From Nitrospiria bacterium (lineage in GTDB: Bacteria; Nitrospirota; Nitrospiria; DASWJH01): a stretch of DNA of 64,000 nucleotides. The notes under the pieces are model-generated. The model saw nothing but the letters and a program-made list of their open reading frames with translations. It made no database searches and was not told the DNA's origin. How positions within the stretch are numbered: the stretch's first letter is position 1; each line of letters begins with the position of its first letter. Below, piece by piece: positions 1-64,000 of this stretch. The position numbers and the translations under genes are program-made. The DNA lies in assembly GCA_036397255.1 (NCBI GenBank), contig DASWJH010000048.1, positions 4,172-68,171 of the forward strand. Reading direction: 5' to 3'.

Positions 1-126
1 GAAAAAGGTATAAAATATTATTTTGCAGTAACAGCTTACGACTTATCCGGGAACGAGAGCGGGTTTTCGGAGGAGAGATCAAAAATAATACAACTAGGAG
101 GAGAATCAAATGAAAAACATAATTAA
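1..126 (+). CDS. 3' end of an upstream gene, truncated by the window edge, whose C-terminus looks like the end of a fibronectin-III-type domain
   Basis: Frame 1 reads ...YYFAVTAYDLSGNESGFSEE... and stops at 124-126. The Y-x-F-x-V-x-A-x-D-x-x-GNES pattern is the typical last beta-strand of an FN3 domain. It overlaps the ATG of the next gene. Confidence 0.4.
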   Translation, partial: EKGIKYYFAVTAYDLSGNESGFSEERSKIIQLGGESNEKHN

Positions 127-1909
127 AGGAAAAAATAAGCGAGGGAAATTTAATTTTACCGCTCTCAAACTTTTCTTCTCTCTAATAGGATTTCTACTTC
201 TGATTCCAAGTTTATCCTTTGCTGCCCCCGTTATTTTTTATACCGATATCACCAGTGGCCCTAATACGGGAGGAGAGAACAATAACGGGATCTATCTGTC
301 CATTTTTGGAAAGGGTTTCGGAACAGTTAAGGGAACATCAACCGTTAAAATTAATGGAACCGAGGTTGCGACATACAAGCAATGGGGAGCACAATCACGC
401 GTCTTTGATTCTCACGGGATCCGAGTTATCACCGTCCAACCGGGTGCTAATGTAAGTGGAGGGCCAATTGTTGTAACGGTCAATGGTGAAGTTTCAAATA
501 ACGATCACACTTTTACTGTTCGATCTGGGGATATTTTCTTCACTGACTGGAATAACGGGAACGACGCAAACGATGGGAGTTTTGGAAATCCGAAAAAATC
601 CGCACAAGCGGTGTTTGATGATAGAGCCAATTTCGGACCTGGAGATACAATTATTTTGATGGGTGGAAATTATGAACAGAAACAAGATGGCCGTGATTAT
701 TTTATGATATTTGAGGATTATCCAATAGGTTCTGAAAACAACCCGACGACGGTCATGGGTTATCCAGGGCAAGACGTATTTATAGATATGCGTACTGCCA
801 ATCCCAGTGGAGGGTATGCGCTGTTTGGAGCTTACACGGTTTCCTCCCAAAACGAAGGACTTGTTCTTTCAAATTTTCGTGGTGATAGTGGAGGAGACAG
901 TGCATTGATTATGAGAGAAACGGCTTATGTAAGATTGGTAAATGCTGAAATAGAAGGTATGTCTAAAACTGGAAGCGGAACAGGAATGATTAGCAGTCAT
1001 GGCGATTACTGGAAAATATTCGGAAATGAGATCCATAACAGCGGAGAGAATAAATTTTACCATGCAATTTATTGGAGCGATCAGGGGCACGACAATGAGA
1101 TTGCTTGGAATTATGTTCACAATATCCGTGGCGGTAGGGGTCTGCAGACTTACGATGCTGGACCTGGTCCGTTTTATAATTATACGATTCATGATAATAT
1201 ATGGCATGACATTGATAGAGATGCAATGGGATTTGGAGGGCCAAGCACAACTGGTTTTAAAATCTACAATAACATTATCTATCGAACTGGACTAGGAACT
1301 GCACCGTATGGTGGAGGGGATGGAGGCAATGGCGGTTCAAGTGGAATCCGTTTTGGAACCTCGGGTACGGTAGCAGAGGTGTATAATAATACCCTGTTTG
1401 ACAATCATTCATTCTCTGGGGCATTTTTTCTGGAATCATTTTCGAGTTTAACAATTAAAAACAATGTAATATTTGCCAACACCTGTAATAGAAATGATAG
1501 TTCGGGAAAAGACCCGGCTGACCCGGCTGGATGCACCGATAGCAACGGGCAATATTTCTATAACGATTTCGGTAAGGATACAAGTAAAATAACGGCAAGC
1601 AACAATGTTTGGTATTCATCTATTCAACCTCCAAGACAAGCTGCTCCGTCATGGGATACTAATCCAATAATACTCAACCCGCAATTTGTTGATCCAACCC
1701 AACCCGCCAGAAACTTCCACCTCCAACCAAGCAGCCCGGTCATCAACGTGGGGGCGCCTACTTCGATTACGAGGGATTTTGATGGAACAATAAGACCCCA
1801 AGGAAATGCTTTCGATATTGGCGCTTATGAATTTTGTGCATCCAACTGCCCTGTGGTTGATACTATTCCCCCAGGAATCCCGACAGGGTTCAATGTTACT
1901 GTAAAATAA
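110..1909 (+). CDS. secreted right-handed parallel beta-helix repeat protein (pectate-lyase-like fold; candidate polysaccharide-active enzyme or surface protein)
   Basis: The N-terminus has a Lys-rich n-region, a hydrophobic core and SFA-AP, which reads as a signal peptide. Periodic Asn-rich repeats (NNIIYRTG, HDNIWHD, YNNTLFDN, KNNVIFAN, SNNVWYSS) are typical of PbH1 beta-helix coils. AGGAGG lies 8 nt upstream of the ATG. The protein ends PPGIPTGFNVTVK, with no PEP-CTERM tail. Confidence 0.6.
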   Translation: MKNIIKGKNKRGKFNFTALKLFFSLIGFLLLIPSLSFAAPVIFYTDITSGPNTGGENNNGIYLSIFGKGFGTVKGTSTVKINGTEVATYKQWGAQSRVFDSHGIRVITVQPGANVSGGPIVVTVNGEVSNNDHTFTVRSGDIFFTDWNNGNDANDGSFGNPKKSAQAVFDDRANFGPGDTIILMGGNYEQKQDGRDYFMIFEDYPIGSENNPTTVMGYPGQDVFIDMRTANPSGGYALFGAYTVSSQNEGLVLSNFRGDSGGDSALIMRETAYVRLVNAEIEGMSKTGSGTGMISSHGDYWKIFGNEIHNSGENKFYHAIYWSDQGHDNEIAWNYVHNIRGGRGLQTYDAGPGPFYNYTIHDNIWHDIDRDAMGFGGPSTTGFKIYNNIIYRTGLGTAPYGGGDGGNGGSSGIRFGTSGTVAEVYNNTLFDNHSFSGAFFLESFSSLTIKNNVIFANTCNRNDSSGKDPADPAGCTDSNGQYFYNDFGKDTSKITASNNVWYSSIQPPRQAAPSWDTNPIILNPQFVDPTQPARNFHLQPSSPVINVGAPTSITRDFDGTIRPQGNAFDIGAYEFCASNCPVVDTIPPGIPTGFNVTVK

Positions 1910-1939
1910 ACTTGTTGTTTTATAAGGGCTGGTCGATAT

Positions 1940-1979
1940 CTAAATAAATAAAAAATCCTTTAATGCTCAAATTGAGCTA
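1940..1979. terminator. candidate weak bidirectional terminator between convergent genes
   Basis: A short hairpin gctca-aat-tgagc sits at 1965-1977 and overlaps the stop codon of the 1977..2780 gene. A T-run (ttttttatttattt) follows about 10 nt later on the minus strand. The stem is only 5 bp, so this is weak. Confidence 0.2.
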
Positions 1980-2780
1980 TAAAAGGCGTTTTCCCATACT
2001 TCGGAATTGTTTAACATCGCTCGATTTAGGAAAGGAAAAATAGGAAGTCTGGGTCTTTTCCGGCTCCTGGAATACAACCCTTCCTTGCTTAATATTTTCC
2101 AATATTTCGATCAGGTAAAGGGCACCTAAAGTTTTAGTCCGTTTGATGAGCATATCAAGCGATTCATGTGGGTTGATCTCAAATTCCCTTTGTAATAAAA
2201 ATTTCCCTCGATCCACCTCCTGATCCATTGTATGGATGGTAATTGCCGAAAATTTTTCGTTATGATACATTGCCCAAAAATTTGGGAGCATTCCTCTATA
2301 TTTTGGAAGTTTCGCATTATGTATATTAATGCACCCCCATTTAGGAACATTCAGTATTGCTTCTTTAAATATTTGGGGGGCAGCAACAGATACAATCACA
2401 TCAACCTTCATATCATTTAATCGTTTTATCATCTCTGAATCGTTAATATTTTTGCAGCGAATAACTTTTATTTTATAATAATTGCAAAGGTGCTCAATAT
2501 TAAAAAACGTTTTAAAGTAGATTTTCCCTAACAATGCTCCCAACATCTTATTTTTTGCGTACCGTAACCCTATCCGAAAAAAGTCAACCGGCCCATAAAA
2601 ACCATACATCTGCTTTATCAATTTGGTGATACTCTTTCCCATTGTTCTACATATAATCAAACCTTGAATTTCATAAAGGTTCTTATAGTTATTGAAAAAA
2701 GTTTCAAAGAATATCCTGATATAAAAAGGATCCTCCTGGGTGACAAAAACGATCTTCATGCTTTCCTCACTGTTTCCCAA
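1977..2780 (-). CDS. formyltransferase-domain protein (Fmt/ArnA-N-like; probably a sugar N-formyltransferase)
   Basis: The block VDVIVSVAAPQIF...INIHNAKLPKYRGMLPNFWAMYHNEKFSAITIHTMDQEVDRG matches the formyltransferase core (the H-x-SLLP-x-x-RG motif, the catalytic His and the downstream Asp). It is the last gene of the EPS locus. Confidence 0.65.
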   Translation of the reverse strand: MGNSEESMKIVFVTQEDPFYIRIFFETFFNNYKNLYEIQGLIICRTMGKSITKLIKQMYGFYGPVDFFRIGLRYAKNKMLGALLGKIYFKTFFNIEHLCNYYKIKVIRCKNINDSEMIKRLNDMKVDVIVSVAAPQIFKEAILNVPKWGCINIHNAKLPKYRGMLPNFWAMYHNEKFSAITIHTMDQEVDRGKFLLQREFEINPHESLDMLIKRTKTLGALYLIEILENIKQGRVVFQEPEKTQTSYFSFPKSSDVKQFRSMGKRLL

Positions 2781-3913
2781 ACACTCTTTTTCTCCCCCTT
2801 TAAAATATTAAAAAGGCCCATTAAACAAGCAATATTCACCACACAAAAATAAAGAGGCATGGAAAGAATCCTAACTTTTCCTCCCTTTTTGTCAATAAAC
2901 CATCCCGCAAGCGCCAATAGATATAAACTGAATTGCATGTAGAAAGTGGTATTGTAAAACCAGGGACCCAATAAAAACCAATTCAAGATAAATAATGCAA
3001 TCATCAAAAGGGGAACCAACCAGCGCAGAACCTTATGTGAGATTAATTGGAACGAAACAAACCCATATTTAAAGGGGTTTAACAAGGCTCGCATATGGAG
3101 AATGCCATTCATCCCCCGAGTAATCACTCTGATTCTCATTTTAAATTCCTCAGAGGACCCCTCCGTTGTCGTCTCAAATGCAATTGCTTCTTTTTCAAAT
3201 GCGATTCGATACCCTTTTTCAAGAATTTTTAAGGGTTCCACCAAATCGCTAATGATATCTCTTTTCAACGGTTCATAAAGATCCCTTCGGACGGAATAAA
3301 TACAACCACAGCAACCCGTTATGGTTTTAATGCGGGTTTGGCAAGATTTAATGAAATTCTCATATTTCCAAAAAAATATAGTTGCTATCCCCATTGCCGA
3401 CCCCTTTTTGGTAATATAATTATACCTCCCGCTGACAGCCCCAATGGTGGGATCCGCATAATTTCGAACAATTTTCCGGATGGCATCTCTTCTATATTCC
3501 GTTGTTGCATCTGAAAAAACAATAATCTCTCCCTTTGCATTTATAACGGCTTGGTTTTGGGTTTCGGTTTTACCAACCCTTCCCTCCACCCGGAGCAATC
3601 TAATATTTTCATACTTCCTACGGTATTCATTTACAATCTGATCGGTTCGGTCCGTTGAACCATCCGAAGCAACTAAAATTTCTATTTTAGAAGGAGGATA
3701 TTCCAAATCTTCTGCGTTTTCGAGTTTTTTGCCAATATCTTTCTCTTCATTATAGGCTGTAATCAAAAGGGTTACCGTGGGTTCATATTTATCATTTTTC
3801 TTAACAGGATTTCGAACAAAAATTGAAAACAGGAAAATTGAGAGTGTATACCCCACATAGACATAAAGGATCAGACCCAAGGTAATCCAAAAAAATAAGG
3901 AAGCCATAATCAT
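2756..3913 (-). CDS. membrane-anchored family-2 glycosyltransferase
   Basis: An N-terminal TM helix is followed by LITAYNEE...VASDGSTDRT...VFSDATT (the DxD region) and C-terminal TM helices. This is a GT2 fold in a synthase-like arrangement. Confidence 0.75.
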   Translation of the reverse strand: MIMASLFFWITLGLILYVYVGYTLSIFLFSIFVRNPVKKNDKYEPTVTLLITAYNEEKDIGKKLENAEDLEYPPSKIEILVASDGSTDRTDQIVNEYRRKYENIRLLRVEGRVGKTETQNQAVINAKGEIIVFSDATTEYRRDAIRKIVRNYADPTIGAVSGRYNYITKKGSAMGIATIFFWKYENFIKSCQTRIKTITGCCGCIYSVRRDLYEPLKRDIISDLVEPLKILEKGYRIAFEKEAIAFETTTEGSSEEFKMRIRVITRGMNGILHMRALLNPFKYGFVSFQLISHKVLRWLVPLLMIALFILNWFLLGPWFYNTTFYMQFSLYLLALAGWFIDKKGGKVRILSMPLYFCVVNIACLMGLFNILKGEKKSVWETVRKA

Positions 3914-3929
3914 ACCCTCTTAAGCTTTT

Positions 3930-4568
3930 TTACAAATCATAAGGGAAAAATTCCGAAAGGTGGGGAAGCATTCTTTGAATAAAATCCCGGTGAAGTGATT
4001 TTTGTTTTTCAAACTCTTCAGGCATGAAATAAAAGGAAGAAATTTTAACTAAAGCAGCATCAGTTCTTTTATTCAATATTGCGTTTAATGCATATTTAAC
4101 TCTCCCTGATCTCTTCCCCACCACACCATAAGAATCAAGGAAAAAAGCATATGAAACCAGTGCAAAGCGATTATTTTTTTTAAAACTTGCCTGGTTAATT
4201 CTTAATGAATGTTTTCCCGAATGGACAATCTTTGTGGAGGTGTGGACCAAACCCCAATTTTTATCCGGTAAAATGTTTTGTCCCCCAAATATATTATTCC
4301 CATGTCTAAATTTACCCCAATAACCAATATATAAAGATAATATATTTTTTTTCTCGTCTTGAAAATTTCTTAAAAAGATTACACCATCAGGAATGATTAC
4401 AATATTTTCAAAGGTTTCTTCTTGACCAGTCTGGGTCCAATTTCCCAATGCTTCAGGAAAAAGTCCAAAACTTGCCCTCAACGGGGTTCCCTCTCCCAAA
4501 GGGAAAAATTCAACATAAAGGGCAGTGATGCCTAATAAAAAAATTACAATAATCCACTTTTGAATCAC
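3930..4568 (-). CDS. EpsI-family exosortase-associated protein (periplasmic, with a single N-terminal TM helix)
   Basis: It lies immediately downstream of the exosortase. It has an N-terminal TM helix (IIVIFLLGITALYV) and is about 200 aa, the size and position expected of EpsI. The similarity is judged by context and size, not by a strong motif. Confidence 0.45.
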   Translation of the reverse strand: MIQKWIIVIFLLGITALYVEFFPLGEGTPLRASFGLFPEALGNWTQTGQEETFENIVIIPDGVIFLRNFQDEKKNILSLYIGYWGKFRHGNNIFGGQNILPDKNWGLVHTSTKIVHSGKHSLRINQASFKKNNRFALVSYAFFLDSYGVVGKRSGRVKYALNAILNKRTDAALVKISSFYFMPEEFEKQKSLHRDFIQRMLPHLSEFFPYDL

Positions 4569-4598
4569 AAAAGTTACCTTTAAAAATTTTTCTATTGT

Positions 4599-5483
4599 TT
4601 ACTGGCCCTTTAAGGAAAATTTAAGCGGGACGTAAAAAAAACATTTTTTTATTACCCGATCAATGGCGAAGAAACCAACAATGCCAATTAAAATAACAAA
4701 AGTCCACGCATAGCCATGAAACCCATCTGCGATATCATTATTAAAATAATAGGAAATAAACCCGATGGCCGAAATTCTTAGAATATTTGCGGCGATCGCA
4801 AGCGGTATTGCCAAAAGAATAAAAAGGGTTCGAATATAATTGGAATGGTACCCTAAATAAGCAAACACCGAACTAATGGCAAGAAAGGATATGATGGTCT
4901 GCATTCCACTACATGCTTCTACGATTTCTAAAGAAAGTGATGATAGATGAATCACATGTCCTTCTAAAAAAACTGGGATCTGGGCCAAACCTAATATGAA
5001 ACTTGAACTTCCCGCAATAAAAAACTTTAGTTGATTTGCGACAAAATAATTAATGAAATATGGAATGGGTAACATAAAAACCAAATAGGAAATGGGGAAT
5101 AAAAGTGCCTTTAACATGGTAAATCCATAAAGTACGTAAATTATTCCTAATAGAATTGTTACCATCCCAATTCCTTCGATAAAAATCTGGTCAAGAAATT
5201 TTCCCCATATAAAAAGCGACAAACCACTAAAAAGATACAAAACGCTAAGGGAACTTGTTTTATTATTTTCATATTCATAAAGAAGGGAAGCAATTTTTTC
5301 CCGATGGATCCAAATTAGGTATACCGATACGATTGGAATCAAAAATCCATGAGAGAACTCCGGATCACTTCTCCACTCAAAAAATAGTGCCCCCCCCAGA
5401 GGATAAAATAACCAAATTAAAAGAATTGTCATTAACAAGTAGAACAAAACCTTAAATTTATTAAGATTAATGGAGTTACTCAT
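4599..5483 (-). CDS. exosortase (Xrt family transpeptidase)
   Basis: It is a polytopic membrane protein containing EIVEACSGMQTII (the conserved exosortase ACSG active-site Cys block) and a downstream Arg (NILRIS). Its start overlaps the upstream GT4 stop (ATGA). Confidence 0.75.
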   Translation of the reverse strand: MSNSINLNKFKVLFYLLMTILLIWLFYPLGGALFFEWRSDPEFSHGFLIPIVSVYLIWIHREKIASLLYEYENNKTSSLSVLYLFSGLSLFIWGKFLDQIFIEGIGMVTILLGIIYVLYGFTMLKALLFPISYLVFMLPIPYFINYFVANQLKFFIAGSSSFILGLAQIPVFLEGHVIHLSSLSLEIVEACSGMQTIISFLAISSVFAYLGYHSNYIRTLFILLAIPLAIAANILRISAIGFISYYFNNDIADGFHGYAWTFVILIGIVGFFAIDRVIKKCFFYVPLKFSLKGQ

Positions 5484-6727
5484 AATTTTTTAGAAAAAAA
5501 CCTATCTAAAGTTTTAATAAGTTTCTCTGAATCAACTTTCCAATTATATTTCATTTCCACAGCTTTTTTCCCGTTTATTCCATAACCAACTCTGGACTCG
5601 TCCCGCAGTAATTGAATTATTTTTTCACCTAAATCATTACTATCACCGTTTTTAAAAATAACGCCGCACTTTTCTTCTTGAACGATCCTTTGAAGGGGGA
5701 GGCAATCGGAAACCACAACGGGCTTGCCCATGGCCATGTAATCAAAAATTTTATTTGGAATCGTAGTATCCGTATGCTCACTCCGTGAATGAGGGATCGT
5801 GCAAACACTGCTTTTTTTAATTATATTTGGAATGAGAGAAAAATTAACCCACCCTTCAAAATGAACAGAATCCTTTATTCCCATTTTTTCCGCACAGTTT
5901 ATTAAATTCCGTTTCTCTGTTCCATCCCCAACAACCCGCAAAATCGCATTTGGAAACTCTTTTAATACTTTAAGCATCGCCTGGATCAAAATCTTTACCC
6001 CTCGATGTTTATCAATTTTCCCAACATACAAAATGCATGGGTTCAATTCGTCTCCATTAAAATTATCTCCTTGAATCTTTTCTTTTTTATCCAGAAACAA
6101 ATTTAAATTAGGTGTGTTCAAAATGCATGAAATCCTATCCTCCGAAAAACCCATTTTAATCAATCGAGTCTTTTGTTCTTCCGCAACAACAAGAATATGT
6201 TTCATGAACTTTAAAGCAAAATGTTCATAGGTTCGGGGTAACCACCCATTCAAAAAGAGAAAAGGCTTATATCTGGGGTTACCATAGGCAATCAGAGCCG
6301 CGGGATAATTCTCAGCCATGTCTAGGACAACAGGCTTTTTTAAAAATTTACCCAGGACCCCCACCATAAGGGCCAAGGGAAGATCTCGAACAACGATCAA
6401 ATCCACCGAATAGTGGGTAAGGACTTTATAGGTTTTGTAAATCCAAAAAGGGTTAAAAAATATAGGATAGGACAACCATCTAAACCTTACATCCAAAAAT
6501 TCTGACAATTTAAAATAGACACGGTGGATTTCCCCATAGGAAAAAGACTCCATTAACGGCAAATTCTTTTTCCCTCGAGAGATCACATGGATCTCATGGC
6601 CCCGCTCACCTAACCGGTTTATCATCTTTTCCAAACGAATATCCCAAGGATATATACAATGCCAAAGGAATGCTATAATTTCAAATTGTCCGTTATTTCT
6701 CTTCTCTTGATTTTTGAGAGGACTCAT
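5480..6727 (-). CDS. glycosyltransferase family 4 (GT-B, retaining)
   Basis: The C-terminal block EHTDTTIPNKIFDYMAMGKPVVVSD is the GT4 E-x7-E donor-binding motif. Confidence 0.8.
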   Translation of the reverse strand: MSPLKNQEKRNNGQFEIIAFLWHCIYPWDIRLEKMINRLGERGHEIHVISRGKKNLPLMESFSYGEIHRVYFKLSEFLDVRFRWLSYPIFFNPFWIYKTYKVLTHYSVDLIVVRDLPLALMVGVLGKFLKKPVVLDMAENYPAALIAYGNPRYKPFLFLNGWLPRTYEHFALKFMKHILVVAEEQKTRLIKMGFSEDRISCILNTPNLNLFLDKKEKIQGDNFNGDELNPCILYVGKIDKHRGVKILIQAMLKVLKEFPNAILRVVGDGTEKRNLINCAEKMGIKDSVHFEGWVNFSLIPNIIKKSSVCTIPHSRSEHTDTTIPNKIFDYMAMGKPVVVSDCLPLQRIVQEEKCGVIFKNGDSNDLGEKIIQLLRDESRVGYGINGKKAVEMKYNWKVDSEKLIKTLDRFFSKKL

Positions 6728-7493
6728 CTTTGGTCAATTTCCATAGTCTATGATAAAGGTCATTTCCAATAAGACTCTTTATGGCATTTTTCATTGTGTA
6801 CTCTACTTCCTTTTTTATAATATACTTTTTTTCCAATTTGACCATTTTCTCAAAAGTAGGAAAATCGGTATTTTCTGAAACGATTAATCTCCCTAAAATA
6901 GGAAATTTGCCGCTTCTCCATTTTACCCTTGGCAAAGATACACATACTGCTTTGTAACCCATCTTTTTGGAAATTTCCAAAACAGATTCAGTGAACCGGC
7001 CACCGGGACAGGAAAAAAAAGATACCTTCTTCCCGGTAATATCTTGTAAAATATCTTTTGATTTTTCCAGTTCTTCGTAGATCTGATCTGGTGCTAAATC
7101 ATTCAGAAATCTGTGGGTATGAGTATGAGATTGAATAGACATTTGATTCTTTGCCATTTCCTTAATATGGTTTTCTTCGAGTAAATCCTTTCCTTTCCCA
7201 ATGAATTGTGTGGCAATAAAAAATTCCCCAGAAAACCCATAGCTTTTTAATAAAGGAAGAGCTAAGGTATAGTTACTCAGTTGTGTATCATCAAAAGTGA
7301 TGACTATTTTTTTTTCAGGACCAAATCCATCCTTTTTTATAATTTGGAATAATTCTTCTAAAAGAATCGTTTGATACCCGCTAGATTTTAAAAAATCAAG
7401 TTGCCTTAAAAATTTATCCTTTGAAACGGCATAAGGGTGTACACTAATTTCTTTTTGCACAATCTCATGATACATTAAAATAGGAATAATCAT
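6693..7493 (-). CDS. polysaccharide deacetylase (NodB homology domain)
   Basis: It contains ILMYHEI...ITFDDTQLSNYTLALPLLKSYGFSGEFFI, which includes the NodB TFDD metal-binding motif. Confidence 0.75.
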   Translation of the reverse strand: MIIPILMYHEIVQKEISVHPYAVSKDKFLRQLDFLKSSGYQTILLEELFQIIKKDGFGPEKKIVITFDDTQLSNYTLALPLLKSYGFSGEFFIATQFIGKGKDLLEENHIKEMAKNQMSIQSHTHTHRFLNDLAPDQIYEELEKSKDILQDITGKKVSFFSCPGGRFTESVLEISKKMGYKAVCVSLPRVKWRSGKFPILGRLIVSENTDFPTFEKMVKLEKKYIIKKEVEYTMKNAIKSLIGNDLYHRLWKLTKDESSQKSREEK

Positions 7494-7525
7494 TTAGTTT
7501 TCAATCATAAATTGATAATCTTAAT

Positions 7526-8653
7526 TTATTTAGCTAATTTTTCTTCTAACATAAGAGCATCAGCGAAAAACTTTGTCGCCCAATTCGGAAATGCAAATCG
7601 CTGGTACCCGCCCCAGATCGGGTGGGATCCTGCAATCGCCCCTCTTATTCTGGGATCTTGAATGGACAATAGCTGTCGCTCCTTTAGAAAATTATTAATT
7701 TTCCTTGCCCCAACAAAAAATTTTTTATCTCCAATTATTTCAAAAAGCCGGAGGAAAATAATGGATATTTGGGCATTCCCTGTTAAACAAGAGAATTTAG
7801 ACCCAGTTTCCCAGTTAGGGCCAAAAGTGGCCGAAAAAGAACCGTCAGAATTCATGGAATGAAGTAATTGGGAAGCCGACGTAATAGCGCGATTTATATA
7901 TTGTTCTTCCTTTAAAATTTCTCCTGTTTCAAGAATCCCTCGTATCGTATAGGCAATGGTATGGGTATAGGGATAGGTATGGGTGGCCAGTTTGAAACCG
8001 GTTTTATCAAACCATCCATTGGTATTTTGATTTTTAAGGACCCATTCAATATTCTTCTGCGAAGCCTCCTTGTAAACTGGTTTTTTTGTTAGGATAAACA
8101 TTTGAGCCAATGCCCAAGCTACGCGGGAATAATATGAGTGGGGAATATTGTTATATGTATAAGTACTCCAGGACCCATCCTTATCCTGGACACTGACTAA
8201 CCAATCACTTGCTTTCTGTGCTGCTTCAAGATATTTTTCATCCTTCCCATGGGTATATAATCGGATTAATCCAAAAACAATCTGCCCGGTATCAAAAACA
8301 AATTTCCCTAACCGGGACCCCCAAGGCCCTCCAAAAAATGAACCATCCTTGTTTTGGATGGAAATCTCCCAATCCCCCATTCTAAAGGCTCGATCCAAAT
8401 ATTCATTGGAACCCGTCAACCGGGCATAATTTAAAAACGTCGGAATGATATACCCTGTTGTTTCCGGGTATGATGGAGACCATCCAAAAATTAAAGAATA
8501 CCTTAGGGAAACGCCATCGTCATCGGTGGCATCTTGAGCAGTGGACAACCAATCGATCGCAGCCTTAATTCGGCCAAAATTAAATAAATTTCTCTCGGTT
8601 TTTCTAATACCTTGTTCAATTAAAAAACATGTTATAAGGCCTTTAAGATTCAT
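7526..8653 (-). CDS. hypothetical protein with repeated aromatic-rich DGS[FW] motifs (possibly an alpha/alpha-toroid or prenyltransferase-like repeat fold)
   Basis: It contains NKDGSFFGGPWG, DKDGSWSTYTY and SDGSFSATFGPNWE repeats reminiscent of toroid repeat enzymes. I cannot place it in a named family from sequence alone. Confidence 0.3.
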   Translation of the reverse strand: MNLKGLITCFLIEQGIRKTERNLFNFGRIKAAIDWLSTAQDATDDDGVSLRYSLIFGWSPSYPETTGYIIPTFLNYARLTGSNEYLDRAFRMGDWEISIQNKDGSFFGGPWGSRLGKFVFDTGQIVFGLIRLYTHGKDEKYLEAAQKASDWLVSVQDKDGSWSTYTYNNIPHSYYSRVAWALAQMFILTKKPVYKEASQKNIEWVLKNQNTNGWFDKTGFKLATHTYPYTHTIAYTIRGILETGEILKEEQYINRAITSASQLLHSMNSDGSFSATFGPNWETGSKFSCLTGNAQISIIFLRLFEIIGDKKFFVGARKINNFLKERQLLSIQDPRIRGAIAGSHPIWGGYQRFAFPNWATKFFADALMLEEKLAK

Positions 8654-8686
8654 TTTTTGTTTTTGGTTTAAATGAGGGAATTTGGG

Positions 8687-9892
8687 TTAATTGGAACCTG
8701 GGTTTGATTTCAGCAATTGTTGGTAACTCTTCTCGTAATTTTCTGCCATTATTCGCGAGGAAAATTCTTTAAATACTTTTCCATAACCCCTTTCTGAAAA
8801 TAATTGGGCTTGTTCTTTATCGGAAATGAGAAATTTTATTGAATCCGCTAATTCAACCACATTTCCAGGGTCCACTAACAGCCCATTAAATTTATCCTCG
8901 ATGAGCTGAGGAATTGCCCCTACTCTTGTAGATACAATCGGTTTTTTAGAGGCCATGGCTTCAAGCAAAACCATTGGTAATCCTTCATATAGGGATGTAA
9001 TAACAAAAACGTCCATAATCTTATAAAGTGTTGCCACATCCTTCCTTAATCCTGCAAAAAATGTATTTTCGGCAATTCCCAATGATAAACTTAAACCATG
9101 CAAATTCTCCTTTTCAGGACCTTCACCTATTATGAGGAAACATGTCTTTGGGTACTCATGAACGACGATCTTTGCAGCACGTATAAAGTTTTCAAACCCT
9201 TTTTCAGGAGATAACCTTCCCACACATCCCACAATTGTACATTCCTTTGGAACCCCAAGTTGATTTCGGAGGAGGTTTTTATCCACCCAGGCCTGAGATT
9301 CATATTCGTTAAGATTAACCCCATTATTTATTATTTGGATTTTATTTTGTTTAATTCCGTATTTCACCAGTTCTTCCTTCACTAACGGCGATACGGCTAT
9401 TATTGAATCAAAAAATCGCAACAAATATTTGTCTATACGAGAATACCACTTAAGCTTTTGGTTGAAGGTGTTCCAATTATGACATGTCGCTAATCGATGC
9501 ACCTTTAACCAATATGATGCCAACAGGGCATAAAAATCCGATTTATAATCATGGGAATGAATAATATCAACCTTTTGCTCTAGGAGAAACTTGCGAATCT
9601 CACGTATACTCCTTATATCCAATCTTCCCTCACAAGGGAAAATCACGTTTTCAATTCCTTTTTCGTGAGCCCTTTCAGCAATTTCTGTATGAGGATTTTT
9701 AGAATTTCTTAGGACGCCAATAATGGGTTTAAATCCAAGAACAGGGCCTTCTTGGGCAAGGGACAACAGGATAGTCTCACCGCCAAATATACCTAAGCTG
9801 CTGCATAAGTGCAAAACCTTGTATGCCATAAAATTAACAAGAGAAATTAATTTAACCCCTTGTTGCTTCGTAGGGTAGGTGGGCTTTCCCAA
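8687..9892 (-). CDS. glycosyltransferase family 4
   Basis: It has a GT-B layout and contains ITSLYEGLPMVLLEAMASKKPIVSTRVGAIPQLIED (the E-x7-E motif). Confidence 0.8.
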   Translation of the reverse strand: MGKPTYPTKQQGVKLISLVNFMAYKVLHLCSSLGIFGGETILLSLAQEGPVLGFKPIIGVLRNSKNPHTEIAERAHEKGIENVIFPCEGRLDIRSIREIRKFLLEQKVDIIHSHDYKSDFYALLASYWLKVHRLATCHNWNTFNQKLKWYSRIDKYLLRFFDSIIAVSPLVKEELVKYGIKQNKIQIINNGVNLNEYESQAWVDKNLLRNQLGVPKECTIVGCVGRLSPEKGFENFIRAAKIVVHEYPKTCFLIIGEGPEKENLHGLSLSLGIAENTFFAGLRKDVATLYKIMDVFVITSLYEGLPMVLLEAMASKKPIVSTRVGAIPQLIEDKFNGLLVDPGNVVELADSIKFLISDKEQAQLFSERGYGKVFKEFSSRIMAENYEKSYQQLLKSNPGSN

Positions 9893-9900
9893 ATAGTAAA

Positions 9901-11130
9901 TTATTTTTGGTAGGTAACTGGCCTGTTTTTTTCAATATGATTCCTAATAAATGCCTCCAGTCTATCCCTTATTTCGACTTTCTCATTTATTAAGTTAATC
10001 TTCTCACCGTAATCCTCTTTCCAATTATACAGCTCAAAAATTGACTCCCCATAATTGGCTATCATTTTCCATTCCCCATTAATTGCGCAGGCATAATTTC
10101 GGCTTTGCTCGCTTATAATAAATTTCGTTTTATAATCACTTTCTCTATTGTACATAAGCGGCATTAGGCTGTTCCCATCAAAATCATAGTTTACCTGTAT
10201 ATCCAAAACATCCAATACCGTAGGAACCAAATCCATAAGGCTGACAGGATAAGAACAAATTTGGCTTTTAATTTCTAAATCCTGAGGAAACTTAATAAAC
10301 AGGGGAACATTAATCATTTCGTTACAAAATATATCCGGATGACCATAGTATCCCCTGGTACCAAATAGATCGCCATGATCTCCTGTAATAATAATCATCG
10401 ATCGACTATCATCGTTTTCGTTCAGCAACTCCCCAATTTGAGAATCCAGGTACTTCATTTTCTCTTTGTAAACCGCAAGCATTTTCTCCTTTTCACTTGG
10501 ATTTATTTTCTCAGGGGAAATAGTAGCCTTTTTCCACACACTTCCTGCCTCCATTCTATTTTTGAATTGCCATCCCGATCTGGAAATATATGGACCGTGT
10601 ATATCCATATAATGCAAGCTAACAAAATACGGTAATTTGTCTTTTTTAAAGTTTTGCCGGATCTGGAAATTTAACTCTTCTCCTGAACTATAAGGATCCC
10701 TCAGGAGGGTTTTCAGTAAAAGGAGGGCCTCTAGCAAAGGCCCATGCATATTCTTGAATAAGATGCCATCATCCCTAAATACATTAAACCCTTTTTCAAA
10801 TTTCCTCCAACTCGACGTGCATGGATTGGCAGTAAAACCATACGTGGAATATCCATTTTTTTGAAGTATTTGCGACAACATCGTCCTTTTTGGAGAAACA
10901 GATTTATACCAATCTCCATATCGACACGGGCAACATCCCGAAAGGATTGCAAGAGCTGACACCGCTGTTCGAACACCAGCCGAATAGGCTGAGGTAAAAG
11001 TAACGCACTCTTTTGAAAAAGCATCCAGGTTGGGGGTCAAATTTTCAATTCGGGCCCCCTCATTGAAACATCCAACAAAATTTCGATTCCAAGAGTCAAC
11101 AATAACCAATACGATATTATACTTCGGCAC
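9901..11130 (-). CDS. sulfatase-like protein (alkaline phosphatase superfamily) with an atypical active-site region
   Basis: It has an N-terminal IVLVIVDSWNRNF metal-ligand block and IIITGDHGD. The canonical C/S-x-P-x-R position reads VRTAV instead, and a CCPCR pentapeptide lies just downstream. Confidence 0.55.
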   Translation of the reverse strand: MPKYNIVLVIVDSWNRNFVGCFNEGARIENLTPNLDAFSKECVTFTSAYSAGVRTAVSALAILSGCCPCRYGDWYKSVSPKRTMLSQILQKNGYSTYGFTANPCTSSWRKFEKGFNVFRDDGILFKNMHGPLLEALLLLKTLLRDPYSSGEELNFQIRQNFKKDKLPYFVSLHYMDIHGPYISRSGWQFKNRMEAGSVWKKATISPEKINPSEKEKMLAVYKEKMKYLDSQIGELLNENDDSRSMIIITGDHGDLFGTRGYYGHPDIFCNEMINVPLFIKFPQDLEIKSQICSYPVSLMDLVPTVLDVLDIQVNYDFDGNSLMPLMYNRESDYKTKFIISEQSRNYACAINGEWKMIANYGESIFELYNWKEDYGEKINLINEKVEIRDRLEAFIRNHIEKNRPVTYQK

Positions 11131-11229
11131 TTCCTTATCCTCTATTCGTACGACTTAAAACAGTTTGAGTAATTCTATAACCCGATTCAATTCCAGAAAT
11201 CGGCTTGATGGCTCCTCAGTCAAGATAGT

Positions 11230-11970
11230 TTAAGAATTAATCGGTTTATTTATTGGCTTCTTTGCAATGACCACCAACCAAGCTCCTAACAGTGCATCTA
11301 ATGTAGATGTCTCCTTCATCATATAAAATTTCTTATAATGCTTTGGAGAAAAAAAAGAAAATATTTTTGGTCCAATAACCAGAGGTGAAAGTAAGAGTGC
11401 TCCTAACGAGAAATGTGTTGACCGAACGCTTTCACATTGAAGCCCAACGCTTTTTATGGCACTCAGTACATTAGCAAGCGTCATCGGATAACGAAAGGAA
11501 GCCGCAGGATCTTCTGCATCGGGTACGCAAACATGGGGGGGGCCAATAACATTCCAGGTGACAGATCCTGTCATCATATACAATAGGCGCCGCCGGATAT
11601 CGGCATTATTTGGAAATGAAATGATTAGATTTCCCCCTGGTTTTACAACACGGGCCAGTTCCCGTACTGCACGTCCCCTTGCCCATACACGTTGAAGTCC
11701 ATTGAGGCATGCCACTGCATCAAAAGTATTATCGCCATAAGGAAGCCGATCGTTCAGATCGGCAAATTCACAAGAGATCTCAGATAATTTAAATTGGCTC
11801 GGAAAGATATCACAGCAAGACACGTTGAAACCTTGCTCAACAAGTAACTGGGCAAAAGGACCTTCTCCCGTTGGGCAATCAAGTAACTTTTTCGCCCCTG
11901 ATTCACCAAGCACTTCCAAAGCGATTTCAAACACCTTAGAAGGAGATCCTATTGCTTTAGGTTTATTCAT
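11230..11970 (-). CDS. class I SAM-dependent methyltransferase
   Basis: LLDCPTGEGPFAQLL matches motif I (G-x-G-like), and VKPGGNLIISFP is the post-motif II/III region. Confidence 0.65.
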   Translation of the reverse strand: MNKPKAIGSPSKVFEIALEVLGESGAKKLLDCPTGEGPFAQLLVEQGFNVSCCDIFPSQFKLSEISCEFADLNDRLPYGDNTFDAVACLNGLQRVWARGRAVRELARVVKPGGNLIISFPNNADIRRRLLYMMTGSVTWNVIGPPHVCVPDAEDPAASFRYPMTLANVLSAIKSVGLQCESVRSTHFSLGALLLSPLVIGPKIFSFFSPKHYKKFYMMKETSTLDALLGAWLVVIAKKPINKPINS

Positions 11971-11990
11971 CCTCTATTTTCCCCCAAATT

Positions 11991-13334
11991 TTATACGGTG
12001 GCTGTGCTGTTCAATTCCACCATTGATTGTTTTTTATTTGCTATGATGTTTCCCCGTACCACAAGGGCCCACACGACCCAATAAAAAGCACCCAACATTG
12101 CATAGGTCCACCGGTCCCCAAAAATATTGACAATGAAACAGGCAACCACTGTAGCAGAAAAACCCAACCCCAATCCTTTTAGGAAATTATCCTCCGCCAT
12201 TAAATAGAGTTTCCATCCTCCTTTAAAGGCCAGATAGAAAAGATAAAGGAAAAGGGCAATTCCAATAATTCCCATTTCCACCAAAAACTCAACGTATCGG
12301 TTATGGGGGTCTCCTTTACTGGATAGGTACCCCCGGTTTCCCCTAAATCCCAAAACGGCCACCGTTTCATATCCATATCCAAGGGGATTTTTAATAAAGA
12401 GATCAACTCCATGCTTCCATCTTCCCAATCTACCAGCCGCGGATGATTCGAGTCCAACCTCCTCATCTTGTGTCATATTGACTCTCTCTATAGCGGATTG
12501 GGGAATTAAATAAGTCAAGATAATAGCCATGAGGGAAACAAAAACGATGGCCTTTATGTTTCGGGTGGCAACAGAGATAAAGAGAAAGGCAATACCAAAC
12601 GCTAGATAGGCCCCTCTTGAAAAGGAATAAACCATGCAATAGATGTTCAATCCTAACACTCCAATCAAGGGCCACTTCCAAGGTCCAACCTTGGAGATTA
12701 ATAAGAGTCCTAGGATTATAAAAGAATACTCGGCCCAGAATGCCCCGATTTCATTTGGACCGAGATAGGTAAAGACTCCGCTCCATCTTCTCTCCTCCCT
12801 GAAATGGCCACCGGTATGTCCAAAATTCCGGTAAAAATGAAAGCTAACAAGAAACATGGAGATAATGATTACAGAGATGAGATTAATCATCTGCCGTTTG
12901 TTATAAATTATCTTGAAGGTAACGATAAAAAGGACAGGAAGGATCATATGATTCTTCCAATTAATAAATCTCACATCCTCACCTGAAATGGGAAGATCTA
13001 GGCCATTGATGAAGGAACCGATCCACAGAAAAACATAGGTCAAAAACATATAAAATAAAATCGGTTTCATAGGGATTAAGAAATTCAAATCCCTCTCTTC
13101 TTGTTTCTCAGGCCTCAATAGACAAAGCAGAAGCAAGGTAACAAGATAGATGTCAACAATATCCTTCCCCAATGGAAAAACTTGTATTTTCTCAATGAGA
13201 ACCTGCATCGGAATAAGAGCAACGATAAAATATAGCCCAATTTCCCGCTTGTAAAATAACATGATGAAATAAGTCACAACGGAAGATATATAAATAACAA
13301 GAGGTAAATAACTTGATAGCCCAAACTTGATCAT
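11991..13334 (-). CDS. wzy: O-antigen ligase/Wzy-like polymerase family membrane protein
   Basis: It has about 10-12 predicted TM helices with a large periplasmic loop near the C-terminal third. This is the typical Wzy/O-antigen-ligase topology. It sits next to Wzx. Confidence 0.55.
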   Translation of the reverse strand: MIKFGLSSYLPLVIYISSVVTYFIMLFYKREIGLYFIVALIPMQVLIEKIQVFPLGKDIVDIYLVTLLLLCLLRPEKQEERDLNFLIPMKPILFYMFLTYVFLWIGSFINGLDLPISGEDVRFINWKNHMILPVLFIVTFKIIYNKRQMINLISVIIISMFLVSFHFYRNFGHTGGHFREERRWSGVFTYLGPNEIGAFWAEYSFIILGLLLISKVGPWKWPLIGVLGLNIYCMVYSFSRGAYLAFGIAFLFISVATRNIKAIVFVSLMAIILTYLIPQSAIERVNMTQDEEVGLESSAAGRLGRWKHGVDLFIKNPLGYGYETVAVLGFRGNRGYLSSKGDPHNRYVEFLVEMGIIGIALFLYLFYLAFKGGWKLYLMAEDNFLKGLGLGFSATVVACFIVNIFGDRWTYAMLGAFYWVVWALVVRGNIIANKKQSMVELNSTATV

Positions 13335-14860
13335 CCCAAACCCATTCTGTCAGCCTTCACAAGATAGTTCAATCTCTGTCTTTCTCTTAAATCCAGGGTA
13401 AACAAATAGGAGGAAACAAAAAAAACCCCTATAATCATCACTGCGAGGAAACCAAACATGGGAATGGAATCTACAATATCCTTTTTCAGGAGGTAGTATA
13501 TCAACAGGACTGGAATAAGGCTAAAAACATTCTTTAAAAGGTATTTCGTATAATACTCCCAGAGGTCTATTCTATATACCCTGCAGGTAAATATTGGAAT
13601 CAAGGTTAGATTTACGATGCATAGTGGAATTGTGTAGGCATATGCCAATCCGACGAGACCATGGGTTTGTATTAAAAAAAAACTGAGAATGAATATAGAT
13701 GCAGACTCTAAAACTGTAAAAAAGGACAACACTTTGTGCTTTCCCGTAGCCTTAAGAAGGCTGTGGGTTGTGGATTGAGAAAGCTGGGAAAGGGCCCCTA
13801 TGGACAAAATCATCAGAATCGTCCCGCTTACCGGAGCGTATTCATCACCGATCCACAATGCTATGAAAGAATCCCCATAAAACATAAAAATGAAGATAAC
13901 TGGAATTGCGATAATTAAGGATATTCGGGTAAAACTCAAATAATATTCCTGAATCTTCTGTTCATTGTCTTTAGCATCCAACTGGCTAAACCGGGGAATT
14001 AAAACCTTAGATATGGCCAGTATGAAATTTTGTAAATAGATAATAAGATTATTCGAAATGGCAAAAAAAGTAATTGCGTTAGGAGACATAAAGATTGCAA
14101 TCACAATCGACCAAATAGAAAGATTTATTTTCTTGCAAATATTAATTATAAAAATATAAAAGGAAAAATTCATAATTTTAACCAGTGCATTTTTCCTAAC
14201 AGAACCTAAATGGATTCTCAAATTGGGAGCTGATCTTAAGGAGTAGACTGATAGGGTCAGCCCTCTTACCACATTGAAAAATGTTTGATTCAATACAATA
14301 GCCATTAGCTGGTATCCGTTTAATAAAAGAATTACCGCTGCAATTGAGCGAGCAATAAATATAATAGTTGTTATGATATTGACTTCAAAAAATTTTTGTT
14401 CTGCACTTAAAATAGCGGAAAAGGCATAAAAAACAAATTCTAGGGCTAGATTTAGACCGGCAATAACAAAAATTACCATGTAAATGCGGTTATCCATGAA
14501 GCTAAACAAGCTCCCTAAAAAAGGTGCGATGGAAAGAATCAATAAAGAGGTGCCTACACACAAGATTAAAAAAATAAACAGTCCAGAATTAAATATTTCA
14601 TTGGCAGATTTGTGGTCACTTAACTCGAAATATTTCGATAAATACCTCACGTTGGCGGTGTTTAACCCAAGATTTAGCAACTCCATATAACCGATTAGGG
14701 ATAAAATAAGTACCCATATTCCATATTGAGAATCCCCCAGTTTGTGGATGAAAAAGGGGGTAAGGAAGAACCGGATAGCCGTTATTGTCGAATACATTCC
14801 CCAGGTTGAAAATATATTTTTAATTACTCGACTTCCCATTGATCCCTTTCCAGTCGCCAT
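13331..14860 (-). CDS. wzx: polysaccharide flippase (MOP superfamily, Wzx-like)
   Basis: It is 509 aa with about 12-14 TM helices and the MATE/MOP-like repeat organisation. It is coupled by an ATGA overlap to the Wzy-like gene. Confidence 0.6.
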   Translation of the reverse strand: MATGKGSMGSRVIKNIFSTWGMYSTITAIRFFLTPFFIHKLGDSQYGIWVLILSLIGYMELLNLGLNTANVRYLSKYFELSDHKSANEIFNSGLFIFLILCVGTSLLILSIAPFLGSLFSFMDNRIYMVIFVIAGLNLALEFVFYAFSAILSAEQKFFEVNIITTIIFIARSIAAVILLLNGYQLMAIVLNQTFFNVVRGLTLSVYSLRSAPNLRIHLGSVRKNALVKIMNFSFYIFIINICKKINLSIWSIVIAIFMSPNAITFFAISNNLIIYLQNFILAISKVLIPRFSQLDAKDNEQKIQEYYLSFTRISLIIAIPVIFIFMFYGDSFIALWIGDEYAPVSGTILMILSIGALSQLSQSTTHSLLKATGKHKVLSFFTVLESASIFILSFFLIQTHGLVGLAYAYTIPLCIVNLTLIPIFTCRVYRIDLWEYYTKYLLKNVFSLIPVLLIYYLLKKDIVDSIPMFGFLAVMIIGVFFVSSYLFTLDLRERQRLNYLVKADRMGLG

Positions 14861-14883
14861 GTCCCTGAACTTTCCCGCCTATT

Positions 14884-16521
14884 CTAAAGGGTATTCCGTT
14901 TATAAACCTTGCTTCTATTTTCTCGATTGTCATTAAATACGAGATCAAACTCTTGTTCGATAAAGGAAATTATTTCAGGACCTACATAAGAATCTGATTT
15001 ATAATCTAAAATGACCCAAACTGGACTTTCTGCGTCATCAATAAGTTGCTGAAGCTTGCCAATTGTGTCGATGAGGGGTTTCCCATAGTAAGGTTCATAG
15101 GGTTTTTCAAAGGAGGTAAATCCTTCTTCCCCCTCACCACCGATCTTTTTCTGGCGAAGATAAAAAAATTGATAGTCAGGACCTAAAAAGAATAGACCAT
15201 ACTCGAGGGTTGTTAAAATTATTGGATCATTCGGTTCCACGTGTGAACTCAGATAGTGGTATGAAGGAGCCAGGTTCTGGTTAACCCGCAAATCGTGGTA
15301 ACCGAAGGCCTGCCCTACATATCCCAAAAACGCTCCCGAGGTGTTAATCTTATTTAAGACCACAATTCCCATTGCCATGACCACAAAGATGCTCAGGGTT
15401 GTTAGCAGCAGATATCGTCTGTTAATGAAAACGCTAGCCAAATCTTTGTGTAAGACCCCGTAGCTTTTAACCAACCGCTGACCTTCGAGTTCTTTCTTGC
15501 ACCATAAGGTAAGTGTCCCAATCATCTGAGAGCACGCCAAGATATAAAGGGGAACCCATCCAACAATGATCCTGTGTTGAACGCGATAGGTTAGGAAAGA
15601 TCCAATGATCAATGCCGGCAAAAGGACCACCAGGGGATAATGAAGGCGAAGATCTCCCTTACCGATTATCCAAACAGCCATTATTAAGAAGAATGGCATA
15701 GAAAAGGGTAATAGCTTGTCCAATGCCCGCCAAGGATAAATCAGGTTTCCGATGATCTCCTTTATAGGCATGCCTGCGTGAATCAGAATAGGTTGCCCAA
15801 CACCTGAATGGGCAGTAAAGGATTCGTAAGTCCCAGGAATCTCATAGATCTTGACAAACCAAAAAAACAGACCCCAAATGACAAGTCCAACGTATAACGG
15901 GGTCTCCTTCCACCAACCCGGAATTCGATAAACGAGAAAAGTAAAGGCGAAGATCGGGCCAACCAAGACTCCTGCCTCCGAACTCAGCATAGTTGCAGCC
16001 ATAAAAAAGATCGCCAACCACTTTGATACCACCCTACCCTTGATAAAACCCATATAAAAAAAGTACATGCTTAATGTATAGAAAGCTGCATAGGTAATAT
16101 ACATTCGCCCCGACAACGAAAATTGACTAAACAGAGAAGAAACAGACAGGATCAAAGCAGCCAAAATTGCAATCTGAGGGTTGGAAATTTCTTTTCCAAG
16201 AAGGTAAATGATAAAAATAGTCAATAGACCAAACAGAATTGAATTCAATCTCATCGAAAAATAGTCAATACCGAAAATGCCGATCGGTATCGATAGAAGG
16301 TAGTGGTGAAAGGGAGCACGCGTATAAAGAGAATTGGAGGGAAGATACGGTAACCCTGTCCTGGAAATCGAATCAGCCACCACGGAACTTAATATCTCAT
16401 CGGTATACGTAACGTAATCCCCCACGTAATTGAACTTCCAGAAAGCTGACAAAAATAGAATTAAAAAAAGAAGGAGCGGATATTTTATTCGAAACAAAAA
16501 AGGCCCAAAAGATGAACTCAT
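14884..16521 (-). CDS. GT-C fold membrane glycosyltransferase (ArnT/PMT-like, GT39/GT83 family)
   Basis: The first TM helix is followed by a loop YVTYTDEILSSVVADSISRTG, which resembles the ArnT DE-x-RYAE loop. It then has more than 10 TM helices and a C-terminal soluble domain. Confidence 0.5.
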   Translation of the reverse strand: MSSSFGPFLFRIKYPLLLFLILFLSAFWKFNYVGDYVTYTDEILSSVVADSISRTGLPYLPSNSLYTRAPFHHYLLSIPIGIFGIDYFSMRLNSILFGLLTIFIIYLLGKEISNPQIAILAALILSVSSLFSQFSLSGRMYITYAAFYTLSMYFFYMGFIKGRVVSKWLAIFFMAATMLSSEAGVLVGPIFAFTFLVYRIPGWWKETPLYVGLVIWGLFFWFVKIYEIPGTYESFTAHSGVGQPILIHAGMPIKEIIGNLIYPWRALDKLLPFSMPFFLIMAVWIIGKGDLRLHYPLVVLLPALIIGSFLTYRVQHRIIVGWVPLYILACSQMIGTLTLWCKKELEGQRLVKSYGVLHKDLASVFINRRYLLLTTLSIFVVMAMGIVVLNKINTSGAFLGYVGQAFGYHDLRVNQNLAPSYHYLSSHVEPNDPIILTTLEYGLFFLGPDYQFFYLRQKKIGGEGEEGFTSFEKPYEPYYGKPLIDTIGKLQQLIDDAESPVWVILDYKSDSYVGPEIISFIEQEFDLVFNDNRENRSKVYKRNTL

Positions 16522-16524
16522 AAA

Positions 16525-17922
16525 CTACAGATACCCCAAACTTTCTAGATTTTTCTTAGTTAATTCATCCACTGAAGATTGTTTTTCGTGTTCTATTTTT
16601 TGATTCATCGCTTGCCATTTTAAAAGTTTTTTCTTTAGCTCTGCCGCAATAATCTTTTCCTCACCAATCTTATTGAAACGTTCATCTTTGTCGCGCCCAA
16701 TATCGTACAGCTCTTCTTTTCCACTCTCACTTTTAATAAATTTATGATCGCCTTGCCTAATCATTACCATAGGGTCTTTAAATCGCCGAACCACCTCACT
16801 TGAGTCCGGATTTCCAACCCGCTTCATGATGAAGCTTGGAATTCTCCCTTCCCATTCCGCAATAATAAACTCATGAAAAATTTCCTTGGTTCCTCCCAAG
16901 CTCACCCCTTGGACTTTCTCTGATAACTGTTGATCTAAACCCAATACGTCAATTACCGTAGGGAAAACATCCACTAACTGCACAAGGCTTGACATCCACT
17001 TTCCATTATCTGAGCGTCCAGGATATTTAATTATTAAAGGGATATGGATTATTGGCTCGTATAGGCTAGAAACATGGGAATAAAGATTGTGTTCCCCGAA
17101 GTGTTCGCCATGATCCGCGGTTAGGATAATCATGGTCTCATCATAGATTCCTTCCCGCTTCAAGAAATCTGTGAGTTCGCCTATTTTTTGGTCCAAATAG
17201 TTTATCTCTGCATCATATAGCGCTTTCAATGCTTCAATTTCATTGGAATTCAGTGTCATTTCATCTACAAAATAAATAAGGGGATTATTAGCAACCAGGC
17301 CCACCTTCTTCAGATCGATATTTTGGAGAGAAATGTCTTTCCAATATCGCGCTTTAAAGGCAGATGGGGGATCAAGGGGGTTGTGAGGTTCTATGTAATG
17401 GAGAAACATATAGAAAGGATTATCCCGACTATCCAGGAACGATCGAAAAGCCAGTTGATTGGTTCGATGTGCACCATGGTCGCTAACACCCATGATACCG
17501 GCACCCTTTCTCAATAAAAAATTGATTCCCCTTTGAACCAGTGACGTTGAGGGTTGCCCCTTCCAAATTTCTTGATAAACCTGGTGCCCCTTTTCGAGTC
17601 CGACGAGTTCTCCCACCTGGGAGTTATTAATAAAACCAAAAGTCTTATAACCACACCCCAACAGAACCTGAGCAAGGGTCGGAATGTCACGCCTCAAACG
17701 ATTTTCACCAACAGCCCCATGACTCGAGGGGTATAAACCTGTTAGCAGAGAGGCATGGGCCGGAGGAGTCCACACGGCAGTCGAATATGCTTTCTCATAA
17801 ACGACCCCTTCCCTCCCTAGCTGATCGATGTTAGGGGATGTGGGCCGCTTGTAACCGTAGCAAGTAAGATGGTCGGCTCGTAACGTATCGATAGATATCA
17901 ACAAAACATTTGGACCTTTCAC
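16525..17922 (-). CDS. sulfatase-like protein (alkaline phosphatase superfamily) with a non-canonical nucleophile motif
   Basis: It has NVLLISIDTLRADHLTCYGY (a choline-sulfatase-like start). AYSTAVWTPPAHASLLTGLYPSSHG occupies the place of the canonical AAPVCSPSRAALLTG, so there is no Cys/Ser-x-P-x-R. Later it has ILTADHGEHFGEH. Confidence 0.55.
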   Translation of the reverse strand: MKGPNVLLISIDTLRADHLTCYGYKRPTSPNIDQLGREGVVYEKAYSTAVWTPPAHASLLTGLYPSSHGAVGENRLRRDIPTLAQVLLGCGYKTFGFINNSQVGELVGLEKGHQVYQEIWKGQPSTSLVQRGINFLLRKGAGIMGVSDHGAHRTNQLAFRSFLDSRDNPFYMFLHYIEPHNPLDPPSAFKARYWKDISLQNIDLKKVGLVANNPLIYFVDEMTLNSNEIEALKALYDAEINYLDQKIGELTDFLKREGIYDETMIILTADHGEHFGEHNLYSHVSSLYEPIIHIPLIIKYPGRSDNGKWMSSLVQLVDVFPTVIDVLGLDQQLSEKVQGVSLGGTKEIFHEFIIAEWEGRIPSFIMKRVGNPDSSEVVRRFKDPMVMIRQGDHKFIKSESGKEELYDIGRDKDERFNKIGEEKIIAAELKKKLLKWQAMNQKIEHEKQSSVDELTKKNLESLGYL

Positions 17923-19079
17923 CGTAATTTTCCCTCCAAAATTTGTATGTAGAAATCCTCCATCTTTTTTACCATTTGTTCCAATGAAAAATTATCCTGG
18001 ACCCTTTTTTTACCTTTTTCTCCCATTGCCATTCGAAGGCTAGGATTCTGATAGAGCTGTAATATGGCATTGGCCAACTGGACCGGGTCATTGGGTGGAA
18101 TTAAGATTCCTGTATCCCCCATCACAACCGCTTCCGCGTTCCCACCCACATCAGTGGCAATTATTGGCTTTCCCATAACCATTCCCTCCAAAATAGCATT
18201 TGAAAATCCTTCGTTACTTCTAGGCACAAGACAGACAAGATCCATTAATGCAATGTATCGTTCAACATTTAGAACCGATCCCATAAATTTTACTCGACCT
18301 TCCAAGCCTTTAGTCTTGCATAACGCTTTAAAATTTGCCTCAAGCGGGCCATTTCCAAGGATCAAGACGGCCCATTCTGGAATCTGATTCCGAATTTTAT
18401 CAATAGCAGCAAAAAAAACATCGTAAGCCTTTTCAAATCGGAAATAGGAAATGATTCCGATCACAAATGCTTTTGGAGATATCCCAAGGTTGTTTCGCAA
18501 ATTGAGGATGTCATTCATCTTCACCACTGGGAATTGGTCTAAATCAACACCATTATATATCGTTGTCATTTTTCTCATTGGAATACCCTCGGTTTTGTGC
18601 ATTGCTTTTCCAACTGAATCACATACCATGTTGAAATGATCAACAAATCGGTTCATAAATTTGCATAAAAGAACCTGGTGAGCTTTCTTGAGATCTCCCA
18701 TATCTCTACGGCTTGAAACGATTCTCTTTACTCCCCCAATCTTTGATATGAAGACTCCGTAGGTATCAGATTTAAAATGATAACTCTGAACAATATCAAT
18801 ATGGTAGTGTTTAATAAGACGAAGAAGTTTTAATGCCTGATAAATCGCATGAGGTCCATAAATTCTGCCAACCCGGATGTATTCAACCGGAACACCTACG
18901 CTCCTAATCCTTTCCACAAAGGGACATTCCTCCATATCAAAAGAGCAGATAATGCTATTGAACCGATTCCGATTGAGATGTTTGACCAGATTAGCAATAT
19001 GCGTTTCCGTTCCACCACCGTTCTTGTATGTATCTACGAGAAAGAGAATATTAATTTTTCCACTCTTCTTTGAAACCAT
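17919..19079 (-). CDS. glycosyltransferase family 4
   Basis: It has a GT-B fold and contains PRSNEGFSNAILEGMVMGKPIIATDVGG (E-x7-E). Confidence 0.8.
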   Translation of the reverse strand: MVSKKSGKINILFLVDTYKNGGGTETHIANLVKHLNRNRFNSIICSFDMEECPFVERIRSVGVPVEYIRVGRIYGPHAIYQALKLLRLIKHYHIDIVQSYHFKSDTYGVFISKIGGVKRIVSSRRDMGDLKKAHQVLLCKFMNRFVDHFNMVCDSVGKAMHKTEGIPMRKMTTIYNGVDLDQFPVVKMNDILNLRNNLGISPKAFVIGIISYFRFEKAYDVFFAAIDKIRNQIPEWAVLILGNGPLEANFKALCKTKGLEGRVKFMGSVLNVERYIALMDLVCLVPRSNEGFSNAILEGMVMGKPIIATDVGGNAEAVVMGDTGILIPPNDPVQLANAILQLYQNPSLRMAMGEKGKKRVQDNFSLEQMVKKMEDFYIQILEGKLR

Positions 19080-19087
19080 AATCAGAT

Positions 19088-20851
19088 CTAAATCGTTCCC
19101 AAATTCCCGTTGAGGCGTAAAGCCAAAACTTTCACAGAATTCATGATCTGGGTAAAGCAGGTCTCAAAGATAACATCTTTTTCCAAATCAGGATCAGGAA
19201 CTTCCATTAAGTTATCTTCCGAGAAACACCCTAGAAGAAACGTTTTTTCCATCGAATCTGGATAACGCTGATTCATCATAACCAGGTGCTTAATTTCCAT
19301 CACCAGAATGATATCGGCTTTTCGGACCATTGCATCACTGATCAAAACAGCACGATGAGATTTCACATTCAAACCAATCTCTTTTGCTTTCTTAATCATA
19401 TTTGGATGTGCATTTCGGCCAGAAACAGTATCGAGTCCGGCAGAATCAATGAAAATTGACTCTCTGTTTCTGTCTAGGGCTTGTTCAAGATACCTTGCAG
19501 CAAACGGACTTCGGATCACATTACCTGTACAGACAAAAAGGATTTTTTTAATTTGATCTACTTTTTCAAAGAGGGTCTTGGGGTCCTTTTTTATCTTTTT
19601 CATGCGTCGAAGCTCTCTCATATAAATGATCCTCTTTTTTGCAAAAGCAACCAGGCTCCCCCAAATATTATAAATATCCTGAAAACCGGGCATAGGATCG
19701 GTAAAACTGAACGTATCAGAGCACTCCGTTGGATTCAGAAACCTAAAGGTATCTATTAAAATACGGCTATAGGTTGGGTATTTTATAATTGGATTCTCTG
19801 TTTTTTTTCTAAACAAGACGGTTTTTAACCATTCCAACTCTTTTTCGATGTTTCGACAACGTTTTTCTGTTTTATAGGTCCTGGGAAAATTCCTCCGTTG
19901 ACTAACCATAAATTCATATAAATAATAGGGAAAGTCTGCTCCGGCTGCCACGGCAAGCGGTAGTGAACCCCAAAACCTTCCGTTAATTTCTAACAAATAC
20001 AGGGCTCGGGTCTTGCAATCCCTTTTGAATTCAATCATGGCAATTCCACTCCAGGAAAGGCTTCTCATCAGCCTGGAAACGTATTCTTCTACCTCAGGGA
20101 CAATGGGTTCACTGATGCGGTAAGAACTTGGCCCCCCGCTCAAAGGTACTTCATGGAGCCTTCGGTATTGAAAGGCTGTTTTTATCTTTCCTTCTTCTGC
20201 GAGAACAGCCATCCCAACACCTTCTCCGGTTACGTATTGCTGAATAACCACAGGATTCCATTCGAGCAAAGAAGTGGCTTTTTTTTCTAATTCTCCGAAA
20301 TCAAAGGCGTAGCTAACTGAAAGATCTTTGCCAAAATCTTCGGATATCCAGGACTTTGAGCTGTCCGGTTTAATGACAACAGGAAAAGATAATTCCTCTT
20401 CAATTTTTCTCAAATCCTGAACATTTTTCAGCGTCCATGTGTACGGAACTGGAATCCCGATTGCTTTAGCGAGCTCTCCCGTTCGACTTTTGGAAAGAAC
20501 GATGGCCAGTTTATCATTAGGTGCCATCGCAACGGGAACAATGGCTTCCACTTGATTCCGTATCTTCATGATAGGGCATATCGTAAGATCCGTCACAGGG
20601 ATAATGAGTTCATAAGCATCTTTATGAACATGATCCAATAGTGTTTTTGTAAAACCGGATACGTCAAACAAAGGATCTGGATAAATAAAATGATCGGAGC
20701 AGTATTTGGATTTCGCTGCCAGCGATTTAGGTCTACTTGATCCAACAGACACCGGTATCCCTCTTTTGCCTAGTGAACGGACAATGGCAAGTGCGGATGG
20801 CCATTCTCCATCGAGAACCAAAACTTTTTTCTCTAAAAATGTTTTCGGCAT
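19088..20851 (-). CDS. fusion protein: N-terminal ATP-grasp domain plus C-terminal low-molecular-weight protein-tyrosine phosphatase (Wzb-like)
   Basis: The N-terminal ~420 aa contain FPVVIKP...WSGIAMIEFK, an ATP-grasp B/C-domain signature. The C-terminal ~150 aa contain KILFVCTGNVIRSPFAARY (the C-x5-R P-loop of LMW-PTPs) and MEVPDPDLE (the DP general-acid motif). Confidence 0.65.
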   Translation of the reverse strand: MPKTFLEKKVLVLDGEWPSALAIVRSLGKRGIPVSVGSSRPKSLAAKSKYCSDHFIYPDPLFDVSGFTKTLLDHVHKDAYELIIPVTDLTICPIMKIRNQVEAIVPVAMAPNDKLAIVLSKSRTGELAKAIGIPVPYTWTLKNVQDLRKIEEELSFPVVIKPDSSKSWISEDFGKDLSVSYAFDFGELEKKATSLLEWNPVVIQQYVTGEGVGMAVLAEEGKIKTAFQYRRLHEVPLSGGPSSYRISEPIVPEVEEYVSRLMRSLSWSGIAMIEFKRDCKTRALYLLEINGRFWGSLPLAVAAGADFPYYLYEFMVSQRRNFPRTYKTEKRCRNIEKELEWLKTVLFRKKTENPIIKYPTYSRILIDTFRFLNPTECSDTFSFTDPMPGFQDIYNIWGSLVAFAKKRIIYMRELRRMKKIKKDPKTLFEKVDQIKKILFVCTGNVIRSPFAARYLEQALDRNRESIFIDSAGLDTVSGRNAHPNMIKKAKEIGLNVKSHRAVLISDAMVRKADIILVMEIKHLVMMNQRYPDSMEKTFLLGCFSEDNLMEVPDPDLEKDVIFETCFTQIMNSVKVLALRLNGNLGTI

Positions 20852-20855
20852 AGGA

Positions 20856-21929
20856 TCAGGTTGCTAAGCGAACCACTTTTCTAAAAAGGCTTCCCATCCT
20901 CTCCAATTCATAATCCAGATAATTGCTATAAATATAAAAAGATTGAACTCTTCCGGTTTCATTTGAAAACCGCTTTTTATATTCTTCACTCCCAATGGTA
21001 AAATCAAATGCATCCATTCGCTCTTGAATAGCATAATCCAACAACTCTTTTAAAAGTACCTGCCCGGGGGAATATTTTAAAAAAACCTGATTAAAAGAGG
21101 GGGTATACCAGGTTAATATTCCATTAAAATTAAATCCAAAGTGGTAAGCTAAAGGAATTCCCCCCGAACGTATCACCGAAAAAAGCAACCAGTTGTTGCT
21201 GCCAAGATTTTCCACAAGCCTTAAAAAGAAACGTCTTGATTTTTCATTTAGGAATTGACTAGGAGTACGAGAAGACTTCCAGCGTGAGATATGCTGCTCG
21301 AAAAAAGAATTCAAATGTGTCTCAATTTTAGCTGGGTCAAATAAATGGTCAACCTCATAACTCCCTTGTTTTCTGAAATGATTTTGTCTCCTCCTAAGGC
21401 TCTTCTTTCTAAGCACCCGTTTTACCTCATTGTCATAGTTATTGATCACCAGTTTGTGGGAATTAGAATACTTCACAAAAAACTTACCGCGCATGTGTCT
21501 GGAACAGGCTCCTATGAGTATCTTGCTTAAAACGGAGTTTTCAGTAATCCCTGTAAGCTTAAGACAATCCCAACGATTTCTATTTTCAAAAAGGAATTCA
21601 ATCATCAAGGGAATTATATTCTCACAACTTTCGTTTGTGATAAAGTTACAATAATCCGAAGTGCCAGAACCTATGAATTCAACAATTCTTTTTCGAGCAA
21701 GGATAGTATCCTGGCAAGTAATCATCAAAGGGGCAATTCCCACAACTTCCCCATCTTCCTTTGCAACAATTACAAAAAGTTCACGGTCATCCCCAAATAC
21801 CTCCCACCAGGCTTGATGCCACTCGTAGGTTTGGAAGATTGTGTTTAATCCGCTCTTTTGTGCCAATCTATTCCAAATCAATTTTTCAGGATTGATCTGA
21901 TCAAACCGATTGATTAAACAAATTTCCAT
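20856..21929 (-). CDS. FemAB-like/GNAT-fold acyltransferase (the PEP-CTERM-locus-associated FemAB-related family)
   Basis: It is about 350 aa, has no signal peptide, and has a C-terminal GNAT-like block (LLKELLDYAIQERMDAFDF). Its position next to a deacetylase and the exosortase-locus core matches the known FemAB-related family of these loci. Confidence 0.45.
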   Translation of the reverse strand: MEICLINRFDQINPEKLIWNRLAQKSGLNTIFQTYEWHQAWWEVFGDDRELFVIVAKEDGEVVGIAPLMITCQDTILARKRIVEFIGSGTSDYCNFITNESCENIIPLMIEFLFENRNRWDCLKLTGITENSVLSKILIGACSRHMRGKFFVKYSNSHKLVINNYDNEVKRVLRKKSLRRRQNHFRKQGSYEVDHLFDPAKIETHLNSFFEQHISRWKSSRTPSQFLNEKSRRFFLRLVENLGSNNWLLFSVIRSGGIPLAYHFGFNFNGILTWYTPSFNQVFLKYSPGQVLLKELLDYAIQERMDAFDFTIGSEEYKKRFSNETGRVQSFYIYSNYLDYELERMGSLFRKVVRLAT

Positions 21930-22955
21930 TTAGGGGATCAAGCTTGAATTTTTAAAGTGGTAGGATAATCCTGAAACGAGGCATTTAAATCGCGCAGGAC
22001 TGATATCGGCACCGATAGAAACTCTTTTTAGTTCGAACAAATCTTCAGATCGATCATTTAGACCCGGAATGGTCGTCAATGCACAATCTACTTGGGATTT
22101 TTTCAATTGTTCTTTTACATAGTCCGTAAAGTCGATCTTCCTTCCATTGGGGTAAGCAAAAAATTGGCAACTTTTTCCGCAATGATGCTCAATCGTTTCA
22201 CAAGACTCCTTGATTTCCTTCACGGCATCTGAGGGGTCCATTTGACTTAAGATATTATGGGTAGCCGTATGGGAGCCGAATTCAATCAAACCATAATTAC
22301 TTAAAAATTTTATATCATCCCAAGACATCAGATCAAAATCTGAATCTCTTGAAATCGAATGAATTTTCAAATGATCGATTATTTCTTCTAAAATGAGGTC
22401 CTTTTCATGGCGTGGTAACATTTTTAAGTATTCAGCAATTTCTTGATTTGCCATTTCCTTTTCAATGGGTAAACGAAGAGAATAATATGGCAGGCCCCAT
22501 TTGGTTAGATCAATCCCCTGCTTAGAAGTGTGTTTAATAGCAAGGTATAAACGATCGGGCCAACAATGGACTTGGTCTGACACACACCTTGTCGCCAAAA
22601 AAATTACCGCTGGGATATGGTACTGGCTTAATATGGGATAAGCAATCGTATAGTTATTGCGATATCCATCATCAAAAGTGACCACGGCTGTGTAATCCGG
22701 AAGGGGTTTCCCATTTCGCATTTTTTCGATTAGCTCTGAAAGTTTTAAGACCGAATAATTCTTTTTAAGATATGAAATTTGAAACCTAAATTTTTTCTCA
22801 GGAAGCTGAGTCCAACAAAAAGGCTCAAGGGACTGTCTCACAACCCCGTGATACATCAAAATTAAAATTTTTTTCCTGTTTAGCCATCTGAAGTATCGCG
22901 TCAACCCAAAAATGTCACAAAAATAAAAAAATACTTCTTTAAGGATCTTCCTCAT
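21930..22955 (-). CDS. polysaccharide deacetylase family protein
   Basis: AVVTFDDGYRNNYTIAYPIL is the NodB TFDDG motif. It has a C-terminal extension. Confidence 0.7.
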   Translation of the reverse strand: MRKILKEVFFYFCDIFGLTRYFRWLNRKKILILMYHGVVRQSLEPFCWTQLPEKKFRFQISYLKKNYSVLKLSELIEKMRNGKPLPDYTAVVTFDDGYRNNYTIAYPILSQYHIPAVIFLATRCVSDQVHCWPDRLYLAIKHTSKQGIDLTKWGLPYYSLRLPIEKEMANQEIAEYLKMLPRHEKDLILEEIIDHLKIHSISRDSDFDLMSWDDIKFLSNYGLIEFGSHTATHNILSQMDPSDAVKEIKESCETIEHHCGKSCQFFAYPNGRKIDFTDYVKEQLKKSQVDCALTTIPGLNDRSEDLFELKRVSIGADISPARFKCLVSGLSYHFKNSSLIP

Positions 22956-22990
22956 AAAAAAATCTCATCTAAACGCAGAGCTAGTCCCAC

Positions 22991-24133
22991 TTACTTGCTT
23001 CCATGGTCATCCACACCCCATTCAACACCACAAATCGTGTAAGACTCTCCTTCTCTCCTCCAATTTTTAATTATCTGAGACAAACGTTTGGTTAATCGAT
23101 GTAGGGCCAGACGGTAGGCCGGAGATAATAGCCATTGATTTCGCATACTGTGAGAAAGACTTAGTATTTCCCCTAATGCTTGTCGAATTTCAAGAAGGCT
23201 GACAAGCGGTATATCTTGTTTTCGAATCTTCGTTCCATAGCTTGACAAAAACAGACTTTGTAAACTCCTGATGGTTCCAACCCTAACTAAGGGATTCCAA
23301 CAGTAGTTATCCAAGGCATGTAACATGGTGATGACATCTCGATAAATCGGTCCTTTCCTAAAATCTGCAAAATCCAGCACCGTCACGTTACGGTCTCCAA
23401 CCAGAATATTCGACGGAATAAAGTCCGAATGCATTCCAGATATGGGTATGTCATAACACACCTCTGAAGCCACCCGTTCCACGTGCTCTCTTACCTGATC
23501 GGATATCTGCCCACTAAGGAAACCCCTTTCTCGTGCATTTGTCACTTGTGCATGGATATCGATTACCGTTTCAGAATGACTGTAAGGACGCCCATTAATC
23601 CGATTGGACTCTTTCTGGAAATGGCTTAACCATCTGCCAGAAAATTGACAATACTGCTCGATTTGTGTAATTGACCTAAATCCAAAATGAAAACGGGTGC
23701 CATGTTTAAGGATATGGCTGAAGGCCTGGCCGGAGAATTCCTCAGTAACAATGGCTTGCAGATCCTCAAAACAAGCGATGGGAAAGATAACATCGAACTC
23801 CACTAATCGATGATTTTGTTCATTTAGAGCCTTGAGAACCCTATATTCTCTAGCCATTTTTTCATAACCCAGTTTCTGATCTGGGAATTGAAAGATCTTG
23901 ACGAAGTAATTACGGCCAGTGCTTCCATTGCATAGGTTAACCTTCAGTACAAGGGATCGGGGCCTGCAGATGGTATTCAATCTTTCAATAGTGGGAATCG
24001 AGTCTAAACCGAATATCTCTTTGTAATTCTTCCTAATACGTTCGAATACGGCGTCAACGATTTTTTGAAAATCTTTTTTAGTCTTCCTGGTGGCTTGCTT
24101 TTCCACCTTACTCAAGGATACGCTCGATGGCAT
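22991..24133 (-). CDS. protein-kinase-like-fold phosphotransferase (APH/choline-kinase family)
   Basis: GMHSDFIPSNILVGDRNVTVLDFADF contains the catalytic HxD...N loop and a DF(A) metal-binding motif characteristic of aminoglycoside/choline kinase-like enzymes. Confidence 0.55.
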   Translation of the reverse strand: MPSSVSLSKVEKQATRKTKKDFQKIVDAVFERIRKNYKEIFGLDSIPTIERLNTICRPRSLVLKVNLCNGSTGRNYFVKIFQFPDQKLGYEKMAREYRVLKALNEQNHRLVEFDVIFPIACFEDLQAIVTEEFSGQAFSHILKHGTRFHFGFRSITQIEQYCQFSGRWLSHFQKESNRINGRPYSHSETVIDIHAQVTNARERGFLSGQISDQVREHVERVASEVCYDIPISGMHSDFIPSNILVGDRNVTVLDFADFRKGPIYRDVITMLHALDNYCWNPLVRVGTIRSLQSLFLSSYGTKIRKQDIPLVSLLEIRQALGEILSLSHSMRNQWLLSPAYRLALHRLTKRLSQIIKNWRREGESYTICGVEWGVDDHGSK

Positions 24134-25109
24134 AGTCCTTTACTTTCCTTGCATGAGTAAAAATGATTATTTCACCCAGAAGACCAATAGAAAATAACTG
24201 AACTCCCAAAACGATAAGCAATACACCGAGGACTAGAATAGGTCGGTCAGCGATGGCGCCGTGTCCTAGGATCCGGTCTGCTCCCAAGTAAACAATGATC
24301 ATTCCTCCAATTCCCACCAGACCCGATCCCAGCAACCCAAAGAACCGCAAGGGTTTTTTCGTGAATTTGAATAGAAAGAATAGTGTTAGGATATCCAGTA
24401 GCCTTCTGATATAGATTCCGGGTTTAAAAATCCTCCGCTTTTTATCATAGGCGCTTTGCTTTACGCAAACCTCTGCCACCCGAAATCCTCTCTCGTAACT
24501 CAATAAGGGTAGAAATCGATGGAGGTCTCCGTAAAGAGGGACTTCTTCGACAACTTTTCTCTTTATCGCTCGAAGTCCGCAACTCAGGTCATGATAGGTT
24601 CTCCCCGTCAGTAACTGGGTTAGCCGATGAAAGATCCAAGATTGTATCCGGTTGAAAAAGGAATCAATACGAGGAAATCTCCTGGAAATGGCAAGATCAT
24701 AATTTTCTTGAAAAACCTTATTCAAAATTCGATCGATTTCTTCGGGTTCAACTTGAAAATAGGAGGATATTGTCATTATAACGGGTGCCCTTGAAACCTC
24801 AAAACCCACCGATAACGCTGTTGCTTCTCCAAAAGATCGACTTAAGGAAACGATTTTGATATTTTGATACGTTTTTTTCAAATCATTCAATACACCGATA
24901 ACATTCAAATAGGATCCATCCACAACAAAAATAAATTCAAAGGCTTTTCCATATGCTGAAAGCTTTCGTGCGTATTGGACGTAAATTTCTCGAAGATCGT
25001 CAATCCGTTCAGTAACAGGGACCACGACCGAAATATCGATTGCAACATCCGATGTTTTTTCACTATCCAATTCTTTTATTTCCTTGTTTATCATTCTTTG
25101 TTGTTCCAT
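24108..25109 (-). CDS. family-2 glycosyltransferase (polyprenyl-phosphate glycosyltransferase-like, DPM1/GtrB type) with C-terminal TM helices
   Basis: ISVVVPVTERIDDL...FVVDGS, then two C-terminal TM helices. Confidence 0.65.
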   Translation of the reverse strand: MEQQRMINKEIKELDSEKTSDVAIDISVVVPVTERIDDLREIYVQYARKLSAYGKAFEFIFVVDGSYLNVIGVLNDLKKTYQNIKIVSLSRSFGEATALSVGFEVSRAPVIMTISSYFQVEPEEIDRILNKVFQENYDLAISRRFPRIDSFFNRIQSWIFHRLTQLLTGRTYHDLSCGLRAIKRKVVEEVPLYGDLHRFLPLLSYERGFRVAEVCVKQSAYDKKRRIFKPGIYIRRLLDILTLFFLFKFTKKPLRFFGLLGSGLVGIGGMIIVYLGADRILGHGAIADRPILVLGVLLIVLGVQLFSIGLLGEIIIFTHARKVKDYAIERILE

Positions 25110-25115
25110 ATTTAT

Positions 25116-26159
25116 CTATTGAACCACCATGGTTGGCTTAATACCCCTTTCAGGCCAATTATCCCCCATTTTCACCGAAAGTTCTCCTATAATTCCCATC
25201 GCAAAGAGATGGGCACTTAAGGATAACAGAAGAAAACTGACCGTTGATAAAATCAACCAACCGTCGATTTGTTCACCCAGAAACATGCCCATTCCTAAAA
25301 AGACTGCGATGAAGGCTAAAAGGGTGAAGGGTACGCTTAAGAAACCAAACCAAAGCGCCGGACGAGAAGAAAAACTTATAATCATTTTTACGGTAATAAT
25401 ATCGAGAACCACCCTCCAGGTTCTCCCAATCCCATATTTGCTCTTTCCAAAATGTCGTGGATGGTGATTGACCACAATCTCTGAAATTCTCGCTCCGGTT
25501 AGTGTCGACATGGCAGGGATAAATCGGTGCATCTCATTATAAAGCGTTACATTTTTAATCACAGAACCGCGGAAAGCTTTTAAGGAACAGCCATTATCAT
25601 GGATTTTTACTCCCGTTACGCTACTAATAATCCAATTGGCAATCATTGAGGGTAATAAGCGGCTCCAAAATTTATCCTGCCGCCTTTTCCGCCAACCGCA
25701 GACGACGTCATATCCTTCTTCAATCTTATCCAGGAGCCGGGGAATATCAGAGGGGTCGTTCTGGAGATCTCCATCCATACTCACAATGATCTTTCCCCGC
25801 GCCAATTCGAACCCTGCTGCCATGGCAGAGGTTTGCCCGTAATTCTTTCTGAACTTGATGATCCGAATCCTTTGATCTTTAAGCTGCATTTCGGTTAGCA
25901 ATCTAAATGTCTTATCCTGGCTTCCATCATCGATAAATACGATTTCATATTGGAGGGCTAACCCATCACAAATATTTTTTATGGAAGAATACAACTCTAA
26001 AATCGATTCCTCTTCATTCATTACTGGAATCACAATTGAAAGGTCTATTTTCCAATCAAGGTCCGATGCCGTTTTTTCAAGTTTTTGAAACCGCATATTT
26101 TCTAAGATCTTATTTGGTTTAGGTAGATACAGTCCGGAATCTTTGGATAATAATACCAA
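25116..26159 (-). CDS. family-2 glycosyltransferase (ArnC/GtrB-like undecaprenyl-phosphate sugar transferase)
   Basis: LSIVIPVMNEEESI...FIDDGSQDKT...VSMDGDLQNDP (the DxD motif), then C-terminal TM helices. The true start may be the internal Met at about 26096, which would remove the 41-nt overlap with the upstream gene. Confidence 0.7.
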   Translation of the reverse strand: MVLLSKDSGLYLPKPNKILENMRFQKLEKTASDLDWKIDLSIVIPVMNEEESILELYSSIKNICDGLALQYEIVFIDDGSQDKTFRLLTEMQLKDQRIRIIKFRKNYGQTSAMAAGFELARGKIIVSMDGDLQNDPSDIPRLLDKIEEGYDVVCGWRKRRQDKFWSRLLPSMIANWIISSVTGVKIHDNGCSLKAFRGSVIKNVTLYNEMHRFIPAMSTLTGARISEIVVNHHPRHFGKSKYGIGRTWRVVLDIITVKMIISFSSRPALWFGFLSVPFTLLAFIAVFLGMGMFLGEQIDGWLILSTVSFLLLSLSAHLFAMGIIGELSVKMGDNWPERGIKPTMVVQ

Positions 26160-27252
26160 GAAACGTACCGATTCCGTTATTGATCACGTCCATCAGCGAT
26201 GAAATTCTAACCAACGAGTAATACTGGAGGTACTCCATGCAAAGGGAAAAAAAAACCCCTAAAATTAAAACCGACACCATTTTAATCCCTGAATCATTAT
26301 TTGCAAATACCGTTGCAGCATAAGCCAAATAACCCAATGGAATAAAGAGAACAATATTGATAAGTATATCCGTTAACTGCTTCCATGAGAGGTTAAAGTT
26401 TTGGAAAGGATGCATAAGGAATACCTGATTGGTAATCTCTGGTCCGGTAAGAATTTGAGTTTGAATGAACGGTTTCACCCCACTCTTATCCATGATGACC
26501 TCTCCCTTTCTTTGATCAAACAAATATAACGTAGTAATTCCATCCATGACTCGACCTGAAGGACCATTTCCGGGAATTCCTTTTAAAGATTCTGCACGAT
26601 AATTTTGAACCACCTCTTGTTCTGATAAGGCTCGATTGTATAGAGCGACTAAAAATATCTTTCCGACCCATGGGCGATTGCCTGTCCCTTCATTCCCAAT
26701 CAATAAAGGGAAAGTCGGATTCCAATTGGAGAAATCACCACTCAGGGCAGTCGATGAATCACGAAGCTGCCCATCCACATAAATTTTTTCTTTAAAAAAG
26801 TCATATGTAACGGCAATATGCTGAGGATGATTGGAATCCAATACATCTTCCACTCTCCATTCGGGATTTTTCCCATTGAGATTCGTCTTTGTTGTTCTTA
26901 ATCTAACAATAAGATCTCTTCCTTCCTGGCCTATGGTAAAATTTCTTCTAACCTTATTAGCGGAATAGCTTATAATTCGAGCGGGTCCTTTTTGATTTAA
27001 ATGCTTGGTCGTTATCCAAAACTCTAAGGTTATCCCCGAACCTGTCTTCATTGCGTTATATAACTTCTCCGCGGATGAGGAGGATCTAATCCCTGCCGTC
27101 CCTCTAATTTCCATCCCTCTTGACTGCTCAAGCCATTGAATCTCACTTTTCAAGATGGGAAGGTGGAGATCAAAAGGGGATAATAATAAAACAAAAAGTA
27201 CAACAAGGTATAAAGTTGAGAGTGTGAAATACTTGACTCGTTGTTCTCTCAT
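26119..27252 (-). CDS. membrane protein with a LamG/ConA-like jelly-roll domain and a C-terminal VanZ-like domain
   Basis: It has an N-terminal TM helix. The middle region has KIFLVALYNRALSEQEVVQNY, typical of LamG domains. The C-terminal 4-TM block IVLFIPLGYLAYAATVF...VLILGVFFSLCMEYLQ resembles VanZ. Confidence 0.4.
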   Translation of the reverse strand: MREQRVKYFTLSTLYLVVLFVLLLSPFDLHLPILKSEIQWLEQSRGMEIRGTAGIRSSSSAEKLYNAMKTGSGITLEFWITTKHLNQKGPARIISYSANKVRRNFTIGQEGRDLIVRLRTTKTNLNGKNPEWRVEDVLDSNHPQHIAVTYDFFKEKIYVDGQLRDSSTALSGDFSNWNPTFPLLIGNEGTGNRPWVGKIFLVALYNRALSEQEVVQNYRAESLKGIPGNGPSGRVMDGITTLYLFDQRKGEVIMDKSGVKPFIQTQILTGPEITNQVFLMHPFQNFNLSWKQLTDILINIVLFIPLGYLAYAATVFANNDSGIKMVSVLILGVFFSLCMEYLQYYSLVRISSLMDVINNGIGTFLGIIIQRFRTVST

Positions 27253-27315
27253 CTCGTTTGGTTAGTTTTTTTCATGCTGAGTCAACACAATTAATCCCCT
27301 CTTTCCAGGTCTCCT

Positions 27316-28479
27316 TTATTTCATAACGCGAACTGTTTTTTTGAGTTCCTGAAGTGTAATATTTGCACTCCGCTCCCAATTAAAAAAGGTCGACCGATCC
27401 AAACTTTTTTTCCTTAACCCTATCCTGAAATCTTCGTTGGTTAACACGTTAACCATTTTTTGCGAAAAATCCTCTGGTTTTTTTGGATCTGCAAGGACTG
27501 CGGCACCTCCACCAATCTCCGGACAAGCCCCGGTCTTTGATGCAATAACAGGACAACCACAGCTCATGGCTTCGACCATTGCCATTGCATAACTTTCATA
27601 AAAAGATGGAATAACAAATAGACTGGCAAGATTATAAAGTTTAGGAATTTCTTTGTGAGGGACAAACCCAATAAAATGAACCCCTTCTAGCTCATCCCGG
27701 GTCCAACCCGTATGGAGAAGATATTCTTTCACATTTCGACCTGCGATTACGAGCTTGTGGGGATATTCATGACGCGATAGAAGGTATGCTCGGATAATTG
27801 TCTCAACATTCTTTCCTCCATAATAGGTTGGATTTTCATTTCCCACATGATCCACTCGAGTAACCCCAAGGATAAATCTTTCCGGAAGCTGATATTTTTC
27901 TCGAAAAGATTCAAGCAAGCCTGGTTCATGGATCGGCCGAAAATATTCCCGCGGAGCAGGATATGTAACAACTGCTTTATTGAACGATAATCCTATATAT
28001 TTTCGATTCTCCTCAATTATAAAATTGGAGATTGCAAACAAGACAGATGCTTTTCGACAATACAAGGGGAGCATTGTTTTAATATAGGCAATGTCCCACC
28101 ATTCATAATGCTCAGGCCACGCCCACCAGGCGGGCTCATGAATTCCCATTGCCACAGGACAATGACTGATTAGGGGGACACTAAATTTTTCGTTATATAT
28201 AATATCGGCTCCTTCCCTCCACGCCCGATAGGGAACGGCAATCTGATCCCAGAGGAACTTTTGGGGAGCATGAACAAGAATTTCCTTAGTATTTCGATAG
28301 GAAGAAAAGCGCCCAAACCACTTTGAGGACCTATATAAAAGCAGGTAAGTGTTCTCCTGGTCTATTTCCAACATATTCTCGATTAGGCCTTCTATAATTG
28401 CCCGGTGTCCACTATCTTGATCCATTGCACGCATCATTATCGCTATTTTCATTGAATAACCATTTTCAACTAAATCCAC
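27316..28479 (-). CDS. glycosyltransferase family 4
   Basis: PSFYESYAMAMVEAMSCGCPVIASKTGACPEIGG (E-x7-E). Confidence 0.75.
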   Translation of the reverse strand: MDLVENGYSMKIAIMMRAMDQDSGHRAIIEGLIENMLEIDQENTYLLLYRSSKWFGRFSSYRNTKEILVHAPQKFLWDQIAVPYRAWREGADIIYNEKFSVPLISHCPVAMGIHEPAWWAWPEHYEWWDIAYIKTMLPLYCRKASVLFAISNFIIEENRKYIGLSFNKAVVTYPAPREYFRPIHEPGLLESFREKYQLPERFILGVTRVDHVGNENPTYYGGKNVETIIRAYLLSRHEYPHKLVIAGRNVKEYLLHTGWTRDELEGVHFIGFVPHKEIPKLYNLASLFVIPSFYESYAMAMVEAMSCGCPVIASKTGACPEIGGGAAVLADPKKPEDFSQKMVNVLTNEDFRIGLRKKSLDRSTFFNWERSANITLQELKKTVRVMK

Positions 28480-29631
28480 CTACTGTGTTTCAGGATAGTA
28501 TGCGGAATGACGAGCCTTAACGTTAGGCCTCTTTAAGAGAAGACTAAAAAAAGTTTTTGGCAAGGCTTGATTTTGCCCTGATACGATTAGATTTTTGTTG
28601 GGTTTTCTTCTCAGGTTCATCTTTTTAATTTGATGCATGCTGGACTTTAACAATTCAATTGGGAGGTAGATAAAGGCCAATAGCTTTTTATTAAAGGCAA
28701 TAGATGAAAACTCATACCCATATTCTCTCATGAGAAAACCAGTTAATTTTTGAATGATGAATATCTTTGACCGTGACAATACTTTTTCCCCCTTCCGGAT
28801 AGATTGGGTGTTTACCCTTTTTAAAGTTCCCTTTTTCCAAGGTTCATTTTTAAAATAATTAGTAGATGTCTTATAGAATTCCAACATGGTTTCGGAATAT
28901 TCCTCTCCCACAAACCTGCATAATCTTTCCATCTCCTCTTTAGGGTGTTGAGTTAAATCCTCATACCGAACTTCAATATAGGATTCTTCTCTATTGGAAA
29001 AATGATTACCCAAAACAATATCACTTGCCCAAGAAAGAGCATGTATAATGATATCCTTTGAGGCATCTGGCATTTTCAAACTGGAGGCCACAACATCCCT
29101 GGGGTCCCGGATAATATGAATAACCTTGGCATTAGGAAATATTCTAAAAAGTTGATCAATATGCCTCACATTCCCTGGTGTTTTTTCCCCAAACCTGGTT
29201 GCCCCCTTTATTTTTGCGTACTCCTCGAGAAGAATCCTATAGAATCCCTCATAAGTTCTCGACTTGATCACTAGCATTCTATCTTTAACCCCCGAAAGAA
29301 TTTCCTCAATACCCGGCAAAAACTGGAACGCTCGAATTCTTCTCACAAAAGAAAAAAATTTTTCCAAATCTTCATCCCTACTCATTGAAGGTATGAATCG
29401 CTTGATTTGCAAAATTTGGTCAAAATAATGAATCTCCCCAAAAATAGCAATTTTGGGATGGGCATTGATTATGAGCTGCAACATGGTTGTGCCTGACCTT
29501 GCGGCTCCTACGACAAAAATTGGAAAACAGTCTTGAAAGCCTTCTTGAATATTTTTATTATTATTCATTGATAAGGAAAATCTTTTAATTTCTAAAAAAG
29601 AATCCTGATTTAAAGCATGGTGGTTTCTCAT
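28480..29631 (-). CDS. PAPS-dependent sulfotransferase
   Basis: FPIFVVGAARSGTTMLQ is the 5'-PSB P-loop-like motif, and VIHIIRDPRDVVAS is the 3'-PB motif. Both are sulfotransferase hallmarks. Confidence 0.7.
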   Translation of the reverse strand: MRNHHALNQDSFLEIKRFSLSMNNNKNIQEGFQDCFPIFVVGAARSGTTMLQLIINAHPKIAIFGEIHYFDQILQIKRFIPSMSRDEDLEKFFSFVRRIRAFQFLPGIEEILSGVKDRMLVIKSRTYEGFYRILLEEYAKIKGATRFGEKTPGNVRHIDQLFRIFPNAKVIHIIRDPRDVVASSLKMPDASKDIIIHALSWASDIVLGNHFSNREESYIEVRYEDLTQHPKEEMERLCRFVGEEYSETMLEFYKTSTNYFKNEPWKKGTLKRVNTQSIRKGEKVLSRSKIFIIQKLTGFLMREYGYEFSSIAFNKKLLAFIYLPIELLKSSMHQIKKMNLRRKPNKNLIVSGQNQALPKTFFSLLLKRPNVKARHSAYYPETQ

Positions 29632-29652
29632 TACAAGCAGGGTAAGAAAACG

Positions 29653-30633
29653 CTACACGTTCTCTTCCGTAACCTGTCGAGGAGGACGAAAACTGCCGCT
29701 CCCAAGGACGTAGGCCAACCACCAAGGAATCCAGGATAATATTTGGACCACCCGACCGATAAGCGTAATGGCAAGGGCTTCTGCGGGAGGAACTCCAACC
29801 ATTGACATGAATACCATAAAAGTAGCATCAAAGACCCCTAGCCCATTGATGGCAATCGGAATCCTTGTAATCAAAAGAGTTAAAGGTACAATTCCAGCAA
29901 TATAAACAAGACCGATGTCAACACCAATCGCCTTGGCAATTAGCCACGCATGAAGGATTGGAAGAAACTGCTCGCCAAATGTTAGTGAAGAAAATTTAAA
30001 AAGGGTTGTTTTATCATTTTGATATTCCCGATAGATCATGTGAAACTTGGTAATCTTTTTTAAGAGCCACGATTCCCTGAAGGACCCCAAAATTCTCTCC
30101 CTAATAAAATCAAAAACGGTTTGGCTAAAAGACATCGCAAAACCAAAGGTTGATAATAGAAGAAATAATCCTCCCACCCACCATACCGACTGGAATCGAT
30201 CATCAAGAGCCCCTGATATCGTAAGAATCGAAAACCCTATCAAGCCGACCAAGAGTGCAGAGAGAAAACCGATCATCCGTTCAATAATAATTGAAGCAAT
30301 AACCTCATTGGATTTTAATCCAATTCGTGTCGTGCTATAAGCTCTAATTGCATCTGCACCCACTGTGGCAGGAAGAAAAATACCCCAAACCATCGATGCG
30401 CAATAAATATTCATTCCCTTAACGAAAGGAAGAAAAATACCCCTTCCCTTTAATAACAATTTCCACTTAAAAGTCATAATGGCTCGATCAATCGTATTCA
30501 CCCCGAATACCAATAAAAGGTAGATTGGATTGGGTGTCATAATCATCCGCCCGAGTTCGCTTACTCCCCCTAATTTCCATAGGATTAACACGAACAAAGT
30601 AATTGTTACCGCAGCTTTTAAAAATAATTTCAT
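29653..30633 (-). CDS. flippase-like membrane protein (LPG-synthase-TM/UPF0104 family)
   Basis: It is 326 aa with about 8 TM helices, is Gly/Ala-rich, and begins with a short basic N-terminus. This architecture is commonly found beside GT2 genes. Confidence 0.45.
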   Translation of the reverse strand: MKLFLKAAVTITLFVLILWKLGGVSELGRMIMTPNPIYLLLVFGVNTIDRAIMTFKWKLLLKGRGIFLPFVKGMNIYCASMVWGIFLPATVGADAIRAYSTTRIGLKSNEVIASIIIERMIGFLSALLVGLIGFSILTISGALDDRFQSVWWVGGLFLLLSTFGFAMSFSQTVFDFIRERILGSFRESWLLKKITKFHMIYREYQNDKTTLFKFSSLTFGEQFLPILHAWLIAKAIGVDIGLVYIAGIVPLTLLITRIPIAINGLGVFDATFMVFMSMVGVPPAEALAITLIGRVVQILSWIPWWLAYVLGSGSFRPPRQVTEENV

Positions 30634-30675
30634 CCTTTAATTACTAAAACCCTCCAATAAAACCAATATAAATGT

Positions 30676-32280
30676 CTAGGCTGGTCCACGAAATTTTAGG
30701 AGATGCTCTCCGAGTCTTAATGCCAGTGCTGCAATGGTTAAAGTTGGATTTGCCGCCCCGACGGTTACAAATACACTACTCCCCACAATAAACAGATTTT
30801 TAACATCATGGGCTCTAAGGTTTTTATCAACAACGCTGGTCCTCGGGTCATTTCCCATCCTACAGGTCCCACTGTGGTGCCCCCCGTATCCAAGCCGGTG
30901 TACTTCCTGTTTTTCAGCCCCTAATGCCTCAAACATACTCTTTGTAATTTTATCAACCTTTTTAAAGGTTTCCCGCTCATAGTCGGAAATTGAATAAAAA
31001 ATCTTCGGACAGGGGTTCCCAAAAAAATCCTTCTTTTCATAATCCAGCTCCACACGGTTCTTCTCTGAAGGCAACGGTTCAACCATTGACCCAAATCCAA
31101 AGTACTTTCCAAATTCTTGCTTCAACTCATTTTTTATTTCTCTTTCAAGGTCCAATCCCCAATGCCCCCCGTATCGAATAATATCTTTTGCAATATTCCT
31201 CGGTCTTGGTCCACTATCGATTCCAGCAATCGTAAAAGCCGCCTCATGATCCCTGGTAGGTTTCTCATAAAACTGCTGTGTGCCAACGGTGTAAAAGCCC
31301 TTCCGAAAGGGATAGAATTGCGCTTTGACCCGCCCCTGTTGATAGCGACCGGTATGATCCATGAAGTACCTTCCCACTTTTCCGCTGGAATTCGAAAAAC
31401 CATCCGGAAAATCAAGAGATTTAGAAAGCAAGAGCAACCGCGGCGATTCAACTCCGTGAGCAGCCAAAATATAAATCCCGGCAATACACTGATGTTCCTT
31501 TTTATCCGGGGTTGCGAAGACAACCCTTTTTACCCCGCCCGATCCATTACTTTCAAAACGAACCACATTGGCATTGGGAACCACGTTAACCTTTCCGGTT
31601 TGTTCAGCCAACTCAATATGAATATCTCCGCTATACCGCGCTCGAATAGGGCATGCACTGCAAACGGAATACGTCATACAAGCAGGTCGCCCGCGATAAT
31701 TAACTGAGGTTCTCGCCTGAGGAATGGTCCGGAATTGAATCCCCAAAGCCTTACAAGCTTTGGTCCACTCTTTCTCCGCATATCCAGCAGGAAAACCCGG
31801 AAGAGGATACGGTTTTGAGCGAGGAGGCCCAAATGGATTATCATCATCTCCGGAAACTCCTAATTCTTCCTCGGCCTGACAATAATAAGGTTCAAGATCT
31901 TCGTACGTAATGGGCCAGTCCTCTGCGATGCCGTACCTCGATCTCATTTCAAAATCACTCTCATGAAGTCGAGTCGCATACCCTTGCCAATGCAGCGTAC
32001 TCCCCCCTACGGCCTTAACCCTGTATTTATTTAGAGGATACTCTACTTCACCACCATTGGTATAAATATCCCTTTCCGGAATATCTGATCGCCATGGGTT
32101 ATCCCCGTTGAGGAAACGGTCCATATAATGATGACGGTCGGCAACATCATGCCGCGGCCCTGCCTCCAATACGATTACTTTTATACCAGCTAAGCCCAAT
32201 TTATAAGCTACAAGGGCACCGGCGATCCCACCACCAATAATACACACATCGTAGGAATTGTAATTCAAGTTCTTAATCAT
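30676..32280 (-). CDS. GMC-family FAD-dependent oxidoreductase
   Basis: The N-terminus YDVCIIGGGIAGALVAYKLGLAGIKVIVLEAGPR is an FAD Rossmann fold. At 534 aa it has GMC-like length. Confidence 0.7.
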   Translation of the reverse strand: MIKNLNYNSYDVCIIGGGIAGALVAYKLGLAGIKVIVLEAGPRHDVADRHHYMDRFLNGDNPWRSDIPERDIYTNGGEVEYPLNKYRVKAVGGSTLHWQGYATRLHESDFEMRSRYGIAEDWPITYEDLEPYYCQAEEELGVSGDDDNPFGPPRSKPYPLPGFPAGYAEKEWTKACKALGIQFRTIPQARTSVNYRGRPACMTYSVCSACPIRARYSGDIHIELAEQTGKVNVVPNANVVRFESNGSGGVKRVVFATPDKKEHQCIAGIYILAAHGVESPRLLLLSKSLDFPDGFSNSSGKVGRYFMDHTGRYQQGRVKAQFYPFRKGFYTVGTQQFYEKPTRDHEAAFTIAGIDSGPRPRNIAKDIIRYGGHWGLDLEREIKNELKQEFGKYFGFGSMVEPLPSEKNRVELDYEKKDFFGNPCPKIFYSISDYERETFKKVDKITKSMFEALGAEKQEVHRLGYGGHHSGTCRMGNDPRTSVVDKNLRAHDVKNLFIVGSSVFVTVGAANPTLTIAALALRLGEHLLKFRGPA

Positions 32281-32295
32281 CTTTTTTCAAAAACT

Positions 32296-32961
32296 CTATT
32301 TCCAGCTTAGGCTCCCAGGTCCCACATATTCCCGGGGATTCCCTGGAACACCCGGGTAATTGGTGTATCCAGCCAATTTCCACCCCGCTTCTCCGGAATA
32401 AAAACGAACCAGAAGATCCCGCACTACAAAATCACGAAAATGGCGTTCAGGTTTGGATAGAAACAAACGTTCAACATTCGATTTAATCTTCCCGAAAAGA
32501 TTGGAAAGATCTTTTTGCCTTCCTCCTTCATATTTCCACAAAATGGATTCCAAAACCACACTTCTTTCCCTTAGCGAAATATTCGCAAAGCCTAATTTTC
32601 CCCTCCGCAACTTTGTCAATTGATCCAACATATTAAGCCCAGATTGATACTCCTTTAACAAACCTTTCTTTTGTTCGGTCGCATCATTGACCAGTTTGAC
32701 CATATTTTCCTGGCTAATCCACAACCTTTGGGGAACCAGTACTTCAAGTAAGGCCAACATGGTCCTCATATCCTGATCAGACAATCGGCCGGGAGGGTGG
32801 TTTCGATTCAAGTTGGGGTTAATGGCCTTCTTCACATATCGCAATGCAGGATAAGAAAAAATACCTATAAGGGTCAGCACACCCGCCGTAACCATGAAAA
32901 TCCGTCTGCTCATTATTTTTTCTTTGATTGAAGGGCGAGAATTCATCTTGCTCTCTCTCAT
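32296..32961 (-). CDS. Tat-signal small subunit partnering the GMC oxidoreductase (gluconate 2-dehydrogenase subunit 3-like)
   Basis: The N-terminus SRRIFMVTAGVLTLIG is a twin-arginine signal. It lies immediately upstream of the GMC flavoprotein, the arrangement seen in membrane-associated GMC dehydrogenases. Confidence 0.5.
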   Translation of the reverse strand: MRESKMNSRPSIKEKIMSRRIFMVTAGVLTLIGIFSYPALRYVKKAINPNLNRNHPPGRLSDQDMRTMLALLEVLVPQRLWISQENMVKLVNDATEQKKGLLKEYQSGLNMLDQLTKLRRGKLGFANISLRERSVVLESILWKYEGGRQKDLSNLFGKIKSNVERLFLSKPERHFRDFVVRDLLVRFYSGEAGWKLAGYTNYPGVPGNPREYVGPGSLSWK

Positions 32962-33033
32962 CTGAAAAAATTTAATTTCCGTTCATCATGGAATTTACTG
33001 ACCTCATTATAAAGGAGCATATTTTCTGATTTC

Positions 33034-34995
33034 TTAAATTTCAGCCTCAATCTTTTCATGGTTTCGAGCTGATTGAATCAGCTCTTCCGAGAGGTCCTGG
33101 ACGGAGGTATGTTCGATAAAAATCCGGTACCATACCTCACTATTCAGGAGAAGCCAAAGTCGATTTCCATGGTCTTTATTTCCAATCAGATGTTCCCCCA
33201 AAAAGCTATTAATCGAAGGTTGGTGGAATATACCGTTCTTGGCCATATGTGAATTTTCAAGGAATTTTTTGAACAAGAATGGATATTCATTTTTTAACAT
33301 GTAGGGAAGCGCTGAGGAAAAACCTTGCTTAGGGCGATTCAGAAGGGGCTCTGGCAAATACCGTTTAGCGAGCTGCATCTGGATATATCTAAGAGAGCGT
33401 CCCCTCACCTTAAGTCTTATGGGAAGCCTTGCAGCGAATTCTGCAATTTCGTGATCCATAAAAGGACTTCTTGCCTCCAGTCCATGCGCCATTGTCATTC
33501 GATCCAAAATCATCACCGAGTGGTCTGGAAGCCGAATTTGGCTATCTGCAGAAAGCATCCGATCTAGAATATCAGAGTCTGGGGCCCGATCAAAAGCCTC
33601 TCTGATGGCAAAACCGGGGTCAAATGGAAAGTTATTGATCTCTTTTACCGAACCATAAAGGTCATTGAGCTGCACGCGATCAAAATAAAAATAACCAAGG
33701 CTTTTCGCATAGCGTGTCCCACCTTCCAAAAAGGATAGTTTGTGCAACCATTTAAGCTGGTGCCCAAGGCTTTTATACCAATTTCCATCGGAAATGTATG
33801 GGAGGAGTTTTCCAATTATATTTTTTCGAATCATACTGGGAATTTGAGCATAATAACCGGCAAATCGATTTCCATAATAACGGTCATAACCTCCAAAAAG
33901 TTCATCCCCCCCATCGCCCCCAAGAACCACCTTCACATGCTCTCGCGCCATTTTAGCGATTAGGTCCGTACACACAGATAAAGAATCAGATGGCTCATCT
34001 AATTGCCATACCAGGCGTGGAAGACTTTTCACCAGGGAAGGAATCATAACTTTTTCATGATGTCGAGTGCCATACTGATTGGCAACCAATTTGGCAAGAG
34101 GGGCCTCGTCAAACGAACCAAAAGGAAGACTGACCGAAAATGTTTCAATAGGTTCGGAGGTCACATGTTTCATCACCATCGCAACAATTAGGGTTGAGTC
34201 TAATCCCCCGCTTAAAAAAGCCCCTACAGGTACATCGCTCACCATGTGATATTTTAAACACTTGATCATTCTTTCCTCAAGATCGTCCACTAAATCGTCA
34301 TCAGAACCCGATAATTTAGGTTCATACTCTAAATCCCAGTAGCGTTCGATCTTTAATCCAGTTTCCTCTTCAAAGGTTAGGAAGTGAGCTGGGGGAAGTT
34401 TTCGAATGGAACGAAACATAGAACGGGGGGGAGCTATAATACGTAAACTAAGATACTGGTCAAGGGAGCCAAGATCCATTTCGGCCAAAGAACGATCGAC
34501 CGCGAGAAGAGCCTTTATTTCTGAGGCAAAGAGAAATTCCTCTTCCCGTTGGACATAAAAAAAGGGTTTTTGGCCCAATCTATCACGGGCAGCAAATAAT
34601 CTCTTTGATTGATTATCCCAAATTACAAATGCAAACATCCCTCGAAGATATTTAACACATCGCTCCCCATACTCTTCATATAAATGCAAAATAGTTTCGG
34701 TATCAGTATCCGTATGAAATCGATGGCCCCTTCCAATCAGATCCGATCGAAGATCACGATAGTTATAGATTTCGCCATTAAAGACAATCCATTTTGTTCG
34801 GTCTTCATTCGAAATAGGTTGTTTTCCGGTATGGAGGTCAATAATGCTTAATCGACGGTGTCCGAGACCTACTTCGTTATTCATATAAAAACCTATATCA
34901 TCTGGTCCCCGGTGGGAGAGGGATTGGGCCATTATTTTAATTTCGCTCTGATTGACCTCACCTTGAAAGCTCACCTTTCCACAAATCCCGCACAT
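33034..34995 (-). CDS. asparagine synthase (glutamine-hydrolysing) family amidotransferase, EPS-locus type
   Basis: The N-terminus MCGICGKVSF is the Ntn Cys glutaminase start. SGGLDS is the PP-loop. It is 653 aa. Confidence 0.85.
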   Translation of the reverse strand: MCGICGKVSFQGEVNQSEIKIMAQSLSHRGPDDIGFYMNNEVGLGHRRLSIIDLHTGKQPISNEDRTKWIVFNGEIYNYRDLRSDLIGRGHRFHTDTDTETILHLYEEYGERCVKYLRGMFAFVIWDNQSKRLFAARDRLGQKPFFYVQREEEFLFASEIKALLAVDRSLAEMDLGSLDQYLSLRIIAPPRSMFRSIRKLPPAHFLTFEEETGLKIERYWDLEYEPKLSGSDDDLVDDLEERMIKCLKYHMVSDVPVGAFLSGGLDSTLIVAMVMKHVTSEPIETFSVSLPFGSFDEAPLAKLVANQYGTRHHEKVMIPSLVKSLPRLVWQLDEPSDSLSVCTDLIAKMAREHVKVVLGGDGGDELFGGYDRYYGNRFAGYYAQIPSMIRKNIIGKLLPYISDGNWYKSLGHQLKWLHKLSFLEGGTRYAKSLGYFYFDRVQLNDLYGSVKEINNFPFDPGFAIREAFDRAPDSDILDRMLSADSQIRLPDHSVMILDRMTMAHGLEARSPFMDHEIAEFAARLPIRLKVRGRSLRYIQMQLAKRYLPEPLLNRPKQGFSSALPYMLKNEYPFLFKKFLENSHMAKNGIFHQPSINSFLGEHLIGNKDHGNRLWLLLNSEVWYRIFIEHTSVQDLSEELIQSARNHEKIEAEI

Positions 34996-35591
34996 CAGTT
35001 ACCACCTCCTTTTACAGCAACTCTTTTCTCAAATTTTGTATAGCAGGATTTCAAAAAATGAGACAAAAAGATTAAGGAGAAAATCACAACGAGTTCAATC
35101 CCAATGGCAAGTAGGTTGTAGGGTTGAAGGATCGTTGCAATCCATTCATGGGTTCCCACAGAAGTAGAATGGGCATGACTGACGCCTAATAAAATTTGGA
35201 ATGGAGCCTGATAAGTCTCTCCACTGATAGGCCAAAATAGGGGAATTCCGTAAGGCGGCCGTTTATCCGGACCAAACATGTCTAAAAGGAGATGCGAAGC
35301 GTATGCAAATGATAGTATCCATCCGGATGGGATGATCAACTTTGTCTTTTTAAGATTGATAACCATTGATATCAAGAATCCAGAGGTTAAAGCGAAGATC
35401 AGGCTATGCGAAATCCCCTGATGGTAAAGCGCTGGTTTCCCTTGAATAATCCCAGGAATGAAATCCAAATCGGGAGCAACTGCAAGGAAAAGGCATAGGG
35501 ATAAAAATAAGGGTCTGTTAAAAAACTGGTTTCCAGATGCTATCTTATAAATGAGGTAACCTGCCAAGGCATGTCCAATAGGCGTTGCCAT
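34995..35591 (-). CDS. membrane-bound metal-dependent hydrolase-like protein (YdjM/DUF457 type)
   Basis: It is a small 198-aa polytopic protein with an N-terminal MATPIGHALAGY and several His residues in helices (HQGISHS, SHLLLD). Confidence 0.4.
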   Translation of the reverse strand: MATPIGHALAGYLIYKIASGNQFFNRPLFLSLCLFLAVAPDLDFIPGIIQGKPALYHQGISHSLIFALTSGFLISMVINLKKTKLIIPSGWILSFAYASHLLLDMFGPDKRPPYGIPLFWPISGETYQAPFQILLGVSHAHSTSVGTHEWIATILQPYNLLAIGIELVVIFSLIFLSHFLKSCYTKFEKRVAVKGGGN

Positions 35592-35650
35592 TTTTCACCC
35601 ATTATAAAACATCGAAAAAGTTCAAACCTTTGGATAAGGTTCTTCCAAAT

Positions 35651-37432
35651 TCAATTTGCTAAGGTTTTTCGTTCAGCCTCACGCAGTTGGACCCTTTTTT
35701 CAGCTGAGGGATTCATTACAGTAAATGATCCGATTGCCAAAACATCCAGATGCCCAATTTTGAAGGCACGAATCGCATCTTCCGGTGTACACACAATGGG
35801 CTCTTCGTGGATATTAAAACTCGTATTTACCACGCTGGATTTTCCGGTAAGCTCCTTGAAATTTTGGATAATACGATAGTAACTTGGATTATCGGTTTGG
35901 CTAACAAGTTGGGGCCTCGCCGTACCGTCTACATGTACCACACCTGGGCATTGGTTTTTCATTTCCTCGGTACATTGAAAGGTAATCGTCATAAAACGGG
36001 CGGTTTCTCGGGCCCCATCCAGGTTGTGGTAAAATTTATCTGCATCCTCTGCAAGGGTTGACGGCGCAAAGGGCATAAACTCGGTTCGTTTTAGGTTTTT
36101 ATTAAGCCAATCATTAACTGAATGATCATCAGGTTTATATAAAATCGATCGATTCCCGAGCGCTCGAGGGCCGTATTCCATCCTACCGTTTACTCTCGCG
36201 ACTACAAATCCCTTACTTATCAGCCTTGCAATTTCGGGTTCCACTTCCTGGTGAAATGAATATGATACCCCTGCTTTTTCCAATGCCTCTTTTATCCGAT
36301 CTTGGGAAAACTCAGGTCCAAGATATACATGATCCATACACCTTGTATTTATTTTTGAAGGGTCGGAGGAATTGATATAATTTAGAGCCAAAGCGGCACC
36401 CACGGCAAGGCCTTCGTCTGACATTCCAGGGTGAATAAATACGGAACGAACACCTGGCAATTCATGGATCCTTTGATTAATTTTTACATTGGCAAACAAA
36501 CCTCCAGCAAGTGCCACATCATGTTTTCCCGTTTTTTCCCTCCAATACTGGATATATTGGGTGGCCACCTCTTCTGCAACATTCTGGATCGTTGCCGACA
36601 AATCCTCCCTTTTAAAATCCTTGGGTAAAGCGCCTAACAATTTCTGAACGGCTGCAGTAAAAAAGGCATTTCCGATATTGGTAATGGTGCCATTATTGTA
36701 CTGAATAAATTGATACAATATATCCTTATAGGAATCCTTTCCGTAAGCGGCAAGACCGGTGATTTTTCCTTCGTGTTTGCCCGCTTTAAATCCACATATA
36801 TGGGTTACATATCCATAATAACTACCCAATGAATCAAAACCGGCCACCTTGTGCAAAATTTGCCATTTCCCATTGGTAACAGAATACACATGAGAAGAAT
36901 TACCATCCCCAGATCCATCCATGGTAACCACCAAGCCATCATTAAATCCACTGGAGTAATAGGCAGAACACGCATGGGAAAAGTGATGCGAAATGAATTT
37001 CACAGGACATTCAATTCCAAATTCTTCCTTTAAAACCCGGCGGATACTTATGCGGCGTTGAGCATAAACCGGTTTCCTAAGATTATAATAAAGACTCTCT
37101 AAAATAGGGACCTTTAACCTGTAATGGCTGAGCCTGGAACCAACAGAGAAAAATACGTTTTTGATGAGCCCACGGTCTACCTCAAATAAACCCCCATCAA
37201 AATCCACATATTTATTCAGAAACGTTCCCCATTGTGAGGCCACAGCGACTTGGTCCATTTCATCGGGTCGAACATTTGCAAGTCGGAAAACTTCGGCAAT
37301 TGATTTTCGGGGAAATCCCATAACCATTTTTTTTCGAACCAGTCTTTCTTCATTCACGGCTGCCAATACCTTGCCATCCTCCAAAATGGCAGCACCGCTA
37401 ATAATATGATCTGTGATTCCTAATATTTTCAC
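35651..37432 (-). CDS. carbamoyltransferase (NodU/CmcH family)
   Basis: The N-terminus MKILGITDHIISGAAILEDGKVLAAVNEERLVRKK is the hallmark start of the NodU family, and its 593-aa length is typical. Confidence 0.8.
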   Translation of the reverse strand: MKILGITDHIISGAAILEDGKVLAAVNEERLVRKKMVMGFPRKSIAEVFRLANVRPDEMDQVAVASQWGTFLNKYVDFDGGLFEVDRGLIKNVFFSVGSRLSHYRLKVPILESLYYNLRKPVYAQRRISIRRVLKEEFGIECPVKFISHHFSHACSAYYSSGFNDGLVVTMDGSGDGNSSHVYSVTNGKWQILHKVAGFDSLGSYYGYVTHICGFKAGKHEGKITGLAAYGKDSYKDILYQFIQYNNGTITNIGNAFFTAAVQKLLGALPKDFKREDLSATIQNVAEEVATQYIQYWREKTGKHDVALAGGLFANVKINQRIHELPGVRSVFIHPGMSDEGLAVGAALALNYINSSDPSKINTRCMDHVYLGPEFSQDRIKEALEKAGVSYSFHQEVEPEIARLISKGFVVARVNGRMEYGPRALGNRSILYKPDDHSVNDWLNKNLKRTEFMPFAPSTLAEDADKFYHNLDGARETARFMTITFQCTEEMKNQCPGVVHVDGTARPQLVSQTDNPSYYRIIQNFKELTGKSSVVNTSFNIHEEPIVCTPEDAIRAFKIGHLDVLAIGSFTVMNPSAEKRVQLREAERKTLAN

Positions 37433-37435
37433 TTC

Positions 37436-38605
37436 TCACCTCCGGCCATCAATGACTTCATAAAAAATGCTTTCATATTGCTCTGCACAGCGGTCGATGA
37501 ATAGTTCCTCAACCCGCCGTGAATTATCCTGCCCCATTTTCTTCCGTAGAGACTGATTCTGAACCAGAAAAAGGCATCGGGCTTCAAATTCCTTTAAATT
37601 ATTGAGCGGAATCAGATAACCATTTTTTTGATCTTTCAGGAAATCCGTCTGGCCACCGTAATCATAACAAATAACAGGAATACCACAAGCCATGGCCTCC
37701 AAGAAAACCATCCCAAATCCCTCATGCTGGCTTGTCGATACGTAAATATCCGACATTTGAAGAATTCGAAACTTTTCGGATTCACTAACTTGACCTAAAA
37801 ATTGGACTTTATTGTTGATACCAATCTGTTGGGAATCTCTGCGAAGTTGTTCTTCTTGAGGGCCGGTACCAATGACCAATAAACGGATTTTTAAATCCCT
37901 AAACGATTTCATTAAAATTAGTAGTTGGTGAATGGCTTTTCGGGCAATCAATCTTCCGACTGTAACGAGCAACACTTCATCCTCTGGAATACCGTAAGAC
38001 TTCCGATCCCCGGCCTCAATTTTAGGCCGCTTAATTCCCAACGGTATACGTATAGCATCTAACTGAGGAAGATAATACTGTTTTAAATTATTAAGGGTAT
38101 TTGTTGATTGGCCTATTACCCGGTCGGCTCTCCTAATAAGCCGTCGGATCCAAATGCGAAGAACGGGATGCCTGTGGGGTGAAGTGAATTTACTTGGGTC
38201 ATAAAGATCCCCCCCGTGCAAAGAGAGCACATTGGGAATCCCCGCCCTGCGTGAAAGCCACTGACCGACGGGGCCGCTTGGAAGAGCAAAGTGTGTATTT
38301 ATGACATCAAAAGATTCGTGTTTAAGCAAATGCCCTCCTTCACGTATTGCCATAAGCAAATACATCAACATCGAAATCAAATTAGCGGTTGCCTGGTTTC
38401 TCCTAAAATAAACCGGAACCCGAACAACACGAACATTATTCTCCACCCCCATAGGGGAAAGGCCGGGCCCACTAGAAGTCAGAACGGTAACCCGGTGACG
38501 CTTAGCTAATTCCTCCGCCAAAAGAGCATTGATCACTCCACCACCCCCCCCTAACGGGGGATACTCATAGTTACAAAAAAGGATTTTCAGAGATTCAGGG
38601 GCCAT
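37436..38605 (-). CDS. glycosyltransferase family 4
   Basis: TSQHEGFGMVFLEAMACGIPVICYDYGG (E-x7-E). Confidence 0.8.
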   Translation of the reverse strand: MAPESLKILFCNYEYPPLGGGGGVINALLAEELAKRHRVTVLTSSGPGLSPMGVENNVRVVRVPVYFRRNQATANLISMLMYLLMAIREGGHLLKHESFDVINTHFALPSGPVGQWLSRRAGIPNVLSLHGGDLYDPSKFTSPHRHPVLRIWIRRLIRRADRVIGQSTNTLNNLKQYYLPQLDAIRIPLGIKRPKIEAGDRKSYGIPEDEVLLVTVGRLIARKAIHQLLILMKSFRDLKIRLLVIGTGPQEEQLRRDSQQIGINNKVQFLGQVSESEKFRILQMSDIYVSTSQHEGFGMVFLEAMACGIPVICYDYGGQTDFLKDQKNGYLIPLNNLKEFEARCLFLVQNQSLRKKMGQDNSRRVEELFIDRCAEQYESIFYEVIDGRR

Positions 38606-38611
38606 TTAGAT

Positions 38612-39346
38612 TTAACCATCACCTTTTTTTGCCACAGCCCCAATTTTTTTGGTCCAAATTCGATTGGCTTTTCCATACAGCATAAAACTAAAGGTAAAAA
38701 ACAAATCATACATTTTACTTAAAACTAAGAGGACATAATTCAGTGGATTCGAATAAAAAACATAAAGATTAAGAGGTATCACCCGAATATCTTTAAAATC
38801 GGCATAGGATATTACCTGCCTCATCGTATATTCGGTGAAAGTATTATAGTGATCGAAATTTTGAGCAAGTGCTTCAGCACCCGTAACAGGGTTGGCACCA
38901 TTTAAGGAATGAACGATTAGGGTCCCATTTTCGCGGAGGGCATTCCGGCAGAGGGGAAGGAAATTCAATATTTCCTCCTTGGTGAGATGATTTAGTTCCT
39001 GTTCACAAAATATTACGTCAAAACTACCTTTATTTTTCTGAAGGAATTCAAAGGCACGTTCCACTCGGCAATTTAAACCCTTTTGAACAGCATGTTTAAT
39101 TTTTTCCGGTGCAGAATCGATTCCCATCACATTTTCATATCCATGAATAGTCAACATATTCACGAAATAACCCGGACCACAGCTAATGACGAGAATATTG
39201 GCCTTTCGATCATGGGGGAAAATTTTTAGATAATTATTCTTATAAAATTTATAAAACGAGGAATACCCTTTTTCGATATTTTCCGGTCCTTCCCAAAAAG
39301 AATCAAATGGCTCTATTTTTGCAGAAAGTGATTGTGATGATAACAT
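38612..39346 (-). CDS. class I SAM-dependent methyltransferase
   Basis: ILVISCGPGYFVNML is motif I, and FDVIFCEQELNHL is the motif II region. Confidence 0.6.
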   Translation of the reverse strand: MLSSQSLSAKIEPFDSFWEGPENIEKGYSSFYKFYKNNYLKIFPHDRKANILVISCGPGYFVNMLTIHGYENVMGIDSAPEKIKHAVQKGLNCRVERAFEFLQKNKGSFDVIFCEQELNHLTKEEILNFLPLCRNALRENGTLIVHSLNGANPVTGAEALAQNFDHYNTFTEYTMRQVISYADFKDIRVIPLNLYVFYSNPLNYVLLVLSKMYDLFFTFSFMLYGKANRIWTKKIGAVAKKGDG

Positions 39347-39383
39347 TTAGTTTTTTCTCCTGTTTGAGTATTTCAAATAACTC

Positions 39384-40373
39384 TTAAAGATCCCCCCGTT
39401 CGCGATACCAATTCGAGGTTTGCCGGGCACCATTCTCGAACGTTACCGTCGGGGAATACCCTAACTCAGAACGCATAAGGTCTTGCTTAAAGAAAAAACT
39501 TTTCCGGAAAAAATCCATTCTTCGGCGATGGAGTGGTGGTTGAATTCCCAAAGGTTTAAGGACCGTTTCCATTACTGCAGCAACCATTAAAAAAGGCATT
39601 AAAGGAACCCGCCATTTAGGTAACGAACACTCTAAAACCTGCGCAATCGTATTGACCATCTGCTGGGTTGTGACCGCCTCATTCCCAGAGAGGACATAGG
39701 TTTTCCCCAATACCTTTTCGGATCTGGCGGCAACCAGAAATGCCCCTATTAAGTCATCAATGTAAATTGGATGGTGAAGATTCTCGCCATTTCCAATCAC
39801 AAAAAAAACCCGTTTTTTAATTGCACGAAAAAGCTTTAACAGTCTCCGATCTCCCGGGCCATAGGTTTCAGAAATTCGTAATATCACGACCGGTAATTTT
39901 TCCTTAAAACGCAAAACAACCTTTTCTGCTTCGGCCTTCGTTATTCCATAAATATTGTCTGGACTTAGTTTCGACCCCTCATGAATGGCACCCTCCAATG
40001 CCGATCCATAAACACCGATTGTGCTCCCGTGGATAAATCGTTTGACCCCAGAGGAAACAGAAGCCTCTAACATGTTCTGGGTTCCCGAGACATTAATATC
40101 CCAAAAACGTTGATTTTGAATATTCGCTTCATGTTGAGCTGCAGCAAGGTGAAAAACCAAATCGGTGCCTTTTAGATGCTTCTCAAGATTACCTCTATCG
40201 GTAACAGAGACATCCACCACCCTAACGCCTTTGGATTGAAGCCAACGGGCGTTTTCTAACTCGGTTGGATTATTGGTCTGGCCCAACACCACAACCGAAT
40301 TCCCCTTTTCATGACAATGGAAGGCAAGCCTCGACCCGATAAAACCGGTTCCTCCCGTAATTAAAAGCTGCAT
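39384..40373 (-). CDS. NAD-dependent epimerase/dehydratase (extended SDR)
   Basis: MQLLITGGTGFIGSRL is the Rossmann GxxGxxG, and the protein has a YxxxK region. The ORF track extends to 40487, but the internal Met (MQLLITGG) at 40371-40373 is the likely start, because it removes the overlap with the upstream gene. Confidence 0.7.
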   Translation of the reverse strand: MQLLITGGTGFIGSRLAFHCHEKGNSVVVLGQTNNPTELENARWLQSKGVRVVDVSVTDRGNLEKHLKGTDLVFHLAAAQHEANIQNQRFWDINVSGTQNMLEASVSSGVKRFIHGSTIGVYGSALEGAIHEGSKLSPDNIYGITKAEAEKVVLRFKEKLPVVILRISETYGPGDRRLLKLFRAIKKRVFFVIGNGENLHHPIYIDDLIGAFLVAARSEKVLGKTYVLSGNEAVTTQQMVNTIAQVLECSLPKWRVPLMPFLMVAAVMETVLKPLGIQPPLHRRRMDFFRKSFFFKQDLMRSELGYSPTVTFENGARQTSNWYRERGDL

Positions 40374-40395
40374 TAGGTCACTCGCCCTCCTTGAC

Positions 40396-42099
40396 TCAAA
40401 TGTTCTTTTGATCTTTTGATCTTTTGATGACAGGTTTCCGAAAGTATGCGTTGACCCCTTCAATCTCCTGATGGCGCCGAGTTTCATCCCATCCCAAGGC
40501 CGACGCCATAACCTTCGAGCATTCGGTCAAAACTTCTTCGCCGGGATGTGTTGCGGTTCCCAAACCCGTTCGACGGAAAATAACATCTTCTAATTTCATG
40601 GCCATCTCTTCTTGGATACAATAAACAACCTCTGCTTTGATCACATCAGACTGACCCAGGGTAACGGCTAAATCTTTTAATTCTTCCACATAATGGAGAA
40701 CATCTTTGTAACGGGTTCCATGGCGATGAAGTAAGGCGATTAATATATTTTCTGGTAAATCCAACGAGAGTTCTTGTTTTGCCCTTGATAAGAGATTTTC
40801 AAAACTCTCAAAATCACCTCCATCAATAGGAGTTTCCGAAGTATAAGATCTTCCGACCTTCTTATTGAGTTTTTTTGAGGCTAAATCAATGGCCCGCTCT
40901 GCAACCCCTCTTGCCGTTGTATAACGAACGCCGACAAGGGTAATCAAACCGTCCAAACCGTTTTGTTTTTTATGGTCAACAAGCATCGAGCGCTTTCCAT
41001 AACTTAAATTGATAGACTGCGGCGTGTTTGCCCCGAATAAAACAAGGCCCGTGTAAAATTGGCTAATATCCTCTTCCGTTAGCTCTGCAGTGGGATAGGC
41101 CTCGTTTATTTCATCCAGAAAACACCGCAATTCCTCATAACCAATCGTTAATTGGTCAGGATGGCCTTCATAGACCACATGCCATACTCCAACCAGGGTT
41201 ACATTGCGCCAAGGTACTAGGAAAAGATGCCGGGCTCCCCGGCTCAGGAGGGCGTCAGGGTCTTGGGTTCGGCACGAAACCGCCAAACCACAGTCATTGA
41301 TCAACCTTCGATTGACGACAAAACTGGTATCTCTTGAAAACGATGGGCTTGGGTTTAATTCTAATTTAACGGAATGAAAAAGAAATCGATTTGCCCAAGG
41401 ACCCGCGGCATTAATAACCAGCCGGCCCCGAACATCAAATGTTTCACCACCAAGACGATCCTGTACTTTGACTCCGTAAAATCGACGGTCTTTCTGTAAA
41501 AAGTCAATCGCCTCGACATAATTTGCGGCCCGGACACCCGCTTCACAAGCGGATTTCAGGAACGACAGCGCTAGTCGAGCGGGGTCTCGCATTTGGCCAT
41601 CATAAAATATGGCCGCCCCGGTCAGCCCTTTTTGTTTAACCCCCGGAAACCTTTCAATGCATTCTTCCCGGGAAATAAAATAAGCAGCTGGAATATGTTG
41701 TTTGGGATCTGATATTCCTCTATTTCTATCAGCGGTTATCCCTTCATAAAGCCAAAAAGCAGCCTGAAGAAGGGCTTTCCCCTTCAACCCTTTCCCATAG
41801 GTCGGAATGGCGATCGGAAGCGGATGAACCAAATGCGGTGCAATTCTCAGGAGGGCTCTTCTTTCATTGCTCGATTCACGAATGCGATATAAATCGCCAT
41901 GTTGAAGATACCGAATCCCACCATGAACCATCTTAAAACAATTTGCAGAGGTCGCATGTGCAAAATCACCCCGCTCTACCAAAGCAACCGAGAATCCCCG
42001 AAGAACGGCATCCCAGGCAGCACATATTCCAAAAATTCCTCCCCCGATGATAACGAGGTCAAACTCCTTTTCTGTAAGACTCTTTACATTTCTGATCAT
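40396..42099 (-). CDS. FAD-dependent oxidoreductase of the glycerol-3-phosphate dehydrogenase (GlpA/GlpD) family
   Basis: FDLVIIGGGIFGICAAWDA is the FAD-binding GxGxxG. ATSANCFKMVHGGIRYLQHGD matches the GlpD signature (the S-x-KLIHGGLRYL type). Confidence 0.65.
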   Translation of the reverse strand: MIRNVKSLTEKEFDLVIIGGGIFGICAAWDAVLRGFSVALVERGDFAHATSANCFKMVHGGIRYLQHGDLYRIRESSNERRALLRIAPHLVHPLPIAIPTYGKGLKGKALLQAAFWLYEGITADRNRGISDPKQHIPAAYFISREECIERFPGVKQKGLTGAAIFYDGQMRDPARLALSFLKSACEAGVRAANYVEAIDFLQKDRRFYGVKVQDRLGGETFDVRGRLVINAAGPWANRFLFHSVKLELNPSPSFSRDTSFVVNRRLINDCGLAVSCRTQDPDALLSRGARHLFLVPWRNVTLVGVWHVVYEGHPDQLTIGYEELRCFLDEINEAYPTAELTEEDISQFYTGLVLFGANTPQSINLSYGKRSMLVDHKKQNGLDGLITLVGVRYTTARGVAERAIDLASKKLNKKVGRSYTSETPIDGGDFESFENLLSRAKQELSLDLPENILIALLHRHGTRYKDVLHYVEELKDLAVTLGQSDVIKAEVVYCIQEEMAMKLEDVIFRRTGLGTATHPGEEVLTECSKVMASALGWDETRRHQEIEGVNAYFRKPVIKRSKDQKNI

Positions 42100-42117
42100 T
42101 ATCTTTTGTACATTAAA

Positions 42118-43011
42118 TTAATCATTTTTTTTGATATTTGCCTTTTCTTGATATTCTTTTAATAGGTCTCTCATTGGCCCGAATTTAAATTCCTTCAATA
42201 ATTTTTTTAACCGGGGCTCCGTTTTCTCTAAAAAAATATAATGTCGAAACCGTGACAACATACTCCCCTCTAATCTTGGCTGGTTTGTATCAATTTCCCA
42301 CGGATGTAAATAAACAATGATGGGTTGATTTTCTTTTTCAACAATACTATTTAACCCCCAACGAAGGAACCAATAAGGAAATAATCTCAAATAACCTCCC
42401 CCAGCAATGGGAATATTGTTATTTAGAATTTTAATGGTCGACAGAGGGATCTCTAAAATATCGGACCCATTCTTTCCATTAATTCTATATGGAAACCTTT
42501 TCGCATTGGGAATTCCATAACGGTCCCTTCGTATGGGAAAAATACTCGAATCGTATAAAAAACCCTCCTCCATCATGATATCCAATGCCCACAAGGAATT
42601 TTCAGTAATCGAGTAACTGGGTGCGCGATACCCAATGACAGGTTCTCCAATTATTTCTTCAAGAATTCCCTTAGACTTATTCAAGTCATCCCTAAATTCC
42701 TGTGGGTTTTGCTTGTATACCAACCGATGGGCATAACTATGGGAAGCAATTTCATGACCTTCTTTATGAATCCGTTTTACCAGCTCAGGAAATTTCTCAG
42801 CGATCCACCCCAAAATAAAGAAAGTTGCCTTCACATTATATTCATTCAAGATAGATAAAAGTTTATCGGTGTTGGCTTCAGCACGGCATTCAAAGTTACC
42901 CCAATCCTCAAATCTTATTTGAGATTCAAAGCCCGAAACATTAAAATAATCTTCTACATCAATGGTTAAAGCATTGATCATTGACTTTTTTAACCTCGTA
43001 GCTAGCGGCAA
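42118..43011 (-). CDS. polysaccharide deacetylase family protein (the exosortase-locus-associated subfamily)
   Basis: LTIDVEDYFNV...HSYAH. The IDVEDYF start is characteristic of the deacetylase subfamily found in PEP-CTERM loci. Confidence 0.6.
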   Translation of the reverse strand: MPLATRLKKSMINALTIDVEDYFNVSGFESQIRFEDWGNFECRAEANTDKLLSILNEYNVKATFFILGWIAEKFPELVKRIHKEGHEIASHSYAHRLVYKQNPQEFRDDLNKSKGILEEIIGEPVIGYRAPSYSITENSLWALDIMMEEGFLYDSSIFPIRRDRYGIPNAKRFPYRINGKNGSDILEIPLSTIKILNNNIPIAGGGYLRLFPYWFLRWGLNSIVEKENQPIIVYLHPWEIDTNQPRLEGSMLSRFRHYIFLEKTEPRLKKLLKEFKFGPMRDLLKEYQEKANIKKND

Positions 43012-44180
43012 TCCCTTGCCCTTCCCATCTCATCCAGTTTAACTCGATCAATAATATTTAAAATCCTTTCAGATGCCCTACCATCTCCATATGGAGAAAC
43101 CGATTTTGCCATTTTTTCATAGGCTGACGGATCATCTAACAAATTTTTGGTCTCTTTGTAAATTATTTCGGGGGAGGTTCCTACCAATTTTGCAGTACCT
43201 GCGTCAATTCCCTCTGGCCGCTCAGTCGTTTCACGGAGAACCAACACCGGCTTACCCAAGCTGGGAGCCTCCTCTTGGACACCACCCGAATCAGTTATAA
43301 TTAAATAAGATTTCTCCATTAATTTAATAAAGGTTTGATAGTCCAGGGGATCCAGGAGGTGAATATTATTTGCAGGGGATTTATTTAAGACCTGTTGCAC
43401 TGTTTTCCGAACTTTTGGATTAAAATGAACAGGGAAAACCACCTCCACTTCTTGAGCATATTCATTCGCAAGACTGCATACTGCAGACATTATTTTTTCC
43501 ATAGGTACACCGAAGCTTTCTCTTCGATGCATCGTTAAAAGAATGACTTTTTTAGAATCAAAATTAATTTTTTGCAGGATTTTTTCTTTAAAGGTATATT
43601 CTTTTTTAATACCCAATAAAAGGGCATCAATTACTGTATTTCCTGTTACGAAAATTTTTTCTTTATCTATTCCTTCTTTTTGTAATTGGTTGCTGGAATA
43701 AACCGTGGGGGCAAAATGAAGATCGGTTAATACTGACACCAATTGACGGTTAATTTCCTCCGGAAAGGGATTATATTTGTTATAGGTTCGCAGTCCTGCC
43801 TCTACGTGCCCAACAGGTATTTGTTTATAATAGGCCGCCAATGCGGCAACAAAAGCTGTGGTGGTGTCCCCTTGAACCAGCACCAATTCTGGAGATACCT
43901 CATTTAGGACATGTTCCATGCCTGTTAATGCTCTCGTTGTGATATCAAAAAGAGTCTGTCCTGAAGTCATTATTTCCAGGTTTTTATCAGGCCTAATCTC
44001 AAATAAATTCAGAACCTGGGAAAGCATTTCATCATGCTGACCGGTAGCCAGGATAAAAGAATCATACCGCTTAGGGTCACTCTTCATCCCCAGTATAACG
44101 GGGGCCAACTTTATGGCCTCTGGGCGGGTTCCAAAAATGATCATTACTTTTTTACGGTTCATATGAGACCAATCAACCAA
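43002..44180 (-). CDS. wecB: UDP-N-acetylglucosamine 2-epimerase (non-hydrolysing)
   Basis: MIIFGTRPEAIKLAPV...TDSGGVQEEAPSLGKPVLVLRETTERPEG is the canonical WecB/MnaA pattern. Confidence 0.85.
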   Translation of the reverse strand: MVDWSHMNRKKVMIIFGTRPEAIKLAPVILGMKSDPKRYDSFILATGQHDEMLSQVLNLFEIRPDKNLEIMTSGQTLFDITTRALTGMEHVLNEVSPELVLVQGDTTTAFVAALAAYYKQIPVGHVEAGLRTYNKYNPFPEEINRQLVSVLTDLHFAPTVYSSNQLQKEGIDKEKIFVTGNTVIDALLLGIKKEYTFKEKILQKINFDSKKVILLTMHRRESFGVPMEKIMSAVCSLANEYAQEVEVVFPVHFNPKVRKTVQQVLNKSPANNIHLLDPLDYQTFIKLMEKSYLIITDSGGVQEEAPSLGKPVLVLRETTERPEGIDAGTAKLVGTSPEIIYKETKNLLDDPSAYEKMAKSVSPYGDGRASERILNIIDRVKLDEMGRARDCR

Positions 44181-44213
44181 CTGAGGTGGGGTTCACAACT
44201 GGATGAAGAAGCT

Positions 44214-45569
44214 TTAAATTAGGGAAGGGGTATCAAAATCCTGATTCGACTCAATCCCCAATGCCTTCACAACGGTAGGAGCGATATTCACAATATTGAC
44301 CCGGTTAGAAAAAGCATTTTTTACACTGATATAAAAAGTGGAATCATTCTGGGTGTGCATTCCGGTCAAAAGGCTATTTCCTGTAAGCGATTGTTTACTA
44401 ATGGTACCCTTCAGGTCATATCCCCAATTTGGAAGGAGAAGAATATCGGGGGCGTCGTTTATAAAGGAACCATTAAAAAGCTCCTCCTTAAAGTAAACTG
44501 TTTTAACCACGGGAAAACCATCGACCTTTAATTCCATTAATCGGGATTTTAACTCCTCTCGAAGGGAGTCATATTCCTTACCCGGTGAAATGCAGCCGGA
44601 GGGATATTTGCCCCTTAGATGAATATAAATTCTTGCAGGATCCATGTTGAATGCTTTTGTACCTTTATCAATATCCAAATAGGATTGAGGGTTTTCTCTA
44701 GAAAATCTCAGGTAGTCGTTCGAAACCAACCAATGATTAAGGTAAACCTCCTTCTGAATTTTACAGAAGCCGTGATCAGACATGATCATAAAGACACCTT
44801 TTCCTTGGAACCACTCATAGACTTTTCCTATGAATCGATCAACCTTAGAATAAAAAGACTTAAAAAAACCGTGAAACTTATGTTGAGGATCTTCAATGGC
44901 CACCCAAAGGTAGTGATGCATCCGATCTGTTTCAGTAATAACCCCAATAAAAAGATCCCATTGCTCGTTGATGAGAAGGTCCCATAGGATTTTTTCCCGG
45001 GCAGCAAAAACCTTATCAAGATCCTCCACAAAAACCTCTAATGATTCCCGTGCTTTTGTTGCATCCACGTCAAGTTGATAATTCACTTTTTCAAGCTTTG
45101 GCAGTAAGGAAGAGGGATATGTTGCTTTTGCTAAGTCTATGGCGACAAAACCAGATATAAGGGCCCCATTCAGAGGTTTCGCGGGATAGGTAGAAGGGAC
45201 ATTAACAACAATAGAGCGTTTACCATGCTCTCCTATTATTTCCCAAATGGGTTTTGATTTTATGTTGTGGGAATTTGGGAAATACATATCATAACTATTT
45301 GCCTTTAAATCCATAAAGCCAAAAATTCCATGCTTTGCCGGGTTCACTCCCGTGAAAAAAGTGGTCCAAGCCACAGAGGAGACCTCTGGGATACTCGTAT
45401 CCATTTGAGAAAGTGTCCCCTCCTTCACAATTTGAGCCAAATGAGGCATTGTCCCATCCTGTATGAATTTTTGCATCAAAGTATATGGGGCTCCATCCAA
45501 TCCAAGGATAACAACTTTTTTCATCTTAGAAGTGGTAAGGCTTGATTTTAAATTTTGTAATAATGCCAT
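44214..45569 (-). CDS. alkaline-phosphatase-superfamily nucleotide pyrophosphatase/phosphodiesterase (NPP) family protein
   Basis: ILGLDGAPYTLM...TSIPEVSSVAWTTFFTGVNPAKHGIFGF resembles the NPP metal-site/Thr-nucleophile block. Confidence 0.5.
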   Translation of the reverse strand: MALLQNLKSSLTTSKMKKVVILGLDGAPYTLMQKFIQDGTMPHLAQIVKEGTLSQMDTSIPEVSSVAWTTFFTGVNPAKHGIFGFMDLKANSYDMYFPNSHNIKSKPIWEIIGEHGKRSIVVNVPSTYPAKPLNGALISGFVAIDLAKATYPSSLLPKLEKVNYQLDVDATKARESLEVFVEDLDKVFAAREKILWDLLINEQWDLFIGVITETDRMHHYLWVAIEDPQHKFHGFFKSFYSKVDRFIGKVYEWFQGKGVFMIMSDHGFCKIQKEVYLNHWLVSNDYLRFSRENPQSYLDIDKGTKAFNMDPARIYIHLRGKYPSGCISPGKEYDSLREELKSRLMELKVDGFPVVKTVYFKEELFNGSFINDAPDILLLPNWGYDLKGTISKQSLTGNSLLTGMHTQNDSTFYISVKNAFSNRVNIVNIAPTVVKALGIESNQDFDTPSLI

Positions 45570-45590
45570 TAGAACATTCCCTTCCTGTGG

Positions 45591-46754
45591 TTAATTTACT
45601 ACGGCAACCCCAATAATCTTTCCCTTGCTTTTTAAGGCCATTCGCCCTAAAGAGGTTTTGCCTCTTTCCACAATCAAGGGATCTTTAAATTTGAGCTTTA
45701 CTATGCAAACCTCACCAATTTCAGCCTGAGCCAAAGTCTCAAACTCACATTCGGTCCTTGAGGGGCCGCATTCCAAAACAAGGTTATTTGGAACTTCTTC
45801 AAGCAAGATCGCATGGGCAGTTGCCTCGCGCGTGACCTGTGCAACACTCTCAGGAAGGCAACAAACCTCCCCCCGGTGAACGGAGGGTAGATTCCGGTCT
45901 AACACTAAACCAATATTTTCCCCGGGCATGGCAGTTTTTTGATTTTTATCCACTCCCATGATGGAACGAATGGTCGCCTTTCCATTGGAAGGGACAAAAA
46001 CAACCTCTTGCCCCACATGAATCTCCCCACTTTCTACCTTCCCTGCAAGGATCCGTTCGCCTGCCTTATTCTCGTACACATCTTGAACCGGTAACCGCAA
46101 GGGGAGATTCAAGAATGAATTCTGAACCTCTAATCCTTCCATATGCTCAAAAAGGGTCCTCCCCGTGTACCAAGGCATCTGTGACGAACGGGCCACCACA
46201 TTATCTCCCTTATAAGCGGAAATGGGAATAAAATCCACTTTTGGGCCAAGGATTGGTGTCTTCTCCAATGCCTTGATCTTTGAAACCATCTCCTCAAAAA
46301 CCTCTTGCTGATACTCCACATGGTCCATTTTATTAACCACGACGATTAGGGAAGCAAGCCCAAGCCAATTTGCTAATCGTAAATGGTGGCCGGTCTGTTC
46401 CTCTAAACCCTCCTTAGCTGAAACAATCAAAATTCCCGCATCAGCATGAGAGGCACCACTGAGCATGTTCTTGAGGAGTTCTCTGTGCCCAGGAACGTCG
46501 ATACAGTCATAAATATTTTTTTTACCTTTGACCTGAGCGTGAATTACATCAATCGTCATCCCATCTCTTCGCTCTTCCTCAAAGCTATCCAATAAAAAAG
46601 CGTACTCAAATGGTTTCCCAACTGTCTTGCAATACTCCCTCACCTCTTCAGTGCGGTCTTCCATTACGCTTTTAGTGTCATATAGAAGACGGCCAATCAA
46701 GGTGGACTTGCCATGGTCCTTATGGCCCAACAGTGTAATGGTAAATCGTTTCAT
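45591..46754 (-). CDS. cysN: sulfate adenylyltransferase subunit 1-like GTPase (CysN/NodQ-type, EF-Tu fold, no fused APS kinase)
   Basis: G1 is GHKDHGKST, G3 is DVPGH, and G4 is NKMD. It is translationally abutted to the upstream CysD-like gene (stop and start adjacent). Confidence 0.7.
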   Translation of the reverse strand: MKRFTITLLGHKDHGKSTLIGRLLYDTKSVMEDRTEEVREYCKTVGKPFEYAFLLDSFEEERRDGMTIDVIHAQVKGKKNIYDCIDVPGHRELLKNMLSGASHADAGILIVSAKEGLEEQTGHHLRLANWLGLASLIVVVNKMDHVEYQQEVFEEMVSKIKALEKTPILGPKVDFIPISAYKGDNVVARSSQMPWYTGRTLFEHMEGLEVQNSFLNLPLRLPVQDVYENKAGERILAGKVESGEIHVGQEVVFVPSNGKATIRSIMGVDKNQKTAMPGENIGLVLDRNLPSVHRGEVCCLPESVAQVTREATAHAILLEEVPNNLVLECGPSRTECEFETLAQAEIGEVCIVKLKFKDPLIVERGKTSLGRMALKSKGKIIGVAVVN

Positions 46755-47546
46755 TTACATATACCCCAAAGCTCGAAGGCGCTGCATGACATTCTCCTGC
46801 TCCTTGTCCTGCATTCGACCCGCTCTCTCAGAAGTGGTTGTTGTTTTAAGCTCTTCAATAATTTCATCAATAGTGGAGGCATGGGAATCAATCCCCACGG
46901 TGCATTGTGTACAGCCCAGACTACGGTAGCGGTTACCATTTCGGGAAAAGTAGAGAGGATTTACAGGTATCTTCTCCTGTTTAATATAAACCCACATATC
47001 CAATTCGGTCCAATGCAGTAAAGGATGAATCCTGATATGTGAAGCGTCCTCCGTCTGAGAAATAAAATCCCAAATTTCCGGAGCCTGGTTTTTGTAATCC
47101 CACCTAAACTCCTTATCTCTTGGAGAAAAATACCTCTCTTTCCCCCGAATTCCATGTTCATCTCGCCGGATTGAAACGAAAAGACCATCAAAGTTCCGCT
47201 CCCCCATCAAACCCTTAAGCGCATCGGTTTTATTTGAGCCACAGCACCTGACGCCTGACAAGTCATCCTTGATCACACTTTTGGGTACCAGCAGATCTAG
47301 GCCCCATTCCTTTGCTAGCCTCTCCCTGAATTCATAGGTTTCTGGAAAATCGATTCCATTATCAATATGAATCAAAGGAAAAGGAACACGACCGAAAAAC
47401 GCCTTTCTCGCCAAAGCAACCAAAACGGTTGAATCCTTTCCTGTTGACCAAAGGGCTGCTAGATTCTCAAACCGCGCATGGGCTTCTCGAATCGTAAAGA
47501 TACTCTTTGCTTCCAACTCCTTTAATTCATTTACCTCACTCATCAT
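46755..47546 (-). CDS. cysD: sulfate adenylyltransferase subunit 2 (PAPS-reductase-fold ATP pyrophosphatase, CysD)
   Basis: ALWSTGKDSTVLVALA is the PP-loop. Its size and its pairing with the CysN-like GTPase support the call. SD GGAGAC lies upstream of the MM start. Confidence 0.7.
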   Translation of the reverse strand: MMSEVNELKELEAKSIFTIREAHARFENLAALWSTGKDSTVLVALARKAFFGRVPFPLIHIDNGIDFPETYEFRERLAKEWGLDLLVPKSVIKDDLSGVRCCGSNKTDALKGLMGERNFDGLFVSIRRDEHGIRGKERYFSPRDKEFRWDYKNQAPEIWDFISQTEDASHIRIHPLLHWTELDMWVYIKQEKIPVNPLYFSRNGNRYRSLGCTQCTVGIDSHASTIDEIIEELKTTTTSERAGRMQDKEQENVMQRLRALGYM

Positions 47547-47589
47547 GGTCTCCTTTTAACTTAACTTATAATATTTTAAACAGGCTTCC

Positions 47590-47660
47590 GCTATACCGGT
47601 GCAAAACCGGTCCTACTTAAAAACAACTTTCAGGAATAAGGGTTTCAAAATAAAACCCCT
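47590..47660 (-). promoter_or_regulatory. structured intergenic leader between the NusG-like gene and cysD, containing two short hairpins
   Basis: On the minus strand there are gggttt-tattttg-aaaccc and accggt-tttgc-accggt (6-bp stems). The first is followed by a T-rich stretch. This may be a partial terminator/attenuator or an RNA element. Confidence 0.25.
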
Positions 47661-47678
47661 CACGATCCTCTGAAGACT

Positions 47679-48203
47679 TTAACTACCCACCACGTGCCCA
47701 AGATCTACTGTAACACGGGCGTGGAACGAGATCGTACGCAATAAGAGCATTGCCCTTTGGTGGTCAGGTAATTCTTGTTGAAAAACAGCTTCAAACCCTT
47801 GTAAGGGCCCTTGTTGAATACGAACTACTTGCCCTTCCACAAAAGAGGAATTTTTAATAATGACGTACCCGTCTTTACATCGGATCTTGATTGATCCAAT
47901 AATTTCTTCCTCAACTTTCACTGGAAAAGATCCAAAAGCAACAAGGCTTTTCACCCCATGGGCAAAAGCCACCATTCTGTAGTGTTGGCTCAGATTAAAC
48001 CTTGCAAAAAAATAACCCGGAAAAAGAGGACGCGTAACCGTTTTCCTGTTTCTCCGAATAATCCTTTCCTGTTGAAATCGGGGACAAAATGTCTCTATTC
48101 CAAGCCTTTGTAAATTCAATTCTGCAAAATTTTCTCGGTTGGGTTTAGTATGTACTGCATACCAATAAACTTCACTATCACCCATGCTTTTTTGATTCCC
48201 CAC
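47679..48203 (-). CDS. NusG-paralog transcription antiterminator (UpxY/RfaH-like)
   Basis: YWYAVHTKPNRENFAELNLQRLGIETFCPRF is the NGN domain, and EGQVVRIQQGPLQG is the C-terminal KOW. At 174 aa it lacks features of the full housekeeping NusG. Confidence 0.7.
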   Translation of the reverse strand: MGNQKSMGDSEVYWYAVHTKPNRENFAELNLQRLGIETFCPRFQQERIIRRNRKTVTRPLFPGYFFARFNLSQHYRMVAFAHGVKSLVAFGSFPVKVEEEIIGSIKIRCKDGYVIIKNSSFVEGQVVRIQQGPLQGFEAVFQQELPDHQRAMLLLRTISFHARVTVDLGHVVGS

Positions 48204-48252
48204 TTTCTTTAATTAGGAAAAAAATCCTCCCCTTTAAATAATAAGGGTTTCC

Positions 48253-49584
48253 CTATAATCGAACAATATGAGGTTGCCGGAACCCTTTTAGAGCGTTTCT
48301 TGTGTCGATAATTAATTGACTCTCCTTAACCACCATTTCATAATCAAAAGATGAATGATTAGTAACGATGATGACACAATCATAATTCTTAATGGGATTT
48401 TTTGAAATGTTTACGGATGAAAGGATTTGATTTACCACGTTTAAACTGGGAACGTAAGGGTCATGGTAACTAAGATTTGCCCCTAGCTTAAATAACAAGG
48501 CTAAAATATCGAGAGCAGGAGATTCTCTAATATCATCTATATCCTTTTTATAAGCTACACCTAGGACCAATAACTTTGAATTCCTGACGCTCTTCGAACG
48601 ATCATTTAAACTTTCGGTTATTTTATTCACCACATGTTCCGGCATCGAGCCATTAATTTTTCCGGCGAGTTCAATAAACCTTGCCTCAAACCCATTTTGC
48701 TTTGCTTTCCAGGAAAGATAGAAGGGATCAACCGGAATGCAATGGCCCCCAATGCCCGGCCCCGGGTGAAAGGGCATGAACCCAAATGGTTTGGTAGCTG
48801 CGGCATCAATTACCTCCCAAACATCAATCCCCAGCTTATTGCTCAATAAGGCTACCTCATTTACCAAAGCAATATTGACGCTTCTAAATGTGTTTTCTAA
48901 TAACTTTACCATTTCCGCAACCATTGTAGAGGATACGGGGATTACTTTTTTAACGATACTTTGATAAAGTTGTGTTGCTAATTTTGTGCAAAAGGGAGTT
49001 ACTCCTCCCACAATCTTGGGTGTATTCTGTATTTGGAATTCTTGGTTTCCCGGGTCAACTCGCTCAGGGGAGAAGGCCAGAAAAAAATCTCTTCCAACTT
49101 TTTTTCCTTTTTCGCTTAAAATCGGAAGCACAATTTCCTCCGTGGTTCCAGGATAGGTGGTACTCTCTAAAATGATCAACTGTCCCTTCCCCAACCATTT
49201 CTTTATTTCTTTTGCCGCAGAAACCACATGTGAAAGGTCAGGATCTTTGGTTTTAACCAAAGGGGTTGGAACACAAATAATGACAGCATCCAACCTCTCA
49301 ATAACCTCAAAGGATGAGGTTGGGTTTATCCTTTTCATTTCAATAAAGGGGTTCAATTCTTTATCCGATACGTCCTGAATGTAAGATTTTCCTTTTTCCA
49401 GCAATTTCACTTTTTGGGTATCAATATCAATTCCGGTAACCGTAAAACCCGATTTCGCGAATTCAAGGAGCAAAGGGAGACCAACATAACCCAAACCGAC
49501 AATTCCGATCTTTGCTTCTTTATTTTGGATTAATCCCTCAAATTCCAAATCCTCAATTTTGGCAGCTTTTAATCTCTTGCTCAT
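48253..49584 (-). CDS. nucleotide-sugar dehydrogenase (UDP-glucose/GDP-mannose dehydrogenase family; likely UDP-GlcNAc or UDP-ManNAc dehydrogenase)
   Basis: KIGIVGLGYVGLPLL is the NAD-binding motif. The catalytic GGHCIPVDP is present (Cys). Confidence 0.8.
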   Translation of the reverse strand: MSKRLKAAKIEDLEFEGLIQNKEAKIGIVGLGYVGLPLLLEFAKSGFTVTGIDIDTQKVKLLEKGKSYIQDVSDKELNPFIEMKRINPTSSFEVIERLDAVIICVPTPLVKTKDPDLSHVVSAAKEIKKWLGKGQLIILESTTYPGTTEEIVLPILSEKGKKVGRDFFLAFSPERVDPGNQEFQIQNTPKIVGGVTPFCTKLATQLYQSIVKKVIPVSSTMVAEMVKLLENTFRSVNIALVNEVALLSNKLGIDVWEVIDAAATKPFGFMPFHPGPGIGGHCIPVDPFYLSWKAKQNGFEARFIELAGKINGSMPEHVVNKITESLNDRSKSVRNSKLLVLGVAYKKDIDDIRESPALDILALLFKLGANLSYHDPYVPSLNVVNQILSSVNISKNPIKNYDCVIIVTNHSSFDYEMVVKESQLIIDTRNALKGFRQPHIVRL

Positions 49585-49645
49585 TTAAATTCCTTTTCTT
49601 GAATTGGATCTACTCACTTTCCTTTTGAGGAACCTCAAAATCAAG

Positions 49646-51040
49646 CTATCGGGCCCCTGCTCCAATGAGAACAATTTTAATTGTTTGGAAAACCACAGTT
49701 AAATCAAAAAACAGAGACATATTTTTTACGTAGAAAAGATCGTATTGTAATTTTTCCAAAGCATCATCGACACTTGAACCATAACGAAATTTAATTTGAG
49801 CCCATCCAGTAATTCCAGGTTTCACAGTATGCCGAATTGAATAATAAGGTATCTTTTCTATTAGTTCCTCAATAAAATGGGCCCGCTCTGGCCTGGGGCC
49901 AACAAAACTCATTTCCCCTTTCAGCACATTGACCATTTGTGGTAATTCATCGATTCTGGTTTTTCTAAGAATCTTTCCCACCCGGGTTACTCGGGGATCA
50001 TCTTTTTTGGCCCAAACCGGCCCCGAAACAGATTCAGCATTTAATGTCATCGATCGGAATTTGAGTAATGTAAATATTCGCCCATTTTCCCCAACGCGCT
50101 CTTGTCTATAGAAAACCGGCCCCGGAGAACCTAATCGAATCAACAGTGGAACCAACAAGAAAATAGGAAAGGCCAAAAAAAGCCCTATGATAGAAAAAGT
50201 TATATCAAATAGGCGTTTTAAAATCTGCAAACTTCGTGGCTTTTTAAACCCTCCTGAAAAAATCAGCCAACTGGGTTTAAGTTCCTCCACGCTGATCTTT
50301 CCGCTGATCTGTTCATAAAAAGAAACCCCATCAATTATTTTAATCCCTTTTACTTTACACTGTAACAGCTCATTCAATGGCAAATTTCCACGACGGTCCG
50401 GCAATGCAACAATTACCTTTTTAATATTCCACTGCTCTATAATTTGGGTTAATTTTTTGTAATCCCCAATCACACCTGGATTAACTATCTTTTTCCCCAG
50501 TTTCTCTGGGTCGTTATCAATAAAGCCAACAATCTTATAACCTAGATCCCTTTTAGTGTGTAGAATTTCACCAACATTTTTAGCAAGACGGCCTGATCCC
50601 ACAATCAATACCGACTCTTTAAACTTCCCTATATCCATAAATTTAAAATAGAGTACACGAAGGGTAAAAAAAATCAGAAAAAGGAAATTAGCTGAAACGA
50701 ATAGGCTCACCCTCCCAATTTCAGCAGAAGGAAAAATATAATAAATAACGACTAAAATAACACACCCTACGCCCAAGGATTGCATCAATCGCAATATCAA
50801 TTTTCTTCCTTTTATTTCTTCATCCAATACATATAAATCGTTGTAATAAAGGCAGAGCTGAAATATTACGGAAATTAAAAGTGCCTTCCAAAAGAAATGG
50901 TCAAAAGAAACCACCGAATCCGATAAAAAGAATTTCCTAAAAGAAATTCCTAGTAATACCACCCCTAGAATAAAAAGGTTTTCAATTATAAAAAAAATCA
51001 AATTTTTTAAGATAACAAGTCGCCCAAATATGTTCAGCAT
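49646..51040 (-). CDS. polyprenyl-phosphate sugar phosphotransferase (WbaP/EpsB-type initiating sugar transferase)
   Basis: It has N-terminal TM helices, a central Rossmann-like domain, and a C-terminal KRLFDITFSIIGL...DELPQMVNVLKGEMSFVGPRPE, the bacterial sugar-transferase signature. Confidence 0.85.
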   Translation of the reverse strand: MLNIFGRLVILKNLIFFIIENLFILGVVLLGISFRKFFLSDSVVSFDHFFWKALLISVIFQLCLYYNDLYVLDEEIKGRKLILRLMQSLGVGCVILVVIYYIFPSAEIGRVSLFVSANFLFLIFFTLRVLYFKFMDIGKFKESVLIVGSGRLAKNVGEILHTKRDLGYKIVGFIDNDPEKLGKKIVNPGVIGDYKKLTQIIEQWNIKKVIVALPDRRGNLPLNELLQCKVKGIKIIDGVSFYEQISGKISVEELKPSWLIFSGGFKKPRSLQILKRLFDITFSIIGLFLAFPIFLLVPLLIRLGSPGPVFYRQERVGENGRIFTLLKFRSMTLNAESVSGPVWAKKDDPRVTRVGKILRKTRIDELPQMVNVLKGEMSFVGPRPERAHFIEELIEKIPYYSIRHTVKPGITGWAQIKFRYGSSVDDALEKLQYDLFYVKNMSLFFDLTVVFQTIKIVLIGAGAR

Positions 51041-51222
51041 TCTAACCCCGAATTCTATTTCAATAAGAATAAAACGTTCACTAGTATCTCTTAAGATTTA
51101 AAATTTAAAAAAAAATTTTATGTAAATCCATTTTAAACCATATACATCAATCATTCCCGCCTGGTTTATGGCCGGATGAAAGGTATACAAAACCAGATAA
51201 AATCTCGACCTTCAAGATTTGC
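51041..51222 (-). promoter_or_regulatory. AT-rich 182-nt intergenic spacer inside the cluster (candidate internal promoter/processing region)
   Basis: It is the largest non-coding gap within the co-directional gene run. It has A/T tracts (aaaatttaaaaaaaaatttta). No defined -35/-10 or -24/-12 element is confidently readable. Confidence 0.2.
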
Positions 51223-52224
51223 TCAATAGGGATACCCATAATATCTTGTGAACCCGGATTCCATTCCGTTCAAAACAATTGCCCACACTTTCTCGGCAGG
51301 AAGACCAGCGAAAGCTTTTAGGACTAAGTCTCTTGGTGTCATTCCTGCCCTAACAACAAATAGGATTCCATTCACCAGTTCCGAAAAAATATTCATGTCG
51401 GCTAATGGTAAAACCGGAGGTGAATCGATAATGATGTATTCAAATTCCATTTCGGCCTGGGAAAGAGCCTCAGCCATTTTTGGTAAACTTAAAAGTCTGG
51501 TTGAATTTTTCTCATTGCTTCCAGCCGGTAACATAAAAAGTTTTTCGGTCAAAAAGGGATAGATACATTCCTCCAATGAATTATTTCTCGCAAGTATATC
51601 CACCAAACCTTTACCACATGGGGATTTTAAATATCGATGAAGATCCGGTTTTTTTAAATCTCCTTCAATAATAAGTGTCTTTTTATTAAAATCCTTGGCC
51701 ATGGTAACTCCCAGGTTTACAGACGTAGTGGTCTTTCCTTCCCCCTTTACAGAACTCGATATTGCAATGCGCTTTTGTTTTCCTTCCCCATTCATATGTT
51801 TGAATCGGGAATATAAAACCCGATACTGTTCACTGGCCATGGACTGGGGTTCCAAAAGTGCGATCGGATGCTCATCCATTTTCCTTTTCCTCTCCCCTTT
51901 TACAATTTCCCTTCTAACATTTAGGTCTTTCCTGCTATTTGAAAGCGTTAAAGCCCGGTGATCTATTTTTAAATATTTAAAATCCTCATCTTTGACCCCG
52001 GCAAAACGGTATGGGCTAAAATGAGCTCCATTGTTTTTCTTATTCATTACCAACTTATAAGCAGTAAGAATTTTTTCAAGGTTCATTTTTTCTTCTGTTC
52101 CGAGAAAACGACCATTTTTAAGACCAATAAATTCCTTAACAGCCAAATCAAAGGCTTTTTGTATTTCTTCCCTATTTGACTCAGGGTTAATTTTCAAAAT
52201 TTTAAAACTTTCTTCTTTTTTCAT
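51223..52224 (-). CDS. BY-kinase (bacterial tyrosine autokinase) cytoplasmic ATPase subunit
   Basis: Walker A is ISSSVKGEGKTTTSVNLG. The C-terminal tyrosine cluster is RYYGYPY. It is coupled by ATGA to the upstream chain-length determinant. Confidence 0.75.
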   Translation of the reverse strand: MKKEESFKILKINPESNREEIQKAFDLAVKEFIGLKNGRFLGTEEKMNLEKILTAYKLVMNKKNNGAHFSPYRFAGVKDEDFKYLKIDHRALTLSNSRKDLNVRREIVKGERKRKMDEHPIALLEPQSMASEQYRVLYSRFKHMNGEGKQKRIAISSSVKGEGKTTTSVNLGVTMAKDFNKKTLIIEGDLKKPDLHRYLKSPCGKGLVDILARNNSLEECIYPFLTEKLFMLPAGSNEKNSTRLLSLPKMAEALSQAEMEFEYIIIDSPPVLPLADMNIFSELVNGILFVVRAGMTPRDLVLKAFAGLPAEKVWAIVLNGMESGFTRYYGYPY

Positions 52225-53735
52225 TCTTTAAATAATTTTGGGTTCAAAAATTTTTTCTGACCTTCTTTTTTTTCCTTGATAGGACGGAATTTTATTTTTT
52301 TATATTTAGAAAATTTTGGAATGGATACAACCAAAGGACCCTTCATGACACCCTCTAAATCCTCAGGTTGTCTGAAACAGGGATTCAACATCTCAATCAA
52401 TAAAGCAAGCCCGAAACCTGAGGCTGCTCCAGCAAAACTTCCAGCAAGCAGGAGCTTTCGAAGATTTGGTTTATATGGTTTTTCTGGTAAATTGGCGGGG
52501 TCAATGATGCGAAAACGCTCCCCTTGTTGCCGTTTTTCGAGATTTTCCGAAAGCCTCGCATTTATACTTTTCCCCAATAGGTTCTGATAATTCCCTTGGG
52601 ACATATCGTAATCTCTTTGGAGTTTTTTAAGTTCAACTTCTAACATTGGCGTACGAGCGACTCTTGTTTCATAGCCTCTAATCTTCTCTACCAAAAGTTT
52701 CCCGGTCACTTCCAAGTCTTTAATCTCCCTTAAGATTTTCTGGTGTTGATCAAGGAGACGTTTGTAATTTTCATTTTCCCGGAGAAAAGGGATATCACCT
52801 GTAGGGTTTGATTTTGTGGTGGATTGGGAAAGCTGAGCCTCCATTTCCCGTATTTGTTTTTTTAAAAGGATGACATCGGGATAATTTTCTTTATATACAA
52901 TCCGAAGATTTTTGAGTTTTTCCCTTAATTGTTGAAGCGGCATATTTGGTTCCTCAATAGAAGACGCTGAATTTGTAGTGAAATTGAGGGCTTCTTGTTT
53001 CAATTTCAAAATTTGATTCTCTAGATCCTGGGCTCGATCTTCCTTTGAATTTATTAAATCTCTGTTGGCTTGAAAATTAATTTGAAGCCGGTCTAAGGTT
53101 CTTAGGTTTGAGTCTATTTCACTCGGCAATCCCCCTCTATTTTTCTCTTTAAACCTTCTGATATTCTCATCAAGGCTGTCCATTTGTTTTTTGGCTTCCG
53201 CCAATTCTTTCTGAAGGAAATTGGTTGTAACCTGGGCCTGTTGTTCCCGGACTTTAAGGTTTTCTTCAATGAAGCGTGAAGCGATTCGATTGGTTACGTT
53301 CATGACTTTTTCAGGGTCTTTTCCAACAAAACTGATCGAAAATGCCTGTTTTCCTACAACATCCAATTGAATATTTTTTTGCAGCTTTTCAACAACCGAT
53401 TCCTTTCCTAACTCAGCAAACTCTTTAGGAAAAAGGTCCAATTCGTCCCGCAGTTTAATTAAATTGGTCCGGCTCATTACCTGCTGGCTAATTGTTTTCA
53501 ACCGTTCCGAAATTGGAGTAGTTACAGTTGATTTAACGTAATCCTGGGGTATTATTTGGGGTTCGACTAAAATCATTGTGGTGGACCGATACGCTTTAGG
53601 GAGCCAATAACTTAGCCCTAGGCTAACCCCCAGGGCTACAATGATTGGAAAAAAGATCCAATATCTACGTCTAAAAAAAACATCAATATATTGGAAGATC
53701 ATCTTTTGAATTTCAGGTGAAAATTGGTTATTCAT
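52221..53735 (-). CDS. polysaccharide chain-length determinant (PCP/Wzz-like, transmembrane activator of the BY-kinase)
   Basis: There is an N-terminal TM helix (YWIFFPIIVALGVSLGLSYWL), a long periplasmic coiled-coil region (KQMDSLDENIRRFKEKN...), and a C-terminal TM helix (LLAGSFAGAASGFGLALLIE). Confidence 0.7.
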   Translation of the reverse strand: MNNQFSPEIQKMIFQYIDVFFRRRYWIFFPIIVALGVSLGLSYWLPKAYRSTTMILVEPQIIPQDYVKSTVTTPISERLKTISQQVMSRTNLIKLRDELDLFPKEFAELGKESVVEKLQKNIQLDVVGKQAFSISFVGKDPEKVMNVTNRIASRFIEENLKVREQQAQVTTNFLQKELAEAKKQMDSLDENIRRFKEKNRGGLPSEIDSNLRTLDRLQINFQANRDLINSKEDRAQDLENQILKLKQEALNFTTNSASSIEEPNMPLQQLREKLKNLRIVYKENYPDVILLKKQIREMEAQLSQSTTKSNPTGDIPFLRENENYKRLLDQHQKILREIKDLEVTGKLLVEKIRGYETRVARTPMLEVELKKLQRDYDMSQGNYQNLLGKSINARLSENLEKRQQGERFRIIDPANLPEKPYKPNLRKLLLAGSFAGAASGFGLALLIEMLNPCFRQPEDLEGVMKGPLVVSIPKFSKYKKIKFRPIKEKKEGQKKFLNPKLFKE

Positions 53736-53752
53736 TCATAAGGTCCTTTATG

Positions 53753-54949
53753 TTAGAAAGACGGAAAAATCGCTAAAAGTTGCATTTGAACCCGGTTTCT
53801 ATAAAGATCTTCACCCAGATTTCCACCAGATACCTGCCGGTTATGGGTATAAGAAACATTTCCAGATAACCATTTGTTAAATAAATAGTTCAATGTTGCA
53901 TTCAATCTAAAAAATTGAATGTCAACCTCCCCCCCCTTTATGGTTTTATTCGTACCATAACTTCCCCCCATTTGACCGGTAAGGAACTGTGTAAAACTCT
54001 TTGAAAGTGATACCCTTACATTTTGATGTTGAACCAAGCGATTGACCAAACCGGTTGACCTAATATCCTGGTTATATGAAAAATTAATTTTAGTATTTCT
54101 TTCCAACAAAAAACCTTTATCGATATTGCCTGAAAAAAAAGGCCTATATTCCTCGGTCCCAGCTTCGGCCAAATGAAGAACTCCCCCCTCAACCTGAAAA
54201 CTAAAAGTGGAGGAAAAAATATGCCTCCATCCCAGAGTGGCCAAATAAGTATCGGAGCTGTCCTCCCCATCAAACGAAACATTTTGATAGCGGGCAGCAA
54301 GGGTCATTGTATCATTTCGAAATAATTGGTAGGCATAGGTAGACTTAAGCGATTGCCCAAAACGATCCACAAGAGTTGGATCGGAATATTCTGTAAGGGT
54401 ATTTGTATATTCTAAAGACGCCTGAGCGCGCCGAGAAAGTTGATATCGGTATTCTGCTCCAAAATGATTCCGAAAGGCCGTGTTTCTCCCTACCTGGGTT
54501 CCATCATCTTCACCTGTAACCACACCGGGGTCTAACTCATAATCAGGTAAATCAGGCGTTATGACAAATCTTTCGGTAAAGGTTAGTTCTCCCCTCTTGT
54601 TAAAACGGTTAAGGAGCCGATCAAGGTTTAAGTCCAACCCCCCATTCTGGTTATAACGATTCAGTTGGGAGTGGTCTGCGTAAACATCCAAACTTCCTCT
54701 ATAGGTTAAAGCCGTGCTCACAAGAGGCCACTGGTAACTGACCCTTAAAGTTGGCGATATAGATGTAATATAATCAGATTCACGGTCAGAACCGCTGGAA
54801 AATATATTGTCATCAAAGGTTTCTGTGAACGACATAGCAGGTTCCACTATCAATTCACCTTTTACAATCTCGCAAGTTCCCATAATTAAAAAACCCCAGA
54901 TAAAAAGAAATAACCCAATAAAAAAAATAAAGTTTCTCATAAAGGCCAA
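53753..54949 (-). CDS. outer-membrane beta-barrel protein (exosortase/EPS-locus-associated OMP)
   Basis: It has a signal peptide and alternating amphipathic beta-strand pattern throughout, and ends ...QLLAIFPSF, a C-terminal Phe OMP signature. Confidence 0.55.
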   Translation of the reverse strand: MAFMRNFIFFIGLFLFIWGFLIMGTCEIVKGELIVEPAMSFTETFDDNIFSSGSDRESDYITSISPTLRVSYQWPLVSTALTYRGSLDVYADHSQLNRYNQNGGLDLNLDRLLNRFNKRGELTFTERFVITPDLPDYELDPGVVTGEDDGTQVGRNTAFRNHFGAEYRYQLSRRAQASLEYTNTLTEYSDPTLVDRFGQSLKSTYAYQLFRNDTMTLAARYQNVSFDGEDSSDTYLATLGWRHIFSSTFSFQVEGGVLHLAEAGTEEYRPFFSGNIDKGFLLERNTKINFSYNQDIRSTGLVNRLVQHQNVRVSLSKSFTQFLTGQMGGSYGTNKTIKGGEVDIQFFRLNATLNYLFNKWLSGNVSYTHNRQVSGGNLGEDLYRNRVQMQLLAIFPSF

Positions 54950-54980
54950 GGCATGGATTATTGGGAAATTTCTAACAAAC

Positions 54981-56039
54981 TCATGGCACCAGAATTGTGT
55001 CTCCCGGTTTTAGAAAAATGTTTTCCATTTCACCACCTGACACAATATCATCGTATTTTACTTTGATCTTGGTTTCTGGGTACTCTTTATAACCCTTTCG
55101 TAAAATAATTATTTTATTTCGGGACGCAAATTGGGTAAAACCTCCTGCTAGAGCTAAGGCTTGTATTACTGTTACATTGCTTTTCAACTGATACTTTCCA
55201 GGATTAACTACCTCCCCCATCAAATAAACCACATAACTATTGATTTCTTGGACAATTACAGTAACCACGGGATTTTCCATATATTCTTTTAAAAGGCCGG
55301 CAATTCTTTCCCGAAGTTGATTGGGTTTTAAACCCGCTGCCGAAACATCCCCAATTAAGGGAAAAGAGATTATCCCATCGGGCCTAACCTTTACTGTTCT
55401 GGAGAGAACGTCATTTTTCCAAACCATTATTTCGAGAACATCTTCAGACCCGATTAAATAATCTTTACCGGATTCGGCTAATGCGTGTTCCCTTTGAAAA
55501 TCATTTTCAGTGGAAAGGGCAAGGGAAACTAATTTATTGCCATCATTCCCGGAAGGGAAACCCTCATCAGTAGCAGAAAACCTGGAATCAAAAATTTCTA
55601 CAATGATTTTTCCTTCTTCACCTCTCACCCGAGTCGTTGCAGAAGGGTTTAGGTTGATTTCAAACTGAACGCCCTCCTTTGGTTTTCGGGTTTCCCGTGG
55701 ATAAATATCCAACACGGCCCCACGGTTAACTACCATCGGTTTGATGTGTTTACCCAGCGTAACCCCTGGAATTTCCAGTATCAGTTGGTGAGATTCTGGA
55801 ACTTTGATGGCTCTATAAAAAAGAGGCCCCTCGCCTTGAATCACCACCTCGGTCACTTCTGGCAAATCATTGATCATAAGATTTTTTATTTGAAAAAATT
55901 CTTGGTGTTGACTGTTTTTTGGACTTGAAGTCCCCATTACACAACCGGAGAATAGGAGATTGAATAAAACACAAGCAATGATCATCTCGTAACGGTTGAA
56001 ACAGGACCACATCTCTTTCCAAAAATTTTCCTTTTTCAC
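54981..56039 (-). CDS. polysaccharide export lipoprotein (Wza-like, Poly_export plus SLBB domains)
   Basis: It has a lipoprotein signal with lipobox LLFSGC. GSEDVLEIMVWKNDVLS...VRPDGIISFPLIGDVSAAGL is the polysaccharide-export motif, and it has a C-terminal SLBB. Confidence 0.7.
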   Translation of the reverse strand: MKKENFWKEMWSCFNRYEMIIACVLFNLLFSGCVMGTSSPKNSQHQEFFQIKNLMINDLPEVTEVVIQGEGPLFYRAIKVPESHQLILEIPGVTLGKHIKPMVVNRGAVLDIYPRETRKPKEGVQFEINLNPSATTRVRGEEGKIIVEIFDSRFSATDEGFPSGNDGNKLVSLALSTENDFQREHALAESGKDYLIGSEDVLEIMVWKNDVLSRTVKVRPDGIISFPLIGDVSAAGLKPNQLRERIAGLLKEYMENPVVTVIVQEINSYVVYLMGEVVNPGKYQLKSNVTVIQALALAGGFTQFASRNKIIILRKGYKEYPETKIKVKYDDIVSGGEMENIFLKPGDTILVP

Positions 56040-56105
56040 CTAAAACTCCTTCTTTATCCGATATTCCCCCTAAAACCGACTGAATTTTATTGCCAAAATT
56101 TTCTT

Positions 56106-56624
56106 TTATTCTTGGGGAAGACAAATCAAATTTCCACCCTCTGCCCGGGCTTTTTCTAACATTTCCTCTGCTTTTGAAATCAGGCTTTCAATGTCATTGG
56201 AATGGGTTGGAAAAGAGGCCCCTCCGATACTAATCGTTTGCTTCCGCTCCATTACCTTCACAATAAAAGTATAATCCTGTATCCGATCTTTAATTCTGTT
56301 TCCAATCTGACAGGTGCTTTGATAGTCTGCATGATGCAGAATTAAGAAAAACTTATTGTTTGCAATCCGGCCTATAATATCCGTTCCCCTAATCTCATCC
56401 CGAATAAGGTTTGCAAATGTTTTGAGCAAAGAATCATCCGAGAACGGAAAAGGCTCTTCCTCCTTCTTCATTTGGTCGGGCTGAATAATCAAGAGGGAAA
56501 AAAAGTAAAGGTATCGAACTGCTTTTCGAACTTCTAAATCAAGAAGGTATTCAAAAAACTCACGATCTAGCGTTTGTGTGACCCGATCCAACACGACATG
56601 CCCTCCTCTCTTTGGAATGGGCAA
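56106..56624 (-). CDS. stand-alone degenerate GGDEF-domain protein (catalytically inactive; candidate c-di-GMP/GTP sensor)
   Basis: YLYFFSLLIIQPDQMKK aligns with the l-DiDhFK region, and GRIANNKFFLIL sits where R-x-GGDEF should be. ISIGGASFPTHS...EEMLEKARAEGGN aligns with the SiGva...AD-aLY-AK--GrN C-terminus. Confidence 0.5.
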   Translation of the reverse strand: MPIPKRGGHVVLDRVTQTLDREFFEYLLDLEVRKAVRYLYFFSLLIIQPDQMKKEEEPFPFSDDSLLKTFANLIRDEIRGTDIIGRIANNKFFLILHHADYQSTCQIGNRIKDRIQDYTFIVKVMERKQTISIGGASFPTHSNDIESLISKAEEMLEKARAEGGNLICLPQE

Positions 56625-56770
56625 AGCCCTTCCATCAGCTCAAGTAAAAACAATCCCAATTTTCAGAAAAACTTCAACTAGTACCTAATACAATTTTTCG
56701 TTTTTTCATTACGGGAAGAATATCGAAAAAATTTTTACCGGGTTTCCCCATTCGAAATCTTAATTTATCC

Positions 56771-58204
56771 TTAATTTTTTTCTTCCCAATCGCACTCTTT
56801 AATTTTATATAAAAGGGCTTTATAGCTAATTCCCAAAATTTTGGCCGTTTCCTTTCGATTCCAATGGGTATCTTGTAGAACTTTTTTAATCAATTCGGAT
56901 TCGGCTTTACGGGCAGCGGTTTTTCCCGTTTTTTTCAGGGAAAAACTAGACGAATCCAGCGAAACAACGGAAGAAACAACCGGTTCGGGGAGGTTTTCCT
57001 CCATCTTTGAAGAAGAAACATTTAAATTATTCTCTTTTTCCTTGAAGTAATTTCTCACAGCAGCATCTTCATTTCCTAAAATAACAATTCGTTTAACCAT
57101 ATTTTCTAATTCCCTAACATTTCCCGGCCAATCGTAATCCAAAAAACGTTTCATATTGTGGTCAGAGATTCCTCTCATTTCACGGTTAAACTGTTGACCG
57201 TACTTTCTAACAAAGATTTCAGTTAAAGTCGGAATATCCTCTTTCCGATCTCTCAGGGGGGGAAGGTGAATACTGACCACATTTAAACGGTAATATAAAT
57301 CCTCCCTAAAGGTTCCTTGGCGAACGGCCACCTCTAAATGTTTATTCGTTGCCGCAATCACCCGCACATCCACTTTAATTTCATTACCTCCCAACCGGGA
57401 AAACTCTCCATCTTGTAAAACCTGAAGAAGTTTTGCTTGAAGAGAAAAAGGAATATCACCTATTTCATCCAAAAATATAGTACCGTGATTTGCAAATTCA
57501 AACTTTCCAGGGTTACTGCGATGAGCCCCCGTGAAAGACCCTTTCTCATGCCCAAATAGTTCGCTCTCCAATAAACCGTCTGGAATAGCTGCACACAATA
57601 CCTTCACAAAAGGGCGATCGACCCGTGTGGAACAGGTATAAAGGGTTCGGGCAACCAACTCCTTCCCAGTTCCACTTTCTCCCCCAATTAAAACCGTAAT
57701 ATCAGTTTTGGCCACCTGGTCAATTACGGTCCTAACCTCCTCCATTTTCCTGCTTGATCCAGTTAAAAGGTGGGGGTGATTATTTTTTGGTTTTACCCGT
57801 TTTTCAGTTTCCTCCTTCTTCATTCCTTCTTGGGGAAGGGAGCTACAAACTTTGCCAATCTTTAAAATAAGATCTTGATAATCCAAAGGTTTTTTTACAA
57901 CTTCAATTCCATCTCGATCGTATAAGTTCCGATTGATTGGAGGGATTTGCTGTAGGTCAGCCAAGAGAATGACAGGAATTCTTTTTCCATGGTTACTCAA
58001 TTGCTTTACCGTTTCTAAGGAATTCGAACCAAAAGGAAGATTAAATAAAATGAGATTGGGGTCAATGGAAACGGCTTCGGAAAGGGTATCTGGGCCATTT
58101 CGGGTCGAAAAAATTTTATACCCAAAGGACGTTAAAAAACTTTTAAGATAACTCTTCATTAATGGGTCATTATCAACAATTAACACCTTAAATTCGTTTC
58201 CCAT
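56771..58204 (-). CDS. sigma-54-dependent response regulator (NtrC family; PrsR-like EPS regulator) with an atypical receiver
   Basis: The receiver VLIVDNDPLM has Asn where the phospho-acceptor should be (LILFNLPF). AAA+ has VLIGGESGTGKELVAR, and GSFTGA is a GAFTGA variant. The C-terminal Fis-type HTH is ETAKILGISYKALLYKI. Confidence 0.8.
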   Translation of the reverse strand: MGNEFKVLIVDNDPLMKSYLKSFLTSFGYKIFSTRNGPDTLSEAVSIDPNLILFNLPFGSNSLETVKQLSNHGKRIPVILLADLQQIPPINRNLYDRDGIEVVKKPLDYQDLILKIGKVCSSLPQEGMKKEETEKRVKPKNNHPHLLTGSSRKMEEVRTVIDQVAKTDITVLIGGESGTGKELVARTLYTCSTRVDRPFVKVLCAAIPDGLLESELFGHEKGSFTGAHRSNPGKFEFANHGTIFLDEIGDIPFSLQAKLLQVLQDGEFSRLGGNEIKVDVRVIAATNKHLEVAVRQGTFREDLYYRLNVVSIHLPPLRDRKEDIPTLTEIFVRKYGQQFNREMRGISDHNMKRFLDYDWPGNVRELENMVKRIVILGNEDAAVRNYFKEKENNLNVSSSKMEENLPEPVVSSVVSLDSSSFSLKKTGKTAARKAESELIKKVLQDTHWNRKETAKILGISYKALLYKIKECDWEEKN

Positions 58205-58617
58205 ATGATTCCTCTTTCATTAAATGGTCTAGGAGAATAGATTAAATAATTTTTCCTCCTATATTTAATAGTTAGCTTTTAGGTGCAAGGATTGTACCAA
58301 TTAATTAAACTTCCCAATACTAATTAAATTGCAATAAAACTAATAAGTTATAACTTTTTTTCTGTTAATTTATTTTCTTGGGATGTGAAATGAAAAAAGT
58401 AAAGGAAAAAAAATTACATAAAGTGTAAATTTTATACTATTTATGTCTAAATTTTACCTATTTTAAGAAATTAATTAACCATGAACAAAAAATAAAGGAA
58501 TTAAATAACCTAAAAATCAAACCTTGTTTCCCTTTTATGAAAAACACACCCTTCTAGGCAAAATATAATAATTGGGTTATACTTTAAACCAACTTAACCC
58601 AAAAACCTTCGTAAATC
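58205..58617. promoter_or_regulatory. 413-nt AT-rich divergent intergenic region carrying promoters for the sigma-54 regulator/EPS cluster (minus) and the REC-GGDEF gene (plus)
   Basis: It is the longest non-coding region in the window and is about 25% GC. It is flanked by divergently transcribed regulatory genes. No individual motif is confidently assigned. Confidence 0.4.
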
Positions 58618-59550
58618 ATGGAAAAAACCTTATTAGTCGTTGAAGATTCCTCATCGATTAGGGAATCTATCGTAAACTCATTAAAATCATGCTCCTTTTT
58701 CTCCCTGATTCTAGAAGCCGAAAATGGGATCAACGCACTTGAAATCCTATTACGAGACGAAATTCATTTTGTCATTTCTGATGTGGTTATGCCCCAAATG
58801 GATGGCTATAAACTTCTATCCTTAATTAGGAATCATGAAAAGTACCTAGACCTACCGTTTATTCTTTTAACTAGCGAAAAGGATTCAAGATCAAAAATCA
58901 AAGGAATTTCAATGGGAGCCAGCGATTATTTGACCAAACCTTTTGATCAAAGTGAACTTTTGGCAAGGGTTAAAAATTTATTGAAAACGAAGGGGATGCA
59001 GGAAGAATTAAAGGAAAAAAACCAAGAGCTTGAAAAGTTGAATCAAAAATTAAAAGAACTATCGGTAACAGATCATCTGACCAAACTTTATAATCGACGT
59101 TATTTCAATGAAAGACTATCCATAGAACTGCAACGGGCTCAAAGGTTCCAGCTTCCCCTAGCATGTCTATTATTGGATATTGACCACTTTAAAACCATTA
59201 ATGACACCTTTGGCCACCAAAACGGGGACCAGGTTTTACAAGAAGTTGCTCACATGTTAAAATCCTTATGCCGTTCCCATGATGTTGCAGCCCGGTTTGG
59301 GGGAGAGGAATTTATTTTATTTTTGTGTCAAACCCACAAGGAAGAAGCTCTTAAATTTGCAGAAGGTTTACGATGTGACATTGAATCTTTTCCTTTTTTA
59401 GAAAGAATGGAAAACACTATTTCCATAACCGTCAGCATTGGGGTTTCCGGGTTTCCTCATCCGAAAATTCAAAACTTTCAGGATATGATTCGATGCGCTG
59501 ATGAAGCCCTCTATGCGGCAAAACGGGCGGGACGTAATAAGGTCATATGA
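58618..59550 (+). CDS. response-regulator diguanylate cyclase (REC plus GGDEF; PleD/WspR-like)
   Basis: The receiver is LLVVEDSS...FVISDVVMPQMDGY...KP. The GGDEF domain has DHLTKLYNRRYF, an RSHD I-site and RFGGEEF (intact GGEEF). Confidence 0.85.
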   Translation: MEKTLLVVEDSSSIRESIVNSLKSCSFFSLILEAENGINALEILLRDEIHFVISDVVMPQMDGYKLLSLIRNHEKYLDLPFILLTSEKDSRSKIKGISMGASDYLTKPFDQSELLARVKNLLKTKGMQEELKEKNQELEKLNQKLKELSVTDHLTKLYNRRYFNERLSIELQRAQRFQLPLACLLLDIDHFKTINDTFGHQNGDQVLQEVAHMLKSLCRSHDVAARFGGEEFILFLCQTHKEEALKFAEGLRCDIESFPFLERMENTISITVSIGVSGFPHPKIQNFQDMIRCADEALYAAKRAGRNKVI

Positions 59551-59561
59551 AGAAAGGCCAA

Positions 59562-60971
59562 CTAAAATAAATCCAGTTGGTTATTTTCCCGAGTGATTGG
59601 GATGGGATAGTTTTCTGTAAAACAGGCTGTACAAAATCCAATTTTGGAACCACCAGCTGCTTTGAGCAAACCCTCTACACTTAAATATTCAAGGGTATCT
59701 GCGGTGATAAAATCACGTATTTTTTCTACCGCTTGAGAGGAAGCGATCAATTCTCCTTTTCGCGGGGTATCAATTCCGTAAAAACAAGGGGAAACAATAG
59801 GGGGCGAACTGATCCTGACGTGAACTTCTTTCGCTCCCGCATTCCGAATCATTTTAATAATTTTCCTGGCGGTGGTACCCCGGACAATGGAATCGTCCAC
59901 AACCACCACCCGCTGCCCTTCAATAACACTTCTCACTGCATTTAATTTCAATTTTACCCCAAAATGGCGGATAGATTGTTGGGGCTCAATAAAGGTCCTT
60001 CCTACATAATGACTTCGAATTAACCCCATTTCATAAGGAAGATTGGCTCCTTCCGCAAAACCAAGAGCGGCCTGAACACCCGAATCCGGTACCGCAATAA
60101 CCAAATCGGCATTCACGTTTTTTTCCATGGCTAATTGTTTTCCCAGCTGTTTTCGAATGTTGTGGACACTTTGCCCGTAAACAATACTGTCCGGTCTGGA
60201 AAAATAAACATATTCAAATACACATGACGCCTGTTTTGAAGGGGAAAAAGGATTCAAAGAAGAAATTCCGTCACGATTAATTAAGACGAGTTCCCCAGGT
60301 TCGATATCCCGGACAAAATCTGCTTCAATTAAATCAAAAGAACAGGTCTCGGATGAAACCACATATGCGTCCTTTAGGCGTCCTAAAGAAAGAGGTCGAA
60401 AACCATGGGGATCACGAACCGCAATCAAACCCTCATCGGATAGGAAAAGAAGTGAAAACGCTCCACGAACCTGCCTTAAGGCATCAATCACTCTCCCTAA
60501 TAGAGCCTTTTCCTTTGAGTGCGCCACCAAATGCATAATGACTTCTGTGTCAACTGTGGTATGAAAAATCGAACCATACGCCTCAAGTTCATCCCGAAGG
60601 ACTCCCCCATTAATCAAATTCCCATTGTGGGCAATGGCCAGGGTTCCTAAGGCATAATTCATGACCAGGGGCTGTGCATTTTTTAAAAAACTTTCTCCTG
60701 TGGTAGAATACCGGTTGTGGCCAACAGCCATATACCCCATGAGCTTTCGCAATTTGGACTCAGAAAAAACTTCTGAAACCAAACCCATTCCCTTCTCTTG
60801 GTAAAATTCTTTGCCATCAAAAGAAACAATCCCGGCGCTTTCTTGTCCACGGTGTTGGAGGGCATGAATTCCTAAATAGGTAAGATGTGCGGCTTCAGGA
60901 TGTCCGTAGATCCCAAAAACACCACATTCCTCTTTGAATTTATCAAACATATGAGGCCCCTCCCTGATCAA
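59562..60971 (-). CDS. purF: amidophosphoribosyltransferase
   Basis: [10 protein letters not shown] is the Ntn Cys after a short propeptide. The PRTase motif is [14 protein letters not shown] 4Fe-4S Cys pattern ([13 protein letters not shown]) is present. Confidence 0.9.
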
Positions 60972-63198
60972 GCAATAGAGGGATGGCCCCTTCCCATATT
61001 TCCCTCAAACTATTAACCCTTTGGGAAATAACAGGGGAAGGGATTTTTTTTCTACTTTTCTCATACACGGTTAAACGGTCTCCACCTACACGACCCAAAA
61101 TCTGCCATGGCACCCCTTCTGAGTTTGCGAGGTTTTTTAAGGGTTCAAGGTTTTTCTCAGAAAGACTAACGATAATTCGGGACTGCGTTTCACCAAATAA
61201 CAAAGCATCTAGCCGTATTCCACTGGCTTCTAAATTAATTTCCGCCCCTAATAAATGTCCCGGTGAAAGGAAACAACTCTCCGCCAGTGCAACCATTAAT
61301 CCCCCCTCTGAGCAATCTTGAGCCGATGAAAGCAAACGATTTTGAATGGCCTTGAAACAAACCCGCTGCACCCTTTCCTCTAAGGAAAGATTCAAGGAAG
61401 GGGGAAGGCCTTTCTCCTGATGCATAACAAGGTGCAGATATTCGGTCCCGCCCAACTCCTCCAATGTTTTCCCTAAAAGAAGTATTAGGTCTCCCTCATT
61501 CTTAAACCAGGGGGTGGTAAAAAGTGAAACATCCTCCATCAGCCCGACTAATCCAATCACCGGAGTGGGATATATTCCTACTCCTTGGGTTTCATTATAG
61601 AAGCTTACGTTGCCGCTCACAACCGGAATTTTGAATTGCCGTGCGGTTTCCGAAATCCCTTCAACCGCCAAAGCAAACTGCCACATTACTTCTAACCGCT
61701 CTGGATTTCCAAAATTCAAACAATTTGTTAAAGCAAGGGGACGGGCTCCGACACACACCACATTTCGGGCCGCTTCTGCAACAATAATTTGCCCACCTAA
61801 ATAGGGATTTAATAAACAATAACGGCTATTTCCATCAACGGTTAAGGCCAATCCCTTTTGGGTTCCCTTTACCCGTATGACTGAGGCCCCTCCTCCTGGT
61901 AAAACCACGGTATTGGTTCTCACCATGTGGTCATACTGTTCATATACCCACCGCTTGCTGGCTAAAGAAGGGGAACCAATCAGTTTTAAAAGGATTTCGT
62001 TGAAATCATCTGGTTCTTTCAAAACTTCTAGATTCAAAGCCTGAAGTTGATCCAAAAAAGGAGGGGGAGCCAAAGGGCGTTCAAGGACGGGGGCATCATC
62101 AATTAAACCGTGAATCGGAATATCCGCTACCTTTCGATCGCCCTCCATCACATATATCCGTTTTTCAGCTATGACCTCCCCAATCACCACCGCCTCCAGG
62201 TCCCATTTTCCGAGAATATTCTCGACTTCTTTTGTTTTCCCACTTTTTACAACCAAAAGCATTCTTTCCTGTGATTCTGATAGCATAACTTCATAAGGGG
62301 TCATTCCTTCTTCACGTTTCGGGACAAGGGAAACATCCAATCGAACTCCGTTATCCGATCGCCCCGCCATTTCAATGCTTGAGCTGGTTAACCCAGCAGC
62401 ACCCATGTCCTGTATCCCAACCAATAATTTTTTTTCTATAAGGTCCAAACAGGCCTCTAAAAGGAGTTTCTCAGTAAAGGGATCCCCAATTTGGACCATG
62501 GGTTTTTTTTGATTGGACTGGGACCCAAATGACTCTGAAGCCATGGTGGCCCCATGTATTCCATCTCTTCCCGTTTTTGACCCTACATACATTATAGGGT
62601 TACCAATCCCATCCGCTCTTCCCCGAATAATATTGCCTTTCCTTGCAATTCCCAAACAAAAGACATTTACCAAATTATTTTTTGAATAGATCTCGTTGAA
62701 ATAAATTTCTCCTCCCACCGTGGGAACTCCAATGCAATTTCCATAACTGGCAATTCCACTAACAACACCATTAAAAAGATATCGGTTTTTAGGTAATTCC
62801 AAGGGACCAAAACGAAGGGAATTCAATAAGGCAATTGGCCTGGCCCCCATGGTAAAAATATCGCGAAGAATTCCCCCAACCCCGGTTGCCGCCCCTTGAA
62901 ACGGTTCAATAAAAGAGGGATGATTATGACTTTCAATTTTAAAGACAGCCACCCAATCATCCCCAATATCCACCACTCCGGCATTTTCCCCTGGACCCTG
63001 AATTACACAATCACCTTGAGTTGGAAATTTTTTTAAAAAACGCTTAGAACTTTTATAACTACAATGTTCACTCCACATCACTGAAAAAATGCCCAGCTCT
63101 ACGGGATTAGGCTCTCTGCTTAAAATTTCACAAATTTTCAAATATTCCTCTTCGGTCAGCCCCATTTGTTTAATTAAATCTTCACGAACCTTGTTCAT
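60943..63198 (-). CDS. purL: phosphoribosylformylglycinamidine synthase subunit PurL
   Basis: It is 751 aa, with N-terminal MNKVREDL...HCSYKSS and duplicated AIR-synthase-related domains (ESHNHPS, GGAAT). Confidence 0.9.
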
Positions 63199-63202
63199 CG
63201 AA

Positions 63203-63895
63203 TTAGGAAATCCTCGAATGAATTAATGAATCAAAAATGACTCGGCCATCCACTTGTTGAAACAGAGGATCACACGCCCTTTCAGGGTGGGGCATTAAAC
63301 CCAAGACATTTCCCTCCTTATTACAAATTCCGGCAATATGGTGAAGGGAACCGTTAGGGTTACTGGGTTCAGACAATTTTCCTTCGGCATTACAATATCG
63401 AAAAACAATTTGGTGGTTCTTTTCCATTTCTTTCAAGGTTTTGGAATCGACAAAATAGTTCCCATCCGCATGGGCAATGGGAAGTTTTAAGATATCATTT
63501 TCCTGGTTAGACCGGGTAAAAGGAATTCGGTTATTTTCAACCTTTAAAAAAACATCCTTACACACAAATTTCAAGGATTGATTCCTGAGCATAACCCCGG
63601 GCAAAATTCCTGATTCAAGAAGGATTTGAAAACCATTACAAATCCCCAAAACCAGCCCCCCTTGTTTAACATATTTTTCAAGAGCCTTCATTACCGGGGA
63701 AAACCTCGCAATTGCACCACAACGCAAATAATCCCCATAAGAAAATCCACCGGGGATAATCATCACATCAAAAGAAGAAAGCGAGGTTTCCTTATGCCAA
63801 ACAAACTCCACATTTTGGGAAAAAAGGTTTTTTACCACCCAATAACAATCATGATCACAGTTTGAACCGGGAAAATTAAGAATTCCAAAGCGCAA
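63203..63895 (-). CDS. purQ: phosphoribosylformylglycinamidine synthase subunit PurQ (glutamine amidotransferase)
   Basis: [17 protein letters not shown]...GICNGFQIL is the class I GATase Cys. HPE is in the C-terminal half. Confidence 0.9.
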
Positions 63896-64000
63896 AATAC
63901 ATCTCCTTCAAAAAATCCATTTTATACTATATTGGGCTTTAAATGGGAATGGATTCGCCTAAAACAGGTTATTAAACGGGAAAATTTCTCTGACTAGAGT

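Follow-up and report, generated by a model that had tools for sequence, protein, structure and literature searches.

The window analysed here, 64,000 nucleotides in length, comes from an uncultured Nitrospiria metagenome-assembled genome (Nitrospirota) for which automatic NCBI annotation already exists. On its minus strand, 48 consecutive open reading frames (ORFs), each of at least 172 aa, run from 58204 to 1977 and span 56,228 bp. An earlier note on this DNA had described about 47 co-directional minus-strand genes over about 56 kb with gaps of mostly 0–40 nt or overlaps; this holds, with an actual count of 48, a distance of ≤40 nt at 36 of 47 junctions, and overlapping or abutting genes at 14 of 47. 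The wider junctions measure 42, 49, 59, 61, 63, 66, 72, 99, 132, 146 and 182 nt, and the four largest lie upstream of cysD or, for the 99-nt gap, inside the putative distal operon. Plus-strand ORFs in the span have no family match and are all short shadows within minus-strand genes. Coordinates are those of the longest ORFs, so some genes in fact start further downstream; JGI and PGAP calls give 277 or 294 aa for the exosortase, and 380 aa for one GT4 that has 401 aa as longest ORF. NCBI protein accessions are consecutive from HEX9757363 (exosortase) to HEX9757410 (PurL), and their offsets agree with our gene list, so the PGAP gene set is identical. Upstream, the cluster is bounded by purQ-purL-purF and a divergent REC-GGEEF diguanylate cyclase (58618..59550, plus strand; TIGR00254 191.2; GGEEF and RSHD motifs), the probable c-di-GMP input to the cluster, and downstream by a convergent secreted protein (110-1909). 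GC content varies in blocks from 0.34 to 0.46.

Gene content of the cluster

All genes below lie on the minus strand, and HMM scores are given against model cutoffs where two values appear. The first gene encodes a sigma-54 enhancer-binding response regulator (REC-AAA+-HTH, 56771..58204) that is NtrC/AtoC-like over its full length and falls below the PrsR model TIGR02915 (323.3 vs 502.6). By manual sequence reading, its receiver appears to carry Asn, with no Asp, at the expected phospho-acceptor position. A sigma-54-like -24/-12 candidate site, TGGTACAATCCTTGCA (58284..58299, minus strand; 1 mismatch to TGGCAC-N5-TTGCW), lies ~80 nt 5' of the gene and is a weak lead only; in total, such sites show no excess over shuffles in the window. 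A stand-alone degenerate GGDEF domain follows (56106..56624; TIGR00254 78.3 vs 37.4), in which ANNKF replaces GGDEF and the RGTD I-site is retained, making it a candidate c-di-GMP receptor. The export genes comprise a short Wza-like OPX lipoprotein (54981..56039; PF02563 and PF10531 pass, EpsY-like 139 bits, TIGR03027 fails at 150.7 vs 180), with Poly_export and SLBB in its C-terminal half and a plausible lipobox LLFSGC, and its likely partner, a beta-barrel outer-membrane protein (53753..54949; PF10082 BBP2_2 58.7 vs 23.7; TIGR03016 fails, 62 vs 90.85). The polysaccharide co-polymerase (chain-length determinant, 52221..53735) misses TIGR03007 by 14 bits (265.2 vs 278.85). Next are a BY-kinase (51223..52224; TIGR01007 passes, 112.2 vs 108.05; TIGR03018 fails, 140.6 vs 230.65) with a C-terminal Tyr cluster ending in RYYGYPY, a large priming polyprenyl-phosphate glycosylphosphotransferase (PGT, 49646..51040; TIGR03013 passes, 506.7 vs 393.35) and a UDP-ManNAc dehydrogenase-like nucleotide-sugar dehydrogenase (48253..49584; TIGR03026 455.7 vs 189.8).

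Beyond a NusG paralog and a leader element, treated below, the first genes are cysD, a sulfate adenylyltransferase subunit (46755..47546; NF003587 302.6 vs 195), and a CysN-like GTPase subunit without an APS-kinase domain (45591..46754; TIGR02034 266.8 vs 336.1). Together with a PAPS-type sulfotransferase (28480..29631; PF13469 123.5 vs 27; RSGTT and RDPRD motifs) they form a sulfation module; the window holds no APS kinase, so PAPS supply depends on a gene elsewhere. Between them lie a nucleotide pyrophosphatase/phosphodiesterase-family enzyme (NPP, 44214..45569; PF01663 151.4 vs 23), the UDP-GlcNAc 2-epimerase WecB (43002..44180; TIGR00236 491.8 vs 210.15), an XrtA-system type polysaccharide deacetylase (42118..43011; TIGR03006 passes, 396.8 vs 276.2), an FAD oxidoreductase of the glycerol-3-phosphate dehydrogenase family (40396..42099; PF01266, PF16901) and an SDR of the NAD-dependent sugar epimerase/dehydratase type (39384..40487), whose true start is probably internal, with HMM matches beginning at residue 39-41. 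They are followed by HMM-matched SAM methyltransferase (38612..39346) and GT4 (37436..38605) genes, a NodU/CmcH-type carbamoyltransferase (35651..37432; PF16861 201.6, PF02543 133.4), a YdjM-family membrane hydrolase (34995..35591; PF04307 73.6) and an asparagine-synthase-type amidotransferase (33034..34995; TIGR01536 passes, 467.2 vs 267.1; TIGR03108 fails, 519.2 vs 816.9). A 221-aa protein with a twin-arginine signal, SRRIFM, had no family match in HMM searches (32296..32961) and is a probable small subunit for the neighbouring GMC-family FAD oxidoreductase (30676..32280; PF05199 81.5); a flippase-like LPG_synthase_TM membrane protein (29653..30633; TIGR00374 73.3 vs 43.2) precedes the sulfotransferase.

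The remaining genes begin with a GT4 (27316..28479; HMM match), a fusion of a LamG-like and a VanZ membrane domain (26119..27252; PF13385 76.9, PF04892 50.3), two ArnC-like GT2 enzymes, the first of the polyprenyl-phosphate sugar synthase type (25116..26159; NF007986 192.3, below cutoff) and the second at 24108..25109 (NF007986 115.7), and an APH-family phosphotransferase (kinase, 22991..24133; PF01636 32.8 vs 23.2). A CE4 polysaccharide deacetylase with a PgaB-like N-terminal part (21930..22955; HMM match), a FemAB-like GNAT (Acetyltransf_6, 20856..21929; PF13480 93.8), a fusion of an N-terminal ATP-grasp ligase to a low-molecular-weight phosphotyrosine phosphatase (19088..20851; PF01451 87.3, residues 437-576) and a TIGR03088-like GT4 (17919..19079; 171.4 vs 409, fails) follow. 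Two enzymes are of the sulfatase family (alkaline-phosphatase superfamily): one (16525..17922; PF00884 153.8) aligns T-P-P-A-H with the C/S-x-P-x-R position and has no formylglycine motif, and the other (9901..11130; PF00884 110.5) also reads without C/S-x-P-x-R. Between them are a PMT_2/ArnT-like GT-C glycosyltransferase (14884..16521; PF13231 55.5), a Wzx-type MOP flippase (13331..14860; PF01943, PF13440), a Wzy_C-family protein (11991..13334; PF04932 73.3; TIGR03097 fails, 69.1 vs 188.1), a polymerase or possibly a ligase instead, and a SAM methyltransferase (11230..11970; HMM match). The last genes encode a GT4 (8687..9892; HMM match), an alpha/alpha-toroid protein (C5-epimerase, lyase or GH88-like, 7526..8653; PF13243 44.1, weak PF06662 and PF07470), a CE4 deacetylase (6693..7493) and a GT4 (5480..6727), both by HMM match, an exosortase (4599..5483; TIGR02602 passes, 179.9 vs 105.55) with an EACSG motif, EpsI (3930..4568; TIGR02914 passes, 62.5 vs 42.8), a PgaC/NodC-like membrane GT2 (2756..3913; HMM match) and finally a formyltransferase (ArnA N-terminal/Fmt-like, 1977..2780; PF00551). 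HMMs uphold every gene identity listed in the earlier note, including its glycan set of five GT4, three GT2, one GT-C, Wzx and the Wzy_C protein. Its exosortase core is not a positional one: exosortase and EpsI are the fourth- and third-last genes, ~45 kb from the export genes.

An RfaH-like protein and a conserved leader element

Between the dehydrogenase and cysD lies a specialised NusG paralog (47679..48203, minus strand), which is nearer RfaH than NusG by HMM, PDB sequence search and modelled fold. It falls below the RfaH cutoff (TIGR01955, 112 vs 144.5), with the RfaH model scoring above the UpxY, LoaP and NusG models; its best PDB matches are RfaH (6e-16) vs NusG (3e-8), and its predicted structure is closest to autoinhibited RfaH, the C-terminal domain being modelled as a strand/helix hybrid. 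Downstream of this gene and before cysD is a conserved leader element (47581..47611, minus strand) consisting of a hairpin, ACCGGT-TTTGC-ACCGGT (47595-47611), and an ops-like site, AGCGGAAGCCTG (47581-47592). The element, GCACCGGTATAGCGGAAGCCT, is unique within the window (expectation 0.01 at ≤3 mismatches). It aligns with leaders after orthologous NusG paralogs, which read GGCGGTAGC, the E. coli ops core, in loci L015, L016 and L138, and GGCGGGAGC / GGCGGCAGC in L017 and L139. The pattern was found in 108 non-redundant metagenome loci, 56 of which have a NusG-paralog homolog encoded on the same strand no more than 450 nt away; these 56 adjoin Wza, PCP (co-polymerase), BY-kinase, PGT, TIGR03006-type deacetylase, AsnB or exosortase genes. 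The window site differs from them at ops position 1 (A, vs G in 56/56) and at position 6 (A, vs T, C or G), which makes a key contact in the E. coli system (PMC7819879).

The pair immediately precedes the final block of 39 genes. The earlier note had named strong terminators between unrelated operons as evidence that would break up the cluster; terminator-like sites show no excess over shuffles, and beyond the leader none falls between minus-strand genes, where gaps do not exceed 99 nt. Its proposal of a single transcription unit or a few long ones can be refined: a very long unit is plausible, though not proven. The NusG paralog and conserved leader, paired in 56 of 108 loci, support a predicted antiterminated operon of 39 genes (47546-1977, 45.6 kb). 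The paralog, encoded just 5', would load on RNA polymerase at the ops-like leader site and suppress pausing and termination across these genes. Genes for regulation, export and priming (58204-47679) would form one to three transcription units, and the cluster is probably controlled by sigma-54 and c-di-GMP signals.

Proposed pathway and polymer

We consider it likely that the region is one Wzx/Wzy-dependent exopolysaccharide (EPS) locus with an exosortase/EpsI sorting pair of a separate, rare exosortase clade, its distal 39 genes forming one operon. From family matches, the phosphoglycosyl transferase would prime the polyprenyl carrier, WecB and the UDP-sugar dehydrogenase would supply an N-acetyl-mannosaminuronic-type precursor, and five GT4 and one GT2 enzymes would assemble the repeat unit, to be flipped by Wzx and polymerised by the Wzy_C protein. 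Co-polymerase, BY-kinase and the phosphotyrosine phosphatase–ATP-grasp fusion would set chain length, and the polymer would leave through the short Wza-like lipoprotein and the beta-barrel protein. Gene content points to a heavily decorated polymer: it may bear sulfate (CysD, CysN, sulfotransferase) as well as carbamoyl, methyl, amide, phosphate and amino-acid groups, and may be N-deacetylated or formylated. The two ArnC-like GT2 enzymes, the flippase-like protein and the GT-C enzyme may build a periplasmic side-branch.

The blocks of GC content suggest a mosaic origin of the cluster, and with it a rival reading that we regard as improbable: at least two independent glycan pathways, for example an EPS pathway and an Arn-like one for lipid A or protein glycosylation, share an orientation by chance and have several internal promoters, the hairpin and ops-like site being a promoter/operator. 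Arn-like parts are indeed present (formyltransferase, two ArnC-like GT2, CE4 enzymes, GT-C enzyme), gaps of 59-99 nt in the distal part could hold promoters, and the ops-like site of the window is degenerate. However, family matches give one copy each of PGT, Wzx, Wzy_C, PCP, BY-kinase and OPX, Arn-like genes lie dispersed among EPS genes and form no group, and the leader, whose core is E. coli ops, occurs beside an RfaH-like gene at 56 independent loci. Block-wise gene order is also kept in relatives. The distal module (GT-C, Wzx, Wzy, sulfatase-family, GT4, toroid, deacetylase, exosortase, EpsI, GT2, formyltransferase) recurs with exosortases of 76%, 60% and 53% identity, and L015 keeps the proximal order (OMP, PCP, BY-kinase, dehydrogenase, NusG paralog, leader, NPP, flippase-like, G3PDH-like, SDR, MTase, GT4, YdjM, carbamoyltransferase).

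Relation to XrtA/PEP-CTERM loci

The earlier note had seen here the architecture of XrtA/PEP-CTERM loci. What stands is an exosortase-associated Wzx/Wzy EPS locus with XrtA-like parts; the XrtA model and six other locus models fail. Against HMM cutoffs, by which that note had proposed to judge its reading, TIGR02602, TIGR02914, TIGR03013 and TIGR03006 pass, and TIGR03109, TIGR03007, TIGR03018, TIGR03027, TIGR03016, TIGR02915 and TIGR03108 do not; only TIGR03013 and TIGR03006 pass among the nine XrtA-locus models. The exosortase passes the generic model only and is below cutoff for XrtA (TIGR03109, 159.2 vs 208) and every other named subtype (XrtW 179.3 vs 425, XrtD 156.7 vs 400). Its unnamed clade comprises only 11 proteins that share ≥36% identity with the window exosortase (36-75% in the alignment), with Cys191, Arg236 and His256 invariant, and the next matches are at ≤37%; it appears to be a separate, rare clade, though the locus as a whole is related to XrtA/PEP-CTERM loci. 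The tail of neighbouring fn3 proteins contains Cys but is not of the PEP-CTERM type.

A standard XrtA/PEP-CTERM system, merely bigger, in which XrtA would cleave PEP-CTERM proteins encoded at other places in the genome under PrsK/PrsR/sigma-54 control, is likewise improbable: XrtA-locus models are the best match for many cluster parts, two pass and TIGR03007 is a near miss, and a sigma-54 regulator stands at the cluster head, but the exosortase is below the XrtA cutoff and scores equally with XrtW and XrtD, the PrsR, TyrKin, export, OMP and amidotransferase models fall below cutoff, the regulator's receiver apparently lacks its phospho-acceptor Asp, the exosortase clade is small, HMM searches find no PrsK, PrsT or TIGR03015 ATPase in the window, and no PEP-CTERM tail occurs there or in 4 kb beyond.

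The known XrtA/PEP-CTERM loci cited in the earlier note are from Proteobacteria, whereas the present host is a Nitrospiria MAG. L017, which shares the NusG paralog and leader element and in that respect favours the standard system, is a canonical locus that encodes PrsK/PrsR, four PEP-CTERM proteins and a fused exosortase-EpsI. The cluster described here is related to the exosortase/PEP-CTERM systems without being one of their standard members.

Extent and gene content of the cluster

The exopolysaccharide (EPS) cluster is an uninterrupted series of 48 minus-strand ORFs that runs from 58204 down to 1977 and spans 56,228 bp (ORF table and extraction). Gaps are 40 nt or less at 36 of the 47 junctions, and 14 of the 47 overlap or abut, which bears out the ~47 co-directional, tightly spaced genes claimed in the earlier note. 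The larger gaps measure 42–99 nt, plus three above 100 nt (132 nt at 47547-47678, 146 nt at 56625-56770 and 182 nt at 51041-51222), and the plus-strand ORFs within the span are short shadows. The upstream border is formed by purQ-purL-purF and a divergent REC-GGEEF diguanylate cyclase, the downstream border by a convergent secreted protein (110-1909). NCBI accessions for the MAG, from HEX9757363 (exosortase) to HEX9757410 (PurL), have offsets identical to the gene order here; hence, PGAP calls the same genes. The identical exosortase sequence is present on 14 metagenome contigs. Its NCBI label, 'MAG TPA: exosortase [Nitrospiria bacterium]', shows that the proteobacterial context assumed earlier was wrong. 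The observation of the cluster is real and its first annotation largely correct; the sequence is already public and machine-annotated, and this kind of system is already known.

All 48 proteins were scanned against NCBIfam and 20 of the 48 also against Pfam. The HMM scans confirm every by-eye call: the sigma-54 response regulator, Wza-like export lipoprotein (OPX), beta-barrel outer-membrane protein (OMP), co-polymerase (PCP), BY-kinase with an RYYGYPY end, large phosphoglycosyl transferase (PGT), exosortase (EACSG), EpsI, five GT4, three GT2, one GT-C, Wzx and a Wzy_C protein. Previously unnamed are an RfaH-like NusG paralog, CysD and CysN, a PAPS-type sulfotransferase, WecB, a UDP-sugar dehydrogenase, a carbamoyltransferase, two methyltransferases, an AsnB-type amidotransferase, three CE4 deacetylases, a FemAB-like GNAT, an ATP-grasp/phosphotyrosine phosphatase fusion, an APH-type kinase, a G3P-dehydrogenase-like flavoenzyme, a GMC oxidoreductase with a Tat-signal protein without family match in front, three alkaline-phosphatase-superfamily enzymes, a LamG-VanZ fusion, a flippase-like membrane protein and a formyltransferase. 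The Wzx/Wzy-pathway set with PCP-2b/OPX export is complete in the NCBIfam and Pfam scans (PGT, Wzx, Wzy, PCP, BY-kinase, phosphotyrosine phosphatase and OPX), the Wzy_C protein (PF04932) being the polymerase or possibly a ligase. Each core component is present as a single copy, which favours reading the whole span as one pathway, not several.

The fusion at 19088-20851(-) joins an ATP-grasp ligase to a low-molecular-weight phosphotyrosine phosphatase, which probably partners the BY-kinase encoded 30 kb upstream. The Tat-signal protein at 32296-32961(-) has 221 aa, a twin-arginine signal (SRRIFM) and no Pfam or NCBIfam match; directly after it lies the GMC flavoenzyme (30676-32280(-)), whose own signal is absent. 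By analogy, this pair recalls periplasmic enzymes of the gluconate 2-dehydrogenase type with their small and large subunits.

Gene order is conserved in relatives. On contigs with 76%, 60% and 53% identical exosortases, the distal order is kept as GT-C or sulfatase-family, Wzx, Wzy, (methyltransferase), sulfatase-family, GT4, alpha/alpha-toroid, deacetylase, (GT4), exosortase, EpsI, GT2 and formyltransferase. The proximal order is kept on L015, a metagenome contig with a 62%-identical NusG paralog, as OMP, PCP, BY-kinase, dehydrogenase, NusG paralog and a long leader, after which come NPP, flippase-like, G3PDH-like, SDR, methyltransferase, GT4, YdjM and carbamoyltransferase.

GC content falls to 0.34–0.37 at 2001-8000 (the exosortase-distal module) and 50001-54000 (the PCP/BY-kinase region), compared with 0.40–0.46 elsewhere, and these drops hint at a mosaic origin of the cluster. 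The convergent gene at the downstream flank (window 110-1909(+)) has counterparts on the metagenome contigs L007 (13519-15939(-)), L008 (14962-16785(-)) and L140 (13878-14372(-)). Their proteins share the C-terminus D-T-x-P-P-x-x-P-T-G-[LF]-x-[VI]-x-stop, e.g. DTIPPGIPTGFNVTVK and DTNPPTAPTGLRILP, and are otherwise unlike (choice-of-anchor Q domain, PKD domains). Three contigs matching a 599-aa protein end nearly together, some 4.2 kb to the left of position 1 (L012, L013, L014, L001); they derive from different samples and assemblers, which suggests a repeat or strain-variable region.

The exosortase and its candidate substrates

Measured against model cutoffs, the XrtA/PEP-CTERM-type reading of the earlier note stands in part. 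Four models pass, namely the generic exosortase TIGR02602 (179.9 versus 105.55), EpsI TIGR02914 (62.5 versus 42.8; gene 30 nt downstream of the exosortase), TIGR03013 (506.7 versus 393.35) and TIGR03006 (396.8 versus 276.2). Seven others fail: XrtA TIGR03109 (159.2 versus 208), TIGR03007 (265.2 versus 278.85, by 14 bits), TIGR03018 (140.6 versus 230.65), TIGR03027 (150.7 versus 180), TIGR03016 (62 versus 90.85), TIGR03108 (519.2 versus 816.9) and PrsR TIGR02915 (323.3 versus 502.6, with the alignment confined to the AAA+ part). Among the locus-associated models (TIGR03013, 03006, 03007, 03018, 03027, 03016 and 03108), the first two pass and five fail. The other exosortase subtypes fail too (XrtW, 179.3 versus 425; XrtD, 156.7 versus 400; XrtV, 136.4 versus 313; XrtB, 94.1 versus 275), and the near-equal scores against XrtW, XrtA and XrtD place the exosortase outside every named subtype. 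The NCBIfam scan finds no match to PrsK (TIGR02916), PrsT (TIGR02917) or the TIGR03015 ATPase among the 48 proteins, and PEP-CTERM tails (TIGR02595/PF07589) occur neither in the window, including by six-frame regex, nor in the 4 kb beyond; PEP-CTERM proteins are instead found at loci with canonical features (L017, L015, L010). The exosortase and EpsI do not form a positional core, as had been proposed, but are the fourth-last and third-last genes.

A search of 5.8 billion proteins returned 11 exosortase relatives, 36–75% identical in the clade alignment, in which C191, R236 and H256 are invariant across the 11 members. The next matches outside this group are at most 37% identical and annotated as exosortase A or generic, and GTDB representative genomes hold only 29%-identical exosortases, in Acidobacteriota and Planctomycetota. 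Our conclusion is that in function the locus resembles XrtA-type loci for EPS and protein sorting, yet lies outside the curated definitions. It is an XrtA-like exosortase-EPS system of a distinct variant, with an unnamed exosortase clade and no PrsK, PrsR, PrsT or PEP-CTERM signature in the region covered. Further traits, as predicted from the sequence, are extra decoration modules, including sulfation, and a built-in RfaH-like/ops-like pair heading a putative 45.6-kb operon.

Just left of window position 1 lie two fn3-rich secreted proteins (contig L001, 15812-18124(-) and 18283-18816(-)). Their tails read ...[ST]AGGCGF, 11–12 residues, P[VT]D[MF]AMF, a hydrophobic stretch and a basic cluster, and related tails (GGCGM ... 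A[DE]M, helix, basic) stand beside the 76% and 60% exosortase relatives, on the proteins L007 15984-16802(-) and L008 16782-17672(-). The shared tail is [ST][SA]GGCG[FM], a spacer of 11–16 residues, a hydrophobic helix and a basic cluster. NCBIfam sorting-signal models gave no match to these Cys-containing tails at E up to 1, and the GGCG[FM] tail may be a new sorting signal, handled by the exosortase or by a CPBP-type protease. Given that Cys-containing tails have been assigned to CPBP 'myxosortases', not exosortases (Haft 2023 preprint), we treat the link between tail and exosortase as a lead and not a finding.

The RfaH-like NusG paralog, its leader and transcription

The NusG paralog (47679-48203(-)) scores 112 bits against the RfaH model TIGR01955, below the cutoff of 144.5, yet RfaH is its best-scoring model. 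RfaH is also the best match in a PDB sequence search (6e-16, versus 3e-8 for NusG), and in the fold comparison the best matches are autoinhibited RfaH, the top hit being the RfaH-ops complex 5ond (E 2e-10). A hallmark of RfaH is an autoinhibited, all-alpha C-terminal domain able to refold into a KOW barrel. In the AF2 model the C-terminal domain has short strands at 113-140 and one helix at 147-164 (pLDDT about 80), and is, as modelled, a strand/helix hybrid.

The NusG paralog and the next gene, cysD, are separated by a 132-nt leader, in which a conserved element emerged only on comparison with the orthologous leaders of the related loci L015, L016 and L017. The window element (47581-47611(-)) reads ACCGGT-TTTGC-ACCGGT-AT-AGCGGAAGCCTG and the orthologous leaders CCGGT-loop-(GC)ACCGG-AA-N-GGCGG(T/G)AGC, with exact GGCGGTAGC present. 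The E. coli 12-nt ops is GGCGGTAGCGTG, with GGCGGTAGC as its core. AGCGGAAGCCTG matches this ops at 9 of 12 positions, with mismatches at positions 1, 6 and 10; most of the related leaders likewise have C at position 10, so the window site differs from its relatives at two positions. It has A at both, whereas among the matches listed position 1 is G in 56 of 56 NusG-linked sites and position 6 is T, C or G, never A. The window site may be co-evolved or weakened. In the closest relative with NusG-then-CysD order (L138, paralog 80% identical), the leader has ACACCGGGATGGCGGTAGCC.

The GCACCGGWANRGCGGNAGCYT pattern occurs once in the window with three mismatches allowed (0.01 expected) and was found in at least 120 metagenome contigs. 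Among the matches listed, a homolog of the NusG paralog lies within 450 nt on the same strand at 56 of 108 non-redundant loci, with the element just downstream of the paralog, as in the window, at 31 and just upstream at 25. Neighbours of the NusG-linked loci are Wza, PCP, BY-kinase, PGT, a TIGR03006-type deacetylase, AsnB or an exosortase. The remaining 52 matches listed are mostly inside long open frames, near-random at degenerate positions, and look like chance. Across the metagenome loci L018-L137 the element takes the form of a hairpin followed by GGCGG(T/C)AGC, and the upstream-type sites (the 25 listed) often follow BY-kinase within a longer conserved block ...AATGCACCGGAATGGCGGCAGCTTGCCCGGACTGTACAAAT.

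Other searches of the leaders were negative: exact E. coli ops words (GGCGGTAG and similar) occur in no cluster leader, no Rfam family reaches gathering score in the window, and the leader has no relevant match at E up to 10, JUMPstart not being hit. Both hairpin arms are conserved in sequence, which makes covariation uninformative; a lengthened alternative stem occurs only in L022 and L107, and the leader RNA fold z-score of -1.9 is not decisive. A sigma-54 promoter in this leader (47600-47615, two mismatches) is rejected, since neither L015 nor L017 keeps its -24 GG and its bases are part of the conserved hairpin.

A reading of intrinsic terminators as operon boundaries is likewise rejected. 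Terminator-like sites are as frequent as in shuffles; the distal part has no minus-strand intergenic one, and the sole such site, at 48230-48247, is a weak 5-bp stem. Between the stop of the NusG paralog and the ops-like element, a GGGGTTTTATTTTGAAACCC hairpin is followed by TTATTCC (47640-47665(-)); placed before the putative site of antitermination, it may be a weak terminator or an attenuator. In the model we propose, 58204-47679 (regulators, export, priming and NusG paralog) would form one to three units, and 47546-1977 (39 genes, 45,570 bp; largest internal gap 99 nt) would be one operon, made processive by the NusG paralog.

At the head of the cluster, the sigma-54 regulator (56771-58204(-)) apparently has Asn at the phospho-acceptor Asp position of its receiver (manual alignment to NtrC), and no kinase gene adjoins it. 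A lone degenerate GGDEF domain follows (56106-56624(-); ANNKF for GGDEF, RxxD I-site retained), and the divergent REC-GGEEF cyclase (58618-59550(+)) is intact. Together, the three genes resemble a c-di-GMP switch and point to control by this messenger. Some 80 nt ahead of the regulator gene is a sigma-54-like site (one mismatch), which is a lead only; across the whole window such matches are not above chance (20 found, 21 expected).

Decoration chemistry and comparison with known systems

The sulfotransferase matches PF13469 at 123.5 and has PAPS-binding motifs; CysD passes its model, CysN scores below its cutoff (266.8 versus 336.1), and no APS kinase was found among the 48 proteins. Based on the dedicated CysD, CysN and sulfotransferase, we predict that the EPS product is sulfated. 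This would not be unprecedented: cyanobacteria offer established cases of sulfated EPS and of clusters with sulfotransferases (PMC8205485), and sulfated polymers are also reported from granular sludges, Pontiella and microbial mats. Two sulfatase-family proteins are unlikely to be true sulfatases. In the alignment, the one at 16525-17922(-) has T-P-P-A-H where the formylglycine motif C/S-x-P-x-R is expected, and that motif is also absent at the nucleophile position of the second (9901-11130(-)). Both are cytoplasmic, without signal peptide, and have Thr and no Pro/Arg pair at the motif site. The pair is conserved in related loci and hence probably works in biosynthesis as phospho- or sulfo-ester enzymes.

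In environmental bacteria, the matrix of flocs, granules and biofilms is believed to come from exosortase-linked EPS loci, of which very few have been studied. The present locus offers a view of such a system in Nitrospirota, beyond the curated XrtA definitions, and a specific genetic foundation for matrix polymers that are sulfated and highly decorated, like those known chemically from sludges and mats. An RfaH-like factor with an ops-type site, a combination considered largely proteobacterial and lacking fixed gene neighbours, appears here as a recurrent built-in feature of EPS clusters, and provides a testable explanation for how a 45-kb, 39-gene operon might be transcribed from end to end; in the literature searched, no paper named both RfaH and exosortases. 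One might go further and propose, jointly, that a rare Nitrospirota exosortase clade sorts adjoining fn3 proteins (three clade loci; the unmodelled tail [ST][SA]GGCG[FM], 11–16 residue spacer, transmembrane helix and basic cluster), not PEP-CTERM proteins, into an EPS that is sulfated and carries several other decorations; that a 45-kb operon, whose transcription an RfaH/ops pair keeps processive, makes this EPS; and that beyond the Proteobacteria such a pair has long and widely accompanied exosortase-type EPS loci. As a whole, this proposal is rather unlikely to hold.

The closest known system is XrtA/PEP-CTERM-EpsH (Haft et al. 2006, PMC1569441), with the Rhodospirillum rubrum 40-kb region, the Methylobacillus eps locus and the Zoogloea zooglan/PEP-CTERM floc system as examples. 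Common to both are a Cys/Arg/His exosortase beside EpsI inside an EPS locus, the TIGR03013 transferase, the TIGR03006 deacetylase, an AsnB-type amidotransferase, split PCP and BY-kinase, a short OPX with a beta-barrel protein, and a sigma-54 regulator. Unlike that system, the exosortase here is below the XrtA and all named-subtype cutoffs, PrsK, PrsT, the TIGR03015 ATPase and PEP-CTERM are not nearby, the host is a member of the Nitrospirota, and sulfation, carbamoylation, Arn-like and RfaH-like genes are added; the cluster is 56 kb, compared with 40 kb for the published R. rubrum region.

The Synechocystis xss (synechan) cluster (PMC8205485) is likewise a Wzx/Wzy-type EPS cluster containing sulfotransferase, whereas the present one has a single sulfotransferase with CysD and CysN in the same putative operon and is exosortase-linked, non-cyanobacterial and about three times larger. 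The Myxococcus xanthus EPS pathway (EpsY/EpsX-type OPX plus porin) shares Wzx/Wzy, a short Wza-like OPX and a separate beta-barrel outer-membrane protein, but the OPX here misses the EpsY cutoff (NF041843, 139 versus 320) and has a 190-residue N-terminal extension with no family match. With Arn (lipid A aminoarabinose), the locus shares a formyltransferase, ArnC-like polyprenyl-phosphate glycosyltransferases, CE4, flippase-like and GT-C proteins; the scores are all far below Arn cutoffs and the genes are dispersed in the putative EPS operon, lipid A being a less likely acceptor than the polymer.

In enterobacterial RfaH/ops polarity suppression (PMC7819879, PMC7593976), RfaH is recruited at ops in leader regions, where ops forms a small non-template-strand hairpin with a flipped-out T (PMC7819879). 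Both systems have a specialised NusG paralog and a short leader element heading a long polysaccharide operon, a putative one in the window, but here the paralog is below the RfaH HMM cutoff, the window site has two substitutions and a conserved CCGGT...ACCGG hairpin precedes the site. Whereas RfaH is reported to be about 95% proteobacterial and to have no common gene neighbours (PMC7593976), the paralog here is consistently tied to EPS or exosortase clusters and, as for UpxY in Bacteroides capsule loci, is encoded within the locus that it would serve.

Follow-up and report, generated by a model that had tools for sequence, protein, structure and literature searches.

The question raised by the 64,000-nt stretch of DNA from an uncultured Nitrospiria bacterium that was analysed here (the window) is whether its many polymer-decorating enzymes serve a single, heavily modified polysaccharide, as a sequence-only reading had proposed. 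The genes belong to an array of 48 minus-strand genes (1977..58204; 56 kb, 98% coding) that run in one direction throughout, with a widest intergenic gap of 182 nt. From its gene content, we read this array with moderate confidence as one operon-like, Wzx/Wzy-dependent, exosortase-associated extracellular polysaccharide locus made up of three modules. Scans for promoters, terminators and sigma-54 motifs gave results at chance level. The sequence-only reading had placed the cluster at 1977-40373, a span that proved too short: the third deacetylase it named (42118..43011) lies outside, and the cluster continues to 58204. It had also described the density of decorating enzymes as exceptional. The density is real, with modifying or auxiliary enzymes other than glycosyltransferases accounting for 19 of the 48 genes (24 when precursor and sulfate-activation genes are added), but relatives are similar, carrying 5-6 tailoring homologues per 21 kb or less.

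Family calls were made from Pfam gathering scores and NCBIfam cutoffs, and catalytic motifs were read by eye from the translations. Ten enzymes had been named beforehand: a formyltransferase, a carbamoyltransferase, two SAM methyltransferases, an amidotransferase, a FemAB-like transferase, a kinase-fold phosphotransferase and three deacetylases. All ten are minus-strand open reading frames at the positions listed below, all ten pass the Pfam gathering score with motifs intact, and none failed the profile searches set beforehand as a check; having survived profile, motif and fold tests, these family assignments can be retained. By its profile matches, module 1 (58204 to 42118) is an XrtA-like core with regulators, export, priming, precursor supply, sulfate activation and an XrtA-type deacetylase:

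56771..58204, minus: sigma-54 response-regulator activator (Sigma54_activat 229.5 bits; PEP_resp_reg TIGR02915 323, cutoff 503)
56106..56624, minus: degenerate GGDEF protein with a GGASF motif (GGDEF 74.1 bits)
51223..56039, minus: tyrosine autokinase, chain-length determinant, outer-membrane beta-barrel protein and OPX export protein (Pfam matches; TIGR01007 passed; TIGR03018 141 < 231, TIGR03007 265 < 279, TIGR03016 62 < 91, TIGR03027 151 < 180)
49646..51040, minus: priming polyprenyl-phosphate sugar-phosphate transferase, XrtA/PEP-CTERM type (TIGR03013 passed, 506.7 > 393.4)
48253..49584, minus: NDP-sugar dehydrogenase (TIGR03026 passed, 455.7 bits)
47679..48203, minus: RfaH/UpxY-like NusG paralog, candidate operon antiterminator (NusG 58.9; RfaH 112, cutoff 144.5; UpxY 76, cutoff 100)
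46755..47546, minus: CysD (NF003587 passed, 302.6 > 195)
45591..46754, minus: short CysN-like GTPase, 387 aa, without an APS-kinase domain (TIGR02034 266.8, cutoff 336)
44214..45569, minus: soluble type I phosphodiesterase/NPP-family enzyme (Phosphodiest 151.4 bits; weak PDB matches to phosphonoacetate hydrolase)
43002..44180, minus: UDP-GlcNAc 2-epimerase, WecB (TIGR00236 passed, 491.8 > 210)
42118..43011, minus: XrtA-system polysaccharide deacetylase, CE4 + DUF3473 (TIGR03006 passed, 396.8 > 276.2; DUF3473 166.3; Polysacc_deac_1 91.5 bits)

The array opens with the sigma-54 activator and the GGDEF protein. Among equivalogs, the NDP-sugar dehydrogenase comes closest to UDP-ManNAc dehydrogenases, at scores under their cutoffs (303 and 266 bits), and together with WecB this enzyme should, judging by family, supply ManNAc and ManNAcA. 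No aminotransferase, including the DegT type, was found among the window's scanned ORFs (≥150 aa), a point against the proposed scheme. The XrtA-type hallmark models passed in the array are TIGR03013, TIGR03006, EpsI and the generic exosortase model. However, two observations argue against the reading of the whole as an exosortase-associated locus: the exosortase and most accessory proteins score under the curated XrtA-system cutoffs, and neither the window nor the flanks of its relatives yielded a PEP-CTERM-like substrate.

Module 2 (42099 to 29653) is a portable block of eight genes, encoding an FAD enzyme, an SDR, a methyltransferase, a GT4, a carbamoyltransferase, a YdjM protein, AsnB and a flippase-like protein, which in the window are accompanied by two inserted genes:

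40396..42099, minus: FAD enzyme resembling glycerol-3-phosphate dehydrogenase (DAO 140.6, DAO_C 85.4; glycerol-3-phosphate dehydrogenase equivalog 242, cutoff 360)
39384..40487, minus: SDR epimerase/dehydratase-family enzyme (Epimerase 132.6 bits)
38612..39346, minus: class I SAM methyltransferase 2 (Methyltransf_25 44.6 bits; orthologues of 55-72% identity in module-2 loci)
37436..38605, minus: GT4 glycosyltransferase (Glycos_transf_1 148.4 bits; kept in module-2 loci)
35651..37432, minus: NodU/CmcH-family carbamoyltransferase (Carbam_trans_N 133.4, Carbam_trans_C 201.6 bits; HHxxH motif; NodU equivalog 104.7, cutoff 1000)
34995..35591, minus: YdjM-family membrane protein (YdjM 73.6 bits)
33034..34995, minus: AsnB-type glutamine amidotransferase (Asn_synthase 264.4, GATase_7 166.6 bits; Cys2 and SGGLDS; TIGR03108 519, cutoff 817; TIGR01536 passed, 467)
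32296..32961, minus: 221-aa protein preceding the GMC oxidoreductase, with a Tat-like SRRIFM signal (by eye) and no Pfam match
30676..32280, minus: GMC FAD oxidoreductase (GMC_oxred_C 81.5 bits)
29653..30633, minus: flippase-like membrane protein, PF03706, the family of the MprF TM domain (LPG_synthase_TM 109.6; TIGR00374 passed, 73.3 > 43.2)

The block is kept at 44-72% identity in at least nine metagenome contigs; AsnB has orthologues of 61-70% identity in these loci, and relatives of the carbamoyltransferase at 60-75% identity occur in 28 metagenome loci. The GMC oxidoreductase and the 221-aa protein (30676..32961) are a window-specific insert, missing from the other module-2 loci. From this gene set, we infer that module 2 produces a carbamoylated, methylated uronamide-type residue. 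Since the other module-2 loci have, within 10 kb, no homologues of exosortase, Wzx/Wzy, chain-length or export genes, the acceptor of this residue need not be the polysaccharide considered here, and module 2 may serve a different one.

Returning to the single polysaccharide locus that we prefer, its module 3 (29631 to 1977) is a cassette running from a sulfotransferase to the formyltransferase, with exosortase–EpsI–GT2–formyltransferase as its end order:

28480..29631, minus: PAPS-type sulfotransferase (Sulfotransfer_3 123.5 bits; ARSGTT and RDPRD motifs)
27316..28479, minus: GT4 glycosyltransferase (Glycos_transf_1 89 bits)
26119..27252, minus: LamG + VanZ membrane protein (Laminin_G_3 76.9, VanZ 50.3 bits)
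24108..26159, minus: two tandem ArnC/GtrB-type polyprenyl-phosphate glycosyltransferases, GT2 with C-terminal TM segments (best NCBIfam ArnC PRK10714, full length, 115.7 and 192.3 bits, cutoff 529)
22991..24133, minus: APH-fold small-molecule kinase (APH 32.8 bits, cutoff 23.2; HSDFIPSN (HxDxxxxN) and DFA motifs)
21930..22955, minus: CE4 deacetylase "b" (Polysacc_deac_1 75.5 bits)
20856..21929, minus: tandem-GNAT transferase, FemX/FemA fold, PF13480 (Acetyltransf_6 93.8 bits)
19088..20851, minus: ATP-grasp ligase fused to a Wzb-type low-molecular-weight phosphotyrosine phosphatase (LMWPc 87.3, ATPgrasp_Ter 32.6 bits; CTGNVIRS; C-terminal domain best matched in the PDB by E. coli Wzb, 66 bits)
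17919..19079, minus: GT4 glycosyltransferase (Glycos_transf_1 116 bits)
16525..17922, minus: soluble Thr-type alkaline-phosphatase-superfamily enzyme, the second of two (Sulfatase 153.8, Phosphodiest 67 bits)
14884..16521, minus: GT-C glycosyltransferase, PMT_2, ArnT-like fold family, ~9 TM segments (PMT_2 55.5 bits; kept in L007, L008 and L108)
13331..14860, minus: Wzx-type flippase (Polysacc_synt_3 73.4 bits)
11991..13334, minus: Wzy_C polymerase/ligase-like protein (Wzy_C 73.3 bits; TIGR03097 69, cutoff 188, for the Wzy_C/Wzx pair, 11991..14860)
11230..11970, minus: class I SAM methyltransferase 1 (Methyltransf_11 48.4 bits; no equivalog match in the NCBIfam search)
9901..11130, minus: soluble alkaline-phosphatase-superfamily enzyme with Thr at the nucleophile position (Pfam Sulfatase 110.5 bits)
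8687..9892, minus: GT4 glycosyltransferase (Glycos_transf_1 145.7 bits; best NCBIfam stp2, 164, cutoff 409)
7526..8653, minus: alpha/alpha-toroid protein, putative lyase/epimerase/hydrolase-like (weak: SQHop_cyclase_C 44, C5-epim_C 31 bits; precomputed Ulvan_lyase_N match; weak PDB matches)
6693..7493, minus: CE4 deacetylase "a", without signal peptide or TM segment (Polysacc_deac_1 102.2 bits; TFDD and HTHTH; kept in L077-79)
5480..6727, minus: GT4 glycosyltransferase (Glycos_transf_1 96.6 bits)
4599..5483, minus: exosortase (Exosortase_EpsH 184 bits; generic TIGR02602 passed, 179.9 > 105.6)
3930..4568, minus: EpsI (DUF3485/EpsI 81 bits; TIGR02914 passed)
2756..3913, minus: membrane GT2, PgaC/NodC-like, ~3 TM segments (Glycos_transf_2 86.4 bits; best NCBIfam PgaC 84, XrtG-associated GT2 64 bits)
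1977..2780, minus: single-domain formyltransferase without the Fmt C-terminal domain (Formyl_trans_N 80.6 bits, cutoff 26.1; N-x-H plus Asp)

The gene order of module 3 is kept in the related loci L007/L079, L008, L108, L077 and L078, and the exosortase is 53-76% identical to those of L077, L078 and L079. The exosortase scored below the cutoffs of the XrtA and XrtW models (159 < 208 and 179 < 425, respectively). The formyltransferase closes the array, shares 25 nt with the GT2 gene upstream of it and probably starts at Met8, giving 260 aa as called in L001. The two genes are invariably together and last in module-3 relatives; in L077-79, GT2 orthologues of 70-83% identity hold the same position, and formyltransferase orthologues of 68-70% identity keep the N-x-H motif. 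The best NCBIfam scores of the formyltransferase are all below cutoff (Fmt 99, ArnA 88, dTDP-sugar formyltransferase 53 bits), and in the PDB it is matched best by Fmt, the formyltransferase domain of ArnA and sugar N-formyltransferases. The Arn pathway takes its formyl group off after transfer to undecaprenyl phosphate. By analogy, the formyl group may be transient here as well; in that pathway it is ArnC that moves formylated aminoarabinose onto undecaprenyl phosphate (PMC12690121).

An AlphaFold2 model of the tandem GNAT (mean pLDDT 92) upheld the FemAB-like call, with FemX as the best Foldseek match in the PDB (E 1e-13, TM 0.65), followed by FemA, Sbb17 and MprF; FemX and FemA are aminoacyl-tRNA-dependent transferases. 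Membership in the canonical XrtA FemAB family was ruled out (TIGR03019, 14 bits). CE4 "b" invariably adjoins the tandem GNAT (L007, L008, L009 and L108). By fold, the only matches to the kinase model (pLDDT 79) are small-molecule kinases (PsiK, AmiN, MTR kinase, APH and choline kinase), and the kinase's family comprises 294 50%-identity clusters at E<=1e-30. The three deacetylases had been called paralogs; all are CE4 enzymes with D-D/D-x-E-D and H-[ST]-x-x-H motifs, but pairwise they share 29-34% identity over ~100 aa or no significant match, making them distant family members and not recent paralogs.

Sulfation requires PAPS. CysD and the CysN-like GTPase would together form an ATP sulfurylase, as their families indicate, and the sulfotransferase has TPST1/2, which are protein-tyrosine sulfotransferases, and the CurM sulfotransferase as its closest PDB sequences. 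No APS kinase was found among the window's scanned ORFs, which counts against the proposed scheme. The two "sulfatase"-family proteins are not canonical formylglycine sulfatases, as Thr replaces the Cys/Ser-x-P-x-R motif in both: 9901..11130 has RTAVSALAILSG, with Thr/Ser kept in orthologues and without C/S-x-P-x-R, and 16525..17922, aligned to choline sulfatase, has T-P-P-A-H where S/C-x-P-x-R is expected, with the Thr kept in L007 and L008.

Family membership and gene context predict all of the substrates and products in the following scheme. Undecaprenyl phosphate would carry the repeat units as they are assembled. The tailoring enzymes all lack signal peptides and TM segments, so these modifications would take place in the cytoplasm. 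The CE4 enzymes would strip N-acetyl groups, and the freed amines could be re-acylated with aminoacyl groups by the FemX-like enzyme, possibly with formyl groups and possibly by ATP-grasp ligation. AsnB would amidate a uronic carboxylate, while hydroxyls would receive carbamoyl, methyl, sulfate and phosphate. The GT-C enzyme may add side sugars in the periplasm from undecaprenyl-phosphate-sugars in the Arn/Gtr manner. If the Wbp/Vim linking sugar is a guide, an aminoacylated amino-uronic sugar would be the likely acceptor for exosortase-coupled proteins. One substituent per enzyme, all on the same polymer, is a prediction from gene content, and the sequence-only reading as a whole is partly supported.

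The Wbp/Vim "linking sugar" pathway is experimentally defined, and those who described it suggest that exosortase systems work likewise (PMC7468200). In that pathway, VimE (CE4), VimA (which matches TIGR03019) and WbpS (AsnB-like, TIGR03108 family) make an aminoacyl-uronamide, the sortase's protein attachment point (PMC7468200). A further comparison is offered by HfsK, a tandem GNAT structurally closest to FemX and the proposed acylator of amines exposed by the deacetylase HfsH (PMC5362036). The window's triad of CE4, FemX-fold transferase and AsnB matches the Wbp/Vim linking-sugar enzymes, which suggests by analogy that a sortase "linking sugar" role fits these proteins better than free ornament. 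However, unlike VimA, the window's tandem GNAT falls outside TIGR03019, which also weighs against the reading of the locus as a whole, and its AsnB sits in portable module 2, apart from the XrtA deacetylase, which weighs against the linking-sugar and exosortase interpretation. Each of the three modules recurs elsewhere, and what sets the window apart is that they are joined in one locus, which is a rich variant of the known exosortase-polysaccharide system and not a new kind of system.

The 48 genes of the array (1977..58204) lie on one strand, are 98% coding and leave a largest gap of 182 nt. Nineteen of the 48 encode modifying or auxiliary enzymes other than glycosyltransferases, and ten encode glycosyltransferases. 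Also encoded are an exosortase, a separate EpsI, a TIGR03013 priming transferase, a chain-length determinant, a tyrosine autokinase, an outer-membrane barrel and an OPX protein, together with a sigma-54 response regulator, an RfaH-like antiterminator, WecB and a dehydrogenase resembling UDP-ManNAc dehydrogenase. The Wzx/Wzy pathway set is complete (Bac_transf, Polysacc_synt_3, Wzy_C, Wzz/GNVR, AAA_31, which passed TIGR01007, and Poly_export), with one each of Wzx, Wzy and the export set. Because of this gene content (exosortase, EpsI, priming transferase, Wzx/Wzy and export), the array is read as a Wzx/Wzy-dependent exosortase-associated polysaccharide locus, a type first described by Haft et al. 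2006 (PMC1569441). It is bordered on one side by purF/purL/purQ and a response-regulator diguanylate cyclase, and on the other by a secreted 'choice-of-anchor Q' protein.

The sequence-only reading had singled out ten genes of this array as polymer-decorating enzymes. These genes, and others on which the argument depends, are as follows:

1977..2780, minus strand: formyltransferase
4599..5483, minus strand: exosortase
6693..7493, minus strand: CE4 deacetylase
9901..11130, minus strand: 'Sulfatase'-Pfam protein with T-A-V-S-A
11230..11970, minus strand: methyltransferase
16525..17922, minus strand: 'Sulfatase'-Pfam protein with T-P-P-A-H
20856..21929, minus strand: tandem-GNAT, 'FemAB-like' transferase
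21930..22955, minus strand: CE4 deacetylase
22991..24133, minus strand: kinase
33034..34995, minus strand: AsnB-type amidotransferase
35651..37432, minus strand: carbamoyltransferase
38612..39346, minus strand: methyltransferase
39384..40487, minus strand: SDR ORF
42118..43011, minus strand: CE4 deacetylase, TIGR03006 type
45591..46754, minus strand: CysN-like GTPase, 387 aa

All ten named ORFs are present on the minus strand, and all ten family calls scored above the Pfam gathering score; profile-search failure had been named as the refuting result, and none of the calls failed. Catalytic signatures, read from the translations, are complete in the formyltransferase (N-x-H and Asp), AsnB (Cys2 and SGGLDS), the kinase (HxDxxxxN and DFA), the CE4 deacetylases (TFDD or DVED plus H[ST]xxH in three of three, all above the Pfam cutoff) and the carbamoyltransferase, whose HHxxH metal site is present as SHHFSH. 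The last of these matched Carbam_trans_N (133.4 bits) and Carbam_trans_C (201.6 bits) and missed the cutoff of the NodU equivalog (104.7 < 1000). Thus the enzyme observation stood, and the interpretation attached to it, a single heavily modified polymer, was supported only in part. The array also holds genes outside the earlier list, including a sulfotransferase with PAPS-binding motifs, CysD with a short CysN-like GTPase, an ATP-grasp/Wzb-type phosphatase fusion, a GMC oxidoreductase with a small Tat-signal protein, an FAD enzyme resembling glycerol-3-phosphate dehydrogenase, a phosphodiesterase-family protein, an alpha/alpha-toroid protein, two 'Sulfatase'-Pfam proteins, two ArnC-like glycosyltransferases, a flippase-like PF03706 protein and a PMT_2 GT-C enzyme. 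The SDR ORF overlaps its upstream gene by 92 nt and has a Rossmann motif from residue 44; its true start is probably Met39, just ahead of that motif.

For two of the ten enzymes, predicted structures refined the assignment. The tandem GNAT had no PDB sequence relative (single sequence or profile) and no Pfam FemAB match; its AlphaFold2 model (mean pLDDT 92) gave FemX as the top Foldseek match (E 1e-13, TM 0.63-0.66), followed by FemA, the aminoacyl-tRNA-dependent peptide synthases Sbb17/Sba18 and the synthase domain of MprF. The 'FemAB-like' call was right at the level of fold, and on the model the protein is a putative aminoacyl transferase of the FemX/FemA fold. The kinase, for which the PDB sequence search was empty, gave a model (pLDDT 79) whose matches were all small-molecule kinases (PsiK, APH and the kinases of amicoumacin, methylthioribose and choline). 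This kinase family contains 294 clusters (50% identity, E<=1e-30) in a set of 1.84 billion representatives.

The formyltransferase matched Formyl_trans_N (80.6 bits) and carries the triad Asn-His-Asp as INIHN and MDQEVD, kept in orthologues. None of the curated sugar-formyltransferase models passed (NF005755, 53 < 238; ArnA, 88 < 777), the best NCBIfam match was Fmt (99 < 201.5), and PDB matches do not separate the subfamilies. Assignment as methionyl-tRNA formyltransferase (Fmt) was ruled out by the missing C-terminal domain and by a conserved GT2 partner at the end of the polysaccharide locus. No co-encoded aminotransferase was found as a DegT_DnrJ_EryC1 match among the Pfam-scanned ORFs of at least 150 aa in the window; for the three rightmost genes (pur), the comparison was with NCBIfam only. 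The formyltransferase, CE4 and ArnC-like enzymes recall the Arn pathway, in which the formyl group is taken off again after loading, and by this analogy a formyl group made here need not persist in the product. In the Arn pathway, it is the formylated sugar that is loaded on undecaprenyl phosphate (PMC12690121).

Sulfation appears plausible from a sulfotransferase (5'-PSB and 3'-PB motifs; Sulfotransfer_3, 123.5 bits) and a CysD/CysN-like pair, in which CysD passed its model and the CysN-like protein fell below the CysN cutoff and is without an APS-kinase domain. The window as a whole also lacks a gene for an APS kinase. The two 'Sulfatase'-Pfam proteins were considered as true sulfatases trimming a sulfated polymer, and this was ruled out by the absence of the formylglycine motif: T-P-P-A-H and T-A-V-S-A stand in place of Cys/Ser-x-Pro-x-Arg. 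A Thr at the nucleophile is seen in the choline sulfatase alignment and kept in orthologues (Ser in one), and signal peptides are absent. These two proteins would be better described as soluble alkaline-phosphatase-superfamily phospho-ester enzymes. A further sulfotransferase (L009:4110-5012) was observed in an exosortase-type locus of another uncultured bacterium, together with TIGR03019 FemAB, DegT, AsnB and the DUF3473 deacetylase, and sulfotransferases may thus not be rare in exosortase-type loci.

Comparison with metagenome loci indicates where the density of modifying enzymes comes from. The array divides into an XrtA-like core (module 1, 58204 to 42118), a portable block with the carbamoyltransferase and AsnB (module 2, 42099 to 29653) and a stretch from the ArnC-like GT2s to the exosortase and formyltransferase (module 3, 29631 to 1977). 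Module 2 (FAD enzyme, SDR, methyltransferase, GT4, carbamoyltransferase, AsnB, YdjM and flippase-like protein) recurs in at least nine contigs at 44-72% identity, and relatives of its carbamoyltransferase occur in 28 loci in JGI metagenomes (60-75% identity). The order of module 3 (two ArnC-like, kinase, CE4, GNAT, ATP-grasp/Wzb in some, GT4, Thr-type enzyme and PMT_2) is common to L007, L008 (a Methylomirabilales MAG) and L108, three comparison loci in which the FemX-like homologues share 39-50% identity; Wzx/Wzy then follow in L007 and L008. Its terminal block (Wzy, Thr-type enzyme, CE4, exosortase, EpsI, membrane GT2 and formyltransferase) is found with small indels in L077, L078 and L079, comparison loci with exosortase identities of 76%, 60% and 53%, respectively, and the GT2 and formyltransferase are its best-conserved proteins (68-83%). 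Homologues of the window's 22 tailoring/auxiliary genes reached a maximum of six per locus among 101 comparison loci (each <=21 kb, with +/-10 kb flanks), and six per <=21-kb locus approximates the window's density per kilobase. The density itself is thus real, and that it is exceptional is not supported, since relatives are similar per kilobase in loci of <=21 kb; within the +/-10 kb flanks compared, the window is rich mainly because three rich modules are concatenated. In L108, genes for the small and large subunits of carbamoyl-phosphate synthase (L108:1745-5991) lie directly upstream of the cassette running from the two ArnC-like genes to PMT_2.

This modularity bears on whether there is a single product at all. 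It is possible, if somewhat doubtful, that the locus is a composite in which modules 2 and 3 decorate other acceptors (for instance LPS, a glycolipid, or a monosaccharide linked to undecaprenyl phosphate and destined for lipid A/core) and are merely co-located with the polysaccharide genes, in which case one heavily modified polymer would not exist. The contigs with module 2, at least nine in number, carry flippase-like, ArnC-like and multi-TM proteins, with no homologue of the exosortase, Wzx/Wzy, or chain-length (PCP) or export (OPX) proteins within 10 kb; gene GC content in the array spans 0.32 to 0.46; and the ArnC-like GT2s, CE4 and GT-C mirror the lipid A Ara4N pathway (PMC12690121). However, the order of module 3 is kept beside Wzx, Wzy and the exosortase in L077, L078 and L007/L079, the array runs on without a change of strand or a long gap, and the comparison loci end at +/-10 kb, so that export genes may sit just outside them.

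Followed to the letter, the sequence-only reading would have all ten enzymes act on one polysaccharide and each leave a group that stays there (formyl, carbamoyl, methyl, amide/aminoacyl, phosphate, sulfate or free amine), which appears unlikely. Every enzyme passes the profile and motif tests, and the tight co-directional array with its single Wzx, Wzy and export set would suit such a product. On the other hand, the formyltransferase lacks an aminotransferase partner and is tied to a membrane GT2, the formyl group of the Arn pathway being removed again; module 2 occurs without polysaccharide export genes; and an APS kinase is missing from the window. In addition, CE4 deacetylation followed by re-acylation would leave no free amines, and the phosphatase domain of the ATP-grasp fusion is taken to be regulatory because it is Wzb-like.

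It is less likely still that several of the 'decorating' enzymes act on proteins, with the sulfotransferase modifying tyrosines, the kinase and phosphatase acting on proteins, and the ligase-like Wzy_C protein and PMT_2 O-glycosylating exosortase substrates. The nearest solved sequences of the sulfotransferase are the protein-tyrosine sulfotransferases TPST1/2, PMT_2 is a protein-mannosyltransferase Pfam family, the LMWPc domain is Wzb-like, and the Wzy_C protein matches TIGR03097 ('putative O-glycosylation ligase, exosortase A-associated') at 69 bits. However, the last score is far under the cutoff (69 < 188), the TPST similarity is weak (39 bits), the kinase fold matches small-molecule kinases only, and a CysD/CysN pair of its own is what one usually finds where glycans or small molecules are sulfated, as in NodPQ. 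Finally, the idea that the density is an artefact of annotation, chance ORFs or degenerate pseudo-enzymes, suggested by broad families at modest scores (APH, 32.8 bits; methyltransferases, 44-48 bits), is effectively refuted by the conservation data, as orthologues at 45-80% identity keep their order in independent metagenomes and proteins identical to the window's occur on 14-16 metagenome contigs, besides which every call passes its gathering threshold with catalytic motifs intact.

Reading the array as an exosortase-associated polysaccharide locus leaves its relation to the XrtA set to be placed. The exosortase passed the generic TIGR02602 model (179.9 > 105.6) and fell below all curated subtype cutoffs (XrtA, XrtW, XrtD, XrtV and XrtB), scoring 159.2 < 208 against XrtA TIGR03109 and 179 < 425 against XrtW; it may represent an unmodelled subtype. 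EpsI (TIGR02914, 62.5 > 42.8), the priming sugar transferase (TIGR03013, 506.7 > 393.35) and the deacetylase at 42118..43011 (TIGR03006, 396.8 > 276.2) all passed. For AsnB, the generic asparagine synthase TIGR01536 alone passed, and the XrtA amidotransferase TIGR03108 did not (519.2 < 816.9). XrtA-specific models were also the best matches of four further proteins, each below cutoff (chain-length determinant TIGR03007, 265 < 279; tyrosine kinase TIGR03018, 141 < 231; export protein TIGR03027, 151 < 180; outer-membrane protein TIGR03016, 62 < 91), and the response regulator scored 323 < 503 against TIGR02915. The tandem GNAT scored 14.1 < 260 against TIGR03019 FemAB, compared with 324.8 for a true member in L009, a locus that holds one such member and two tandem-GNAT paralogs of the window's type. 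Neither PEP-CTERM tails (PEP, TM and basic residues) nor a cognate C-terminal sorting motif of the exosortase was found in the window or the flanks of relatives, and no histidine kinase, PrsK included, is present in the window, to which this search was confined. Because the exosortase and most accessory proteins miss the XrtA cutoffs, the GNAT is not TIGR03019 and the search for PEP-CTERM tails in the window and flanks of relatives was negative, the locus is treated here, on sequence comparison, as a putative variant of exosortase polysaccharide systems and not as a member of the XrtA set. Approximately ten relatives of the exosortase were found at 53-76% identity, and the three contigs examined (L077-L079) share gene order.

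Several features of the array and its borders concern regulation and possible partner proteins:

110..1909, plus strand: secreted 599-aa protein, apparently beta-helix-like, with a 'choice-of-anchor Q' domain
19088..20851, minus strand: ATP-grasp ligase/Wzb-type phosphotyrosine phosphatase fusion, fused in L007 and separate genes in L009
30676..32961, minus strand: 221-aa protein (32296..32961) with a Tat-like SRRIFM signal, directly upstream of the GMC FAD oxidoreductase
47679..48203, minus strand: RfaH/UpxY-like NusG paralog, mid-array, with a 132-nt gap downstream and then cysD
56106..56624, minus strand: stand-alone 172-aa GGDEF-domain protein, between the sigma-54 activator and the export genes, in which GGASF replaces GG[DE]EF
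58284..58299, minus strand: sigma-54-type -24/-12 element TGGTACAATCCTTGCA, 80 nt upstream of the sigma-54 activator gene
58618..59550, plus strand: divergent response-regulator diguanylate cyclase

The NusG paralog is a candidate processive antiterminator for what would be a very long operon. Counts of sigma-70 promoters and intrinsic terminators in 44000..59000 equalled those in shuffled sequence and are therefore uninformative on operon structure. The sigma-54 -24/-12 pattern is not enriched in the window (20 found against 21 expected), and the element upstream of the activator is regarded as a lead only. An Rfam scan of the whole window found no family. The GGASF protein is probably catalytically dead because of its altered motif and, judging by its sequence, is possibly a c-di-GMP receptor. 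The 221-aa protein had no Pfam match even at E<=10; with the GMC enzyme it looks like a two-subunit periplasmic sugar dehydrogenase in which it would be the Tat-exported small subunit, an assignment based on the SRRIFM motif and position. This pair is a window-specific insertion in an otherwise conserved module 2. Just beyond the window (L001:13575-18115, in the locus with the window's own proteins), fn3 and purple-acid-phosphatase-N-domain proteins follow the 'choice-of-anchor Q' protein, and all of these may be matrix proteins.

What the modifying enzymes do may be approached through their location and neighbours. Signal peptides and TM segments are absent from all of the tailoring enzymes, so that they would be expected to work in the cytoplasm, with nucleotide- or undecaprenyl-linked intermediates as substrates. 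WecB and the dehydrogenase would supply ManNAc and ManNAcA as precursors, the ArnC-like GT2s, flippase-like protein and GT-C could add side sugars in the periplasm from undecaprenyl-phosphate donors, and phospho-substituents are plausible via the small-molecule kinase and three alkaline-phosphatase-family enzymes. In the type IX system, VimE (CE4), VimA (which matches TIGR03019) and WbpS (AsnB-like) make a 2-N-aminoacyl hexosaminuronic acid or amide (Veith et al. 2020, PMC7468200). The sortase PorU joins protein C-termini to that sugar, and the same was proposed by those authors for exosortase systems (PMC7468200). The CE4, FemX-like and AsnB genes of the window would fit this linking-sugar logic, and by analogy protein anchoring is probably the task of at least three of the ten 'decorations'. 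A bolder proposal, which we rate as improbable, is that the cassette of ArnC-like GT2, kinase, CE4, FemX-fold, Thr-type and GT-C enzymes beside the exosortase constitutes an undescribed lipid-carrier pathway, by which an aminoacylated, possibly phosphorylated, amino sugar would be put on the polysaccharide in the periplasm and would serve as the exosortase acceptor. If true, a polysaccharide, here a sulfated, glycosaminoglycan-like matrix polymer of Nitrospirota, would be aminoacylated in a tRNA-dependent manner.

Members of the Nitrospirota are common in biofilms, both engineered and natural, where matrix polymer shapes aggregation. Apart from cyanobacteria and a few marine bacteria, an amino-uronic polymer with sulfate and carbamoyl groups would be an unusual product. 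To our knowledge, what exosortases attach their substrates to is still an open question in the field; by placing a deacetylase, a FemX-like transferase and an amidotransferase by an exosortase, the triad that builds the type IX 'linking sugar', the locus offers concrete genes for the acceptor question. No experimental characterisation of the two portable modules was found in the literature, nor was usable literature on Nitrospira exosortase loci or moenomycin enzymes for comparison. These modules recur in several phyla; they are useful for annotation and for polysaccharide-cluster mining tools. The interest of the locus is considered to lie mainly in the two conserved modules and in the handle on the exosortase acceptor.

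The locus shares features with several known systems. In common with the XrtA/PEP-CTERM loci (PMC1569441), it has an exosortase with EpsI, a TIGR03013-type priming transferase, a TIGR03006/DUF3473 deacetylase, an AsnB-type amidotransferase, a FemAB-fold transferase, a chain-length determinant, a tyrosine kinase, OPX, a barrel, a sigma-54 regulator and many GT4 enzymes. Unlike those loci, among which are the zooglan-type clusters treated in the epsSMASH preprint (10.64898/2025.12.21.693542), it has another PF13480 tandem-GNAT family in place of TIGR03019, adds sulfation, carbamoylation, formylation and Arn-like modules, and within the window shows neither PrsK nor PEP-CTERM proteins. With the Arn pathway (ArnA formyltransferase, ArnC, ArnD, ArnE/F and ArnT; PMC12690121) it has in common an ArnC-like GT2 (by best NCBIfam match), CE4, flippase-like protein, PMT_2-family GT-C and formyltransferase. 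ArnD belongs to the CE4 family and ArnT is a GT-C enzyme. However, all scores against Arn-type models are below the equivalog cutoffs, an ArnB aminotransferase and the ArnA decarboxylase domain are absent from the window, and the acceptor is presumably polysaccharide, not lipid A. Streptococcal GacI/K/L with GacH is a further lipid-carrier side-branch system, and Thr-nucleophile alkaline-phosphatase-family enzymes, the kind to which LtaS and GacH belong, are a shared feature; while GacH and LtaS are membrane-anchored with an outward-facing catalytic domain, the window's enzymes are soluble.

The Nod-factor set comprises NodC, NodB, NodA, NodS, NodU, NodH/NoeE and NodPQ. The window resembles this tailoring in its GT2 synthase, CE4 de-N-acetylation, N-acylation, methylation, O-carbamoylation and sulfation with CysD/CysN-type activation; in contrast, its product would be a Wzx/Wzy polymer and not a lipo-chitooligosaccharide, a NodA homologue is absent, the CysN-like protein has no NodQ APS-kinase domain, and NCBIfam matches to Nod families are weak, far below equivalog cutoffs. 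The synechan (xss) cluster of Synechocystis is a Wzx/Wzy-type exopolysaccharide locus with sulfotransferase genes (Maeda et al. 2021, PMC8205485), and the abstract of that paper presents sulfated exopolysaccharides as something in which, among bacteria, cyanobacteria specialise. The synechan cluster, from another phylum, lacks the exosortase and the carbamoyl, formyl and aminoacyl modules; compared with the speciality stated there, the window and L009 place sulfotransferases in polysaccharide loci of other uncultured bacteria.

The Wbp/Vim system has the same triad of CE4 (VimE), FemAB-type (VimA) and AsnB-type (WbpS) enzymes, there all acting on an N-acetyl-hexosaminuronic acid, and a sortase-type enzyme is encoded nearby in both; the window also has WecB and the UDP-ManNAc-dehydrogenase-like enzyme. 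Unlike that system, it is without the WbpA/B/E/D 2,3-diamino pathway, the transferase subfamily differs and an exosortase takes the place of PorU. A second precedent for removing N-acetyl groups and then re-acylating comes from Caulobacter, where adhesin cohesion is proposed to be tuned by HfsK (tandem GNAT) acting on amines that HfsH (CE4) has exposed (Sprecher et al. 2017, PMC5362036). While the holdfast locus is without exosortase, kinase, ATP-grasp or GT-C partners, the window likewise pairs a cytoplasmic CE4 with a soluble tandem GNAT whose closest structure is FemX, with c-di-GMP-linked regulators near.

What the first reader, a model, noticed from the sequence alone, without database searches (positions are those of the whole stretch)
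3930..5483. Exosortase and EpsI are present, but no PEP-CTERM substrate is visible in the window
The 294-aa membrane protein carries the exosortase ACSG Cys motif and is followed by a separate ~210-aa single-TM protein in the EpsI position. Neither of the two secreted proteins at the left edge (1..126, 110..1909) ends in a PEP-x-TM-basic sorting tail (ORF1 ends ...TGFNVTVK). The sortase's substrates must therefore be encoded elsewhere. Finding them genome-wide would reveal which proteins this system anchors.
Basis: partly seen in the sequence, partly recalled or inferred. Interest (0 to 1): 0.5.

Follow-up and report, generated by a model that had tools for sequence, protein, structure and literature searches.

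The report
Exosortase locus with unusual cysteine-tailed neighbours
A real exosortase and its EpsI partner sit in a large slime-polysaccharide gene cluster of an uncultured Nitrospiria bacterium with no classical PEP-CTERM client in view, but the surface proteins encoded just past the window's left edge carry a conserved, undescribed cysteine-containing C-terminal tail that may be its client signal.

Summary
Window 4599-5483(-) is an exosortase (TIGR02602 180 bits, cut-off 106; Cys191/Arg236/His256 invariant). Window 3930-4568(-) is EpsI (TIGR02914 62.5, cut-off 42.8). No ORF in the 64 kb has a PEP-CTERM-like tail. No named exosortase subtype reaches its cut-off (XrtA 159 vs 208). The locus is still XrtA-type: TIGR03013 and TIGR03006 pass, and PrsK/PrsR lie beside an orthologous locus.

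"Substrates elsewhere" is only half the story. The two left-edge genes belong to a four-gene same-strand cluster, a presumed operon. Its other two members lie 0.3 and 2.8 kb outside the window. They are Fn3 proteins ending in GGCG[FMY], a spacer of about 15-20 residues, a TM segment and a basic cluster.

This tail flanks the exosortase in all five clade members with enough flank. It also lies beside exosortase/PrsKR/PEP-CTERM EPS loci in three other lineages. About 44 non-redundant copies were collected. No NCBIfam or Pfam model matches it, although TIGR02595 scored canonical tails in the same runs.

Whether the exosortase processes it is unproven (about 0.4). A myxosortase-like route or a plain membrane anchor remain open. 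Canonical PEP-CTERM clients may also exist; the genome could not be scanned.

The parts
4599..5483 (-). Exosortase, 294 aa, polytopic membrane cysteine protease/transpeptidase-like enzyme. It belongs to an XrtA-like clade that passes no named subtype cut-off.
   Evidence: TIGR02602 179.9 bits (cut-off 105.55); PF09721 184.4; XrtA 159.2 (<208); XrtW 179.3 (<425); XrtD 156.7 (<400). Cys191/Arg236/His256 invariant in A2. At least 6 strongly hydrophobic segments. Clade of 11 proteins at 36-100% identity to the window protein, then a drop to about 32-35%.
3930..4568 (-). EpsI family protein, 212 aa, single N-terminal TM segment, encoded immediately downstream of the exosortase.
   Evidence: TIGR02914 62.5 bits (cut-off 42.8); PF11984 81.1. 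It also aligns to the C-terminal EpsI-like halves of the fused XrtD and XrtW models. One hydrophobic segment at residues 6-24.
2756..3913 (-). Family-2 glycosyltransferase, syntenic partner downstream of EpsI in every clade member.
   Evidence: PF00535 86.4 bits; same position in L007, L008, L010, L011, L012.
1977..2780 (-). Formyltransferase, last gene of the exosortase operon, convergent with the secreted-protein cluster.
   Evidence: PF00551 80.6 bits; conserved synteny.
110..1909 (+). Secreted 599-aa protein with a choice-of-anchor Q domain (the beta-helix fold is my reading, not tested). It has no TM anchor, ends in ...DTIPPGIPTGFNVTVK, and is the last gene of the four-gene secreted-protein cluster.
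   Evidence: NF041518 44.8 bits at residues 532-575; signal peptide visible in the sequence; orthologues end in the same PPxxPxxLxVK motif.
1..126 (+). C-terminal 41 residues of a 121-aa Fn3 lipoprotein, third gene of the cluster. The two upstream genes, a 770-aa and a 177-aa Fn3 protein with GGCG tails, lie outside the window at about -328 to -2640 and -2799 to -3332.
   Evidence: Full gene on L001 15358-15723(-); tail-bearing genes on L001 15812-18124(-) and 18283-18816(-). Mapping used: window x = L001 (15484 - x).
5480..6727 (-). GT4 glycosyltransferase immediately upstream of the exosortase, overlapping it by 4 nt (same operon).
   Evidence: PF00534 96.6 bits; best NCBIfam hit TIGR04063, a PEP-CTERM/XrtA system glycosyltransferase (97.9, below cut-off).
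49646..51040 (-). TIGR03013 XrtA/PEP-CTERM-system priming glycosyltransferase, a marker that the whole locus is XrtA-type.
   Evidence: 506.7 bits, cut-off 393.35.
42118..43011 (-). XrtA-system polysaccharide deacetylase (TIGR03006).
   Evidence: 396.8 bits, cut-off 276.2.
51223..56039 (-). Tyrosine autokinase, chain-length determinant, outer-membrane protein and polysaccharide export protein. Their best hits are the XrtA-system versions.
   Evidence: TIGR03018 140.6, TIGR03007 265.2 (cut-off 278.85), TIGR03016 62.0, TIGR03027 150.7; all are best hits but just below cut-off.
56771..58204 (-). Sigma-54-dependent response regulator. It is not PrsR by the curated cut-off.
   Evidence: TIGR02915 323.3 bits vs cut-off 502.6, matching only the AAA+ core; AtoC/NtrC models score higher.

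Best explanation
The 294-aa protein is a functional exosortase, a membrane-embedded Cys/Arg/His protease-transpeptidase. It has a separately encoded EpsI partner and sits inside a roughly 55-kb XrtA/PEP-CTERM-type exopolysaccharide locus of an uncultured Nitrospiria bacterium. It belongs to a small, unnamed XrtA-like clade. The window holds no classical PEP-CTERM client.

The most likely clients in view are the Fn3 surface proteins encoded convergently next to the exosortase operon, just outside the window. These have a Sec signal peptide and a C-terminal module: an invariant GGCG[M/F/Y], a Gly/Pro-rich spacer of about 15-20 residues that usually ends in GPGQAA[D/E]M (P-x-D in this species), a hydrophobic helix of 12-17 residues, and a basic cluster.

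Proposed mechanism (inferred, not shown): after export the tail holds the protein in the inner membrane. The exosortase, with EpsI, recognises the acidic motif that abuts the helix, removes the helix and basic cluster, and hands the protein on for attachment at the cell surface or in the EPS matrix. The conserved Cys stays on the mature protein as a possible attachment or lipidation site. There it would act together with the tail-less lyase-like enzymes of the same gene cluster.

Canonical PEP-CTERM clients may exist elsewhere in the genome as well. In other lineages the same cassette sits next to PrsK/PrsR and ordinary PEP-CTERM genes.
For: Shown:
- Exosortase and EpsI pass their HMM cut-offs and the catalytic residues are conserved.
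- The locus is XrtA-type: TIGR03013 and TIGR03006 pass, and five further XrtA-system models are best hits.
- PrsK (334.6 bits, cut-off 300) followed by a sigma-54 response regulator lies about 1 kb from the tail operon on the contig of a clade member with 56% exosortase identity.
- Tail-bearing genes lie next to the exosortase operon in every clade locus with enough flank: L001 (two genes), L007, L008/L034, L011 and L012. They sit on both Fn3 and non-Fn3 proteins.
- A metagenome scan with the tail alone returned 11 loci. L028 has an exosortase 2.4 kb away in the same convergent layout plus a PEP-CTERM protein. L025 and L026 have PrsK and PrsR (L025's both above cut-off; L026's by homology only), two TIGR02595-positive proteins each, and homologous EPS glycosyltransferases.
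- 44 non-redundant tails share GGC[GA] (required by the search pattern), then M (36/44), GP (36/44), an acidic residue before the helix (29/44) and a basic cluster.
- No other sorting-type enzyme (CPBP, rhomboid, sortase) appears in the Pfam annotation covering most of the 64-kb window, and no CPBP-like ORF was found by motif search in the window or any fetched flank.
- Sigma-54-like -24/-12 sites scoring 9 or more of 12 lie upstream of four of seven tail operons, against 3% of random 450-nt windows.
- Two unrelated exosortase loci (L021, L022) have no such tail.
Against: - There is no direct evidence of cleavage.
- The tail is not tied to one exosortase subtype. L028's enzyme is XrtC-like (175.8 bits) rather than of the Nitrospiria clade. 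In L025, L026 and L028 ordinary PEP-CTERM proteins are also present, so the exosortase there already has conventional clients.
- High-GC tail loci (L023, L029-L031) and L033, whose tail looks MYXO-CTERM-like, show no exosortase or EPS genes within the fetched flanks.
- Signals cut by deeply embedded enzymes normally have the signature motif abutting the helix with no spacer (Haft, bioRxiv 10.1101/2023.06.07.544157, read). Here the invariant motif sits a median of 19 residues upstream.
- An invariant Cys is the hallmark of myxosortase (CPBP) signals, not of exosortase signals.
- Only one or two tail genes are seen per locus, whereas PEP-CTERM typically has about eight per genome (PMC1569441).
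- The sigma-54-like sites lie 200-415 nt from the predicted starts, further than typical PEP-CTERM promoters.
Confidence: 0.4

Rival explanations
1. The exosortase serves ordinary PEP-CTERM proteins encoded elsewhere in the genome, probably beside PrsK/PrsR beyond the assembly break to the left. The GGCG tail is a separate sorting signal of the MYXO-CTERM kind: the Cys is lipidated and the tail is cut by a CPBP/Rce1-like intramembrane glutamic protease (myxosortase-type) encoded elsewhere.
For: - An invariant Cys in a Gly-rich motif followed by a TM segment and basic cluster is the architecture of MYXO-CTERM, JDVT-, Synerg- and CGP-CTERM, all assigned to CPBP proteases. MrtX cleavage has been shown experimentally and needs the Cys (PMC11980579).
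- The Fn3 parts of the tail proteins repeatedly give weak hits to the 'MXAN_2561 family MYXO-CTERM-anchored protein' model. In P0063 that alignment runs up to the Cys.
- The tail scan also picked up L033, a homologue of a 'myxosortase-dependent metalloprotease' with a short-spacer GGCGM tail.
- Canonical PEP-CTERM genes sit right after PrsK/PrsR in L025, L026 and L035.
- L023 and L029-L031 carry the tail without any exosortase in view.
Against: - No CPBP-like gene lies within the 64-kb window or any of about 20 flanks.
- No MYXO-CTERM or other Cys-signal model hits any tail even at E<=10 (at E<=1).
- The 15-20-residue spacer is unlike all four described Cys signals, whose motif abuts the helix.
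- Eight of ten non-myxobacterial tail lineages are embedded in exosortase/PEP-CTERM EPS loci.
- No canonical PEP-CTERM protein was seen in any of the five Nitrospiria-clade contigs, including 3.4 kb past PrsR in L034.
Confidence: 0.3
2. The GGCG tail is not a cleaved sorting signal at all. It is a permanent C-terminal membrane anchor with a conserved periplasmic juxtamembrane motif. It holds an Fn3 scaffold at the inner membrane next to the EPS assembly machinery. The exosortase acts only on remote PEP-CTERM proteins, or has an EPS-assembly role without protein clients.
For: - A TM helix followed by basic residues is also simply the positive-inside rule for a type-I anchor.
- There are only one or two copies per locus, always inside one conserved cassette (tail Fn3 protein, small Fn3 lipoprotein, then enzymes ending in PPxxPxxLxV). 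This looks like a structural component rather than a modular tag.
- Many tails are followed by 10-40 variable residues after the basic cluster.
- epsH genes nearly always lie among EPS biosynthesis genes (PMC1569441).
Against: - The tail occurs on unrelated N-terminal architectures: Fn3 arrays of 170-990 aa, a DNRLRE/disaggregatase-like protein, and non-Fn3 229-245-aa proteins. That is the behaviour of a modular signal.
- Strong conservation of GGCGM and PGPGQAADM across 43-66% GC lineages implies recognition by an enzyme or partner.
Confidence: 0.2
3. The exosortase/EpsI pair is a decayed or orphan remnant with no clients in this organism.
For: No named subtype cut-off is reached, and no PEP-CTERM protein is seen in any clade contig.
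Against: - Both ORFs are intact and the protein sequence is identical in 14 contigs from independent samples.
- The catalytic Cys/Arg/His and 45 other positions are invariant across relatives down to 36% identity.
- Operon structure and synteny are conserved. All of this argues for purifying selection.
Confidence: 0.03

Closest known systems
XrtA / PEP-CTERM / EpsH-EpsI system (TIGR03109, TIGR02602, TIGR02914, TIGR02595; Haft 2006, PMC1569441)
   Same: An exosortase with a Cys/Arg/His triad and a separate EpsI immediately downstream, embedded in an EPS locus. XrtA-system marker genes TIGR03013 and TIGR03006 are above cut-off. The XrtA-type chain-length determinant, tyrosine kinase, export protein, outer-membrane protein and amidotransferase are best hits. 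PrsK/PrsR lie next to the orthologous locus L034.
   Different: The exosortase scores 159 against the XrtA cut-off of 208 and forms its own clade (about 32-35% identity to XrtA-annotated proteins). No TIGR02595 protein occurs in the window or in five clade contigs. The neighbouring tailed proteins have GGCG-spacer-[D/E] instead of PEP. No PrsK, PrsR or PrsT gene is in the window.
MYXO-CTERM / myxosortase (MrtX, CPBP family) and the other Cys-containing C-terminal signals (JDVT-, Synerg-, CGP-CTERM)
   Same: An invariant Cys in a Gly-rich signature, then a TM helix, then a basic cluster, at the C-terminus of Sec-exported surface proteins including Fn3-rich ones. The Fn3 regions give weak hits to the MXAN_2561 MYXO-CTERM-anchored family.
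   Different: The Cys motif is separated from the helix by about 15-20 conserved Gly/Pro-rich residues instead of abutting it. No MYXO-CTERM model hit. No CPBP gene in any neighbourhood. The genomic context is exosortase/PEP-CTERM EPS loci in Nitrospirota-like and other non-myxobacterial lineages.
Variant exosortase signal pairs (XrtC/VPDSG-CTERM, XrtD/VPLPA-CTERM, and dedicated exosortases with an adjacent single target)
   Same: A distinct exosortase clade next to proteins with a distinct non-PEP tail. The P-x-D immediately before the helix in this species' tails (PVDMAMF, PTDFAMF) recalls VPDSG. L028's neighbouring exosortase is XrtC-like.
   Different: No VPDSG or VPLPA model hit on the tails. 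There is an extra invariant GGCG element upstream. The tail is found beside at least two different exosortase subtypes, so a one-to-one pairing is not established.
LPXTG/sortase signals
   Same: [quoted passage not shown]
   Different: Different motif, a Gram-positive wall-anchoring enzyme, and no sortase in the locus.

Membership tests
Exosortase (EpsH; TIGR02602 / PF09721) | Scores above the curated HMM cut-offs | tested here: met
   TIGR02602 179.9 bits vs 105.55; PF09721 184.4 vs 25.7; TIGR04178 64.1 vs 23.
Exosortase (EpsH; TIGR02602 / PF09721) | Conserved Cys, Arg and His putative catalytic residues | tested here: met
   C191, R236 and H256 are invariant in the 11-sequence alignment A2 (residues checked). 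The triad is as described.
Exosortase (EpsH; TIGR02602 / PF09721) | Polytopic (about 8 TM) membrane protein located among EPS biosynthesis genes | tested here: met
   At least 6 strongly hydrophobic 19-mers by a crude Kyte-Doolittle scan, so the exact number of TM segments was not resolved. The gene is flanked by GT4, GT2, deacetylase, Wzy and flippase genes.
XrtA (exosortase A, TIGR03109) | Scores above the XrtA-specific cut-off (208 bits) | tested here: not met
   159.2 bits. NCBI's annotation names it only 'exosortase'.
XrtA (exosortase A, TIGR03109) | Accompanied by XrtA-system EPS markers | tested here: met
   TIGR03013 506.7 vs 393.35 and TIGR03006 396.8 vs 276.2. TIGR03007, 03018, 03027, 03016 and 03108 are best hits below cut-off.
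XrtA (exosortase A, TIGR03109) | PrsK/PrsR two-component system in the genome | tested here: inconclusive
   Not in the window: the sigma-54 regulator at 56771-58204 scores 323 vs 502.6. PrsK passes (334.6 vs 300) and a sigma-54 response regulator follows it on the contig of clade member L034. This species' assemblies break before that position.
XrtA (exosortase A, TIGR03109) | Multiple PEP-CTERM (TIGR02595) proteins in the same genome | not testable with these tools
   None in the window or in clade contigs L001, L007, L008/L034, L010-L013. The clade is absent from the GTDB representative genomes scanned.
EpsI (TIGR02914 / PF11984) | HMM above cut-off, and adjacent to or fused with an exosortase | tested here: met
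   62.5 bits vs 42.8; PF11984 81.1 vs 26.1; the gene starts 31 nt downstream of the exosortase stop.
PEP-CTERM sorting domain (TIGR02595), applied to the neighbouring GGCG tails | Pro-Glu-Pro motif abutting the TM helix; model hit of at least 16 bits | tested here: not met
   No hit at E<=10 for isolated tails or whole proteins (at E<=1). The same tool scored canonical tails at 19.1-29.5 bits in L025, L026 and L028.
PEP-CTERM sorting domain (TIGR02595), applied to the neighbouring GGCG tails | C-terminal hydrophobic helix followed by a basic cluster on Sec-exported proteins | tested here: met
   Uncharged run of 12-17 residues, then a median of 3 Arg/Lys in the next 8 residues in 44 tails. Signal peptides are visible in the sequences.
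MYXO-CTERM / Cys-containing myxosortase signals, applied to the GGCG tails | Invariant Cys in the signature motif | tested here: met
   GGCG is invariant in alignments A1, A3 and A5. The 44 pooled tails were selected by the GGC[GAS] pattern, so that set does not test invariance.
MYXO-CTERM / Cys-containing myxosortase signals, applied to the GGCG tails | Signature motif abuts the TM helix without a spacer | tested here: not met
   Median of 19 residues between the Cys and the uncharged run; the criterion is taken.
MYXO-CTERM / Cys-containing myxosortase signals, applied to the GGCG tails | Co-occurrence with a CPBP-family myxosortase | tested here: inconclusive
   No PF02517-type gene in the Pfam annotation covering most of the window, and no CPBP motif pattern in 513 ORFs of the window plus loci. 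Genome-level co-occurrence cannot be tested here.

The most novel reading that the evidence does not exclude
GGCG[M]-x(15-20)-[D/E]-TM-basic is a previously undescribed class of exosortase-dependent sorting signal. It would be the first with an invariant Cys and a structured spacer. A new XrtA-like exosortase/EpsI subfamily would use it to fix an Fn3 scaffold protein to the cell surface or EPS matrix. That scaffold would then dock the co-encoded, anchor-less polysaccharide-modifying enzymes through their conserved C-terminal orphan Fn3 strand (PPxxPxxLxV).
Probability: 0.3. Interest if true: 0.7.

Novelty: new variant of a known kind. Interest (0 to 1): 0.5.

Why it matters
Exosortase systems are thought to tie surface proteins to biofilm and floc matrices in environmental bacteria. 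Very few enzyme-signal pairs have been defined, and almost none tested.

This locus offers a compact, testable case: one exosortase/EpsI pair, one or two adjacent candidate clients with a sharply conserved non-PEP tail, and PrsK/PrsR nearby in a relative. If the pairing holds, it widens the range of signals an exosortase can read and links Cys-containing tails, so far assigned to CPBP proteases, to the exosortase world. If it fails, the tail is an orphan sorting domain looking for its enzyme, which is also useful to curators of sorting-signal models.

For annotation today, these proteins are 'hypothetical' and the tail has no model.

Tried and rejected
- **Tail scans in the window.** Scans of all window ORFs of 50 aa or more for C-terminal TM-plus-basic tails, and a six-frame regex for GGCG tails, found nothing relevant in the window.
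- **GTDB representative genomes.** The single-protein scan found no relative. The clade-alignment scan found only two relatives at 29% identity (Acidobacteriota, Planctomycetota). So no named genome of this clade could be examined.
- **Seeing further left.** Every assembly of this species stops about 4.27 kb upstream of the 599-aa gene, at what looks like a transposase fragment.
- **Tail-profile search of the 5.8-billion-protein index.** It returned only 6 short fragments, because of the word-index limit. One call failed on an E-value limit.
- **Representative-library search.** It was dominated by generic Fn3 repeats (631 hits), so tails had to be picked out by pattern. The family size is therefore only a lower bound.
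- **YdjM-family membrane hydrolase as an alternative processing enzyme.** It is present in the window and beside the tail gene in L029/L030 but nowhere else, so it was dropped.
- **Window sigma-54 regulator as PrsR.** Rejected on the cut-off.
- **Canonical PEP-CTERM genes after PrsR in clade member L034.** The two downstream genes have no such tail.
- **Archaeosortase or another family for the 294-aa protein.** Rejected.
Full report
**1. What is at the coordinates**

The region holds two minus-strand genes: 4599-5483 (294 aa) and 3930-4568 (212 aa).

The first is an exosortase:
- PF09721 184.4 bits (cut-off 25.7), TIGR02602 179.9 (cut-off 105.55), and the exo/archaeosortase signature TIGR04178 64.1 (cut-off 23).
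- Archaeosortase models are far below threshold.
- The ACSG motif is at residues 190-193.
- Cys191, Arg236 and His256, the triad inferred for this family, are invariant in an alignment of the 11 closest relatives.

The second is EpsI: TIGR02914 62.5 bits (cut-off 42.8), PF11984 81.1, and one N-terminal hydrophobic segment.

NCBI's own names for the identical proteins are 'exosortase' (HEX9757363.1) and 'EpsI family protein' (HEX9757362.1) from a 'Nitrospiria bacterium' MAG. The same exosortase sequence is found on 14 metagenome contigs.

**2. Which exosortase**

No named subtype reaches its cut-off: XrtA 159.2 vs 208, XrtW 179.3 vs 425, XrtD 156.7 vs 400, XrtV 136.4 vs 313. In a search of 5.8 billion proteins the enzyme belongs to a tight group of 11 sequences. 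These are 36-100% identical to the window protein in the clade alignment. Identity then drops to about 32-35% for proteins annotated XrtA.

The surrounding 55 kb is nevertheless an XrtA-type EPS locus:
- TIGR03013 (506.7 vs 393) and the XrtA-system deacetylase TIGR03006 (396.8 vs 276) pass.
- The XrtA-system chain-length determinant, tyrosine kinase, export protein, outer-membrane protein and amidotransferase are the best hits for their genes.
- The rest is glycosyltransferases, Wzy, a flippase, sulfotransferase and sulfatase-family genes, CysD/N and similar.

The sigma-54 regulator in the window is not PrsR by the curated cut-off (323 vs 503).

**3. Is there a client in the window?**

No. No window ORF that encodes a secreted protein ends in a hydrophobic helix plus basic cluster. 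The 599-aa protein (110-1909) carries a choice-of-anchor Q domain but stops without an anchor.

**4. What lies just outside**

Metagenome contigs carrying the identical genes extend 4.2 kb beyond window position 1. Window x corresponds to L001 position 15484 - x.

The two left-edge genes are the last two of a four-gene same-strand cluster (presumably an operon), convergent with the exosortase operon. The order is: 177-aa Fn3 protein, 770-aa Fn3/DNRLRE protein, 121-aa Fn3 lipoprotein, 599-aa enzyme.

The first two end in:
- ...STAGGCGFTSSTPPSKGGPVDMAMFIIPGLLGLRSLMKRRQLRL...
- ...TSAGGCGFLKNSNASSKKPTDFAMFLVPIGLVLRLFFNKFLQK...

The stop codon of the 770-aa gene is only 329 bp left of the window.

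**5. The tail is conserved and travels with the exosortase**

I fetched the loci of six further clade members (40-76% exosortase identity by BLAST; 38-75% in alignment A2). All keep the order GT4, exosortase, EpsI, GT2, formyltransferase, followed by convergent secreted-protein genes.

In every locus with enough flank a neighbour carries the same kind of tail:
- L007: ...SAGGCGMINPTDGGPSGPAQAAEMVTLFGVILLLLLKK...
- L008: ...SGGCGMIFRKDGQHLGPGQAADMMVLLAVPLIALMRRK...
- L011 and L012...GGGCGYIKN...NEYGQ...ILI[TA]PLLI...[KR]... on a non-Fn3 protein.

The contigs of L010 and L013 end too early to judge.

**6. The tail is a family**

A profile of the tails recovered further fragments. A full HMMER pass over 1.84 billion representatives gave 631 hits, most driven by the Fn3 strand I had to include. 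About 38 of the best 150 carry the tail.

Pooled with the loci, there are 44 non-redundant tails, all selected by the pattern GGC[GAS]:
- The residue after the motif is M in 36, F in 3, I in 3 and Y in 2.
- GP occurs in the spacer in 36.
- An acidic residue followed by a hydrophobic one, just before the helix, occurs in 29.
- The median distance from the Cys to the uncharged run is 19 residues.
- The uncharged run is 12-17 residues, followed by a basic cluster (median 3 of the next 8 residues).

The consensus is GGCGM[IV]xPxxGxPPGPGQAA[DE]M, then a TM helix, then [RK]-rich residues.

No NCBIfam (June 2026) or Pfam model hits any tail at E<=10, and none at the stricter E<=1 searches. The same tool scored canonical PEP-CTERM tails above cut-off (19-29.5 bits vs 16) in control proteins.

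**7. Converse test: from tail to context**

Scanning JGI metagenome contigs with the tail alone gave 11 loci of 43-66% GC.
- **L028:** an exosortase 2.4 kb downstream in the same convergent layout (XrtC-like, 175.8 bits), plus a TIGR02595-positive choice-of-anchor N protein.
- **L025 and L026:** a PrsK-like kinase and a sigma-54 regulator (in L025 scored as PrsK 421.9 vs 300 and PrsR 631 vs 503; L026's are assigned by homology only), two TIGR02595-positive proteins each, and homologues of the GT2, GT4 and Wzy genes of the window.
- **All three:** the cassette is the same. It consists of the tail Fn3 protein, a small Fn3 lipoprotein, then enzymes ending in PPxxPxxLxV. One of these enzymes is a HepB-like lyase.
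- **L023 and L029-L031:** no EPS or exosortase genes within the flanks.
- **L033:** looks myxobacterial, being a homologue of a myxosortase-dependent metalloprotease, and has a short spacer.
- **L024, L027 and L032:** short contigs or near-duplicates of these, adding no further context.

On clade member L034 (the same contig as L008), PrsK (334.6 vs 300) and a sigma-54 response regulator lie about 1 kb from the tail operon. The next two genes have no PEP-CTERM tail. A PrsK relative at 79% identity (L035) is followed by two classic GVPEPASLLLLGSGLAGLGLWGRRRF proteins.

**8. Other sorting enzymes**

The Pfam annotation covering most of the window shows no CPBP/CAAX protease, rhomboid or sortase. 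A CPBP motif search over 513 ORFs of the window and loci found none.

**9. Sigma-54**

Sites scoring 9 or more of 12 against TGGCACG-N4-TTGCW, with GG and GC required, lie upstream of the tail operons in L001 (-415), L034 (-226), L012 (-201) and L026 (-242). Only 3% of random 450-nt windows reach that score. This is suggestive only. The distances are long, and the canonical PEP-CTERM genes I had did not score well.

**10. Interpretation**

Shown:
- A genuine, conserved exosortase/EpsI pair in an XrtA-type locus.
- No PEP-CTERM protein in view.
- A conserved, unmodelled Cys-containing C-terminal module on the adjacent exported proteins.
- Strong neighbourhood association of that module with exosortase/PEP-CTERM EPS loci.

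Inferred: the exosortase processes it, with recognition at the acidic motif abutting the helix and the Cys retained on the mature protein. I put this at about 0.4.

The main rival (0.3) is a MYXO-CTERM-like route through a CPBP protease encoded elsewhere, with ordinary PEP-CTERM clients for the exosortase. It is supported by the invariant Cys. It is opposed by the spacer, the lack of any model hit, and the absence of CPBP genes nearby.

A permanent membrane anchor (0.2) and a relic enzyme (0.03) are the other options.

**11. Novelty**

The enzyme is a new, small clade of a known family. The tail, as far as current Pfam and NCBIfam models and the papers searched show, is undescribed. It differs in architecture from both PEP-CTERM (no PEP motif) and the Cys signals (long conserved spacer). 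I rate it a new variant of a known kind, with interest 0.5.

Noticed in passing
window 1860-1909 (C-terminus of the 599-aa protein); also L007 13519-15939, L011 10394-12100, L012 5744-7498, L008 14962-16785, L010 13878-14372, L025 10599-14137, L028 10341-11765: The anchor-less secreted enzymes of the cassette belong to different families (the choice-of-anchor Q protein, a PKD protein, a HepB-like lyase), yet all end in the same short peptide D-T-x-P-P-x-x-P-x-x-L-x-V-[KQEN]*. This looks like the linker plus first strand of an Fn3 domain. It may be a docking peptide for the co-encoded Fn3 proteins.
   Followed up: partly
window 45591-47546, about 28480-29631, 9901-11130, 16525-17922, 44214-45569: CysD/CysN-like sulfate-activation genes, a sulfotransferase and several sulfatase/phosphodiesterase-family genes lie inside the EPS locus. 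This suggests a sulfated exopolysaccharide. One relative's cassette encodes a heparin-sulfate-lyase-like enzyme (L025 11936-14137).
   Followed up: no
L001 19532-19639 (about 4.1 kb left of window position 1): All independent assemblies of this species end at the same point. The last ORF fragment (...SLFEKTPILQALS...) resembles the C-terminus of a 389-aa ORF in L025 (3273-4442). It is probably a multicopy IS transposase that breaks the assemblies and hides what lies beyond. By analogy with L034 that could be PrsK/PrsR.
   Followed up: partly
L001 18096-18227 (-) and L008 17676-17852 (-): A small ORF starting MG[AT]QS.GA and containing S[IL]LAAF lies directly upstream of, or overlapping, the start of the tail-bearing gene in two clade members.
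   Followed up: no
window 58284-58299 (-); 56106-56624; 58618-59550: A sigma-54-like site (TGGTACAATCCTTGCA, one mismatch) lies 95 nt upstream of the sigma-54 response-regulator gene. That gene is flanked by two GGDEF proteins. In relatives a PilZ gene sits next to PrsK (L034 9288-9533, L035 9378-9713), hinting at c-di-GMP control of the locus.
   Followed up: no
window 34995-35591 (-); L029 501-1475; L030 6446-7027: A YdjM-family membrane metal-hydrolase lies in the EPS locus. A distant relative sits divergently next to the tail gene in the high-GC loci L029 and L030. It is not found in the other tail loci.
   Followed up: yes
L025 9800-10606: In L025 the tail-bearing ORF runs in frame, without a stop codon, into the following small Fn3 lipoprotein gene. 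This is either a fusion or a missing stop.
   Followed up: no
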